From Chiloscyllium plagiosum (lineage: Eukaryota): a stretch of DNA of 64,000 bases. Location of the stretch: positions 25,618,663 through 25,682,662 of the forward strand of contig NC_057719.1 of NCBI RefSeq assembly GCF_004010195.1. The letters are read 5' to 3'. Both the position numbers and the translations under genes were made by a program. Shown piece by piece: positions 1-64,000 of the stretch. The number at the start of each line of letters is the position of its first letter. Position 1 is the stretch's first letter. The notes beneath the pieces are model-generated. The model saw only the letters and a list, made by a program, of their open reading frames with translations, searched no databases and was not told the origin of the DNA.

Positions 1-272
1 TTTTTCCCCGGGTACAATAGAGTGTTACAAGGGGACATAAATTTACGGTGAAGGGTGGAAGGTATAGGGGAGATGTCAGGGGTGGGTTCTTTACCCAGAG
101 AGTGGTGGGGGCATGGAATGCGCTGCCTGTGGGAGTGGCAGAGTCAGAATCATTGGTGACCTTTAAGCGGCAATTGGATAGGTACATGGATAGGTGCTTA
201 AGCTAGGACAAATGTTCGACACAACATCGTGGGCCGAAGGGCCTGTTCTGTGCTGAATTGTTCTATGTTCTA
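1..272 (+). mobile_element. 3' end of a young CR1 LINE with (TTCTATG)n tail
   Basis: Nearly identical to 28087-28352; encodes the FFTQRVVGAWNALP C-terminus of CR1 ORF2. Confidence 0.9.
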
Positions 273-555
273 GAACTTTGCAACACAAAAAGGAGGCCAT
301 TCAACCTATCATGTCTGAATCATCTCCTGAAAGAGGTACTCAGCTAGTCCCACACTCCAGCCCTATCTCTGTAACCCTCTAACTTCATCACTTCCAAATA
401 GACATCCAGCTCTCTTTTACAACCTCCTATGAAATCCACCTCCACCACTCTCCCAGGCAGTGCATTCCAAATCCTAACAACTGAGTAAAGAAGTTTCTCC
501 TCATCTCATTACTCTCTTGCTGAAAATCTTGAAATTGTGACCCCTAGTTACTGAT

Positions 556-1500
556 GTTAGCAGGAGAGCAAGACATGGTTTGGCTCTTGAACCATAAAGG
601 TTACAGGACATTTAGGAGTGACAGGAAAGTAGGAAATAGTGGAGGGGTGACTCTGTTAGTTAAGGATGGAGTTCACACACTAGAGAGGGAAAGCATCAGT
701 TCAGAAAACCAAGATGTGGAAGTGGTTTTGGTAGAAATAAGTATTGATGAAGGGAAGTAGTCACTTGTGGGAGTGCTGTATAGGTCCCTTAACTGTAACC
801 ATACAGTAGGATGAGGCAAAGGAAGAAATAATTGCAACTTGTCAAAACAGCACAGCGATAATGATGGGAAATTTTCATCTACATATTGACTGGAACAGTC
901 AGAAAGGCAAAGGTAGTCTGGATGAGAAGTTCATAGAATGTTTTTAAGATAGCTTCTAGAATATCATGTACTGAAGCCAACAAGAGAGCAGGCTACACCA
1001 GACCTGAAGTTGTGCATAGGATTAATTAACGATCCCACAGTGAAGGCTTCGCTAGGTGGCAACGACCAGATGATTGAATGGTTTTATTCAATTTGAGGGG
1101 TGGGTTCAAGACTTTTGTTAAAAATTTTAGAAAGGCAAACATGAGGGCACTAAAGAGTGAACTGGCTAATTAGGCTAAAATATGTTAATATTGACGCAAC
1201 ATTTAAGAGGACATTTCTGAATATACACAGAATAAACAGATTCCAACGAAGTAATAAACATTCCAAGGTACAGATCCACTATCTGTGGTTAACTAGAAAT
1301 TTTAAACAAGCTATCCAACTTAAAGCAAGTTAAATCAGATGCAAAAACAGGTAGCAGGTCAGCAGATTGGACAGAATATTTTTTAAAAAAGCAAAAGATG
1401 GCCAAAATATCTAATTAAGGGTGAAACTTAGAATGAGAGAAAGCTAACCAGAAATACGTAACAACATAGAAAGAGCTTCTAGTTTAAACAGAAATTAACA
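556..1500 (+). mobile_element. Degraded CR1 ORF2 endonuclease fragment
   Basis: GYRTFRSDRK..GGVTLLVK resembles a CR1 APE domain; many stops. Confidence 0.7.
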
Positions 1501-2002
1501 AGGTAAGGCAGTGCACCAAAGCAAGCACTTCACACAGCCCACCCTGAGATAGTTTCTGTTAACATTCTCTCCACAGGGAGAAAAAAAAAACATGTGGGGT
1601 AGTTTCTCCCAAGTCACATTTGTGGAGTTAGGAATTTTCCCAGCCTTACATGCCAAAAATAGGGAAGGAATATTCAGACATTTATAACAGAGAAGGAAGC
1701 ATTTTTCCACTCAAACATGTGTGATCTTGACTCCTCTACCCCTGATGCTTTTGGGCACTCAAATGCTCCAGCATATAGAAGATAAATATCAGCAGATCTT
1801 TCAGTGCCAAGAGAAATCAGAGTGGAAGTGGGATCGATAGAGAAGTTCAATGTGATCTTACTGAATGAGGAGGCAGGTTCAAGGGGTCATATGATCAAAC
1901 CTGTTCCAATTTACATCCCCCTTGTGCAACACAGTCCAGGCTCCTCCTCCTAAAAGTTATGAAATAATGTTATTATAGGGAATGAAAAATTCAAATTCCT
2001 AC

Positions 2003-2092
2003 CAGATTTCCGTACTCTTGTACATGACTGGTATTGGTCCGCTTCTTTACAATTTTGAATTGTTTGTGGAGCGATTCTTTTCTAAGGTCCTC
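2003..2092 (-). CDS. LGMN: Legumain coding exon 9: [30 protein letters not shown] (gene continues, later exons not found in window)
   Basis: 90 bp, TAG/GTAGG boundaries; matches [30 protein letters not shown]. Confidence 0.97.
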
Positions 2093-2859
2093 CTATAAAG
2101 AATAGGAATGGAAATAGATTTCTTCAATATCACAAAATTATTTCCACATATTAATACACAGCAGCCAGCTGGGTTTCAAACATACCAAAGGCATGTGATG
2201 TGGTATAAACTTTGTCCTCCAAAAAAAAAGGCAAATTTCTACATTTACAGCATAAATAACCCAAGTCATAAATGAAAGTGCTTTATCAGCATTTCTCAAT
2301 TATACTTTCTTGATGTTTTTCAATTTTGAGTTAGAGCAATTTAATAAAATCCAAAATGCTTTCTTTTGCATCATGTTACTTAATCATGTCGTCACATAGA
2401 ATTTGAGCATTGCTAAAAAAAAGAAAATATTTTGTAGAAGCTGTTAGCTTTGCACTCATCAGGACAATTGGCAAGAATTAAAAAAGGAAACCAACATTTA
2501 TACTGTAAAAGCAGAGATGTTGATTGGTCGGCAGCTGGACTCTGAATGATAGAGGCATTACCAAAAGAATGCACCAGTTAATAATGAATGACAGTAAACT
2601 TTGTTAAAACTTTAAATCAGGTAGGCTAATTCTGGTTCATCAGGCAATAACCTGAGAAGTGAAACAGCAAATGGCTGTCACTTATTTTGCCCGGTGAAGC
2701 AGGTAAAAAATCATGTTTTTATATGACTTCACGCCAATCTTCTGTCTTCTCCCTGTAACCAATACACCCTTTTCTTTTGTTCTTGTGCACTGACCTCTGA
2801 GGTTCATGAGCACCACTGACTTTTGAAACATGAAGTTAATGAGTAGGAGCCCCAACTGG

Positions 2860-3470
2860 CATGTGCAGAACCTTGGGGGATATTCAGCCCGGCTGTGCAG
2901 CTTAGACAGAATGTTATCTCTAACCCTGTTCATTGTTCATCTTCAAGATCATTATCAATTGCCCTCTTGAATGCCTGAATTGAACCTGCCTCCACCACAT
3001 GTCTAGGCAGTGCATTCCTGACTTGCTGTATGAAAATGTTCACTTTCCCACTGCATGTTTGTTTCAAAATCACTTTAAAATCTGTACCTTCTCTTGATTC
3101 TTTTGTGCATTGTTAAACAGGAACAGTTTCTCCCTATCCTTATCAAGCCCCCTCATGATTTTGAGAAGTTCCTCATATCTCAGCCTTTTCCTCTCCTAAG
3201 AAAACTGTCCAAACTTCACCCATCTTTCTTCAGAACTGAAGGTTCTCATGCCTGCAATCATGTATGAGTTCAGCAAAACTCCTGCCTCATGAACTCTATG
3301 ACCTTATTAATCAATCCTAAAGATACTATATTCCTTTTAACCGCTTTATCCATCTGATCTGCCACTGCTAAAGTTTTATATACATATACACTCAGATTCT
3401 TCTGCTCCTGCACTGCCTTTTGAATTGTACCCCTTATTTTATGTTGTCTCACCACATTCTTCCTTCCAAA
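2860..3470 (-). mobile_element. Degraded CR1 3' fragment
   Basis: Minus-strand ORF with VQEQKNLSVYV..VADQMDKAVK, typical of the CR1 RT C-terminal region. Confidence 0.6.
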
Positions 3471-3785
3471 ATGGGAAACTCCTGAAACATTACTATTCCA
3501 TTATTTATATTGTGTATTGTGACAAAATTTGGTTACCTGAATATACTCACTGTCCATCAAGTTTGACTTTTCCTTTATAGCAGGACACCAATGTATTTCT
3601 AAACACAAGGAGATCATTTTGCCAGGGAGTTTTGGGTAGTGACCGATTTATATTGGACCAATATTTATACCAATTCTAGTTCATAGGTAACCACTTTGGA
3701 AGGAGAGAGAGTTGTGAATGTATAAAAGTAACTTACTCTGCAACCTGTGTGATTAACATTGCCATTTTGATGCATTGCTACAAAC

Positions 3786-3904
3786 CTGGTCAGAGTCTTC
3801 CATCCACATGACACTGTACACATCACCCAAGTAGGTCTGTCTTTCATCATCATAGTAACAGGCATATGATGATTCCTGTTCATTGGCAGCAGTAGTGGCA
3901 AATA
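3786..3904 (-). CDS. LGMN: Legumain coding exon 8: [39 protein letters not shown]
   Basis: 119 bp, phase 1 to 0, TTTCAG/GT boundaries; matches [37 protein letters not shown]. Confidence 0.98.
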
Positions 3905-4384
3905 CTGAAATCAGAATGGTAGAGTTTAATGGAAAAAAAAGTGAGGCGGGGGGGGGGGGGAAGGAGGAAATAGTGATTTGTGGGTAAAAGGTGTACAGTT
4001 CAAATACTGAAGGAAAATGCTAGAAAATTATGTATTTCCTACTTAAATAGCAAAAAGATTAACAAAAAACTTTCAAAGATGGGACTGTGCTACTTAAAAG
4101 ACAATTAGATTATTGCTAAAATCTACTAAAGTCACAGTGGGTACATGAAGAATAGAAACAAAAATAACTTGCATTTATACAGTACCTTTTAATTTATAAA
4201 ACACTAAGAAGGGAAATGGGCAAGAGCATCATGGGAAGTTATTTGCTTTAGCAGTAAAAATAAAGCAGCATCATTTTTAAGAGTTGTGAAACTTGTAAAT
4301 GTTATTTGAGAAACAGGCAAACCCATTCAGGCAATTAGGAAGGTAAATGGCAAAGGACTGGAGTGAAAAAAATAAGGAACCATA

Positions 4385-4562
4385 AGAAAATGCTGGAATA
4401 ACTCATCAGGTCTGGCTGCCATCTTTGGGGACAGGAGTAGAGTTAACATTTTGATCCAATATGACTCTTCATCAGGGTTTCAAGATTCAAAGTTGAACCT
4501 TACTGTACTCGAAACATTAATTCTGTTCCTCTCTCCATAGATGCTACCAGATCCTGCTGGGA
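4385..4562. mobile_element. Old inverted pair of Penelope-type short elements with degenerate hammerhead core
   Basis: Left arm (minus) reads CTGATGAagagtc..; right arm (plus) reads GAAACattaattctg..atgctaccagatcctgctg. Same family as 23240, 52255 and 58805. Confidence 0.6.
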
Positions 4563-4689
4563 TTGGCTCCTAGCTGTGGCCCAAGTGACTAATGCAGATT
4601 GGGGCAGGGGAAGGGGAGCTGGGCAATCAGGAAGGTGTTCAGGTGGATTGATAAAAAGGAAGCACTGAAGATTTGGGAAGGCTGGGCAG

Positions 4690-5215
4690 TGTATTCCTGG
4701 GAATAAATAGCAGGAATAACTTTTATATCTGTACCATCGTTTGTACTGCACTTTACTCTCCTTTGCATCTCTCCTGAATCATTTGGTCCTGATTGTCATA
4801 TCATGCTCCAAATTCTAGAATCCCCAACCAGTGGAAATACTTTATCTATGCTGTCTTTTCCTGTTAATATCATGGATACTTTGATCTGATCACCCCATAA
4901 CCTTCTAAGTTCTGGAGTAAACAGGCCTGATTTGTATAATCTCTGCTCAGTAACTTAACCCCTAAAGTATAAGTATCATTCTTGTAAACCCATATTTTCC
5001 TCCTTCCAAGGTCAATATATCTTCCCGACATATAGTGTCCAGATCTTCTCACAGTACTCCAAGTGGGGTTTAACTAGGGCTTTGTATACCTGCAGAATAG
5101 GAGACATGTTCTGTAGATTTAAAGGACAGTATTCTATTGGTCTTAATTATTTTCTGCATTTGTTTGTGATATTTTAAAGATTTATTCACCTGAATCCCCA
5201 GGTTGCTTTGGGCAT
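4690..5215 (-). mobile_element. Degraded CR1 3' fragment
   Basis: Reverse complement matches the CR1 ORF2 C-terminal and 3' UTR pattern of other copies in this window. Confidence 0.55.
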
Positions 5216-5494
5216 CATAGTCGGAGATGGAGAGGCTCTGGCTCATTTATGGGAAGCAAGGAAGGCAGAAGGATATTCAGTGAGTAACACACTTAAACTG
5301 ATTATATTAATTAGCCTTTAGAAAGCCATTGGGGAAAAGTTTGGAATTCCAAATTATAAAAATCTAACACTCACTTTAAACATTAGAAAATATATGATTT
5401 GACATTTACAACAAAAACCATTTTTTGGAGCATTCTAGTATTGAGCTTTATGGTTTCCACGCAAGATAAAATGTTAACCTATGAATTTTCATAC

Positions 5495-5561
5495 CATTAA
5501 TGTTCCTTGGCAGGTCTAACATCATCGATCCAGATTCACAAGCTTCAATGTAAAACACCAT
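5495..5561 (-). CDS. LGMN: Legumain coding exon 7 (catalytic Cys): MVFYIEACESGSMMLDLPRNIN(V)
   Basis: 67 bp, TTGCAG/GTATG boundaries; EACESGSM catalytic motif. Confidence 0.98.
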
Positions 5562-5644
5562 CTGCAAAAGAGGTATAATGGGTCACCAAACCTGAACCTT
5601 AGCATACACGATTTAGAGACATTGGTGTTGGACTGGGGTGTACA

Positions 5645-5867
5645 AAGTTAAAAATCACACAACACCAGGTTATACTCCAACAGTTTATTTGGAAGCACTG
5701 GCTTTCAGAGCACTGCGTCTTCATCAGGTGATTGTGGAGAATAAGATTATGAGACACAGTTTTACAATCTTATTCTCCACAACCACCTGATGGAGCAGCA
5801 CTCCGAAAGCTAACGCTTCCAAATAAACCAGTTAGACTATAACCTGGTGTTGTGTGATTTTCAACTT
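5645..5867. mobile_element. Palindromic Penelope-derived element (about 100-bp inverted arms, hammerhead-like cores)
   Basis: 5645-5748 is the imperfect reverse complement of 5766-5867; both arms carry CTGATG(A)..GAAAGC. Confidence 0.75.
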
Positions 5868-7899
5868 GGCATAAACAATCTCAAAACTTGCTTGTCGTGA
5901 CCCCAGCTGATGTTAATAATGGACACACCATATTCCCAAATAAACCCTGGCCTGTTAGATACCAACTTTACATATTTTTTAAAAATGACCGTAGGAGGTC
6001 AGTAGGAGGTCAATTTCTAAACACATTTATAAGAGGTGGCTGGTGTACTTTTGACACAAGTAAAAGATTTATCAACACAAACACAAGATTCAATTACAGA
6101 TATCAGAAAAGATATTAAAAACAAAAATCACACTATTCCTTTCATCCCAGTAACATCCAGAAAAATAGCTAACCCTTAGAGAAGAGACATTATTATCTTC
6201 ACACCAAGGCTTTTTGCTCAGGCCCAGGCAGATGCAGCTGCAACTGGTTTCGTTTTGGCAAATTTGTGTGTGTTCACAGGGCATTATTTTTGTCCAGCTG
6301 TTATTTTTCCCCTGAGACACTTAAAAACAGTCTACAAACTAAACTCATGTCTTTAACTTCAATGCAAACATGATTTTTCAATATTCAGATGCCTGCATCC
6401 TTGACTCTATTTTCTGGCACCACTGACAGACCAACTTTCCAGATTGTTCTCATCTCGGTGTGAGAATTTTGTTTTCCTGTACTGCTTTTGATCCAAAAAG
6501 GGCTTAAAATCTAAAATGTACATAAACACAAAAATAATTAATTCAACTTCAAGCAATACATTTTTTGAAAGCTTTGGAATATGGAAAGGCACCAAAACCT
6601 CTGCCTTTGTTGAATTAAGAACAAACATAAAATGAAGGTTTAGGCAGTAGATGTGGAAGATAATCACAACCACAGAATAACAGTCAACAGCACTGCAAAT
6701 TACATATTAATTTCAAGTCACAGAAGAAACCATTTAGGAAATGATTAACTGCCAAAAATAAGCTGTGTGCCATCACAGCAATTCATATACATTTGTACTG
6801 CATTTTTGCAAGACATTTCAAAGCAAATTCAGGCTATTTGCATAATCTGGGCAGTAGGTTTGAAACAGTAAAAGTTCAACCAATTCAGAGTTCACAACAC
6901 AGCTGAGTGATTGGAAACGATTTGATTTACTAGAACACTACATTCTTAAACACCAGTCAGTCAATACATTAGCAAAACAGATAAGTTATTGTATACAACC
7001 ATTAAGGTCTTCACAATTCAATACAAATCTCAAGGAAAGAAAAACCCAGATGTTTCAAAGTCTACTGCTTAACTTTGTTCAATACCATTTTCTTTGATTC
7101 TGTTTTGCTTTTGCATCTTCTCTACGTGTACTGATCTCGCCAGAGATAAAGTTGCCAGAGTAAAATTTGTACAGTCTGTTGTACCTGCAGGAAACACGTG
7201 CTACTTCTCAAATATCGTCAACCTAGTTTTTGATTAAAAGATCCTCATCTGCTGGCATAAATGTATACCATACATATGCTTCAGCAAAACAGGAATTCAT
7301 TTCACCATTTTAATTAATTAGTTTGATTCCTCTTTAGGATAGAGAGCTCACCAAGAAAAGATGCAGTCCAGCAAACAAATAAAGTTGCAAGACCAAAGGC
7401 ATTCTGTTTTAACTATATAGTAGCCTAAACTCAGAACTTATTTGACTCCATCTTTTGGCACAGATCCAGAATACTAAAAGTGTGCGTGCAGAAAAGGTGG
7501 TGTTAAAGCATTTGTTTATATCAAACGTAGACAATGTCATGCATGGCTAACCTCCCTTCTTCCTCCGTTTGAACTAATGGCCTAATAAAATGTTTGAGTG
7601 ACAATGTGCCTCTGAATGAAGTGTTTGCATATAATGGTTAGATGTAACATATGTCTGTTGGGTTCCATAATACCATGATATTCACATCTAGTTTCTTAGG
7701 TTATGCATTGGGTAAGGACATCCAATTGGAGACTGCAAACTCACACTGATCTTCTCTTGCTCAACAAACCTCACTTCCTCCAGTTTTGGTGTCGTCTGCA
7801 CAACCCCAAATTTACCCAAAACGGACAATGCTACAGAAATCCTAGGAGTGTTTTTGAGCAGTAAGAGTGTATCAACACTATGTTTTTGAGGAAAAATAA

Positions 7900-9440
7900 A
7901 CACAGTGTTCTGTTTGTTTTTGGGTATATTCTGGGTCTGTAGATTGTTTAGGGTAGAGATGGCTTTCAGTAGAGTGATGTGCTTTCGCTGGAAGATCAGG
8001 GAGAATTTCAATGTCCCTGGAGATTATGCCTACAGGAAGTGTGTTTGGATGGGAATCCTAATGGATTGCATGGATCGGTTGGAACAGCAGTCAGAGGCAA
8101 ATGAGGAATTTACAGGACCTACGGAGAGTGATGAATGGTGTCAGGTAGATGGGTTACTGCTAGGAAAGGTAGGCAGGAGTGTCCTGTGACTATCTCCATT
8201 TCAAACAAGTATGCTGTTTTGGTCAGTGATGGCCTCTCAGGGGAACATGGTACCTGAAACCTGGCTCTTCGTACTAAGATTGGCTCTACTGTACTGGGGA
8301 ATATGCCAGATTGCAAGCGATCGATTGTGATTGAGGACCCTCTAGTCAGATGCACAGATTATTTCAATTCTGACATTGAGACATCAGAATGGCATGTTGC
8401 CTCTCAGGTGCAGGGTCAAGGATATCTTGGAGAGTGTGCAAAATATTCTCAAAAGGGGAGAGGGACCAGCAGGAGGTCATAGTACCAATGACATAGGATG
8501 AGAAAGGGATAAAGGTTCTGCAGACAGAATATTGGAAATTAGGCAAGAAATTAAAAAGTAGGTCCTCGAAGGTAGTAACATCTGGATTACTCCTTGTGTC
8601 ATACATTGGTAAGATTAGGAATAGGAGGATAGAGCAGATGAATGCATGGCTGAGAAGCTGATGCAGGAGGCAAGCATTCACATTTTTTAGATAATTGGGG
8701 TAGAAGTGGACTGTATAAGAAGGGTGAGTTGCACTTGAATTGGAAGGAGACCAATATTCTGGCTGGCAGAACATGGAACTGGCATATCGTAGCAATTACA
8801 GAAATGTAGCTCAGGGAGGGGCAAGTTTGACAGCTGAATGTTCCAGGGTAAGAAAGGGATGATCACATTGTTGGGATTGTACTAAAGGCCCCTCCCACCT
8901 GTCAGTGGGAAATTGAAAAGCAAATATGTAAGGAGATCTCAGTTATCTGTAAGAATAATAGGTTTATCATACTATGGGAATTTAACTTTCCAAACATAGA
9001 CTGGGACTGCCATAATGGCTTGGATGGCAAGGAATCGGTTAAATGGACACAAGAACATTTTTTGAGTCAATATTTGGATGCACCTAAGAGAAGGAGCAAA
9101 GCTTGGGAAGTAAGGCAGGGCAAGTGACAAAGCAGTCAGTGGTGGAGCACTTTTGGGCCAGTTTTAAAATAATTATAGAAAAGGATAGACCGGATTTAAA
9201 ACTTCTAAATGGGGGGGGGGGGGGGGAAGAGTGGAGAAAGGTCAATTGTGACAGTATTATACAAGAAGTTCCAAAAGTTTATTGAGGGGATGGATATTTG
9301 CATGTAAAAGGACAGCTAGAAAGTGGGAAGACTTCAAAAATGAAATAATGAGAATCCAGGGTCTATGTGCTTGCTAGTGCGAAGGACAAGGGAATTCTGG
9401 ATGACTAGAGAAATTGAAGCGCTGGTCAAGAAAAAGAAGG
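7900..9440 (+). mobile_element. Degraded CR1 5' portion (ORF1 zinc finger/esterase and start of ORF2)
   Basis: Collinear with 61390-63760 (MAFSRV.., KYAVL, EKDRPDLK) with internal deletions. Confidence 0.85.
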
Positions 9441-9721
9441 CACTTTTTTTTATTCATTCATAAGATGTGGGTGTCACTGGCAAGGCCAGCAGTTATTGCC
9501 CAGAGGGCAGTTAAGAGTCAACATAGCTGCAGATCTGGAGTCACATGTAGACCAGACCAGGTAAGGCTGGCAGTTTTCTTCCCTAAAGGACATCAGTGAA
9601 TCAGTTGGGCTTTTCTTGACAATTGTTTCATTAAACTCTTAGTTCCAGATGTTTACTAAATTCAAATGTCACCATCTGCCAATAATAGGATTTGAACCGG
9701 AGTACCCAGGACATCTCTGGA
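9441..9721 (-). mobile_element. tRNA-derived SINE with LINE-shared tail
   Basis: Reverse-complement homology to the SINE at 15582-15925. Confidence 0.7.
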
Positions 9722-10505
9722 TTAGCATCAGAACATTATTTCAAAGAGCCAACACACACTGCAGCACAGAGGAACTGCGCAGGGCAGAGGAAAATCACCT
9801 ATACTGTGTATTCAAAATGAATGGGTACCCAATGAACACGGTCTGCCGATTTCTCAGCAACAAACCCAAACAAGCAGAAAAAACACGTCCAGAAACCCTA
9901 ACCACTCTCCACTACATCAAAGACATCTCGGAAATGACTGCCAGACTACTCAGACCCCTTAGCATCATGGTAGCCCACAAAGCCACCAATACACTAAAGC
10001 AGCAGCTAATGAAATTGAAAGACCCAATGAGCAAGACTAATGTCATTTACAAAATGGACAAACAGACAGAAAACTAGCCACCAGGATACATGAACACCAA
10101 CTAGTCACAAAAAGACATGACCCTCTATCACTAGTATCCTTCCATACAGATAAGAAAGGACACCACTTTGACTGGGACAACACATCCATCCTAGGACAAG
10201 CCAAACAAAGGCACACACGAGAATTCCTAGAAGCATGGCATTCCAACCGGAACTCTAGACCCCATCTACTACCCCCTGAGAAAAGGAACAGGAAGTGACT
10301 TCACCACAGGAAATGATATCACCAACCCAAAGAAACGCAAACAAACATAAATAGAAAGCAGGAATTTTCAGCATTGCTTCACCTGAGGCCCACTGAAGAT
10401 GTTGCCTAGTAGGGTAACAAAACGTCTGGAAATGAACCTTCCAGCTCAGCGAGCAAACTTACATCCAAAACTTCAACCTGAGCTACAAAACTTCTCAAAA
10501 TTTGC
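9722..10505 (+). mobile_element. 5'-truncated Penelope-like retroelement (RT C-terminus, GIY-YIG region, 3' end with hammerhead motif)
   Basis: IRTLFQRANTHCS..NGYP..YIKDISE..RLLR..NVIYK, then after a frameshift KLATRIHEHQ..HFDWDNTSILGQAKQRHTREFLEAWHS; 3' CTGAAGA..AAAACGTC. Confidence 0.88.
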
Positions 10506-10862
10506 TAAAATAAAACAGATGCTAAGCTCACAAACACATATACTTTATTCTACATCTCTAAGTATAAGCATCCCATACAATTCTTGGTGATTTTAATTGG
10601 CTACAACTAAGTTCTGAATATTTTCCTTAAAAAGATAGGCTGGTATAATTTCTCTGCTCCACCCCCACACAATACACACATACACAGTGTTTAGTATTGG
10701 TTTAAGAGGCACATTCTGGGCAAGGTCTCAAGTTCACCTTACAGTGACACCCACAGTTCCTCTTAAATCTTGGTAAAACAGACTTCTAACCTGAATTCTA
10801 TCGGGTCCCACTAACCGGCCCCTTTTTTCACATTCTGTTATAGCTGAAAAGTTCTAAAATAC

Positions 10863-10925
10863 CTTAGCATATTTCTCATGTTTGTGCATATGTCTAATGG
10901 TTCTTTGCAGATCATCAACTTGAAG
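10863..10925 (-). CDS. LGMN: Legumain coding exon 6: LQVDDLQRTIRHMHKHEKYAK
   Basis: 63 bp, phase 0/0, TTTTTAG/GT boundaries; matches [21 protein letters not shown]. Confidence 0.95.
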
Positions 10926-11259
10926 CTAAAAAGAAAACAAAAAAACACAAAGCTTCAATCAGCAATTTTGTAGAAGTCAAGAATTAAACAAAGATTCAAG
11001 AACAGTTAAAACACAAACTTTTCAGATTTATATTACAGCATGTGATCATTTGAAGGTAGGAAAAACATTTTAAAGGATTAGATAACCCAACACAGCCAGC
11101 TTCATCTTTCACCATGTCGGTGAGGCAATTAAGTAAACTAGCAAATCAGTTTCAATTCACAGAGAATCATTAAGGGCTTTTTTAAAAATTGTTACACGTC
11201 AAAAGGAGGATGTGATCGAAACAGTACATAGAAACAGCTCGAGGGAATAATAAGATAAC

Positions 11260-12256
11260 CATTAAATTCTTTGAGGTGGTAACAAGCAAGTTAGACAAAG
11301 GAGAGCCAGTGGACGTGATCTATCTGCATTTGCTGATAGCAGATAGTGACTAGTGAAGTTCCTCAGGGGTCAGCATTGGGACTGCAACTATTCATATTCT
11401 GTAATAATGATCTGGATTAAGGAACTGAGGGCGTTGTTGCTAAATTTGCAGATGACTACCAAGATAGGTTGAGAGACAGATAGTGTTGAGGATACAGGGA
11501 GGTTGCAGAGGGATTCGGACAAGCTAGGAGTCTGAGCAAAGAAGTGGCAGACAGAATACAAAGTAGGAAAATGAGAGGTTATGTTCCTTGGTAGGAGGAA
11601 TAGAGGCATACACTATTTTCTAAATGGCAAATGGTTTCAGAAAACAGAAGCACAAAAAGACTGAGGAGTCCTGGTTCAAGATTCTCTTAAGGTTAACATG
11701 CAGGTTCACTTGGCAGTTAGAAAGGCAACTGCAATGTTAGTATTAATTTCAAGAGAGCTAGAATACAAGAGCGGGATTGTAGTACTGAAGGTGTATAAGG
11801 CTCTAATCATACTGTATTTGGCAGACAGAGTAGGCCCATATCTAAGGAACGATGTGCTGGCCTCAAGTCCAGAGAAGGTTTACAAGAATGATTCTGGGGA
11901 TGAAGAGCTTATCGTATGAGGAGCCGCTGTGTGCTCTGGGTCTGTGTTCAATGGAGTTTAGAAGAATGGCAGGATCTCACTGAAACTTACAAAATACTGA
12001 GAGGCCTGAATAGAGTGGACACGGAGAAGATGTTTCCACTTGTAGGAGAGACTAGGACCGGGGGGTACAGCCTCCGAATAAAGGGATTACACTTTAGGGA
12101 AGGAATATCTGCAGCCAGAGGGTGGTGAAACTTGTGGGGATCAAGGGTTACAGGGAGGAGACAGGAAAATGGGATTGAGAAACAGCTCAGCCATTGGTGG
12201 AGCAGATTGATGGGCCAAAATGACTTAATTCTGTTCCTATACCTTATGGTCTTCTG
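11260..12256 (+). mobile_element. CR1 RT and 3' fragment
   Basis: PQGSALG, KFADD and ETYKILRGL..MFPLVGETRT motifs; (CTTATGGT) tail. Confidence 0.85.
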
Positions 12257-13178
12257 AGACAAATATGTCCCAGAAAATAAAGACAATTATCTGCAGAGCT
12301 GACAAGTACTATGGAAGTCAACAGATCTCCATTATGTCACAAGTGGATAATTTTTGCAACTTATAGTAATTGATGGTAGCTGTCTCCAAATTTGAGCATG
12401 GTCTATTCATTGATAGGAGTTTCTGTTATGGGCCATCCTGTATCTCAATAGGTTAATTGTTAACAGTAAATCTTAGTACACATGGGGAAGGATGTCTCAC
12501 ATGGTATGGGTTCAAATGGCACATTTGCTTAGTTTTCTTTCATTCTCTGCTACCACTCTGCTTCATCATTATAACAGCATGACTCAAATGGATGACGAGT
12601 TATCACCCTTCTGAACAATTGCAGCCAACTCCTTTCATTCACTAATATCAAGGAGGATTTCAGAGCATCAAGTGTTGTCTTTTAATGATATTATCATTTA
12701 AAATAAAAGCTACCAACAAACTATAAATGGAAAAGGTTGTAAAGGTGGAATATTGAACTGACAGGTTAACTTCTGCAAAAAAAAGGCATGAGATTGTGTG
12801 AAAGCAATTGCTTTATGTCAAATATGGACATTAACACAGATGGTTAACTTGCTTTGTTCACACAAGTAAGGAGGAAGGCAGAGTGAATTCACACAGATAC
12901 AAGCATGAGAATAATCTAAGTAGCAGCAATGGTCACCCCTAATGCTACCTGTACAATCTACTATTAACAGCATTGTGATCCTGTCAGAGAGAGATACATA
13001 GTTTTGATCTAAAAGATCAGTATGGCCGATGAACCACTTATTCTATTCAAATGTGAAATACATTCTTGCAATTCAACAACTGTAGAAGCTTAGATACTGA
13101 AGATGGCGTAAGCAGCCTCTAACAACAGACATCTATCCAACTACTCAATTGCAAGTGCTCATCAAAGAAGTTACTCAC

Positions 13179-13254
13179 ATCACTATTAGGAAATGCCAAT
13201 ATCCCATCAGCTCCATGATCAGCAAAATAAACAAAGACATGATCCTTGGGGCCA
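13179..13254 (-). CDS. LGMN: Legumain coding exon 5 (catalytic His): [25 protein letters not shown]
   Basis: 76 bp, CAG/GTGAGT boundaries; DHG catalytic motif of the C13 peptidase family. Confidence 0.97.
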
Positions 13255-13684
13255 CTGGCAAAAGTTAAAAAAACAATTCAAGTCATCTATCAGATAGAGT
13301 GGAACTATGTACACAGTTACAAGTGATTCAAAGCTAAGGAACAAGATAAAATCATTTTCCATTTTAAGTGTTATCATCTGCTCAGCAAGTTTTGCAATTT
13401 GTAGAAATTTAAAAAATAAAGACCTAAGATCTGGAAGTAGATGTTTTGGAAAAAACAATTGCATCATGTGTAAAATAACATTCAAATAACTTACAAATTC
13501 AGCAAACTGAATGATTTACATGGTGTCAAATAAATTGCTTCCAGAACTAGAAACCTACAAATCTGACATTTAGCAGGAATAAATAAATAGTTATAGCAAA
13601 AATTTCTGTGCAAATACAATATGGTATAGGGTTTGGAAAATGAAGAAAAGGAAAACACAAGCCAAAAATCCTACTATTTGGGTA

Positions 13685-14960
13685 ATTCCAATCTAATCAA
13701 GGAGAATCAGCATGGCTTCATGAAGGGGAAATCATGGCTGACTAATTTATTTTGAGAGGAAGTCTTGATCAGAGTGAATAGAAGGGGACTAGCAGAGGTG
13801 TTGCATTTGGATTCCCAGAAGGCATTCAACAAGATACCTCACAAAACGTTAAGTTATAAGACAAGAGCCCATGGTGTTGCAGGTAGCATTTTGTCACAGA
13901 CAGTGAATTGGCTCATGGGCAAGAAACAGCAAGTGGGGATAACAAGTTCTTTTTCAGATTGGCAACCTGTAACCAGCAGGGTTCCACAGGGATCAGTGTA
14001 AACATTTGCGGTCCTGGCAATCTATATAAATGACAGAAGTGGGAAGCAAATGTATTGTAGCCACATTTACTGACAACACAAAAGTTGGTAACAAGGCAAG
14101 TTGTGAGAAGGATACAAACAGTTTATAGAAAGATTCTGATATGGGCAGAAGTGAATGGGCAAGAGGTTCGCAAAGGGAGTACTATGTAGGAATACATGAA
14201 GTTGTTCAATTTAGAAGAAAGAACAAAAGAACAGAGTATTGTTTAACTGGAGAAAAACTACAGAAAACCCAACACAAAAGGAACTTGGAGATGCTTGTGC
14301 AAGAAACACAAAGCTAGCACACAGCTGCAGCAGGTAATCGGGGATGCTAATGGAATGTTGGCCCTGATTTTAAGGGGGACGAGTAGAACAGTAGGGAAAT
14401 CTTACTGCAACTGTACAAGGTACTGGTGAAACCACATCTAGGAGTGCTGTGAGCAGTTTTGGTCCATTTGTTTAAGAAAAAGAATCAGTTCCTTGGAGGT
14501 AGCTCAGCAAAGGTTCACTGGGATGGTACCTGGTATAGAGCGACTTTGTTAGGAGCAAAGGCTAAACAGGTTGGGACTCTATTCATTGAAATTTAGAAGA
14601 ATGAGAGTTGATCTCATTAAGCATAAGGTTCTAAATGGGCTTGACAGGGTAAATACAAAGAGGATATTGCCCCTCATGGGAAGATTCTAGGACTAGCAGG
14701 TATAGTCTCTGAATAAAGGGGCGCCAATTTAAGACTTTGATGAGAAGGAATTTCTTCACTGGCACTCCTTGCCAAAGAGACCTGTGGGGGTAGAATCCTC
14801 GTTTATATTTAGGGCAGAGATAGATTTTTCATCAGTAAGGGAATCAGGGCTTACAGGGAAAGGGCAGAGAGATGGTCAGAGGTATATCAGATCAGTCATG
14901 ATCCTACTGAATGGCGGAGCAGAGTTGAGAGGACAAACAGCCTAATCCTGTTCCCTACAT
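13685..14960 (+). mobile_element. CR1 RT and 3' fragment
   Basis: QHGFMKGKS, LDSQKAFNKIPH and VPQGSV motifs; degraded. Confidence 0.85.
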
Positions 14961-15037
14961 TCTAAAACTCAGAGGAATTCAGCATACTGTCTCACTGTCA
15001 TCTATTAAATTGCTTTTCTTTTTTAACATATCAATTA

Positions 15038-15257
15038 CATTCTCCCCGTGTCTGCGTGGGTTTCCTCCGGGTGCTCCGGTTTCCTCCCACAGTCCAAAGA
15101 TGTGCAGGTCAGGTGAATTGGCCATGCTAAATTGCCCGTAGTGTTAGGTTAAAGGGGTAAATGTAAGGGTATGGGTGGGTTGCGCTTCGGCGGGTCGGTG
15201 TGGACTTGTTGGGCCGAAGGGCCTGTTTCCACACTGTAAGTAATCTAATCTAATCTA
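15038..15257 (+). mobile_element. 5'-truncated HE1-like V-SINE with CR1-derived tail and (TAATC)n
   Basis: V-domain core GTGGGTTTCCTCCGGGTGCTCCGGTTTCCTCCCACAGTCCAAAGA; tail GGGCCGAAGGGCCTGT shared with CR1; CpG-rich, so probably young. Confidence 0.9.
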
Positions 15258-15581
15258 CATTTTTTAAAGTACAGAACATTAAACAACAATTTATTCTTCT
15301 TTCAAATCCTAAAATATGTTAGTGTGTATATAAAGAAATAAATGAAGTATTGGTGTGCAAGATGGGCACAACAGCAATAAATTGGCCACCAATTACCTCA
15401 TTCTTCCTTTCACTAATTTCATTGATGACAGAAAACAGACAAGACATGCATAAGCAATTTATTCACAATTAGCCAGCACTGTCTCCAGTTAAAATTAGAA
15501 TTTCACCTTCACTGTGGCTATCAAAGTGGATGTATTTTTAAACAGCTGAGCATGATTTCTGGTACATTTGTTATCACAAAT

Positions 15582-15925
15582 AGGGAAGGCGATGGCCTAG
15601 TAGCATTATCACTAGACAATCCCTCCAGAGACCCAGATAATGTTCTGGTGACCCGGGTTCAAATCATACCATGGCAGAATGTGAATTCAATAAAAATCTG
15701 GAATTAAGAATCAAATGATGACCATGAATCCTCTGCCGATTTTTGGAAAAAAAAAAATCAATCTGATTCACTAACATCCTTTAGGGAAGGAAACTGCCAT
15801 CTTTACCTCCACTTATATGTGACTCCAGACCCACAATAATGTGGTTTGACTCCTCACAGTCCTCTGGGACAAGCAATAAATGCTCTCCTAGCCAGCAATA
15901 TCCTCATCCATTGAATGAATAACAA
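15582..15925 (+). mobile_element. tRNA-derived SINE with tail shared with the LINE at 40000-40715
   Basis: A-box-like TGGCCTAGTAG, B-box GGTTCAAATC; 3' GCAATAAATGCT..CCAGC..TGAATGAATA also ends the LINE copies. Confidence 0.8.
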
Positions 15926-16547
15926 AGAACATATACAAAATCCCTGGAGCTGCTATTTTAACATTAAAAGTAGATATACCATTTAAATGCATCAGAAGTT
16001 TGCAGAAGCTCATTTACAAATCATAAATTAACATTCAGCTACAAATACAGGTCTTGCTGGGAGTGACATCCAGAAAGAGAATGCTTCACATCATAATGCA
16101 GGTTAGATGAAAACAGAAGTTAAACATTCTGAAATATACACTAACAAAGGAACAGGGGTAGGTGATACAACCCTTTGAGCCTGTTCCACCATTCAATGAA
16201 ATCATGGCTTATCTGTTGCCTAAGTCCATACATCTGCCTTTGGCCCACATCCCTTAATACCTTTGCTTAACAAACAATTTCTACTTAAAATTAACAACTG
16301 ACCCAACCTCCCACCTCACTTGTGGAAGACATCGAAGACCCTTTCTGTGTAGAAATGCTTCCTAACCTCTCTTTATATGTTCCACAGTTACATACAATTA
16401 CAGAAAATCACTCATGTTTAGTTTTAATTGATAAAAGACCTCTGTTGGAAGTATGTATTTTCATTTGTTACTTCAGCCTAGTAGCATTATCAAATTACAC
16501 ACAAAAAAATCCAAAACAATAAACCAATTGAAGTACTGTCATTTTAC

Positions 16548-16633
16548 CTTTTTAAAACTTTGCCAGAACCTTTCCCCTTTACAGCATCTTCATCTCCTCG
16601 TAGAACAGCCAAAAAGATTTCTGGGGTCACATT
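16548..16633 (-). CDS. LGMN: Legumain coding exon 4: NVTPEIFLAVLRGDEDAVKGKGSGKVLK(S)
   Basis: 86 bp, AG/GT boundaries; retains the RGD and GSGKVLKS motifs. Confidence 0.97.
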
Positions 16634-17045
16634 CTACATACCAGAAATAGATATAGAAGATAGCAGCATGTATGAAATGAGGTGTAAGTAACAACAGAAC
16701 TTATATTCATATTCCACCTTTAAAAGACCTCTGCATGACCTAGACACAGCTCAGTCACACACGTACTTTTGAGAGAGTGCTATTATTGTTTTTTTTTGGG
16801 GATGAGCAACATCAGCATGGTGAGCATGGGATCCACTGTAGTGCATCTGGTGTAGCTACACTCAGTGCTGCCAGGGAGTTAGTTCTAGGACATTAAAGGA
16901 AACCTAGAAAGGGTGTGTGAAGTAGGTGGTGTTCCCTTAAGTTGTTGCACTTGTCCTTCTCAGTGGTAGAAATCGTGGGTTTTGGAAAGTGCTCACAAGA
17001 GAGTTTTAACAAACCGCTACAGCACATCTTGTATATTGTGCACAG

Positions 17046-17107
17046 GATCGGCGCAACATCGAGGGCCGAAGGGCCTGTACTACGCTGTATTCTTCTATGT
17101 TCTATGT
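17046..17107 (+). mobile_element. 62-bp CR1 3' terminus flanked by a 49-bp direct duplication
   Basis: CR1 end GCAACATCGAGGGCCGAAGGGCCTGT..TTCTATGTTCTATGT; 16997-17045 is identical to 17108-17156. Confidence 0.9.
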
Positions 17108-17439
17108 AAGAGAGTTTTAACAAACCGCTACAGCACATCTTGTATATTGTGCACAGTGGGCTAATGATTAAAGCAGTGAATTTCCAAGGCAGTGGATGGG
17201 TGCCAATCAAGCAGGCTGTTTTGTCCAGGATGCTGTTGAGCTTCTCAAGTTAGTGCTAACTCACCCAGGCCAGTGGCAGTGTTCCATCACACTCTGAACT
17301 TGTGCCTTATTGATAGTGGACAAAATTTGGAAAGTTGCAAAGTAAGTTACTCATTGCAGAATTCCCAGGGTCTGAACTGCACTAGTAGCCACACAACTTA
17401 TACAATTAGATCTTATTTGGGGATCTGAATTTAAATTTT

Positions 17440-17725
17440 GGAATCAAAGCTGCCAAAGGAAGTCTCCACAAGGAACAATAAAGTAAAAGGCCAGAGGTGT
17501 TTTTCGATGGAGACCCTTTGGCTCAGATACTTTTTCCACATGTACCAGTCGGAGCAGAGATCACTTTGCTTTGACACCTTAGCTGAAAGATGGCACTCTC
17601 AATAGTGTAGCACTCTTTCAATTTTGCACGGAGGTATTAACTGAGATGAATGTGCTTGATTTTGGCATGGGGCTTTCATCCACAATGTTTTAACTCAACG
17701 AGGCGTAAGTGCCGCCAATGAAACA
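17440..17725 (-). mobile_element. Deu-SINE (SacSINE-like) fragment
   Basis: Reverse complement has the Deu-domain-like GAGTGCtACACTATTGAGAGTGCCATCTTTCAGCT and a degraded tRNA head. Confidence 0.55.
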
Positions 17726-18069
17726 AGATAGAAAACCAAAAGAAAAAGGCCGAATGGTATGTGAAATAATCACAAATATTTTATGCTGTCCAAAACAAAA
17801 AGGGGATTCAGGGTAGCTGTTGAGACAGAACATAAGTGGACTAATGTACTGCACCAAGTCTCACAAAGCAAGTAGGATCATGTCTTTCATGTGATAGAAT
17901 GTTTACTGAATTCCAACAACATGTTCAACTCAGCACTTGCAAAGATCGAGGGCCATGTTATGAAATAGTGAAATAATATTTCAATCAATTACTTATGTAT
18001 ATTCACAAACAATTGCACTGACCATTCAGAAGATAGGGCAATACGATATCCCTTAAATATAACAGCTGT

Positions 18070-18290
18070 TATATGGCTCGATGGAGGGTCGTTTTGCTCA
18101 GTTGTCAGAGGGATGCCAACAGTGTGGGTTCAGTTGCAGCACAAGCTGAGGTTATCATGAAGATTCGCCTTCTCAACCTCTTCCCTTCACCTGAAGTGTG
18201 GTGACCCTTGGGTTAAACCACCACCAGTTCTCTCTCTTGTCTAATGAGAGAACAGGCCTATGGTCTGGTAGGACCAAGGTGACTTTTATT
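18070..18290 (+). mobile_element. tRNA-derived SINE (same family as 42360-42540)
   Basis: Shares GATGCCAACAG..GGTTCA..ACCCT..GGTTAAAC..AATGAGAG with 42400-42510. Confidence 0.6.
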
Positions 18291-18576
18291 ATGGCTTTTC
18301 TCATCACACGGGATCATGCATGATGTGGGTTTAAAAGTTTAAAACATCACCGTTAATAGAGCAAGACTGCCCAGAATGTGGGTCACAACATTCAATAAGA
18401 TTGCAAACCAACAGTCTGGGGCCACAAGCTCTGACTGAGCGATAACAACTGTAAGGGCTCTTTAATTACTCATGTTGTTTTTGAAAATGGCCTGTCCCGA
18501 TGCATTTTACTTAAATATCTAGCATACAGCTTCACACTACACGGATTCTACGATTCTACTCCAATTGAAGGGTTAC

Positions 18577-18658
18577 CTCTGCGACGTAATCCTTGACTAC
18601 TCCTTTGTACACATCTTTTCCTTTGGGATGATTAATGATGATACCTTGCGTAGGATTC
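18577..18658 (-). CDS. LGMN: Legumain coding exon 3: NPTQGIIINHPKGKDVYKGVVKDYVAE
   Basis: 82 bp, AG/GT boundaries, phase 2 to 0; matches [27 protein letters not shown]. Preceded by an 88-bp intron. Confidence 0.97.
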
Positions 18659-18746
18659 CTGAGACAAGATAAACAACACAACCTATTCAGTTCCTGTGCA
18701 TTTACAAATAAAGCTTCTCACAACAGTTTTCATAAAATGTACTTAC

Positions 18747-18844
18747 TCCTCATTCAGGGCCAAGTCATCATACATCATGACAATAATCTGCTCATCGGGT
18801 ATTCCATGCTGGTGTACAATCTGGTAGGCATGGCAAATGTCAGC
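18747..18844 (-). CDS. LGMN: Legumain coding exon 2: [32 protein letters not shown](E)
   Basis: 98 bp, AG/GTAAGT boundaries, phase 0 to 2; matches human [29 protein letters not shown]. Confidence 0.97.
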
Positions 18845-18981
18845 CTAGTATTACAGCAAAACTCAATTAGACCAAATGTAAATTTATCCTGGTTAAAGTG
18901 CCTTGAATATAAAATGCGTGCAGTATTAAGTCCTTCCGAAAACTCAAAATTCTTAAGTAAACAAATGTACCTTATTGGTAC

Positions 18982-19320
18982 AGGTGGCACAGCAGCTCAG
19001 GGGTTAGCACTGTGCCACACCGCAGCAGGGACCAAATTTGATTACACTCTCAGGGGGACTGCCCGTGTAGACATTCTCCCAGTGTCTGTGTGGGTTTCCT
19101 CCGGGTGCTCCAGTTTCCTCCCACAGTCTAAAGAAGTGCATGTTAGGTGGATTGGCCATGCTAAATTGCCCATAGTATCCAGGGACATGCCGGCTAGGTG
19201 GATTAGCCATGGAATATGCAGAGTTACAGAGATAGGGTAGGAGCATTGGGTCTGGGTGGGATGCTGTTCGGAGGGTTGGTGTGGACATGGGCCAAATAGC
19301 CTGCTTCCACATTGTATATT
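18982..19320 (+). mobile_element. Near full-length HE1-like V-SINE
   Basis: tRNA-like head GGTGGCACAGCAGCTCAGGGGTTAGCACTG, V-domain and CR1-like tail. Confidence 0.88.
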
Positions 19321-20364
19321 TGAATCGGAGAGTCCCTATGTTCATGAGTTAGTCAGTAATAATCTAGCACTCCACAAGTGAAACTATACCAGGACATGTA
19401 TTACAGTGCTATAAAACTGTACAGCAGATTCCATTCACACTTCCAACATGACCTCCCCTCAAAAGAAAACTCTGCATTTAACTTACAAAATAGGGTTCTC
19501 ACCTTTCTTGGATTGGTCACATTCTAGGACAATTAACAGAACACTGTCACTATCAACTAGAGCAAAAAACATTTTTAAAAATGGCACCGAAATTATTTGG
19601 CGTTCTACACTAAAAATGTAATGCAGGTGGCAGTGTTTAAAATACATATGGGCAAATCAGCGAGAAAAAAAAACATATGGAGAATTCAACTGGAGGGCAA
19701 CCAGTCAGATGAAAATCATCCCCCCAGACACAGAAGTGACAGAATCTTTGAGACAGAATTCCTCCAATCAAATTGTAAAAGGTGTGATTATCAGGAATAA
19801 TGGGACTTTAAGATTTCATTTAAATTTCAATAGACTATAGCTGGAGGAAATTCACTTCAAAAGACTGGTTATATATATTTTCTAATGTGCCTATTCAGAG
19901 CTTATATCTCTGGAGCTGATAGGACATTAACACTAGAAACTTTTCAAGCACAATAAAGAACATTCAGGTATTTGGATGTCAGGATGGTCAAAAACAGCAA
20001 CAAAAGGCCAATTATCTAAAATAATTGCCCCAAACTCATTCACTGCAACATCTTGTGTTTGATTAGCTAACAATGACATTAACAATTACGTTAGATGAAA
20101 AGGTACTATAAAAAAGGAATACAGGCTGTTGTCATTTAGTCCCCAGTTGCTAAGGAGGCCAGGCAAAATGAATTTGCTGTTATAAACAATGCAACCTTGC
20201 TTAAAAATGCTTAGGCATAGTTATTTTAAAAACTTCAACATCATAAAATATACAGCAAAGAGAAAGGAAATTGATAAAATTTAAGGCAGTGCAAAGTCAT
20301 GAACTACTAATTCCTAGTGGAGTCATACATACATGCACACAAACTATTCTATTCAGCACAGTAC

Positions 20365-20511
20365 CTGATGTCTGTAGTTGTACCAGCCACTAGATCCTGC
20401 AACAAGTACTACCCAGTGGTTGCCTCCATTTTCCAGTTCTTCCAACGGAGTAGTGACGACATTAAGCAGGAGACTGTTTAGCACTAAAACTCCAAGTGCC
20501 AAGTAGTGCAT
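20365..20511 (-). CDS. LGMN: Legumain coding exon 1 (ATG, signal peptide, propeptide): MHYLALGVLVLNSLLLNVVTTPLEELENGGNHWVVLVAGSSGWYNYRHQ
   Basis: Hand translation matches the legumain N-terminus (HWVVxVAGSxGWYNYRHQ). ATG at 20511-20509, GT donor after 20365, likely AG acceptor at 20531-20532 behind a pyrimidine tract. Confidence 0.97.
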
Positions 20512-21990
20512 TCTGCAGTGAGTCAATTAACTGGTGAATTAAAGAAAAGGTATTACTTAATTTGAATCAAAACATGAATGCATCATAAACACCTACAAAA
20601 AGGAAGTCTTACTTCTGTACTTTAGGGATAATCAGCGTACAAACAAGATTGTTCAAATACAAATAAAACTTTGCGAAACGTTTTACTGAGCTTTCCTTTG
20701 TGAAAAGTGCAAAGTAAGTAGTTTCGCTTTGCCCTCATCACAGAAAACTGGGTTGAAGTGAAATAGTAAAATGTCAATAAATTCCCCACCTCCGAAAATC
20801 AGATATGGTTTGATACAAGTCACTACATCAAGCCTCACAAACTGGAAAGTTACATGGTTTGAAAACATAAGGTGAATTTTTGAAATGTGAAGTAATTTAA
20901 AATTAACTCAATATTTTTACTGTAATAATATCATACTACTTCCTGCATGGATTTTCCCCAGTTGCTTACTTGTAAAACATGGCACATTAACAATGTGTGG
21001 GAACAGCATCACATGGCTTGAGGTGTAAATTACTGGGTCATTTTACAGCCAATTTATCAACACTGCTGTAATAGATCCATTCTTATGTTCAAAATCTGCA
21101 CACCCCAGTGACTTTTGTAACAGTTGAAAAATATTGACAGCATCGGAGGTGAACTTTCAACTGATACATTGCTTAGGCTCTGATCATAAAAATGACTGAA
21201 CTCAAACAGCTCAAGACTTTAGTTAGCACTTTGTCAAAACAGATCTACCTTCAAGCAGCGCAATAGTGTGAATTCCAAGGTACAACTTACTTCTTTTATT
21301 AATTAACCCATCATATATACTCACGTAAAGTTAGAATTATTTAGACAATTTTTTAAGGTTAAATTTATGTGGTCAACTATTACATGCATACTACTTTGGA
21401 GGGTCTGAAATTCATGCAATAATCCAAAATATTGCATCATTAGCAGAAGCCCAATTGATCTCTAAACGAAGTGTGGTACACAAAGGGAGCTTGTCACCTG
21501 GCTCTGACCGGATGAGTTTTAAACTTTCATGCCAAATGTTTCCATTTTCCTCCATTTTTTCTCATCTACTGTTTTAATTTTTCAAACTAAACCTTTTTTA
21601 AAATCAGAAATAAAACGTATCAGACATTTGACTCTCATATAGTGTCACTGATCATTGTAGCCGTGAGAAACTGTCAACAGCTGCACATCCAATCGAATCC
21701 TGCATGAAGGTAGGAGTAAAAGTTTTACTGTGCTGTGAAACACGAGCAAAGCTGAAATGGGGTCAACTTTTACATGAGATAGATGGAAAATTTCACACTT
21801 TTTGGCCAAAAGTAGGGGGCCGACTTTGACATGAGGTGGTCTTTTACTCAAGTACATATGGTTTCTCATGCAATGCAAAACAACAAAAACAGGAGATTTA
21901 CTGTTGTGACACATACATAATGGGGAGATAAAAAGAGTACATTCTCCATCTTTTAATCTACTTTGACTGGATACTGTACAAAGCGTGTAG

Positions 21991-22148
21991 AAGGAAGTGG
22001 TCATATTTTGGAAGAAACTTGAAGAATAGTTTCAGATTGTTTTGGTTATGGCCTACTTTACATAATTCACGGTAAATTCCACAGTTCACTTGTGGTTTAA
22101 GACAAGTGCCACTGCAAAAATAAGAATGTCTACCTGTTTTGTCACGTG
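21991..22148. promoter_or_regulatory. Candidate LGMN regulatory cluster: ETS/PU.1 (AAGGAAGTG), RUNX (TGTGGTT), CLEAR/E-box (GTCACGTG)
   Basis: Motifs at 21991-21999, 22091-22097 and 22141-22148 in repeat-poor DNA about 1.5 kb upstream of the ATG. The TSS is unknown. Confidence 0.4.
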
Positions 22149-22899
22149 CTACCTCAACACTAATCAAAGCTAAACACATTTCATTGACAGCAGACTTCAA
22201 AAATATCTGTTAATTTCACAGTAAAATACTTGATTAAAAAAAGGAAACTACATTATTTCATAACGAAATTTAATACAATTCTATTCTTTCTCATGCTTTG
22301 CTGTTATTTGAATCATTTGGAGGTAAATAAATTGTAGAAAATTTCACGGTGTATGAAGCGACCATTACAAAAGTAGCCACTGGACATCGGGAACAACAAA
22401 AAAGGAAAATGTGCATTTATGCAGCACCTTTCACAACCTCAAGATGTCCCAAAGCACTCTACAGCCAACAGAGTAGTGGTTTACATTAGTCAGCTCAGTC
22501 TAGCATGGACCTTGAATCCACGACCAGTGAATACACTCATGCTAGAAACACAGTTGAAGCAATACTTCACTAGTGTAGACTCTTAGTCATTAGAAATGCT
22601 GTCACTTCCATGTGAGATACCAGGAATATACAGTATTTGGCAGAATTCAGCATTAGCTAACCCACTTGAAAATTTTCTCAATGCCCCACTGTTTGCATGC
22701 ACAGCACAATTAGTAAAAAAAAGGAAATATTAGACAAGACCAAAAAGTGTCTCTTTAAAAGCCAAGAACTGCAGATGCCTCATGCTTGCTGAATCACCAG
22801 GGAAGCATCTCCTTTCGAATAGATTTGCTGACATTGTTAGGTTTAGACCTCAGAGAATAAACGGTGCTGTATGCTTTAGTGAGGGAAGAGGTCAGAGTG

Positions 22900-23705
22900 A
22901 GTGAGGGGAAATTGAAACTCTGCAGTACAGAGGGATCGGAGTGTCCTGGTATATGACGTACAGCAAGATAGTATGAAAGTACAGCTAGCGATTAGGAAGG
23001 AAAATGGAATGCTATCATTTAATTTAAAAGGGAACGAAATGTGAAATGTGTAATCTTGTAAGGCAAATGAGATCACATTTGCAGCACTGCATAAAGTTTT
23101 GGTTGCTATTAGAGCAATGGAGGAAGTCCAGGGAAGACTCACATGACAGATTCCTGGGATGAAGAGATTAGCTTATTGGGAAAGTCTGGACAGGTTGGGG
23201 CTTTGATGTTGAGAAGAATTTGAAGAAATATTACCAATTCTGATGAGGAGTCACCTGACTCAAAACATTAACTCTGCTTTCTTCCCACAGATGCGGCTAG
23301 ACCTGCTGAGTTTCTCCAGCAATTTCCTTTTTATCTTTCAGGTAATCTTACTGTAGTATGAAATATGTCCTGTGGGAAACCAACAGTGTCAATGCCAAGG
23401 CAATTTTTTTCCATTGCGGGAGAGACTAGAAATAGGGGTACACAAATTTTTAAAAAATAAACAACGTTTCCTTTTAAACTGGAGATGGGGAGAACTGCTC
23501 TTGTACTGAGGTTGTTAGGCTGTGAAATTCTCTAGCCCCAGGGAGCAGTGGAGATACGTCACTGAATATTTTTAATGGAGTTAGATGGATTTATGATAAA
23601 CAAAGGAACCAAAAGATTACATTCAGCAGTTGGAAATGTGGAGCTGAGGCCACAATTAGATCAACCATGGTCTTCGTGAATAACAGATGAGGATCTTTGG
23701 GATCA
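22900..23705 (+). mobile_element. Degraded CR1 3' fragment interrupted by an old Penelope-type short element (about 23240-23335)
   Basis: CR1-like QRDxxVLV..; the insert begins TCTGATGAGGAGTCACCTGACTCAAAAC. Confidence 0.65.
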
Positions 23706-24027
23706 AAAGAGGGGGAGGTGAGAGGGGATTGTGAAAACAGAGCAGGAAATTAGATTGGAAGGAGAGCTGGAGTTAGAGCATAATATAAAAGGTTGAAAGG
23801 AAAAGTGAACAATGGTCTTGAAAAAAGGTGTTACAGCTGATGATCCTTCACATCTGAAAAGAAAGGGAATAAAAAGTTTCTGAAAGGAAACAAGGACAGC
23901 AAAGGATTAAATGTTACTGCAGATACAGACTGCTTTGGAAGGAAAGAAGATTAAAAAGGGGCACAAGACACTCAATGTAGATCTCGGGATGTGGCAGCAG
24001 GAAGGTGTCAGAATATTTGAGATAAAA

Positions 24028-24338
24028 TCATGGAATCCTTACAGTGTGGAAAAAGGCCACTTGGCTCAGCAGATCCACACCAACCCTCCGAACAGCATCC
24101 TACCCGGACCCACCCCCACATCCTATCCCTGTAACCCTACATTTCCCATGGCTAATGCATCTAGTCTGCACATCCTAAACACTGACAATTTAGCATGGCC
24201 AATCCACCTATTCTGCCCATCTTTACGACTGGGAGGAAACCGGAGCACCCGTACACAGGGAGCGTGTACAAACTCCACACAAACAGCCATCCGAGGGACC
24301 CTGTACTCTGAGGCTGCACAGTTAACCACTGAGCCACA
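24028..24338 (-). mobile_element. HE1-like V-SINE
   Basis: Reverse-complement V-domain GGGAGGAAACCGGAGCACCC and AATTTAGCATGGCCAATCCACC. Confidence 0.85.
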
Positions 24339-25985
24339 TAGCTGTAATTGTTGGTGGATCGGAATTGTGAAGACTAAACTTTCAGTAGGCATCTCAAAAG
24401 TCAGTCAGAGCTGGAGAAAGAAAGATGCTGAGGAAAGAGATTTAGCTGTTAAAATTTGTTAGATGATGCCCAATGAAATATAAGAAGGGAAACAGAAACA
24501 AAAAAGGTAAAACAACAGATTACAAAAGAACTTCAATTAGAAAGGAAAGCAGGAATTCAAGATGCACATTCCTGGAAGAAAAATTGGCAGTGAATTAGCA
24601 CAAACATAAAAGCAAAATGCTGCAGATTTAAAAAAAGTAAAAACTGAAATTGCTCAAGACCTTCAGCAGTTAACATCTAAGAAAAAAAAGAGATAACATT
24701 TCAGACTGAAGGCTTTTCATCAAAATGGTGTGGGGGTGGGGCAGGGTAGGGGCAAAGTCTATATAATTCATCTATTATCTGGTAGTCATGTGATACAATG
24801 AGATTGTTTTGTTATAATTAGTTATCAATTCCAATACCAGGAGGTAGGGCTTTAGTTGGGCAGTGGTAGTGTCTCTACCTCTGAATGATGAGGTGTAGAT
24901 TCAAGCCCTACATGCCTGTAATCCCACTGTCAACCACAAGCTCTCATCTGATCCGAGCCATGTTCAGCTGAACCTCTCGTTTCACAAAACTTAATTCTTT
25001 CCCTACCTGCTTATACTTGACACACACCCTCCTCACTTTCAGCTCCTTTTCACAGTAGCCACCAGATTATACATTTCAGTTTGGAAATTTATTAACTTCT
25101 AGCCTTCATATTTATTTTTGCTATCTTTACACTAGGGTGTATTATATTCCAAAACCTTAGTTGGTAAAGAATAGAATTGGAACTGATCTTCAAACACTTA
25201 TCAGCATTTAGAGTTACACATACTAACAGCATGCACTCCCTAAATCTATAATCACTGTTCCAGATTATTGGGGATCACTTACATTCCAATAAATAATAAT
25301 CATTAACTGTATAGAGTTAAATAGCAACAATTTAAAAGAACACTTTTACTCTATCAAAACATCCCAATGCTTCATAGAAGCAAGATTTAAAGAATCGCAA
25401 GGGTAACAGAGGAGATATATCACCATGTTTTGGTTACCTGATCGGAGAGGTAGGTTTTAATGGGAAGAAAGTGAGGTACAGAGGCAGAGAGTGGGTGTTC
25501 CAGAGTTTATGGTCCAGATAACTAAAGGCATTACCACCAATGGTGAACCAAAAACAAAAATGAAGAAGGCATTCATGGCCAGGATTAGTGGAAGGTTGTG
25601 GGTTGGAGAGGATTACAAAGATAGGGAGTGACGAGGAGTTAGATCAACCACTGCTTGTGTGAATGCACTTCCTGATTTCACTTCTGAATTCATTGCCTCG
25701 ATACAACAACTTGCATTTATATAGCCTCTTATAAATGGTGGAGCGACTAAAATCTGGGATTTTCAAAATAAGAATTGGAGGAGCACAGAGATCTCCAAAG
25801 GACTATAGGAGTGGACCAAGTTGTACAGATATGAAAAGGCACTGCGATACAAGGATTTGAAGATGGGGAGGGGTTTCTAAAAGTAGGTTCTGGCCTAGTG
25901 AGGCTAAAGGGGTTGTGGATGGACAGGACTCATTCCAAATTAGGATGTGCACTTCATTTTTTTGGATGAACTCAAATTAATGGAA

Positions 25986-26464
25986 TGTTTTAAAAAATTC
26001 TCAAGGTCAGGTTCGTAGGAGAGTATTCTGACACAGAACAAACGACCAAGAGGCGAGTCTGCTAGAATATGGGCATTTTATTCCCCGCAGCGTCGCCACA
26101 ACGGGTCTGGCTTATACTCACTCTACATGTTACCGGAACTGGGAGCCGTCAGTTCTCGTAGAGCGGTTGCCAACAACCCACGCTCGGCGGTTAAACGTAA
26201 CCCCGGAGCAGACTCACCGAACTGGAGACTTTTCCAGCTGATATACTCTTTTCCAGATATAAACATTCATGTGAACAGCAGAGCAAGGCTAAAAAACACA
26301 TTCCATTCTGGTTACATACAGATAAGAAGATTCACACGGGGAGGTGTGTAATAAGATTCACACGGGACTAAGCAACACCTCCATTCCGGTTAGATTCACA
26401 CATGTATTGGGACATAATTTTTAACCGTTTCACCACATTCCACTGCTTGGAATTTTACACCACA
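25986..26464 (-). mobile_element. Solo LTR (479 bp) with 5-bp target-site duplication
   Basis: TG...CA termini, TGGAA duplicated at 25981-25985 and 26465-26469, imperfect terminal inverted repeats, minus-strand AATAAA at 26077-26082, internal AGATTCACAC x3, CpG-rich; splits an older LINE. Confidence 0.75.
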
Positions 26465-27039
26465 TGGAAGATCATAGATCAGCGGCTTTGGAATGGTCAA
26501 CTTTGGAGATAACAAAAAGTAAAAAGGCACAGGATATCGGTTTCAACAACACATGATCTGAGACTGGGTTGGAGATAGGCTATTGCAAAAATCATAGCCT
26601 ATGATATGTAGTTAGAGATTCAGCTCAAATAGTATGGCAAGGTAACAAAAACACTCAAATAAAAACAAATGTGAATGCTGGAGTCTTGAATTTTTATAAA
26701 AAGTATTGGAAAAACTCAGCAGGTTTGTCTGCGTTTGAGAGAGGAGGAACAGAGTCAAATGTTCTGAACCTAACATGACACTTCATGGCCAAGCATCCTG
26801 TTTCTCTCCCCTCTATTGCTGTCAGTGCTGGAGGAATTCAGCAAGTCTGTTCTTATAACAAATAAATACCAGGCACAGGTCAGAGAAATAGGCAGAGTTG
26901 GTGGCTAGGGAATTGTGTGTTTGGCAGGGACCAAAGACAATAACTTCAGCCTTCCCCAATTTTTATATTATATATTGAACAGGCAGCATAACAAAATCAA
27001 TGAAAGGATAGAGATCAATTCTGCCAAAATCCATAGAAC

Positions 27040-28352
27040 CTTTGAAAAACTTGAGGATAGACAAGTCCCCCGGACCTGACGGGATATATCCTAGGATTAT
27101 GTGGGAAGCAAGAGAGGAAATTGCAGAGCCGTTGGCAATGATCTTTTCGTCTTCACGGTCAATGGGGGTGGTGCCAGGGAACTGGAGAGTGGGCGAATGT
27201 TGTGCCCCTGTTCAAAAAAGGGAATAGGGATAACCCCGGGAATTACAGGCCAGTTAGTCCTACTTTGGTGGTAGGCAAAGTAATGGAAAGGGTACTGAGG
27301 GATAGGATTTATGAGTATCTGGAAAGACACTGCTTGATTAGGGACAGCCAGCACGGATTTGTGAAGGGTAGGTCTTGCCTTACAAGTCTTATTGAATTCT
27401 TTGAGGAGGTGACCAATCATGTGGAAGAGGGTAGAGCAGTGGATGTAGTATACATGGATTTTAGTAAGGCATTTGATAAGGTTCCCCATGGTAGGCTTAT
27501 GCGGAAAGTCAGGAGGCATGGGATAGTGGGAAATTTGGCCAGTTGGATAGAGAACTGGCTAACCGGTTGAAGTCAGAGAGTGGTGGTAGATGGTAAATAA
27601 TCAGCCTGGAGCCCAGTTACAAGTGGAGTTCCGCAGGGATCAGTCCTGGGTCCTCTGCTGTTTGTAATTTTTATTAATGACTTGGATGAGGCAGTNNNNN
27701 NNNNNNNNNNNNNNNNNNNNNNTTTTTGAAAGTTGCCACTCAGGTGGATAGAGCTTGTAAGCAGGCCCATGTTGTATTAGCATTCATTAGCAGAGGGATT
27801 GAATTCAAGAGTCGTGAGGTGATGTTGCAGCTGTATAGGACCTTGGTAAGGCCACATTTGGAGTACTGTGTGCAGTTCTGGTCGCCTCATTTTAGGAAAG
27901 ATGTGGAAGCTTTGGAGCGGGTGCAGAGGAGATTTACCAGGATGTTACCTGGAATGGAGAATAAGTCGTACAAGGATAGGTTGAGTGTGCTAGGCCTTTT
28001 CTCATTGGAACGGCGAAGGATGAGGGGTGACTTGATAGAGGTTTATAAGATGATCCGGGGAATGGATAGAGTAGACAGTCAGAGACTTTTTCCCCGGGTA
28101 CAACAGAGTGTTACAAGGGGACATAAATTTAAGGTGAAGGGTGGAAGGTATGGGGGGGATGTCAGGGGTAGGTTCTTTACCCAGAGAGTGGTGGGGGCAT
28201 GGAATGCGCTGCCTGTGGGAGTGGCACAGTCAGAATCATTGGTGACCTTTAAGCGGCAATTGGATAGGTGCTTAAGCTAGGACAAATGTTCGGCACAACA
28301 TCGTGGGCCAAAGGGCCTGTTCTGTGCTGTATTGTTCTATGTTCTATGTTCT
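27040..28352 (+). mobile_element. Young 5'-truncated CR1 LINE (ORF2 reverse transcriptase), spans a 26-N gap
   Basis: [62 protein letters not shown]; frameshift and stops; (TTCTATG)n tail. Confidence 0.95.
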
Positions 28353-29400
28353 AACCCCCACCTTTAATACCATCAATCCTAACAGTCTCAATTTCTGTCA
28401 AACTACAAATGTCTCACAGTTCTAACAAAAGGTCCTGCCTTCTACACTGCTAAATCTCAATAAGGCTGACTGCCTCCATGCTCCCAAACTCAAGCAGCAC
28501 CAAAGGTCTGTGAAAAAGCAGTAATTTCCCTCCTCTGGACTTGAACCACCACAACAGCCATCTTTCGAAATCACGTATTCTTTGGTAGCAATCTATAGGA
28601 GCCCATCAGATTATGGAGCGAACCCACCTGCTCTCGAAATTGCTACTAAACTTTTGCCAGATTGGAGCATACCCAAAAATTCTGTACTGTCCAACACTAT
28701 CCTAGCGATACAGAATATCATACACTACTTTCACCTTGATAATGTTTCTTCATTTTAACCAAATTAGACTAGGAATTGATAATGGAACATAAAAGCCACT
28801 AATTTACATGCGTCACAGAAAAGTAAAACAAATCAGAAAGTTCAGAATTTTAACAAACACCAGAACACTATAGAACTATTTCACTCAGTCACAATTAAAA
28901 CAAAGTCCAAACACACCATTACATCCCACTGCTTAAAAACTTCCTTCAACTTGGCATGAATAATATCATTGAAGTGTGGTTATTTTGAAGGTGGTACATC
29001 TGAATGGTATCTTCAGTGTCTCTTCAAACCGTGACAGTTGTTTCGAATGAACAGTAAAGAAAAGAACAGTTGATCAGATACAGTGGGCTAAATCCACATT
29101 GCATTGATTATTTTAGAGGGATTCCTCGCTGTCAGGCTTAGCAAGTCTCTCACAAACACGCCGCATTAATTAGCTACCCCACTCCACGGCATCTCTCATA
29201 TTCAATTTCTGCTCCACCTTACCACATACCATTCTCAGAATAGTTTACTGGTCACCAGAGATCCCAGGATTCACAAGCATCCCTCGTGGCCACACCATCT
29301 TTGTACACTCAGACAAGCACCATCATGCAGAACAGTTCTGCTTGATTGCTGACATTTACTCTGGACGGGGAAAAAAAAAGCAATGCTCAGCAATGCAGGA

Positions 29401-29560
29401 AAGGATCTGGAGGTCCTACTGGCTAGGTGATGCACAGTTTTAATTTCCTCCTCCCTCAGGACCAACAGCAGAAGTCAAGGCAACAGACCATGCCAGCCTG
29501 GTCAGAGGTTGCCAGCCTCTAAAGCAGCCTCAGCCGTCTGGGGTGACAATATTGTCGTAA
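29401..29560 (+). mobile_element. Possible Harbinger/PIF Myb-SANT-like gene relic
   Basis: Frameshifted peptide DLEVLL..PQDQQQKSRQQTMPAWSEVAS resembles Harbinger Myb-like domains. Confidence 0.35.
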
Positions 29561-29677
29561 GTGCAATAGCCTTTTCCCCTCAAACATAGTAAAGTCCACC
29601 ATCTTCTCACACTCACTCCGTTCTGGAACTGCATCCAATTCCAACCAAGTTTAATGCTCTAACATTCTCAATATTGC

Positions 29678-30177
29678 NNNNNNNNNNNNNNNNNNNNNNN
29701 NNNNNNNNNNNNNNNNNNNNNNNNNNNNNNNNNNNNNNNNNNNNNNNNNNNNNNNNNNNNNNNNNNNNNNNNNNNNNNNNNNNNNNNNNNNNNNNNNNNN
29801 NNNNNNNNNNNNNNNNNNNNNNNNNNNNNNNNNNNNNNNNNNNNNNNNNNNNNNNNNNNNNNNNNNNNNNNNNNNNNNNNNNNNNNNNNNNNNNNNNNNN
29901 NNNNNNNNNNNNNNNNNNNNNNNNNNNNNNNNNNNNNNNNNNNNNNNNNNNNNNNNNNNNNNNNNNNNNNNNNNNNNNNNNNNNNNNNNNNNNNNNNNNN
30001 NNNNNNNNNNNNNNNNNNNNNNNNNNNNNNNNNNNNNNNNNNNNNNNNNNNNNNNNNNNNNNNNNNNNNNNNNNNNNNNNNNNNNNNNNNNNNNNNNNNN
30101 NNNNNNNNNNNNNNNNNNNNNNNNNNNNNNNNNNNNNNNNNNNNNNNNNNNNNNNNNNNNNNNNNNNNNNNNNNNNN
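29678..30177. other. Assembly gap (500 N)
   Basis: Run of N. A second 26-N gap lies at 27696-27721. Confidence 1.
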
Positions 30178-30866
30178 GACGTGTACAGTATATACCCACT
30201 CCCCCGTCATATACAGTATATACCCACTCCCCCGTCATGTACAATATACACCCACTCCCCCATCGTGTATAGTATATACCCACTGCCCCTTCGTGTACAG
30301 TATACGCCCACTCCCCCGTCTGTACAGTATATACCCACACCCCTGTCATGTACTGTATATACCCACTCCCCCGTCGTGTACAATATACACCACTCCCCCG
30401 ACGTGTACAGTATCTACCCACTTCCCCGTCGTGAACAGTATATACCCACTCCTCCGTCATGTATAATATACATCCACTCCTCCGTGTACAGTATATACCC
30501 ACTCCCCCGTCATGTACAATATACACCCACTCCCCCGTCGTGTACAGTATACACCCAATGCCCCGTCATGTACAGTATATACCCACTCCCCTGTCATGTA
30601 CAATATACACCCACTCCCCGTCGTGTACAGTATATACCCACTGCCCCGTCGTGTACAGTATATACCCACTCCCCGTCGTGTACAATATACACCCACTCCC
30701 CCGTTTTGTACAGTATATACCCACTGCCCCGTCGTGTACAGTATACACCCACTCCCCTGTCGTGTACAGTATATACATGCTGACCCGTCGTGTACAGTAT
30801 ATACCCACTCCCCCGTCACGTACAATATACACCCACTCCCGTCGTGTACAGTATACACCCACTCTC
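30178..30866. repeat. Minisatellite, about 27-29-bp unit GTCGTGTACAGTATATACCCACTCCCCC
   Basis: More than 20 tandem imperfect copies running into the gap. Confidence 0.95.
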
Positions 30867-32793
30867 CATTGTGTGAAGTATATGATGTATGTCCCATGCC
30901 AACTGTTTATGTATTGCATAATCCTGTATTGTGAAATGCCCAGACTAGGATTGAGACTGATATTGATGCTCACGTCACTTTTGTTTGAACGTTTTCTTAA
31001 TGATAGGGATTGATTGTAATTGCTGAAGTGGACATTAACTGTGCAGCAACAATCTCAAATCAGGTCTGACAACTTACCCTCCTGAATATTTTAGCCAGCA
31101 CCATTCGAAAGAGGATCTCCTATGGTTGGTCAGAGTGCTGTCTGTCTCATGTGTGAAGTCTCTTTACAATGCACTTTGTGAAGTTTCTTGAGACAGCTAG
31201 ATAGCTGACATGGTGAAAAGGTTATCCAAAGCCTATTCCACTCATCCCAGTAATTTGTATGTGTTAAAGGAAACAACAATAATCATATCAGAGAGTCATT
31301 TGATAATACTTTAATTTCAGGCAAAAAATGCCTCCTGATATTTACAATCCAATGTCATTAAGTGAAATACATAATTTTGCTAAGTGTGCAAGACCACCTT
31401 GTGTTGGTTTTTAAAAGTGAAGCTTTGGTCATTTCTTGTTCATAAACATGAGAAATACTGTAATAAAATGGAGTTTATAACAATTATCTCTATAACAATG
31501 GCCATTTCTGCTGTTTCAGTATATCTGCCACCTTCATTCAGGATTTAGTTAAACCCAGATTTGACCAATTCTCTCCTGACCAACCCTCCATCTTCCATGT
31601 TTCAAAACCCATATCTCGTTCAAATCTACATTCCCATACCTTGATCTGTTCACCCATGTGCATACAAGTCCACCAATGCCTCAATTTTTATTTCTGATCC
31701 TGTGGTTCAAATATATTTGTGGCTTTGGCGCCATTGTCTCTCTATCCATCTTTGGGATTACAATCGTTTAAGAACACAATGGGTCCTCCATACCTGGGCC
31801 CTTATTCATTCTTCCATAGACAGACGTCACTCCAGACATCTCTGTCCTAAGAAATTCCACCCTAACACTTTATCCAGCACTTCTCCTTGTTTAAAGATCT
31901 CCTCATAACTAACCTCTTTAACCAACCTGTTGCAATATACTTTGACCAGTAAAAGGTTTGTCTGATTTCAGTGGCTATGAAATCCCCCATTAGTATATCT
32001 TCCTGCTACAAAGTTACCATGGAACAAATGAAACATAGCAGGCTGTTGCTGTGCACCACTGTCTTTATCAAACTGTCCCCACTAAAGCTATGAATACTGG
32101 TGACGCACATTGCTAGCAGCAGACCACAAGGTACTTTCTTGTCTGGCCTATCAGCATCACTGATCAGCCAAACATGTCACCACTCAAACAAACAGGATCA
32201 GATAATGATTAACCACCTGAAGGTCACACAGCCATTCCCTTGTGTACCAACAATGACAGGACCAGAACTGCATATCCATCAGGGCCACAGAAAGTCACTT
32301 TACTGATGCTGTCATTATTTTGTGAGTGGACCATAATATTTGAGGCAACCATAAAGTTAGTTTTAAACACGTGTTCCTCACACCGTCCCTCAAGTCTACC
32401 TTTGACAAACTCTCAAACGCTCCCTTCGAGGTGTCTCCATTTACAATAATGAAGGTGGAAAGCAGAGAAATACAACTCTAAAGACAAATGTGACCGTATA
32501 AAATGTATAAATAGTACTGGTTTAAAAACATTCCAAAATATCAAGGAAAAAATCCAGAAATATTTAATATTTCCTAAACTAATACGAAAATTAAGTTGAA
32601 GCTCTGATAAAGGGTCAGATTTGAAACATGAATCGAACTAACCCCTTTCAGATGCTCACTGGGCTACTGCGAATTTCCAGGATTTCTTGCTTTCACGTAG
32701 GACTCCAAGCATTTTCAAGCAAAATATTGCATCCTTTTCCTTCTCCTGATTCTCAGAAAATTAATGCAGCTCTATCACTTCATTGTTATAAAG

Positions 32794-33105
32794 TCAAAAG
32801 GTCGGGAGGTTCTTTATTGGAGGGTTTGTTGCTTGCTCCAACTGGTCGATCTGCTTGTATATAAAATAATAGTCCCTTTGTGGCTGGCTCTTGTGAAGGA
32901 TGTTCTTGAGGCAGTGAGGCATCGCATCAGCAGCCAATTGCAGGCTCCTCTGCTCCACGACAAGATGCAAGCAGTAATCCTCGGTCTCTGAGATGCCAAA
33001 CTTTTCAGCACACTGACTGGACAGCTTCTCTGCGGTTGTCTCTGAGCTTATGGCAAATGTTTTGACATTAGATTCAAGCTCTAAAAAGTGTATACTCAGG
33101 AAATC
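32794..33105 (-). CDS. RIN3: RIN3 last coding exon, Ras-association domain to stop: DFLSIHFLELESNVKTFAISSETTAEKLSSQCAEKFGISETEDYCLHLVVEQRSLQLAADAMPHCLKNILHKSQPQRDYYFIYKQIDQLEQATNPPIKNLPTF*
   Basis: 312 bp open frame after a TTTTTGTAG acceptor; QCAEKF, QLAxDAxPHCxK and PxRD motifs of the RIN3 RA domain; TGA at 32796-32794; adjacent to LGMN as in human. Confidence 0.94.
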   Translation of the reverse strand, partial: DFLSIHFLELESNVKTFAISSETTAEKLSSQCAEKFGISETEDYCLHLVVEQRSLQLAADAMPHCLKNILHKSQPQRDYYFIYKQIDQLEQATNPPIKNLPTF

Positions 33106-33459
33106 CTACAAAAAGACCAAAGGGATTATGTATAAATCACTGGAAACAAATGAAGGCATAATTGTAGCAAGCTGTTGCAGTTCTGACCAGCAGAGGGAGC
33201 CATACACCATAACTAGAATAGCATCTCATTAAAAAGGACTCTGGTGGAGCCCCTACCTCTGAGTTGGGGGTCCTCAGTTCAAGTCCTACTTGCACCTGAG
33301 GTGTGTAATATTGTACTTGGTCAGGCCTGATTAGAAATATCAACATCTTATAGAAATTTGTCTGCATTGAACATTCAGCATCATAGGACTGATCATTCAT
33401 TCATTTTCAAAGAAAATCTACTTTTTTTTCCAAATTTGGCAAATGTTTGGATGAATATT

Positions 33460-33745
33460 GTTTGAGAGGGACAAAGGAAGACCTATTAGAATCGAGATAA
33501 GGAGAAACGTCTTCAGCCAGAGAGTGGTATATCGATGGAATGTATTGCCACAGAAGGCTGTGGAGGCCAGATTATTGAGTATATTTAAGACTGAGATAGA
33601 TAGGTTCTTGAGTGTCAAGGGGATCAAGGGTTATGGGGAGAAAGTGGGAGAATGGGATTGAGAAACTTATCAGCCATACTTGAATGGTGGAGGAGACTTG
33701 ATGGGCTGAGTGGCCTAATTTCTGCCCCTATGTCTTATGGTCTAA
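33460..33745 (+). mobile_element. CR1 3' end
   Basis: EIRRNVFSQRVVYRWNVLPQKAVEA; CTTATGGTCT tail. Confidence 0.85.
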
Positions 33746-34399
33746 GTGAGAAGCTCTAAAAAACAAGTAGGTGCTAGAGTCCAGAGGACATCTTTCTTGT
33801 CCAAGATCATGATGGGAGAGGCTGTTACCAATTTTACCCCTGTACCAAGTATGTTAACACTCCCTTTATTAACACACAGCAAACATTCCATGTTGCGACC
33901 TTGTGATCAGAAAGGCCACGGTAGACAATCTATCATACCACACAGTCAAGTGAACTGAAGTATGAAGGAACACATATGAGGAAGATAGGTTTGTCAGCTT
34001 GCAATGCTGCAAAGTAAAATGTAATTCTTGCCTCCTGCACAGACAGCTTTTCAGCAAAGGTTGAAAAGCTTACGTGGAATGGAATAGTTCCAAAACTCTG
34101 CCAAGAAAGCAATGCCTTTCTTACATAAGTGATTACAGCTGTTACACTTCAGGACCCCAGGGGAGTATTGACATGGTGCATATGCAGTGGAGGTGTCAAG
34201 GAAGTTGAAACTTTGAATGGGCTGATCTAATCTGTATATGATCCTCTGAAACCGTCTCTGAGCTCAGTGTTAGAGACTTGGATTTACTATGTGACACTTA
34301 CCCCTGCAATTGTTACATTGCTCGATTGCTGGCGTGCCTCAGTGATTACGAGTGTAACTTGAACATGCTCCTTGTTCATATGTGTGTAAAAGTAGGCCA

Positions 34400-35310
34400 C
34401 TCTGCCCTTTTGAGCCTGCTCTGACATTTAACAAGATTGGGCAGATCTGATTTTAACCTGAACTGTACTTTTCTGCGTACCTCGATAACCTTCCCTCCCT
34501 TGGTAATTGAGGATCTATCTCCCTCTAAGGTAAAAACATTTAAATATTCTGCATCCACTCTTTTTGAGGAAGAGAATTACAAAGACTCACAACCCTCTGA
34601 GAGAATATTTCTTTCCTCATTTCTGTCTTAAATAGGTGACCCCTTAGTTTGAAACATAAGAATTAGGGGCGTTCCGCCTGTCAATTCTGCTGCTGCTCCA
34701 TTTGATATGATCATGGCTGATCTCATCTCAGTCTCAACTCCACTCTCCTGCCTGCTCTCCATTACCCTTCACTCCATTACAAATACTGTTTATATTTACT
34801 CAAAGTCCCAGCATTCATCACACCCCCAGGGGTAATGAATTGCACAGATTTATGACTCTTTGAGAGAAGCAATTTCTCCTTATCTCATGTTTTAAATCTG
34901 TTATCACTTACCGTAAAACCATGATCTCTCGTTCTTGATTGCTGCAGATGAGAAAACATCCTTTCTATATCTACTTGGTCAATTCCTTTTAGCATCTTAT
35001 ATCCTTCATTAGGTCTACTCTCATTTTTCTCACCTCCAGAGGGTATAGGCTTAAATTGCTCCATCTCTCTTCATATAAGATAGACCCCTCATCACTGGAA
35101 TCTCTGAACCTCTCGTTCTAGGGTCTCTAACAAGAGGAAACAGCCTTTACACATCCACCCAGTCGAGTTACCTCAGGATCTCACATGTTTCAATTAGGTC
35201 ACATCTGACTCTTCTAAACTGCAGAAGATACAGGATTTGCCTTTCATCATAAGGCAATCTGCCAGGTAATTGACCAGTAAAACATCTCTGAACTGCTTCC
35301 AACACATCAA
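34400..35310 (-). mobile_element. Nested degraded CR1 3' fragments
   Basis: Minus-strand LEAVQRCFT..FRRVRCDLIETCEILR and CR1 3' UTR-like sequence. Confidence 0.65.
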
Positions 35311-35604
35311 CAAGAGAGAACAGATAGACTGGGGTTGTTTTTCTGCGGCTTGAGACTGGAGGTGGGGTTTGAGCATGAGTGAAACGTATGAAATTATGAG
35401 GGGCATAGATAGGGTAGTCAGGAAGGCCCTTCTTCACTTGGTGGAGGGATCAATTACTGGGCAGCACAGATTTACTGTAAGGGGCAGGAGGGGATCTGAG
35501 AAAAATGCTTGGTTTTCCTTACCCAGAAGGTGGTGAGAATCATTGCCTGTAATAGCAGAAAGCCTCATTGTATTTAAAATGTATTTAGATGTGTACTTGC
35601 TCTG

Positions 35605-36395
35605 TAAAGTTATGCACTTTGCGAGGAAGAATAGAGGCATAGACTATTTTAGAGATGGGGAAAGGCTTCAGAAATCTGAAGCACAAAAGGGTCTTAAGAT
35701 TCCTTGTTCAAGATTCTCTTAAGGATAATGTGTAGGCTCAGTTGACGGTTAGGAAGGCAAATGTAATGTTGGCGTTCATTTCAAGACGGCTAGAATACAA
35801 GAGAAGGAACGTACTGCTGAGGGTCTATAAGGCTCTGGTCAGACCGCATTTGGAATATTGTGAGCAGTTTTGGGTCCAGTATCTAAGGAAGAATGTGCTG
35901 ATGTTGGAGGAGATCCAGAGGAAGTTCACAAGAGTGATCCTAATAATGAGGGCTTGTCATATGGAGGAGTGGTTCTGGTGGATCTGTACTCAGTGGAGTT
36001 TAGAAGGAGGAAGAGGAACCTCATTGAAATTTACAGAATACTGAGAAGGCTGGATAGAGTGGACATGGAGAAGATGTTTCTACTAGTAGGAGAGACTAGA
36101 ACCCAAGGGCACAGCCTCAGAGTGAAGGGATGACGCTTTAGACTGAGATGAGGAGAATTTCTTTTCAGCCAGAGCGTGATGACTTTGTGGAATTCATTGC
36201 TGCAGAAGGCTGTGGAGGCCAAATTATTGAGTATATTGAAGACAGATAGGTAGGTCCTTGATTAGTAAGGGGATCAAGAGTTATAGGGAGAAGGCAGGAG
36301 AATGACGTTGAGAAACATAGTAGCTACGATCGTATGGTAGAACAATTTTGATGGTCTGAATGGCCTAATTCTATTTCCTTCTCTTATGGTCTATG
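35605..36395 (+). mobile_element. CR1 3' fragment
   Basis: VRKANVMLAFISRRLEYK..YKALVRPHLEYCEQFW; homologous to 11580-12256. Confidence 0.9.
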
Positions 36396-39300
36396 GTAAT
36401 GCCAATGCTATGGGCCAAGTGCTGGACATTGGGACTAGAACAGTGAGGTGGTTGTTTTTGACCAGTGCAGGTTTGATGGGCTGAAGGGTCATTTTCCATG
36501 CTGGAGATCATTATGACTCTATGACATCCTTCCGTACAGTAACTAGTGCTGTGCACGTTATTCCAGATGTGATCTCAAAATGCTCAACACACATGAAGCA
36601 TAACCTCCTGACTCTTGCCTCAGTTCCCCTTGTAATAAAACACATCACTCAATTAACTTTCCTGATTTCTTTCTGCACCTGCACGCTTACCTTCTGCGAT
36701 TCGTGCACCAGAACATGCAGGTCCCTCTGTATCTCAGAACTCTGCAACCTCTACTTTGATAATATGCTTTGTTTTCATTCTATCTGCAAAAACTTCCCAT
36801 TTTCCCACATTATACTCTATTTGCCAGGTCTCTGCCCACTCACTTAATTAATCTATATCCCTTTGTAGGTTCCATGCAATTCTGTTTCCTACTTTGTGTC
36901 ATCGGTGAATGTAGCAATGTTAACTTCAGTCCCTTCATCAAAGTCTTTTATATAAATTGAAAAGAGTTGAGGCCCCAATATAATTCTCATAACTCGTGAT
37001 GCCCAGCCAGTCTGAGAAAGATCCATTGCTCAATCTCCCACATCCCGCATATAGGCTCCTACAACCTCAATCAGGCCCCCAAACAGATCACACTCCTGAT
37101 GCAACTACTTAACCCATTGATCCTTCCTGACCTAACTACCTAACAACTGACTCCCTCTCAAACTGATGGCCCATCAATCAGAGTCCCCAACAGCTATCCA
37201 ACTCCACCCCGTCGCCACCCCCAACCATATTCCCTAATGCGATTAACCCACAACCCCTTACTTAACATCCGCCAATGAGACCCCTCCAAACCACAACCTG
37301 CTGCAAACTCCTGACATGATTGTTCACCCGTGGGCACGACTGGCAACACCCTTCTGACATCTTTCAACTCTTTCCTGAATGCCAGAGCTGATGTGGTAAT
37401 TAGAAGGGGTATGCCCTGTGTGCTCCTCCTCTTCACTATCCTTGCCCATGATAGCTGCATGGAAGCATCAATGCTACGGGTGAGACTGGAAAACCCAGCT
37501 GGATGCAAACGAAGCCTTCACAATTCGAGGCCCTGAACTGCTGCTGACTGGCAGATTAGGAGCAGCCAGATCTCACATTAAAATCATAACGTTCTGCAGT
37601 TACAGTCGATTGAATCTGCCTTAAATCCAACTCTGGAGTAAAGGCCTAGTTCAGTCTGGAGGCTGGTAGCCAGCATAGACTAGGTTCCAAGAAGTGTTAT
37701 TCTATTTTCTAATTTCAAATTTATTTCTATGATTTTGAAAATTGGACTTTTTATTTCTTTAATTTTTCTATTCTTTTCCCAAAAAGGTTGCACTGAAGAA
37801 TCTGTACCTAGGTACCTTATACCAAAGGTGGCACCGTGAATGGCAACTTATAAACGTTTCATTGTGCTGATGTGAGTACATGTGATAATAAAATTAATTA
37901 AATTAAATTCAATTCAAACACTCAAATTTTCCACATTGAGACTTCAATTGTTTCTTCAATAAATCTGCTGTTCATTATTTATAATAAGCAGGATATGACA
38001 TGTACGTACATCCCTTGGATCGAATAAGTGATGTGCAGGATGCAACTATTTAGATATAATTGTGAGGCAGACCTAGCCACAAATCACTGTGTGTTACACT
38101 CAAGTCTTTTTCCCTCCTCAGCAAAAATCTTTCCATTTAAAGATCATCTGGGGATGATTTAACTACAGCGCCTAACGTTAACATTGTTTTTATGCTCATG
38201 CAGCACAGATTGGATTCAGCTATTGTCCCTGCCAACTTATTCAAGTTGTTTCTCGATTCTGACATTTGCCGTCTATCAAAGCTCTCCTCAGTGAGGGGGA
38301 AATGAGATAATAAATTAGCGGTAAGTACATCTAACCTTGAAATGGGTTGGCTTGAAAGCAGAGGGAAAGCTTCCTGCCAAAGTCAGCGTTGATTCTGAAG
38401 ACTATCATTAAGATCACTCAAATGGGGGATTTCCTGTGTGGATCTTAAAGATCAATGGGTCTATCCACTACACTGCTTATTTGTCTCTGCTAGTTACTAG
38501 CAGTTTAGAGTTCCTCCACTTAGTCAACCACCGTCCTTCAGTTCTCCGCAAAAGCTGTCAAGATTATAACTGGACAAGATGGACAATTACTAGGTTGAAA
38601 TGAGGTAGGTCACTGTGAGGTTTCTGCGAAGATTAGAAGAATAGCAAGCCCTAGTGTCCACATCTTAGAATCCCATGACTGTATATTTGACATCTTAGTA
38701 TTCCATTACAGCATCCATAAAATGTGCAGGATTACTTACACGGAGAATTGTATTTTCCCCTAGAGATGGGGAAACAGTACCCTATCTGATTAGAACATCT
38801 AAACTGTGTAATTAAAAAAGTTGTTTTGTCTCCTTATTTTGGTTTTGAACTGAGTTACTAATCATTTTAAATGCTTGCATCCTGAAATATCAATATAGTA
38901 AATTTTCACAAAAATATCTTTATTTCTTACAGTGAAACCTTAAAATTGCTTTGAAAAGTAACGCTGTACGTTATGTTGTGAATTGTGTGGTTATCCTCCA
39001 TTTCATAGGATATGACACACGTGGCCATAAATACTGTGCTCACAGGAAACCTCTTGATGTAATCAACTGGTTTGATTGCTGCTTCAAAAATTGAGTTTAG
39101 CCCTTTGAGAGTTTAATTTGAGCTCACAACTGGGTTGGCAGACTCTGCTTTGTCTTGTGATTAAACTGAACTCTTGCCCAAATTTCCAGCAGTGTTTCAT
39201 TACTGTGCATGGAGTTATAACTTGCAGATGTACGCAAGGCAGATAAATGTGCTCAGATTTAACTTTATGAGGCCTGGATCTGATGAAGAGATTTTCCTGC

Positions 39301-39589
39301 TTTCAGGAATGTTCAGTGCTCCGGTGCAGAGAGAACGGGGAGGAGAACCATTGTGTCAGTTCTCTACATACGGTGCACGATCCTTGGATGCCTGGAGCTC
39401 CCCCATGTAGGTTATAAAGGGGACTGACAGGAGCCAAAGTAGGTCACTCAGTCATCTGAGCCTGCATCGTTATTTGATAAAGCCAGACCTGATTAGATCT
39501 TAATCTTAACTCCATATTCCTGCCTACCCCGGTAATCTTTCACCCCTTTATTTATTAAGAAACTGTCTACCTTTGCCATAAAAATATTC

Positions 39590-39712
39590 CTGAAGAAGGG
39601 CTTATGCCCGAAACGTCGATTCTCCTGTTCCTTGGATGCTGCCTGACCTGCTGAGCTTTTCCAGCAACACATTTTCAGCTCTGATCTCCAGCATCTGCAG
39701 CCCTCACTTTCT
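39590..39712 (+). mobile_element. Short Penelope-type element with minimal hammerhead core, 14-bp TSD
   Basis: CTGAAGA-a-GGGC-ttat-GCCC-GAAAC-GTC at 39590-39617; CCATAAAAATATTC at 39576-39589 and 39713-39726. Confidence 0.8.
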
Positions 39713-39994
39713 CCATAAAAATATTCAACAATTTTGCCTCCACTGCCTCTTGAAGAAGAGAGTTCCAAAGATTCAGAACCCTCTGTGGGAAATAAATCTC
39801 CTTATTTCTGTCTTTAAAGGGCGACTCCCAATTTTTAAATAATTACTCCTTGTTCCAGATTCTCCCATCAAGGGAAACATTGTTTCCACACCTACCCTGT
39901 CAAGTCTTCTCATGATCTTGAACTTTTCAATCGACTGCTGAACTCCTGCAGATGCAACCATAGCCAGTCCAGCCTTTCCTTAAAAGATGCAAAT

Positions 39995-40716
39995 GCAAGT
40001 CAATGACCACCTCTAATAAGAGACAATCTAACCACCCCTCTTGACAGTCAATGGTGTTACCATCACTGAATTCCTCTGGATCAACATTCTGTGGTTACCA
40101 CTAACCAGATACTCAACTGGACTTACCACATAAACACAGTGGCTACAACAATAGGTCAGATGCCCGAAATATTGTGGCAAGTAAATCACCCCCGGACTCT
40201 CCAATGCCTGTCCATAATTTAAAAGGCACGAGTTAAGAATGTATTGGAATACTCCCCGGTTGCCTGGAGGGATTTAGCTCCAACAACATTCAAGAAGCTT
40301 GACACCATCCAGGACAAAGCAGCTTGCTTGATTGGCACTGCATCCACTCCCTCCACCATCAATGCTCAATAGCAGCAATGTGTGCCTACAAGATGCACTG
40401 CATAAATTAACCACAGATCCTCAGACAGCACCTTTCAAACCCACAACCACTTACATCGAGAAGAACAAGGGCAGCAGACACATGGGAACATGACCATCTT
40501 CAAATTCCCCTCCAAGCCACTCACCATCCTGACTTGGAAATATATTGCCGTTCTTTCACGGTCACTGGATCAAAATCCTAGAATTCCCTCCCTAATTGCA
40601 GTGTGGATCAACCTACAGCATATGTTGGGGTTCAAGAAAGCAGCTCAGGGACAGTTAGGGATAGGCAATAAATGCTGGCCAGCCAGCAATGCCCATGTCC
40701 CATGAATGAATAAAAG
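39995..40716 (+). mobile_element. LINE (CR1/L2 superclade) 3' fragment
   Basis: Homologous to 45935-46765; includes KKLDTIQDKAACLIG. Confidence 0.8.
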
Positions 40717-41499
40717 AAACACCCTATTCCAAGTCAAAGTAAACATTCTCTAAACTGCCTCAATGCGTTTGTGTCCTTACTTAAAAAGGAAGACCAATAC
40801 TGTGCACTGTACTGCAGATATGGTTTCAACAATGCCATGGATAACTGAAACGTTATCTGCACATATGTGAATTCAATTTCTTCCCATGAAAAATAGCATT
40901 CTACTTCATTTCTAAATTACATGCTATGCTTTCATTACTGACCCTTTGTGATACGTGCAAGAGGTCAGACAGATCCCTTGGTATCTCAGAGCTCTGCAAT
41001 CTTCCCTATTTAGATAATAGGCACTAAAACAGTTTTTCGATGTTAAGTCCAAGCGGTTTTGAGTTTTCTGGGCAGATTTCTGCCATGAGGCCCAAATGTG
41101 GCATTACTCAGTCTTCAGAGCCTGCATCGTTATTTGATAAAGCCTAATTTTTAAACAATGACTCCTTGTTCCAGATTTTCCCATCAAGGGAAACACTGTT
41201 TCCACACCTACCCTGTCAAGTCTCCTTATGATCTTGAACTTTTCAATTGACTCCTGCAGAAGCAAACCTAGCCATTAACGACTTCCCCTGCCCCATCTCT
41301 CACACACTATTCTGGTTCCATCTCAGAACCTGCTATTCCCAGAGCAACCTACCACTCAGTGGATATCCGCCTAAAGACCCTTGCACCTGATGCTCAATAT
41401 GCTGTGCATCTGGATGAGCACTGGCATTCTGAAACTATCCCCGCCCAGTCATGGCTGCTTATGGAAGACAACAGCAAAGGGGAAGATGGTACTATGACT

Positions 41500-41670
41500 G
41501 GGACCTGAGGTCATAGTTAGGGGGTAGTGCAAAGGGAGTTGTTCTCATTTTCTCAGGGGAAGAGCAGAGGAACACCTGAACCTGGCAGCCTGGTCACCAG
41601 CCAGGTCAGTGCCATCTCCAGTATACGGAGGAATGTCCTGTACTGCCAAACAATAGGCTGTGCCAAGTTA
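41500..41670 (+). mobile_element. Possible Harbinger Myb-SANT-like relic
   Basis: VQRELFS..LVTSQVSAISSIRRNVLYCQ has a layout similar to the 29401-29560 relic. Confidence 0.3.
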
Positions 41671-42638
41671 AGCACCAAGTTCTTCTCTGCTACCTCACAC
41701 TCACTCCATCTCTGCTACTGCACCCAGCTGCCAACCAGATTCAGGCTCTTCCAAACTCTAGTCCTGCAACATCACCTTTTACCAGCTCTCACCCATCCCT
41801 CGACCTCCCCGTCACTAACTCTGGTATGGATTTTTCACTGTCTCCACACCCCTCTTAGAAAACCTCACCATTTTTCCCCTGCCTGCGCCTATAGGTACAG
41901 GTGTACTACCCGCCCTCATCTCACTCAACTCCTTCCTTTCTCTCCTTACATTAGAAGACAGTCTGTAACAGGACACAGTGAGTATGCAAGGGCAGAGGGG
42001 TGCATGAAATCAGGCTCCTCACCCCATGTGTGGAGAGAATCCTGGCCCCCACACATGAGGAGCTCCAGAACCACCTCCGTGGGGACACTGGAACATCCAT
42101 GACCTGTCATCTCAGGACGACTCCTCATCCCTCTGCAAATTTCACATCAACACTACTGTCAATGTTATTCACTGCACATTACTTCTAACCACTGGCTGTG
42201 GCGATTTCTCTCTCCTTCTCCTTTGGTGCCACGAGCATATCCAAGCTCATGGAAAATGATCTGCCATCAACGAAATATTTTAAAGCACTGGCAAATGAAA
42301 TTGCCCTTGGGGAAGTGCCGACAAGGTGGATTAAGCTCTACCACCAGTGGTGACGGGATAATAGGGAGGTTGGTGAGTTTGGTTGGTTGGTTTGTGATGC
42401 AGAATGATGCCAACAGCGCAGGTTCATTTCCTGTACCTTCTTGACCCTGCTGGGGTATGGACAACCCTCAGGTTAAACTCAACAGTTGTCAAATCTCTCC
42501 AATGAGAGCGCGGTGCTCTAGGACAATGGCAAATTCACTTACAGGATAATGTACTCTACACTCATCATGATCTTAGATATATTCGACTTGTGATTCCTTT
42601 TACTTATAGATTTACCAGGCTTCTGTTATAACACTAAC

Positions 42639-42802
42639 CTGCATGGATGACCTGGATGTTTGTTTCATGTTCAGAGTTCGTCTTCTGTGCCATTGGTGGA
42701 TTGAGTCCTGGATCTCGTGACTAAGTTGGCGAGTGACAGTGTGTTTGTCATAGTGTTTGATATGTTCTAGGGCGCCATAGGTAGTTGTTAAGTAATAATA
42801 AC
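42639..42802 (-). CDS. RIN3: RIN3 penultimate coding exon: (G)YYYLTTTYGALEHIKHYDKHTVTRQLSHEIQDSIHQWHRRRTLNMKQTSRSSMQ
   Basis: 164 bp, TTTCAG/GTTAGT boundaries, phase 1 to 0; matches RIN3 YYLTTTYGALEHIKSYDKITVTRQLS. Confidence 0.96.
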
Positions 42803-43071
42803 CTGAAACAGAACAAAGTCCATTAACTCACAACAATATTTAGCTATATTAAAGGATGATTTATTGCTGGATATGATAATTGTATTATTTTTCATGATGT
42901 TATTTAACATGCGTGTTAACTACATTTAAAGCATATAGCTGTGAAAACTATCCATCATTTTAAATCAATAGTAGTGCAAGTCCATTAATTTCATTACTGC
43001 TCCTTGGTTGAATGAACTCTTTCACTCTAGCTACTTAAGTAAGTTCTATATATATTACATATCTGTGTTTA

Positions 43072-43111
43072 CAGTCATCTGTCTCGATTTATTATTCGAG
43101 ACAGATGACTG
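43072..43111. mobile_element. 40-bp micro-MITE / perfect hairpin with TA flanks
   Basis: TA-CAGTCATCTGTCTCGA-tttattat-TCGAGACAGATGACTG-TA; perfect 19-bp arms including flanks. Confidence 0.6.
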
Positions 43112-43489
43112 TAATATTATTCTTTAAATCTTATTGAAGTTTCATGTTATGTCCAGTTAAAAATCTATTCTTGAATCCTTGTTCCTTCAACTACTGTGAT
43201 ACCATCTTATTTATCTTTTAACCAAAGCTGTGTATCCATGTTTGTTTTTTGGCTGTCACTCTGGCTGAACAACCACTTCATGACTTCAGTGGGCTCTTCT
43301 ACCTAATGCTAAAAGCAAAACCCCACAGCACATCCATTGCCAAGACCAGTTACTCCATCTCAGGAGTTTGTTCAGCTTTCTTGTCCACATCCTTGTCTTC
43401 CATAGCTCTGGCTCAGTTGGTAGGACTCTATTCCCTGATATTCTCATTTCAAGTCTCATTTGAGGATTTGAGCTTAAAAACCATGCTTT

Positions 43490-43797
43490 AACACCAGTGT
43501 TAAACATTTAACACATTGAAAGAGTAATGCCCTGCTGAAGGTTCCTTCTTTTGGATGGGATGTTAAACTTCTGCTTGCTTGCTTGGATGTAAAAGATTTC
43601 ATCGCATAATTGTGAAGAGGAATGGGGGACCTATCTCCTGTACCCTGATCATTGTTTGTGGGAATATACTTTGCACACATTGACTGCTGCATATCTTACA
43701 TTACAACAGTAACTGCACTTCAAAAGTACATCACTGGAGGTATTTTGAGACATCTGGCTACAGCAAGAAGTATTGTATGAATGCAAATCTTTCTTTT
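43490..43797 (+). mobile_element. Deu-SINE (SacSINE-like)
   Basis: Deu-like TCTTTTGGATGGGATGTTAAAC..GGATGTAAAAGAT; tail ACATTACAACAGT..CTTCAAAAGTAC..AATGCAAATCTTTCTTT. Confidence 0.65.
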
Positions 43798-44479
43798 GGC
43801 TTTTGTTGTTCTCTCCTACCCTTTTCAACTCTGCAACTAACCAGCATTAGGACTGGAGATTTGTGAATCTGTAAAATGGTGAAGGACATACAACATCTGT
43901 CAACTCTAAGGGTGGCTAGTTCCATAAACATAGCTGAATTTGCCAAATAGACACAGCTGAGTGGAATGATTTTTCGATTAGAAATGGAAACATTGTTGTT
44001 TCTTGTTTAATTTGGCGACAAATTATATTAACTGCTATAACTGGCTGCATGTTATAAATATTGACCTTTAACATGATGTTGCAATTGGAAGCTTTAAGTT
44101 TTCCACCCTTATAATTCTCACTTCTAATACCAATTGCTTTTTTTCTTTATTTGTGGATGGGATGTGGTGTCGCTTGCTGGGTCAGCATTGCCCGTTCCTA
44201 ATTGCCCTTGAACCAAATGGCTTGCGAGGTCATTTCAGAGGGCCACGTTGTCATATCTGCCATAGTTCGATTCAAACCCATATCCTCAGAACATTACCCT
44301 AAGGTTCTGGATTACTCGTCCAATGAGATTATCACTAGGGCACCCCTTCCCCATATCTGTCCACTCTCATTGTTGATGGGAAGAAATGAAAATACTAAAA
44401 ACCAGACTTAATATTATTGAAGGAAAACAAATATTTCTGCATTTCTAAACGGCAAAATCTGAAAGAGTAGTGAATTGTG

Positions 44480-45230
44480 AACAGAATCACGATAGACTTC
44501 AAGAGGGCGTTGACAGGTTGGTGGAATGGACAGATGGTATTTAATGAAGCGAAGTGATTTTTCTTGGTAGTAAGCACGAGGTGAGGTAATGTAAAACAAT
44601 CAGTAAAAAAAATCTAAAGCAGAGGCAGGAACAAAGAAACCTGGGGATATATGTGCAGAAGTTGTTGCAAGTGGCAAGGCAAGTTGAGAAAGTGGTTAAC
44701 ATTGCATTAGGCATTCTGTAGAAGCATAAAGATTAAAAACAAGTATAGTGAACTTCTAAAATCATCTGACCTTTCCTACAACTCTGGGCACCACATTAGA
44801 GGAAGGGGGTGAAGGTTGTAGGGAGGGCACAAAAAGATTTCTGGGAATAGTTTCAAGGATAAGGAGTTTTAGTGACATGGATGGATTGGAGAAGCTAAGT
44901 TTTTTGCCTTAGAGAAATGACGGTTGAACAGAGATTTGATAGAGGTCTTAAAATCATGAGATGTCTAGCTACAGTAAATAGAGAGGTGCTGGTCCCATTA
45001 GTGCAAGTGGGTTGGACTCAAATCACTGATTTAAGGAGTTTGACTAAAGCATCATGGATGGCTTGAAGTAAAATGTAGTGTATGGTTATGAACTAAATGC
45101 ATTGCCTGAAAGTGTGGTGCAGGCAGATTCAACAATCATTTTCTAAAGAAGAACCGGAAAAGCACCTAAATGGAGATAGAAAACACTGGACTATTGGTGG
45201 GGGAATGGGACTGTCTAAGTTACTTTTGCA
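44480..45230 (+). mobile_element. Highly degraded CR1 3' fragment
   Basis: CR1-like RLQE..DRLVEW and DLIEV motifs with many stops. Confidence 0.55.
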
Positions 45231-45329
45231 GAGAACTGTAACCATTTTCTGATAAATCTACAATTTTATTCACTGTGTTTCTTTTTCAAATTGCACGTAA
45301 AAACTAAGAAAAGGTAATCAAAATCTAAC

Positions 45330-46765
45330 GCCATCCAAATTCAATTCCAATGTAGCCAATTATCGCCCCATCACTCTACTCGAAATCATCAGTAAAGTGA
45401 TGAAAGGTGTCATCAACAGTGCTATCAAACGGTCCCTGCTCAGCAATAATCTGCTCAGAGATGCCCAGTTTGGGTTCCACCTGGGCCACTCAGCTCATTA
45501 CATGGACAAAAGAGTTCATCTCCACAGGTAAGCTGTGAGTGACTGCCCTTGACATCAAGGCATCATTCAACTGGTTGTGGCATGGAAGAGCCTGAACAAA
45601 ACTAGGATCAATGAGAATAAGAGGGGGAGCTCTCTGCTGGTTGAAGTCACACCTTCACAAAGCAAGATGATGTGGTTGTTCATCTTAGCACCAGGACATC
45701 TCTGCAGAGTTCCTCAGGATAGTGTCCTAGGCCCAACTATCTTCAAATGCTTCATCAATGACCTTCCCTCCATTACAAGGTCAAGAGTGAGTCTGTTTTC
45801 TGATGACTGCATAAGATTCAGTACCATTTGCAACTCCTCCAATTTTGAAGCAATCCATGGTCAACTGAAACAAGACCTGGACGATATTGAGTTTGGGCTG
45901 ACAAGTGGCAAGTAAGTGTGAACCACACAAGTGACAGGCAATGACCATCTCCAACAAGAGAGAATTTAACCATCACTGCTTGGCATTTAATGGAATTAAG
46001 ATCACTGAAACCCCTACTATCAACATCCTGGGTGTTACCGCGGACATTAAATCTGAACTAGAGCTGTCATATAAATATTGTGGCTATGACAACAGGTCAG
46101 ACAGAGGCTGTGAATCCTGCAGTGAGTAACTCACCATCTGGCTCCCCAAACCCTGTCCACATCTTCAAGGCGTATGTCATGAATGTAATGCAATATTTCC
46201 CACTTGCCTGTATGGGTGTAGCTCCAACAACACATAAGAAGATTGACACCGCTCAGGATAATCCCACTTGACTGGCACCACATTCACAAATATCCACCTC
46301 CTCCACTACTGATGCTTAGTAGCAGCAAGTACTATCTATAAACTGCACTGGAGGATTTCACCAAGTCTCCTTAGACAGCACCTTCTAAATCCACGACCTC
46401 AACCATCTTAAAGGACAAGTACAGTGAATACATGGGAATGCCACCCCTTATAACTTCCCTCCAGGCCACACTCCATCCTGACTTGGAAATATATTGCCAT
46501 TCTTGCAGTGTCACTGGGTCAAAATCCTGGAACTCTCTCCCTTCCTAACACCGCCTTGACTCGAAACAGATCAAGAAGATGAATCATCACCACCAAGAAA
46601 TGAGCGAATGTGGACAGACAGCAAATGCCAGTCTTGTGTGTGCCTACACCAAGTGGACTTCAAGAAGGCAGTTAGTTCACCACTAACTTTCTCCAAGGCA
46701 GTTAGCAATAGGCACTAAATACAGGCCCAGCCGTCAAAGCCCATCTCACCTGAATGAATAACAAA
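45330..46765 (+). mobile_element. LINE RT fragment (CR1/L2 superclade)
   Basis: ANYRPITLLEIISKVM, QFGFH, VPQDSVLGPTIF..FINDLP, LFSDDC. Confidence 0.85.
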
Positions 46766-46902
46766 AAAGTATTTGTGTTATGAAGTCAAATTTAAAGTAA
46801 AGAAAGAATGAAGTCAATTTATTTAACATGTGTTCCTCACTAATCCCCATCAGGGAGTATAGTTGGCACACCATACTGCACTTTAAATGAGAGTAACGTT
46901 AC

Positions 46903-47034
46903 CTTCTCCTAAGTGTAATGAAGGATCCAGCAGCTCCATCATATATTCCACATCCAGAAGCAATGACGTCAGGTTACTCCTTGCCAGCACGTACATTAAC
47001 ACAGGGAGGAAATCGTCAGCACCATATGGCTTTG
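46903..47034 (-). CDS. RIN3: RIN3 exon, VPS9 domain: KPYGADDFLPVLMYVLARSNLTSLLLDVEYMMELLDPSLHLGE(G)
   Basis: 132 bp, TTTTAG/GTAAC boundaries; GADDFLP catalytic motif of VPS9 Rab5 GEFs; close to human RIN3. Confidence 0.96.
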
Positions 47035-47494
47035 CTAAAACAGAAGGAGATTTGGAAAGTGAATTAGCATCTTCTGTTAGTTCATAGAACTGTCAACAGA
47101 TCGCTGCAGTGAAAGAGCAATGTTCAAAGAAAATGATATGTTTTGAAAGCGTTGCACTGCTTTTGGATTTATTTTATGTGCACGTTTGTATGTGTAAACA
47201 GACCTTCAGGAATTATCCCAGATAAAAATCCTCAGCATGCTGCCTATTACAGAATATGCTTGAATTTGATTTTCAATTTGCTGGCATTCTTCTCAAATTA
47301 AAATCTGCCATTGGTGACACACTAAAAACCCATTCTTCAAACAATCTGAAGGTGCCAATAAAATGCAAAACTTGAAGTCTGTCAATAAAGATGCAATTTA
47401 TGTTAAATATTATCAACATAAATCAACTGTCTTATTCACCAAAGCTAGCTTCTAGGCAACACTGAGGAAACTATTCTGTATGTATTACCATAAA

Positions 47495-47682
47495 CAGGTC
47501 GTTCTGCAATAATGTGGCAGTTCTGTTCCCCTGCAACCTCGCAGTATTGAGAATCACACTATGGAAAACACACTATACCCATTCAGCAGAAAGTTTGTGT
47601 TATGCAAACAAATTTGATAATTGATCAATCGCATTGTAGCCAGGTCGCACTGTCGGAACGTGCATTATAGCAGAACAATTTG
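47495..47682. mobile_element. Tigger/Tc1-type MITE (about 190 bp)
   Basis: Imperfect TIRs CAGGTCGTTCTGCAATAATG and CATTATAGCAGAACAATTTG. Confidence 0.6.
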
Positions 47683-49073
47683 TGCTTAACAATTTATTTT
47701 TATTACAAAATCTCATGTTAATGCTCATTAAATGTTATGGCCTTTCCTTAAATTCTTTCTTGAACACATTACTGTATAGGGTTTGTGATTGCAAATGGCA
47801 CTGCTTCAAAGATGGGCCACAGGTGTGAATGTCAGTAGATCCATTAACTGTGGGGGCATCTCTCAGCCAAACCTGAACCTGTCCTTACCAACTTTCCTCC
47901 GTGTGATATCTCCATGAAGGAACAACTAGTGATCAAGCAAATGAGTACAAGTTGATTTTTGTTTTTGTCTCTTCTCCAAGGATCCACCATGTGGTACCGT
48001 ATAAAATGCAAGAGATTATTCTATTTACATGATGAAACTGACTGAAACGGGGCTGTCTTCTTATTAGGACAAAGTCTAATTGCTATTGTCGAGAGAAACT
48101 GGCAATCATTTGAAAATTTTCTGAGTTTGGATAATGAGGAACAACAATAAATAACTACTTTTGTCTCGTCATGCTGGTGACAACTTGAAGACGGATGTCT
48201 GCACTGTGGAGGAAGAATGCTAGATATACTGGCCCGGATTTTGCTGTAGTAATGATAATGAAATTGTCAGTGTTTTCCTTTATTATGTCTCTAAAATTGA
48301 CAGCAACGTCTGGAGTTTGTACACATGCTGCTCGTAGTTCTATCTTTCTCCAGAGGAGCAATGCTGAAGATCCCTCAGATTTCAATCAATTTGAAGTCAC
48401 TGAACTGATAAGAACATGCTTTTCTACTTGATAATCCTCGATGTAGAAAGCATTGAAAAAGTTACACATTATTGAATGAGATTTTACATACCACACAACA
48501 CTCATAATTACTGCTGGAAAATCTCCCTTGGCCTTGAAAAACTCTTCACAATCTTGGAATTTCAAATTTCCACAGCATGATTAAAAAAGTTATCAAAATA
48601 TTGTTTAAAATGGTTGCTTTCTTCACCTTGTTTTAATTCTTTATTGCACTTTCTGCAAAATGTGACTGCAAGTGAAATAAGTGAGTGCATACTTTGGACT
48701 TCTGTGTGAATTTCTGCAGTGTGGTTGACTGCCCACCCCACTTGATGATATTACTATTGCTGGATGCTGGATCCTGTTGACTTAGCACCAGATTCAGACT
48801 GACATTGGGAAAGGGAGAATCCAAGCTAAGAGAGTGCTAGAGTTTTGTGAATAACTTCATTCAATTAAGCAGCAAGTGCTGCTCCTTCACCATTAACTGA
48901 GAAACCTGGACCATTTGCTAGACTTTCATGATTTTTTAAATAATAATATTTATGGAAAGGCTCACTGGCCCTAATGCAAGCTGCTTGGAGCGCCTCACAT
49001 TTGAAAGGACCAGTCGACAGTCAGAAAATTTTGAGAACCTTTGATTTTAATAATTAACTTAATGATTTCCTTA

Positions 49074-49282
49074 ATGACTGCTCCACATAGCCGACAAAGA
49101 GACAGCCATAGTTAGCTCAGCTATCTCTCCATCCCCGAGGCTCCCAGCCTCATTCCTGATGAAGGGCTTTTTCCCGAAACATCTATTTTCCTGCTCCTCG
49201 GATGCTGCCTGACCTGCTGTGTGTTTCCAGCACCACTCTAATCTTGACTCTGATCTCCAGCATCTGCAGTACTCACTTTTGC
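49074..49282 (+). mobile_element. Short Penelope-type element with hammerhead core, 16-bp TSD
   Basis: CTGATGA at 49156-49162, GAAAC-ATC at 49176-49183; CTTAATGATTTCCTTA at 49058-49073 and 49283-49298. Confidence 0.8.
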
Positions 49283-51444
49283 CTTAATGATTTCCTTATC
49301 CATTCTAATATTACCTAAAAGGTATTATCCTAAATGTAAAAATGGAAGAAAATTGCTAACACAAAATTTATTCATCATTGCGCGCTTAATTTGCATCTAC
49401 CGTCACATAAACAACAAAGCCCAGTGGAATTGTGAATGTGAATCGCAATATTATGGGTCCTCTTATTTAGAATGTTGACCTAAACCTCTCTAGGAAACTG
49501 AATAAATTTGGATAAGTTGCCTTACGGTCTGACTTGCCTATGCAGAAATAGAACATGTTTCAAACTACTGTGGTATCTTTTGGATTCTGCACCAACAGCC
49601 TGTAAGTGGTCCTATTCCTGTTGGTAAATCACATTTAGGCTACCTATTCAGAAATCTCACAGAAAACCAAGTATTTCAACAATAATTTACACTTAATTGC
49701 ATTTAGCAACCAAACTAAGACCCCTCAAGTAAGAAAGTTAAACCTCACAACTCAACTTAGCTATTACCAGATTAATGATGGAATTTGGCTATGATTCCAA
49801 ACAACAGTGTCTGTCTCTGGATGTATCCAGGGTTTGATCCTTGTGTCATGTTGTTGTCCAGAATTCTGCTAAGGGAGAGTTCTAGAATTGTCCTCTTATT
49901 CAGTTTTTTGTTCTTCAGGTACATGATGTGAAAGTATTGATGATTCTTTAGATTCCTTGCATCTAAAATACTGGACTGCAGCTTCCTTCCTTATCAGAAG
50001 TAGCTTCTTCATTCCTTGTTATATTTGGCCTTAAGTGTCTATTTGAAGACACAGCTTTCCCGTGATTAACTCCTTAAATTCCTCAGCAGGGCAGACATTT
50101 ATCCTTGTGGTGTGAGGCATCCAGTTATCAAGCTGGTGTCAAAATAGTTTATGGAGCCACAACTCCTTTTTTTCTCAGACATGGCTAATTGTTTTCAATC
50201 TGTTTGTCCCTTAACAGCTTATTTCCGTGCAGAGTTATTGTTGCTTCTTTCCATGTATAACAGTTTATTCTTCAGTCTATGAACAGTTATTAAAGTTCTG
50301 AAATCTAAAATATCACACTACATTCCTTGTGCTCAGGAAGAAGTTTTTTGGCATCCAGATATTTGAACTCCTGCAGCAGTTTAATCCCCTTGCCTTCTAT
50401 GAATTAAATGCTGTAATCTTGCACTTACAAACATATGCTAAATAACTTGCCCATCTGTGTTAAATATATTTATCTCCCCTCAGGCTATGCTCAGTCACAT
50501 GCAACACATATCTTATGTGTTACATGTGACTTAACAATAATATAAACCAGACCAGCATCCTTCAAAAAAATGTTGATGAGATATATTGGACGTTATTCCT
50601 TTTAGAAACTGATCATATAGACTGGGTTGTAGCAAAGAATGACTCTTGGTTCAGTTAGATTCTAAGCCCCTGAGCTTGTGTGCATGCAAAGCTTTAACAA
50701 GCTTATTTACAGCTTCAGATTAACACGGCCAGTTAAAGATGTTTGGAAAAATGGCTTGTGTAAAATTAAGGTGTATGAGTGTGGCAGGGACTTGGAATGA
50801 TTTGTGAGATGGTTGGTTGGACTATTGCATTAAATGAGCAGGTTGCTTTTGACATTTAGGATGAACTGAGACATTCTGCATTATATGTGACTACTACATT
50901 CATTCATAGCATGATACTCGAAGTGGCATCATTTATTAACAGACTGGATGCACTCCATTACAGTCTCCTTCACTTACTTTATCCATACTAATTTAGCAGA
51001 GTTACTAACAACAGGCACATAGCACGAAGCATCTGCCAGTATGTAAGGGTCAATTAGTACACATTACACATCAAACACTCTAGAGGTTTAGGATAGTTCT
51101 TTGTATCTCATTAATCACGCTCACAGTATTTCTTAACGTATGATCTTTAGAATTTATTTCTGATAAGTGACTATGGGTTTAATTTGCATTACTTCATACT
51201 TCTTTGGCAAATTATGCAGAGTGTTGGAAGCATTTTGGAGAATCATGAACACAGTTACACTTCTGCAATGAATGGATTTTTGAGTAGCATTTGAACCTAG
51301 AGCTTTTCAACTCAGAGGAATGAGCACTCCCAACTGAGACACTCAGGTCCCCAACCAATCCGAGGAAGTGTCTCTCCCACAATTTTCTCATCATGTCTCT
51401 TGCCGGTACTAGAAATCAGGGGATGCAGGATCTGACAGCAATCT

Positions 51445-51910
51445 TTCTTTAATGTGCTCATAAGATTGCTGCCTGGGCCAACATTCATTGCCCATCCCTA
51501 ATTACCCTGGGGAAGGTGATAGTGAGCTGCCTTCTTAAACTGCTGCTACCAACACGGTGTCGATCCATCCACAGTTTTGTGAGAAGTAAATTTCAGGATT
51601 TTGACCCAGCAACAGTGAATAAGTCAGGATTTTGAGTGGCTTGGAAGGGAACTTGCAGGTGGTTGTAGTCCCTATGCATCTGCTGTCCTTATGACTTCTG
51701 CCATCTAGAAGGACAAGTTTGGAAGGTGCTGTCAAAGAAGGCTTGCTGAGTGACACATCATCTTGTAAATGGTTAACATTGGTACAGTGTGTAACAATGG
51801 TGAAAGGAGGTCAAATATGAAGATTGTGGATGTGGTGGTGCCAATTAAATGGGTTATTTTGCCTGGGTGGTGCAGTGCTTCTTAAGCGCTGTAGGTACTG
51901 CACTCATTTG
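51445..51910 (-). mobile_element. LINE 3' fragment (same family as 39995-40716)
   Basis: Reverse-complement homology, including TCKFPSKPL. Confidence 0.7.
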
Positions 51911-52772
51911 TTGGACATCAAAAGGGTCTAAAGGTATCACAGCAGTGGAGATCAGGTTTACCATTCATTGTTTATAGTAAATAAATTACATTAGTGCTAA
52001 TGCGGCCACTCCAAGCAGTGGGAATGATACAAATAACATCTGAGATATTGTATTACAGGTTGGGGCTCTCTCTGAGGCCTATACTAGATTGACACAAGAT
52101 GTATTCTGCTAAGACTTGTTGTAGCTAATAGGGTCTAGCAATGAAGCCCAAGGACAAATGGAACTGGACCCTGAATAACCAGCATTAACTTTTGGCATTT
52201 AATAAGGCTTCGCAAGGCCTTAAACAGAGCAGTCTCCACAGACAGACTGTGAACTCATGAAGAAGGGTCACTGGACCCAAAATGTAAACTCTGCTTTCTC
52301 TTTACAGATGTTGCCAAAACAGCTGAGTTTTTCCAGCAATTTCTGATGTTGGTTTATACAGGGAACTCCCCCTGACTTGGCCTTATGTTGCGAAGATGGC
52401 TGGGAAGTCCCCCACTGCTATTTAATGGTTCAGCCTAAATGAGGTCCGGCCTGGCTGGCCCTGTGGGGTTTCCCTGTCGGTAGTACTGGGATTTCACCCC
52501 CAGGGATTTAGGTTCTTTGGTGTCTGGGTCCATTTATTAGATGCACCAGTTCTTTGTTCCAGCACAAGCTGTCTTTATTTCTCTGAACATGTTGGTGCCT
52601 CGTGCAGGATGGAGAAAGGCTACAACAAGGGTTGATGTTTGTGATTTCATATGGCAAGCTCCCAAATTCAGGCACACTGTCCATGAGAGGCAAAGCCTGT
52701 GCTCACAACATAAAAGAGAGAAATGATTGAAGACTTTTCAGACCAGCTCTGTTTTATTCTATTGGAGTTGGG

Positions 52773-52970
52773 GTGTGTGTATGTGTTTGTTGTGTCTGTG
52801 TGTTATGCATGTATGGTAAGTGTGTGTGTGTGTCTATGTGTATGTGTGTATGTGTATGTACATGTGAGTGTTTGTGTGTAAATGTATGTATCTGGGTGTA
52901 TTTATGTGAGTATGTGCATGCATATAATGTATGTATGTGTGTGTGTGCGTGTGGTGTGTGTGTATGTGTG
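52773..52970. repeat. Degenerate (TG)n/(TGTA)n microsatellite
   Basis: Visible directly in the sequence. Confidence 0.95.
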
Positions 52971-53789
52971 CCATCTAGAGACAGTTAAAAACTAACACTT
53001 AAAGCTGAGAGGAAAGAAACTGATAGGCTGAATTTTCTCATTGTGTCTGGGGAACAGAGATCAGCACTGAATCTGGATCGTGCACCTGACCCTGGGTTGG
53101 GTGTAACAGTTCACTTGCTGTAACATTGACCAGGCTACCCTCTTCATTGGCATGGAGCCAGTTTCTGTGAATAAGAAAAGACTGGCTGCAGGCTCTTGAG
53201 ACTGAATGGCCCACCAGAAATGCTCCAACTTCAGAGCAGCACCTGACTCTAGTGCAAGATAAAAAGATACTCCCACATGAAAGTGCCTGCTTAACCACCT
53301 TTTCAAAAGTAAGTGTAAAGATAGAGAAAGCAGCCAGGTCCACCACCATGGAGTGAGACAGGTACCCCTTCTTTGGTCTGCACCTTCTTCACTGGGTACA
53401 CTCCCCCAGGCCATTGACCTGCTACCTTGCCACATGGAGAGTCCCAGTTGGCTTTCTTAAGTTATCTTCAGCAAGTCCTTAAATGAACCTTATGTCACCC
53501 GGAGTGGGCAGCCCTGCCGCCCCTGAACCTGCCTTGGCCAAAATGGCCAGTGCCTAGACCGGAGCCAAGAAAGTGGCACAATGCTCACTTCAGATGTTTT
53601 TAACCCCAAGCCACCTGTGTTCCCAACATAATTGGCTGGGTCTGAAATTCTTGCCCAATGGCCAGCATTGCCCAGTGGCCAGTTTGGAAGTGACACTTCC
53701 TTTACAGTGTCTACGCGTAAGGAAAAATCTAAGTAAAGGGAAAAAACAAAATCAGAAAGTATGATGCTAAAATGCTAGCAGGTAAGTCA

Positions 53790-54140
53790 TACAATTCCTA
53801 CAATGTGGAAGCAGGCCATTCAGCCCATTGAGTCCACACCGAACCTCCAAAGAGCATCCAACTCAGACCCAGTGCCTTGCCCAATCCCTGTAACCCTGCA
53901 TGCCCTATGGCTAACCCACTAGCCTGCACATTCCTCGAGACTATGGACAATTTAGCATGGCCAACCCATGTAACCTGCACATCTTTGGACCGTGGGAGGG
54001 AACCGGAGCACCCGGAGGAAATCCACATATACACAGGGAGGATGTGCAAACATCACAAAGATAGTTGCCTGAGGCCAGAATCAAACCTGGGTCACTCCCA
54101 TTGTGAGGCAGCAGTGCTAACCATTCAGCCCTTGGTGTGG
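53790..54140 (-). mobile_element. HE1-like V-SINE
   Basis: Reverse-complement V-domain and tRNA head (GGCAGCAGTGCTAACCA). Confidence 0.88.
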
Positions 54141-55224
54141 TAAAACAACTTAATGAACATCCTGGATCAATTCAATGACAGCAGGATGTCAGTAGTTTTG
54201 ACATTAAAATTCCAAATGAGAACTTCAAGACAACTTTCCACAAGTTGAAGAATTCTGTTTGTATATTTAATCGTCAATCCTACAGCTGCCATTTCTGACT
54301 GTGGTAACTATCTGTTCCCAATGATGACCAAGCTAAAATTATGAAGGTCCTCCAAGTCTTTTGCAGGACAAGCTAACACAATGGAATTTGGGCAATTGGT
54401 TAGAAATAAATGATTCATTAGGCCACTCACAGCATATTAAATAATTTCCATTAATTCCAGGTATTTTCTTTGTGCTGAGCTCTAAATACAGATTGGGGGA
54501 TTGCTTTTCTCTTTGAATGGACTTCTAATAGCATATTCTTTTGGTTAGCTTGTACAAAGTCTAATCTGAGTGGAAATGGTCAGCGTGCAGTGTTTGTAAA
54601 TTGTTAGGGCTAATTAAAACAAATAGTCAGCTTGAGCATAGAAATTACAATACAGAAACAGGTAATCGACCCATTATCCACTTTCAATGAGAACTTACAT
54701 ATCTAATTACATGTATTTATCCTGTTCCCATGTAGCTTCAACCTCTTCTTCTTCACCCACTTATTAAATCTAAATATTTTTAATTGACCCATTCCGACAT
54801 GGTCATGAGAAATCTCTGGGGCAGGTGGAACTTGAACCTGTGCCTTCTGTTCCAGAAGTAGAGACACTACCACTGCACATAAAAGCTCCACTTAACCTAA
54901 TCTTGAAATTTAACATAGTTTCTGCCTCACAGCTGGAAGTGAATTCAACAGTCACATAATTCTCTGTAAAAACAGCATTCTCCTGCCTCAGTATAAAATC
55001 GTTTATTTTTAATTTGCAACCTATTGTTCCTTTACTGCTTCAGATTTCTCAACAATTGATACATTTTTGTAGTTTATCAAATTATATTTTATTAGAACAT
55101 GACTTTAATAGCTCCAGCGTTGAAGATGTGAGGCATGTTTCTCAGTTCTCTGCCTGAAGTCAGCTACAAGGGGATCATTTGCCATACAAAGCAAAGTGCA
55201 ATTATTTAAACTTATAGCAAGAAG

Positions 55225-56835
55225 TTATATGGAGTCTGAAGGTACAGCCTCAGTGTGGGTAGAGTTGAGGTACCACAAAGGTAAACAAGACCTTGATGGG
55301 AGGTATGTACAGGCCACCTAACAATAGTCAGGATGTGTGGCAGAAAATAAATCAGGAGATAGAAAAGACATATAAAAATGGCAACATTACAATAATCAAG
55401 GGGGACTTCAAATAGCAGGTGGACTGTGAAAATCAGATTAGCAGCAAATCCCATGAAAAGAAATTAATGGAATATCTACAATATAGTTTTTTTTGAGCAG
55501 CTTGTGGTGGAGCCCAATAGAAAACAGGTTATTCTGGATTTGGTGAATGGGTAATAAGGCAGGCTTAATTAGGGAGCTAAGATGGAGGAACCCCTAGGTG
55601 GCAGTGCCCACACTATGATAGAATTCACCCTTCAATTTGAGATGAAGCAACTTGAATTAGATGTAACAGTCTTACAACTGAGTAAAGTTAACTACAAAGG
55701 CATGACAAAGGAACTGGCCAAAATTGATTGGAATGAAAGTTGAATAGGAAAGACAGAGAAACTGCAATGGCAGGAGGCACTGCAGAAATTCATTCAAAGG
55801 AAGAAAAAACATACTAAGGGGAGGGCGAGGCAACCAAGGTGGACAAGGGAAGTCAGGGACAGCGTAAAAGCAAAGGAAAAAAACATACAACATGGTGAAG
55901 ATTAGTGGGAAGCTGGAGGATTGGGAAAAACCAGCAGCGGACAACATGAAAAGCAATAAACAGGGAGAAGATGAAACGTGAGGGTAAGCTAGTTTGTAAT
56001 ATAAACAAAAGTTCCGTTTTTAGATATCTAAAAGGTAAGAGTGGGGCAGGTGTTGATAGTGGACTACATGAAAATAAGGTTGGAGAAATAGTAATGGCAA
56101 GCAAAGAACTGGTGAAAGAACTGAATATGTACTTTACATCAGTTTTCCCAGTGGAAGACATGAGTAGCGTACCAGAACTTGAATAGTCAAAGGGACCATC
56201 ACTAAGGAAAAGCGGCTGGGGAAGCTGAAAGATCAGGAGGTGGATAAGGCACCCAGACCAGATGAAGTACACATCAGGGTTCTGAAGGAGCTAGCTGAGG
56301 ACATTGTCGCAGCATTGGCAGTGGCCTTTCAAGTATCACTGGAGTAATGGAGGATCCCAGAGTTTGGAAAATGGCTAATGTAACACCCCTGGGTAAGAAG
56401 AGAGGCTGGCAGAAAACAAGAAACTATAGGCCAGTTAGACTGACCTTGGTCATTGGCAAGGTTTTCGAGTTAATTATTAAGGATGAAATTGTGGAGTACT
56501 TGCAAGCGCATGGTAAAATAAGATGGAGTCAGCATGGCTTCATCATGGGGAGGTCACGCCTGACAAATCTGTTAATTCTTTGAGGAAGTAATGAACAAGT
56601 TAGACAAATGAGAGCAGTGAATGCAAGATAACAGCTCATGGTGTTAGGGGCTAGCACTGGCATGGATAGAGAACTGATTGCTGGGGATGTTGATAAAGGG
56701 TTATTTTTCAGGAATGCAGCTAGCGACTAGTGTAGTTTCACAGAATCAGTGTTGGGACCACAACTATTCATATTGTACATTAATGATCCGCATGAAGGAA
56801 TTGTGATCGAATGGTGGAGCAGAATCGATGAGCTA
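55225..56835 (+). mobile_element. CR1 ORF2 fragment (endonuclease to RT) with internal deletions
   Basis: GDF, ELNMYFTSVF, WKMANVTP..NYRPVRLT..QHGFIMGRS. Confidence 0.88.
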
Positions 56836-57244
56836 AACTAAATCAACTATATACTATGATGAATTATAAATGGCTTGCAGTGAATCCTGGACAATGTTTT
56901 GAAACTAAAATTCTATTGCTATTTCTAAACCACGTAATGCTTTCAAGGTGTATACTCTGAAAAAATTAATAAAGTTTCTGCCTTAACTTTCCCTGTAGCT
57001 CATCTGCACAGTAGTTCGAAAAGTATTTGATCCCGTGCCAGGAAGTGTTTTACTTTCTCCGACTGATGTAACTATGAGTCAGGTAGGTTAATTTCAGGAG
57101 CCAAGCAGAAAAAGATATCTCTGCCTTCTTAAATATTTTTCTTTCTCAGTAACATGAATCAGCTTATGTTGTAAAGTTTACAAAAGAAACTACAATACTT
57201 TTACTAACATTTTCTTTTAAAGTAGTCAGCTGTCTGTAGGCCTG

Positions 57245-57475
57245 AGCCGGGTGGGATGGCCAGTGGTCACAAGGCTGGAGGGGACTGGGGTAGTGAGCTG
57301 TTGGTAGGCGTGAGGTGAATGGGATGGCCAGTGGTCATGGTGCCAACTGTTGGTAGGGCTGAGCTGAGCGTGATGGCCAATAGTCACAGGGCTGGAGCAG
57401 AGTGGGATGGCCAGCGGTCACAGGGCTGGAGCAGAGTGGGATGGCCAGCGGTCACAGGGCTGGAGTGGAATGGCT
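57245..57475. repeat. GC-rich tandem repeat, 34-bp unit GGGCTGGAGCAGAGTGGGATGGCCAGCGGTCACA
   Basis: Two identical adjacent units plus degenerate copies. Confidence 0.85.
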
Positions 57476-57815
57476 GGTTGGCTAGGGGCAGAGGGTTTGG
57501 GGCCCAGTGTGGTTAGCCTGTCACAGATCCTGAGCACGGCAGTGGGGGGAGGAAGAGTGAGACCTTGTGTAGAAAACCAACTGCATGGAGAGACTGCAAG
57601 CTTTCGGGACTGTAATGTTTCTCTCTGAACTTTATTTCTTTATCTTCCTAGTTTCTACTCTGATGGACTGTAATGTGGAACTTTTAGCTTTTCTCTTCAT
57701 TTTTCTATTTTTGTACCTAATCTATTTTAGTACGTAAGATTTGGCACCATGTGTAGTGGCATTGTACACATTTCACTGTACTCCTGTACTTTGTAGTTGA
57801 GTACATGTGACAATA

Positions 57816-57958
57816 GCTCCCCCACATTCCTGATGAAGAGCTTAGGTTCGGAATGTCGACTCGTCTGCTCCTTGGATGCTGCCTGACCCGCTGTGCTTTT
57901 CCAGCACCACACATTTTGACTCTAATCTCCAGTATCTGCAGCCCTCGTTTCCTCTGAA
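57816..57958 (+). mobile_element. Short Penelope-type element with degenerate hammerhead core, 11-bp TSD
   Basis: CTGATGA at 57830-57836, GAAA mutated to GGAA; ATGTGACAATA at 57805-57815 and 57959-57969. Confidence 0.75.
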
Positions 57959-58804
57959 ATGTGACAATAAACCTCATTCTAATTCTAAAGAACCTGTGTT
58001 GCAATAATGCTGTCCACTGAGGCAAAGAAACTGAAATTTTAAGTTAATAAATACATTCTGCAGAGTAAGAGAGTGTGGCTGGGGTTTTGAGGCCAGCTTC
58101 TGTTGAGAAAAGTGATAGGTATTGGCTCATGTGTCAAAAAAATATGGTTTTCAACATATAGTGTAATTCGGTATAGATTAAAGCTGTGATCAAATACACC
58201 CTTGGGTTGAAAAATAAATTGCAACACTTATTTATGTTCCTCTATTAATTGCGCGCTTTAAAGCAAAAGGGGAACACATAATTTTTCTTCCCTCTTTGCA
58301 TTCTTATCTATCACTTCAACAAGGACATTTTTCAAACATTTTAGAAAATCTATTTTGCCATTATGGAGCTGTTGTAGAGAGCATTGCATCGGGCAGTTTC
58401 ATCCAATAGGTTTCTAGGTCATCCAGGGAATCAAAGGCTGCTTGTAATATTTGAGGGCTGCATTAATCCATGTTCCATGTGATATAAGAGATTCCAGTTC
58501 CACTTCTGTTATCAGAATGCACTGCCAATCAATTTCTGGCTGTAGCTAAGTCACACTTCTGATATTTGACACCCAGAGTGTTGAGAGAGGTGGGAAGGTT
58601 GGAGGGTCTTTTGTGTTTAAAATCTTGGTCAAGTGGCCATTATTTGTCAATGACAGATACAGCCAGTGGGACTGGTCACTGGGCAGCCTGACTCTCTTCT
58701 GTGGCTATGCCTGCACATGGGTAGCCCTAGTAACCCTAGATGAGATGCATGCAGAGTCTCTGAATAGAAAGGAAAAGAAATTGGCAGATTCTGGAAGTCT
58801 GAAT

Positions 58805-58985
58805 TAAAACAGAAAGCACTGTAGAGACTCAGCAGGTCTTGCAGCATCTGTGGAACAGGAAACAATTAATATTTTGAATCAAGTATAGGCTGGGGGTTGA
58901 AGAAGGGTCATTGGGCTTGAAACATTAATTCTGTTTCTCTCTCCACAGATGCTGCCAGAAGCGCAGAGATTCCTGCTACAGCAGA
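58805..58985. mobile_element. Old inverted pair of Penelope-type short elements
   Basis: GCAGCATCTGTGGA..AATTAATATTTTGA is mirrored by TGAAACATTAATT..TCCACAGATGCTGC. Confidence 0.6.
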
Positions 58986-60269
58986 TTTTGTAACCAATGG
59001 GCACTAGACAAATTATAACACACTGCAGTCATTGAAATAACATTCCCATTTATTTTAGTATGTCTGATTTTCTGAGGAGTGATAATTTCATGCAGATTAC
59101 CACTCCACACTTTCATTTTACCAAAGTAGGAAGTTCTGGTCAGGGCTGCCTTAGAAATGCAGCGCTGCACTTCCATATTGACAGTTCTGTAGTGTAAGCC
59201 TTGCAGAGGGAGGCAAACCATGGCCCCCTTCCCCTCTTTCACAACTGTTAGCTGCTGTGGTCTGAAACTTTAAGCCACATTGGCAGCTGCTGTCACAGGA
59301 ATATTATATACAGTAAGCATGATGTTCAGGTTCTTGGAGGAGGGTGCTCAGATGGACTCAGGGTAGGAGTGGGTGCCATGTATGTAGGGAGACAGCTGGG
59401 GAGAGTGTCAGGTGCCAGGTAGGTAGGGTGCTAGTCTAAATAGAGTATGAGCACAGGAGGGGATACAGTATCAGAAGTATAATGCCAGGTGAGTAGGGGG
59501 TAAGGTGCCAGACATAGGGTATCAGATGGGTAGTGAGTAGGTTGCCAGCCAAATAGGATGCCAGTTGGTTAGGATGTGGTGGAAAGGATTGGCTGCCAAG
59601 TGGGAAGGTGCCAGGGTTGTGAGGTAAGTAATGCACTGATTCGGGTAGGTCAGGACTGGTAGGAGAACTCGGAACGTATAGCAGGGGGGGGCAGTGTCGG
59701 TCCAGTCTGGTGGACGGAATGGGGTTGGGGGATGGTGTAGAGCCAGGTCCAGCAGGGTGGGAGAAAGGACAAGCCTGATGAGTGGGAGGGTAAATATATG
59801 GTATGTATGGGGTTATTTAATAGTTACTTTGGAGATAGGCGGTTTATTTAAAAGATTAACATTTCCTGCACTACTTCATTTCAGTGGATATCTTCGATTT
59901 AAATTTATTGCGGGTGTCTCTTTTTAATAGGACATTCTTATTCAAAGCTTGAGGAGCCATATGGTCTTTTTCTGCTCAACATTCTTTGTTAATTATGCTC
60001 TTAATATAAATAGGTTATCGCACAGTCTGTAAACTGTCCCAACTGTGAGTACATTGTATCATAAGCCTGACTTCGGACTTGTAGATAGTGGGCAGGCTTT
60101 GGGGAGTCAGAAGGCGAGGTACCACAGTTATACTCAGCTATACTGTGGCCTCCTCTTGCAGCCACAGTATTTACATGGCAAGTCCAGATTTCCATTTCTG
60201 GTCAATGGTAACCCACAGGATGTTGATAGTGAAGAATTTGGCAATGGTTTTGGTAATAGATAAGAGTCA

Positions 60270-60920
60270 TAGAGCTTTTTGCAACAGGGAGAAAAGCCCT
60301 TTGACCTATTGTGTCCATGTAGTCATCAACCATCCACCTAGTCTCTTCCCATTTTCCAGCTCTTGGCACATTGCCTTTAATATGACAGGGCTTCAAATGC
60401 TCATCTAAATAGTTCTCAAAAGTTTTGATGGTTCCTGCCAATACCACCCTTTTAGGCAGTCTGTTCCAGTATTCACCATCCACAAAGTGAGGGCAAGGCT
60501 TTTCTCAAGTCCCCTCAAAACTACCTTAAAAGTGGACTTCCTGGTTATTGACTCATCTACTAAGGGCAGGGGTTGGGGGGGGGGGGGGGGGTGGGGGAAA
60601 GAGGGGGTTGCAGGGAACCATCTTTCTATCGAATCTACCTATGCCCCTCAGAGTTTATACGCCTCAATCAGGTCCTTCCTTGGCCTTCCCTGCTCTCAGA
60701 AATCATCCCCAATTGATCTCGCCTCTCTTCATAGCTGAATCACTCCAGCTCAGACAACACCCCATTGAATCGCTTCAGCATCCTCTTGTGCAATCACGCC
60801 CATCCTATAGTGTGGCCACTAGAACTGCACTAAGTACTGCAGTTGAGGCCTAATTAACATTACATACTTCTCCAACATAACCTCCTTGCCCTTGTATTCA
60901 ATGCCTTGACTAATGAAGAG
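60270..60920 (-). mobile_element. CR1 3' fragment
   Basis: Minus-strand WNRLPKRVVLAGTIKTFENYLDEHL. Confidence 0.7.
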
Positions 60921-61970
60921 AAATAATTCCAGGAGCAGCAATTACTGTTTTATATGCTGTTGCATTGTTTTGGAAATTCGGAGAGAAAAAAAAAGTCAAA
61001 ACAGCAACACTTTTAAAAGGGAGAGGAACAGACAGAGCAGCACATGGTCAGGTCAGTGCAGGAGACAGAGAGAGAAAGAAACCCACACTGTTAACTGACA
61101 CAGCTGTGAACCTGCACAGTTACTGCCTTGGCTGTTGAATTCATGTATCACTGGACATCGGAGTACATCTCGGAAAATTAACAAACAGTGAAATTCACAA
61201 CTGATCTTGGAGAAACCTGTTTGGGAGAGGTCACAGCACAGAGACAGATAAATGAATAGTTTTAAATGTGGCTTTGGGGCCTTACCGTATGTCTGCAGTA
61301 GTGAATAGAGTGTGTTCCTTCTTGATTATATATCTCTTGATTAAACTTAAAAATATAAGCCATAAGTATTAAGTTAGCCTGGAACAGTGTTTTGTAGAGG
61401 AATAAGACGGTGCTATTTTCTGGGTCTGCAGATTGGAAGAAGCAAAAATGGCCTTTAGTAGAGTGATATATGTTTCTTGTCAGATGTGGGAGTTCAGGGA
61501 GAGTTTAGGTGTTACTGAGGATTATATCTGCAATAAATGCCATTGGTTGCGAATCCTATCAGATCGAATGGAAGAGTTGTAGCGACAGTTAGAGGCAATG
61601 AGGAATTTACAAGAGCAAGGGGGTGTGATGGATAGTAGTTATAGGAAGGGAGAAAAGCCACAGATATAGTCACATCGATAGGTTAACTCCAGGAAAGGTA
61701 AGAGAAGTAGGCAGGTAGTATAGGAGTCTTCTGTGGCTATCTCCATTTCAAATAAGTATGCCGTTTTGGAAAATGTAGGGGGTGATGGATTCTCAGGGGA
61801 ATGTAGCACGAACAACCAAGTTTATGGTATCAAGACTGGCTCCAATGCAATGAGGGATACATCGGGTTCCAAGACATCAGTTGTGTTAGGGGACTCTCTA
61901 GTCCAAAGTACAGACAGAGGTTTCTGTGGCCAGCAGCAAAAAATCAGAGTGGTGTGTTGTTCCCCTGGTG

Positions 61971-62171
61971 TTTAAAAATGTGTTGCTGGAAAAGCGCAGC
62001 AGGTCAGGCAGCATCAAAGGAACAGGAGAATCGACGTTTCGGGCATAAGCCCTTCCTATGCCCGAAACGTCGATTCTCCTGTTCCTTTGATGCTGCCTGA
62101 CCTGCTGCGCTTTTCCAGCAACACATTTTTAAGTTCTGATCTCCAGCATCTGCAGTCCTCACTTTCTCCTA
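61971..62171. mobile_element. Inverted (hairpin) Penelope-type insertion inside CR1 ORF1, 15-bp TSD
   Basis: 61972-62047 is the perfect reverse complement of 62057-62132; TSD GTTGTT(C/T)CCCTGGTG at 61956-61970 and 62172-62186. Confidence 0.88.
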
Positions 62172-62828
62172 GTTGTTTCCCTGGTGCCAGGATCAAGATG
62201 TCTCAGAGAGGATGCAGTATGTTCTCAAGGGGGAGAGGGGTCAGCAGGAGGTCATTGTACACATTGGAACCAATGACATAGGAAGGGAAAAGTTTGAGAT
62301 TGTGAAGAGAGATTACAGAGAGTTAGGCAGGAATTTACAAAAGAGATTCGTGAGAGTAGTAATATCTGGATTACTCCCAGCGCTACAAGCTAGTGAGGGC
62401 AGGGATAGGAGGATAGAGCAGATGAATGTATGGCTGAGGAGCTGGTGTATGGGAGAAGGGTTCACATTTTTGGATCATGGGAAGCTCTTCTGGGGTAGAA
62501 GTGACCTGTACAAGAAGGACAGATTGCACCTGAATTGGAAGGGGACTAATATACCGGCAGGGAGATTTGCTTGAGCTGCTCGGGAGGATTCAAACTAGTA
62601 AGGTGGAGGGTTGGGACCCAGAGAGATAGTGAGGAAAGAGATCAATCTGAGACTGGTACAGTTGAGAAAACAAGCGAGTCAAACAGTCAGGGCAGGCAGG
62701 GACAAAGTAGAGAGCAAGGTAGGATTGATAAATGAAACTGCATTTATTTCAATGCAAGGGGCCGAAGAGGGAAGGCAGATGAACTCAGGGCATGGTTAGG
62801 AACATGCGACTGGGATATCATAGTTATT

Positions 62829-62928
62829 CTTTTTTATTCCTGATGAAGGGCTTTTGCTCGAAACGTCGATTTCGCTGCTCCTTGGATGCTGCCTGAACTG
62901 CTGTGCTCTTCCAGCACCACTAATCCAG
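62829..62928 (+). mobile_element. Short Penelope-type element with intact hammerhead core inside CR1 ORF2, about 13-bp TSD
   Basis: CTGATGA-a-GGGC-tttt-GCTC-GAAAC-GTC at 62840-62867; TATCATAGT(T/A)ATT at 62816-62828 and 62929-62941. Confidence 0.8.
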
Positions 62929-64000
62929 TATCATAGTAATTACAGAAACATGGCTCAGGGATGGACAGGACTGGCAGCTTAATGTTCCAGGATACAAACG
63001 CTACAGGAAAGGAGGCAAGAGAGGACAGGGAGTGGTGTTTTTGATAAGGGATAGCATTACAGCTGTGCTGAGGGAGGATATTCCTGGAAATACATCCAGG
63101 GAAGTTATTTGGGTGGAACTGAGAAATAAGAAAGGGATGATCACCTTATTGGGGTTGTATTATAGACCCCCTAATAGTCAGAGAGAAATTGAGAAACAAA
63201 TTTGTAAGAAGATCTCAGCTATCTGTAAGAATAATAGAGTGGGGGATTTTAACTTTCCAAACATAGACTGGGACTGCCATAGTGTTAAAGGTTTAGATGG
63301 AGAGGAATTTTGTAAGTGCGTACAATAATAATATCTGATTCATTATGTGGATGTACCTATTAGAGAAGGTGCAAAACTTGACCTACTGTTGGGAAATAAG
63401 GCAGGGCAGGTGACTGAGGTGTCAGTGGGGGAGTACTTTGGGGCCAGCAACCATAATTCTATTAGTTTTAAAATAGTGATGGAAAAGGATAGACCAGATC
63501 TAAAAGTTGAAGTTCTAAATTGGAGAAAGGCCATTTTTGACTGTATTAGGCAAAACTTACAAAAGCTGACTGGGGACAGATTTTCACAGGTAAAGGGACG
63601 GCTGGAAAATGGGAAACCTTCAGAAATGAGGTATCAAGAGTCCAGACACCGTATGTTCCTATTAGGGTGAAAGGAAAGGCTGGTAGGTGTAGGGAATGCT
63701 GGATGACTGAAGAAATTGAGGGTTTGGTTTGGTTAAGAAAAAGAAGGAAGCATATGTCAGGTATAGACAGGATAGATCGAGTGAGTCCTTTGAAAAGTAT
63801 AAAGGCAGTAGGAGTATACTTAAGAAAGAAATCAGGAGGGCAAAACTGAGACATGAGTTAGCTTTGGCAAATAGAGTTAAGGAGAATTCAAAGGGTTTTT
63901 ATAAATACATTAGGGACAAAAGGGTAATTCGGGAGAGAATATGGCCCCTCAAAGATCAGCAAGGCAGCCTTTGTGTGGAGCTGCAGGAGATACTAAACGA

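What the first reader, a model, noticed from the sequence alone, without database searches (positions are those of the whole stretch)
39576..62941. Family of 100-210-bp mobile elements carrying minimal hammerhead-ribozyme cores with clean TSDs
Seen: four related non-coding insertions (39590, 49074, 57816, 62829), each flanked by an 11-16-bp direct repeat. Each carries a CTGA(T/A)GA - helix II (GGGC/GCCC) - GAAAC-GTC type core, complete at 39590 and 62840 and mutated in the other two. There is no conventional helix III, only the palindrome ACGT. Established: Penelope-like elements carry minimal type I hammerheads whose palindromic helix III lets them cleave as dimers. Inference: these are non-autonomous, ribozyme-bearing Penelope derivatives (retrozyme-like). 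Three of the four begin at or within about 15 bp of the core, suggesting ribozyme processing or structure helps define the inserted unit. Helix I looks weak (about 2-3 bp), so activity is uncertain.
Basis: partly seen in the sequence, partly recalled or inferred. Interest (0 to 1): 0.7.

Follow-up and report, generated by a model that had tools for sequence, protein, structure and literature searches.

The report
Short Penelope retroelement ends with hammerheads
The short inserts are real, but they are stub copies of the hammerhead-bearing end repeat of a very abundant Neptune-type Penelope-like jumping gene in a shark-like genome, a kind already described, and the ribozyme's cut site does not set where they begin.

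Summary
Observation confirmed: four related 100-209-bp inserts with 11-16-bp TSDs and a minimal hammerhead core, intact in two.

They are Penelope-like element (PLE) end repeats. They show two 3' ends about 35 nt apart (the PLE 'tail') and an inverted arm. Copy 49074 starts with an inverted 48-bp piece of PLE reverse transcriptase. All 47 loci fetched with its peptide motif are relatives of one RT-GIY-YIG ORF, and one near-complete element has a core 25/28 identical to ours.

About 71,000 contigs of one run lie on the repeat, and 5' ends pile up 4 nt upstream of the core. That is 32 nt upstream of the predicted cut, so templates were uncut. They are not retrozymes: no tandem units in the window, no canonical hammerhead.

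Best model: cDNAs primed at the tail run off a defined RNA 5' end (inferred). Cleavage is untested; core CpGs are decaying. The scan already noted this family many times elsewhere in this genome. Known kind, low interest.

The parts
39590..39712 (+). Copy c1: PLE end repeat from the hammerhead core to the long (tailed) 3' end. Intact core 39590-39617, predicted cut after 39617; the 4 nt before the core are shared with the TSD
39576..39589 (+). c1 left TSD (14/14 with 39713-39726), 79% AT
49074..49121 (-). Inverted 48-bp fragment of a PLE reverse-transcriptase gene (10 of 13 residues identical to the RT of L001 and L024) at the 5' end of c2, inside the TSD
   Evidence: summed depth about 100x single copy
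49122..49282 (+). Copy c2 end repeat, from 34 nt upstream of the core to the tailed 3' end. Core at 49156, mutated (palindrome and helix I broken). TSD 49058-49073 / 49283-49298, 16/16
49150..49154 (+). Family-wide 5'-end pile-up, centred on 49152 (4 nt before the core, 5' edge of helix I); fits a recalled initiator consensus
   Evidence: loose ends (359, 559 and 59 contigs) and joints
57816..57958 (+). Copy c3: starts 14 nt before the core (57830), core mutated, tailed. TSD 57805-57815 / 57959-57969, 11/11
61971..62056 (-). Copy c5 left arm: inverted, tail-less, starts inside the core.
   Evidence: (I4, 76 nt 100% complementary)
62057..62171 (+). Copy c5 right arm: starts in loop II, tailed. 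TSD 61956-61970 / 62172-62186, 14/15; interrupts a LINE ORF1 (GDSL-like) remnant
62829..62928 (+). Copy c4: 7 nt of filler, then the end repeat with intact core 62840-62867, ending at the short (tail-less) 3' end. TSD 62816-62828 / 62929-62941, 12/13; interrupts a LINE endonuclease remnant
9670..10466 (+). Different PLE family (context): broken ORF end (helix-turn-helix and endonuclease region) followed in sense by a degenerate minimal hammerhead at 10393
5613..5868 (.). Different family (context): the same head-to-head architecture, tailed arm on minus and tail-less arm on plus, degenerate cores, possible 9/11 TSD

Best explanation
The inserts are single-event retrotransposition products of a Neptune-type, endonuclease-bearing Penelope-like element. 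Only the terminal repeat (pLTR, with or without the roughly 35-nt tail) was copied. Mechanism: (1) The element's GIY-YIG/RT protein nicks AT-rich DNA on both strands, 11-16 bp apart, which gives the TSDs (TSDs shown; enzyme inferred from PMC11167929). (2) Reverse transcription starts inside the RNA at one of two sites that bound the tail (two 3' ends shown; internal start inferred from PMC11167929). (3) The template is not cut by its hammerhead (shown: the core 5' of the cut is present in c1-c4). (4) Most cDNAs end about 4 nt before the core, most likely because the RNA begins there at a promoter in the pLTR. The pile-up is shown; its cause is inferred, at about even odds. (5) Priming from the second nick adds an inverted arm, either a second end repeat (c5) or a piece of the ORF (c2) (structures shown; order of events inferred). 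After insertion the copies decay neutrally.
For: Two 3' ends 34-38 nt apart, with the tail on one arm only in c5, as in PMC8557442 and PMC3846280. The inverted piece of c2: 48 matches to its peptide pattern in 47 loci, and 47 of 47 loci are tblastn relatives (E<1e-5, HSP>=35 aa) of an ORF with RVT_1 and GIY-YIG hits and a CX4CxxC linker. 10 of 19 such loci with >=1.5 kb downstream have a sense minimal core 1.1-1.3 kb on. The L001 core is 25/28 identical to c1, and L001 has an inverted pLTR at its 5' side. The family continues upstream into a shared C-rich tract in 350 and 525 contigs. Summed depth drops 39x (X1) and 27x (X11) within about 28 nt upstream of the core, after staying at 3-4 million from the 3' end bins to the core bin. 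12 of 15 shown joints are strand switches with one side at 49150-49154, where no target DNA is involved. Core CpG positions are changed in 7-20% of depth.
Against: No contiguous ORF-plus-terminus of this shark family was seen: no genome is held and the lay shows only 30 letters of loose ends. The RT piece in c2 could come from a sister PLE family. The loci were chosen by the peptide motif, so that match is partly by construction; the RT context and hammerhead likeness are not. Pfam hits are below curated cut-offs (E 5e-5 to 1e-3), and 2 of 6 ORFs had none. The depth drop can be inflated by alignment edge effects and by subfamilies diverging upstream. In D. virilis the start site lies 46 nt before an intron that ends at helix I, not 4 nt before the core. 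The initiator match is post hoc (1.2% of window positions fit).
Confidence: 0.8

Rival explanations
1. Dedicated non-autonomous element: the roughly 125-bp unit carries its own internal promoter, is transcribed from solo copies and is re-mobilised in trans by the PLE protein, like a polymerase II SINE.
For: Copies starting at the core outnumber longer ones about 30-40-fold by summed depth. The Penelope promoter is internal and in the pLTR (PMC2377424). pLTR sequence alone suffices in cis (PMC3846280). Non-autonomous Chlamys derivatives exist.
Against: 5' ends vary (-4, -4, -14, -34, inside the core). The family runs on upstream in hundreds of contigs. c2 holds ORF sequence. In PAc the minimal template extends about 55 nt beyond the insertion's 3' end, so a solo copy may lack the binding site.
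Confidence: 0.13
2. Non-LTR retrozyme: tandem arrays self-cleave to monomers that circularise, and solo copies are their offspring.
For: Retrozymes are related to PLE pLTRs, occur in one chondrichthyan and have monomeric offspring (bioRxiv 10.64898/2026.07.22.740005). Some unclassified joints (table 5c) could be head-to-tail.
Against: No tandem copy in the window. The hammerhead is minimal, not canonical. Inserts are not permuted at the cut site but colinear, ending at the two tail boundaries. 13 of 15 shown joints are strand switches.
Confidence: 0.04
3. Same PLE origin, but the 5' pile-up is not a start site. It comes from the folded ribozyme or protein-bound RNA blocking 5' trimming, from a splice boundary at helix I as in D. 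virilis, or from ATT microhomology with AT-rich targets. This is a rival to step 4 only.
For: The pile-up coincides with the 5' strand of helix I. The c1 TSD shares 4 nt with it. PAc prefers ATT targets. An AG after a pyrimidine tract lies at 49146-49147. The D. virilis intron ends at helix I.
Against: Arm-to-arm joints also sit at 49150-49154, without target DNA. The monomer fold is weak. No shared exon-like loose end at 49148 is among the 18 rows shown, though 752 rows were not shown.
Confidence: 0.4
4. Hammerhead cleavage defines the inserted unit.
For: The motif is conserved with compensatory changes across lineages. PAc's hammerhead cleaves with protein help. 8 of the 12 joints starting at 49150-49154 rejoin at 49185-49197, just past the predicted cut.
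Against: c1-c4 include the 28 nt 5' of the cut. PAc ribozyme mutants insert normally and no RNA reads ended at the cut. c2's private changes at 49184 and 49188 clip alignments at exactly 49185 and 49189.
Confidence: 0.05

Closest known systems
Minimal hammerheads (min-HHR) in pLTRs of metazoan PLEs (Cervera and de la Pena 2014, PMC4209133)
   Same: CUGANGAH, bulged base before helix II, G10.1-C11.1, GAAA-C-G-U-C palindrome, short helix I, mostly solo motifs ascribed to truncated PLEs. The Culex and D. virilis entries also have a 2-bp helix I.
   Different: Helix II is 4 bp, at the short end. No shark entry was found in the searchable supplement. Abundance is far higher than the 4,000-9,000 motifs reported for coelacanth and frog.
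Insertion units of endonuclease-positive PLEs, Neptune type (Craig et al. 2021, PMC8557442; Arkhipova et al. 2013, PMC3846280)
   Same: Strong 5' truncation, adjacent inverted copy, 30-40-bp tail on one end, TSD, sense hammerhead in the pLTR.
   Different: Most copies are the bare end repeat with a sharp 5' boundary at helix I, which I did not find stated in the passages read. TSDs are 11-16 bp against 8-10 bp in the rotifer.
PAc (Poseidon, Anolis) in vitro system (Frangieh et al. 2024, PMC11167929)
   Same: AT-rich targets (4 of 5 TSDs are 73-85% AT), two RT start sites bounding the tail, both strands extended, uncut RNA used. The long 3' end is 115-119 nt from the start of helix II here, against 111-118 nt in PAc.
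   Different: Different clade; nothing here was assayed.
Non-LTR retrozymes (Cervera and de la Pena 2020, PMC7229834; bioRxiv 10.64898/2026.07.22.740005)
   Same: Small, non-coding, type I hammerhead, PLE-related, long TSDs.
   Different: Retrozymes are tandem arrays with canonical hammerheads and circular RNAs; these are solo or inverted copies with minimal motifs.

Membership tests
min-HHR of metazoan PLEs | Core CUGANGAH ... GAAA-N-palindrome-NUH with G10.1-C11.1 and a bulged base | tested here: met
   c1 and c4; broken in c2 and c3
min-HHR of metazoan PLEs | Helices I and II supported by compensatory change | tested here: met
   13 sequences (4 window, 9 from related loci): 7 of 8 pairs change on both sides, score 0.68 against 0.25 shuffled and at most 0.27 slid. 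Helix II pairing was part of the selection for most loci, helix I was not; sequences are related. Within the shark family no compensatory change reaches 8%.
min-HHR of metazoan PLEs | Self-cleavage as dimer or with protein help | not testable with these tools
   The predicted lowest-energy c1 homodimer keeps helix II but pairs the GAAA and cut-site region in another register; weak evidence
Endonuclease-positive PLE insertion (Neptune type) | Target-site duplication | tested here: met
   5 of 5 copies, 11-16 bp
Endonuclease-positive PLE insertion (Neptune type) | Optional 30-40-bp tail on one end | tested here: met
   4 of 6 arms long, 2 of 6 short, 34-38 nt apart
Endonuclease-positive PLE insertion (Neptune type) | Adjacent inverted 5'-truncated copy | tested here: met
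   c5; 13 of 15 shown joints are strand switches
Endonuclease-positive PLE insertion (Neptune type) | RT plus GIY-YIG ORF contiguous with this terminus in this genome | tested here: inconclusive
   Only a 48-bp inverted RT piece in c2; ORF plus near-identical core seen in related loci L001 and L029; no genome held
Endonuclease-positive PLE insertion (Neptune type) | Zn-finger-like CX2-5CxxC linker between RT and endonuclease | tested here: inconclusive
   Present in the relatives L001 and L024; not visible for the shark family. Shared by Neptune and Nematis, so 'Neptune' is the likelier label, not a tree result.
Non-LTR retrozyme | Two or more head-to-tail units, each with a hammerhead | tested here: not met
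   None among 5 window copies; genome-wide not excluded, 51 of 66 joints not shown
Non-LTR retrozyme | Canonical type I hammerhead with loop-loop contact | tested here: not met
   Minimal motif, 2-bp helix I, no Rfam match
Non-LTR retrozyme | Monomeric linear and circular RNAs | not testable with these tools
   The one raw RNA run laid gave 0 reads, which is no test
Polymerase III SINE | tRNA-, 5S- or 7SL-derived head | tested here: not met
   No such Rfam match over the inserts

The most novel reading that the evidence does not exclude
The roughly 125-bp unit is the complete leader of the PLE RNA, from a start site 4 nt before the hammerhead to the internal RT start, so the genome holds on the order of 10^5 'strong-stop' cDNA insertions. 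Solo copies keep the promoter and seed a polymerase II, ribozyme-headed SINE-like lineage. Head-to-head arms are joined through the ribozyme's own helix I complementarity, or through the cut RNA product, giving a genomic trace of what the PLE hammerhead does in vivo.
Probability: 0.2. Interest if true: 0.55.

Novelty: new member of a known kind. Interest (0 to 1): 0.2.

Why it matters
As it stands it adds a very abundant shark family to a known class and corrects the label 'retrozyme'. Its use is as material: tens of thousands of junctions with a sharp 5' boundary could test where PLE RNA starts, whether inverted arms arise by priming at both nicks, and whether the hammerhead ever cuts in vivo, which the PLE papers read here leave open.

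Tried and rejected
No whole genome was held, so no genome-wide consensus, tree or array search was possible.

The 30-nt core pattern found 0 matches in viral, metagenome and prokaryote collections. The peptide pattern found 0 in viral contigs.

Protein searches with the short RT-like peptide did not confirm it: 1 candidate and no hit, and two spurious repetitive proteins. It also did not match the RT of the other (Poseidon-like) family. A frame through the c2 hammerhead found no protein. No feature-based look-alike result exists for the peptide.

Rfam has no model that scores this motif, and monomer folding is no better than shuffles.

No RNA holder was listed. The raw single-cell run X22 gave 0 reads from about 6% read, and X19 is only guessed to be RNA; neither bears on expression.

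Supplement searches for shark entries or RT motifs gave nothing. File 1 of PMC4209133 could not be searched and the bioRxiv supplements are closed; either could list this family. Literature searches for a shark PLE hammerhead description gave nothing specific. Repbase and Dfam could not be searched and may hold it.

RT stalling at helix II was rejected as the cause of the pile-up, because the ends lie beyond the whole motif.
Full report
Observation. Repeats this good occurred at 0 of 300 random positions (narrower search than the real one). A minimal-hammerhead descriptor hits only c1 (39590) and c4 (62840) in the window, against 0.03 hits per random window. c2 and c3 have core changes. The shared parts are 74-97% identical between copies. 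c4 and c5 interrupt LINE remnants. Rfam has no matching hammerhead model, and monomer folding is unremarkable.

Host. No genome is held. A broken PLE ORF at 9670-10466 is 81% identical to a protein annotated from a carpet shark, so the genome is shark-like. That element belongs to another family and has its own degenerate minimal hammerhead at 10393, in sense after the ORF.

PLE hallmarks. The six arms end at two places 34-38 nt apart: four long and two short, with c5 long on one arm and short on the other. Craig et al. (PMC8557442; 12 passages read) and Arkhipova et al. (PMC3846280; 12 passages) describe this unit: 5' truncation, adjacent inverted copy, optional 30-40-bp tail. A second family at 5613-5868 has the same architecture. 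Frangieh et al. (PMC11167929; parts 1-2 of 4 and passages) showed in vitro that a PLE cuts AT-rich DNA on both strands, starts reverse transcription at two internal sites bounding the tail, and uses uncut RNA. Four of five TSDs here are 73-85% AT; c5's is 40%.

Link to the coding element. The first 48 bp of c2 (49074-49121) are not part of the end repeat. On the minus strand they give a 14-residue peptide that I recalled as a PLE RT motif. Protein searches could not confirm so short a piece. A degenerate DNA pattern for 10 of its residues gave 48 matches in 47 metagenome loci. All 47 are tblastn relatives of the L001 ORF, which has RVT_1 and GIY-YIG hits below the curated cut-offs (4 of 6 ORFs tested had a hit) and a CX4CxxC linker. 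Of 19 loci with at least 1.5 kb downstream, 10 have a sense minimal core 1.1-1.3 kb after the motif and 9 do not. L001 has a 3' pLTR and an inverted 5' pLTR, and its core is 25/28 identical to c1. So one PLE lineage carries both the peptide and this hammerhead, and c2 holds both inside one TSD. The only common variant in the 48 bp is synonymous in that frame, though it is also a CpG change. Not shown: a contiguous ORF-to-terminus copy in the shark, or that the RT piece is from the same subfamily.

Family-wide picture (c2 as reference, 80% likeness). 71,318 contigs of X1, 81,234 of X11 (another organism) and 7,486 of X19 lay on it; X22 gave none. Summed depth in X1 is 12 on the flanks, 1,200-1,400 on the RT piece, 8.0e4 at 49126-39, 7.0e5 at 49140-53, 3.1e6 at 49154-67, 4.2e6 at 49266-79 and 233 at 49294-307. 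The tool warns that this is not a copy number. Among 18 of 770 loose-end rows shown, 49152 has 359, 559 and 59 contigs with unrelated AT-rich flanks, so many copies start 4 nt before the core. 49122 has 350 and 525 contigs with a shared C-rich upstream sequence, so the family also continues. Of 15 joints shown (66 in all), 13 are strand switches and 12 have one side at 49150-49154. CpG positions in the core are changed in 7-20% of depth, including G12 (17%), comparable with a CpG outside the core (13-26%, partly subfamily variation); this fits neutral decay. An X11 contig spans the left junction of c2, so this insertion is shared by the two organisms.

The ribozyme. c1 and c4 fit the published min-HHR consensus (PMC4209133; parts 1-2 of 4 and part 2 of supplement file 2 read). 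Across four window copies and nine motifs from related loci, 7 of 8 pairs in helices I and II change on both sides (caveats in the membership table). The motif is therefore a conserved structure of the lineage. Whether it cuts is untested: published min-HHRs cut poorly as dimers, PAc's needs its protein, and 8 of 9 frog dimers did not cut. Dimer cleavage by many such motifs (Lunse et al. 2017) is recalled, not read. Cleavage cannot set these 5' ends, because the predicted cut is 32 nt downstream of the pile-up and c1-c4 keep the part 5' of it.

Mechanism. Shown: TSDs, two 3' ends, uncut templates, inverted arms, an ORF piece in c2, and a 5' pile-up. Inferred: nicking and priming by the PLE protein, internal RT starts at the tail boundaries, and second-nick priming for inverted arms. 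Least sure is why cDNAs stop at -4. I favour an RNA 5' end: the base is the A of a recalled initiator consensus (1.2% of positions fit), Penelope's promoter is internal to the pLTR (PMC2377424; 12 passages), and arm-to-arm joints share the boundary. Earlier notes of this scan proposed the same before I wrote it down. Against it, D. virilis starts further upstream and has an intron ending at helix I. Protection by the folded RNA, a splice boundary and ATT microhomology remain possible.

Comparison. It works like, and belongs with, truncated endonuclease-positive PLE insertions bearing min-HHRs. It fails the retrozyme definition: tandem units with canonical hammerheads in PMC7229834 (12 passages), and two or more tandem units in bioRxiv 10.64898/2026.07.22.740005 (parts 1-3 of 5), which itself notes that most PLE insertions are 5'-truncated with one terminal repeat. 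PLE expansion in a shark was reported in bioRxiv 10.1101/443036 (2 passages). Searches found no description of this family; repeat libraries and some supplements were out of reach.

Verdict. Real, correctly spotted, a new member of a known kind, and already noted many times by this scan in the same genome (99 notes fit 'hammerhead'; which of them concern this same family I judged from their summaries only). Interest 0.2. What this window adds is the inverted RT piece that ties the stubs to a Neptune-type coding element.

Noticed in passing
window 9670-10466 (+): Broken Poseidon-like PLE ORF end followed by a degenerate minimal hammerhead at 10393 (6-bp helix II, 3-bp helix I, GAAA changed). 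The clade name is recalled.
   Followed up: partly
window 5613-5868: Second hammerhead-bearing family as a head-to-head pair with an AGCT-type palindrome and a roughly 34-nt tail on one arm.
   Followed up: partly
window about 4390-4480 (-), 23241-23326 (+), 26700-26760 (-), 52258-52343 (+), 58800-58990: Third, older family with decayed cores and a 5-bp helix II; two look like inverted pairs. It shares a middle motif with the main family, which may inflate the depth peak.
   Followed up: partly
joints, 49150-49153 to 49185-49192: The commonest arm-to-arm joints lie within about 1-2 nt of the helix I register and just past the predicted cut. Either cDNA ends join through helix I complementarity (or a cut RNA is used), or alignments are clipped at c2's private changes. 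Unresolved.
   Followed up: partly
window 61972-62132: Both arms of c5 share a base that is rare in the family (under 8%), so they were copied from one template or from each other.
   Followed up: partly
window 32797-33105 (-): Exon-like ORF with a Ras-association domain (Pfam RA, E 4e-8; RIN-like by recall). All five main-family copies have their main arm on the plus strand, antisense to it if the gene spans them.
   Followed up: no
window 62150-62173 and c1, c2 3' ends: The tail ends in a pyrimidine run plus AG, resembling a 3' splice site; an ATG downstream of the cut site could be the parent ORF's start.
   Followed up: no
window 30180-30883; N gaps 27696-27722 and 29678-30177: 28-bp minisatellite next to an assembly gap.
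   Followed up: no
L001 1005-3663: Near-complete Neptune-type PLE in a metagenome contig: inverted 5' pLTR, RT-linker-GIY-YIG ORF, 3' pLTR with a 4-bp helix I hammerhead; a better candidate for a cleavage assay than the shark copies.
   Followed up: partly
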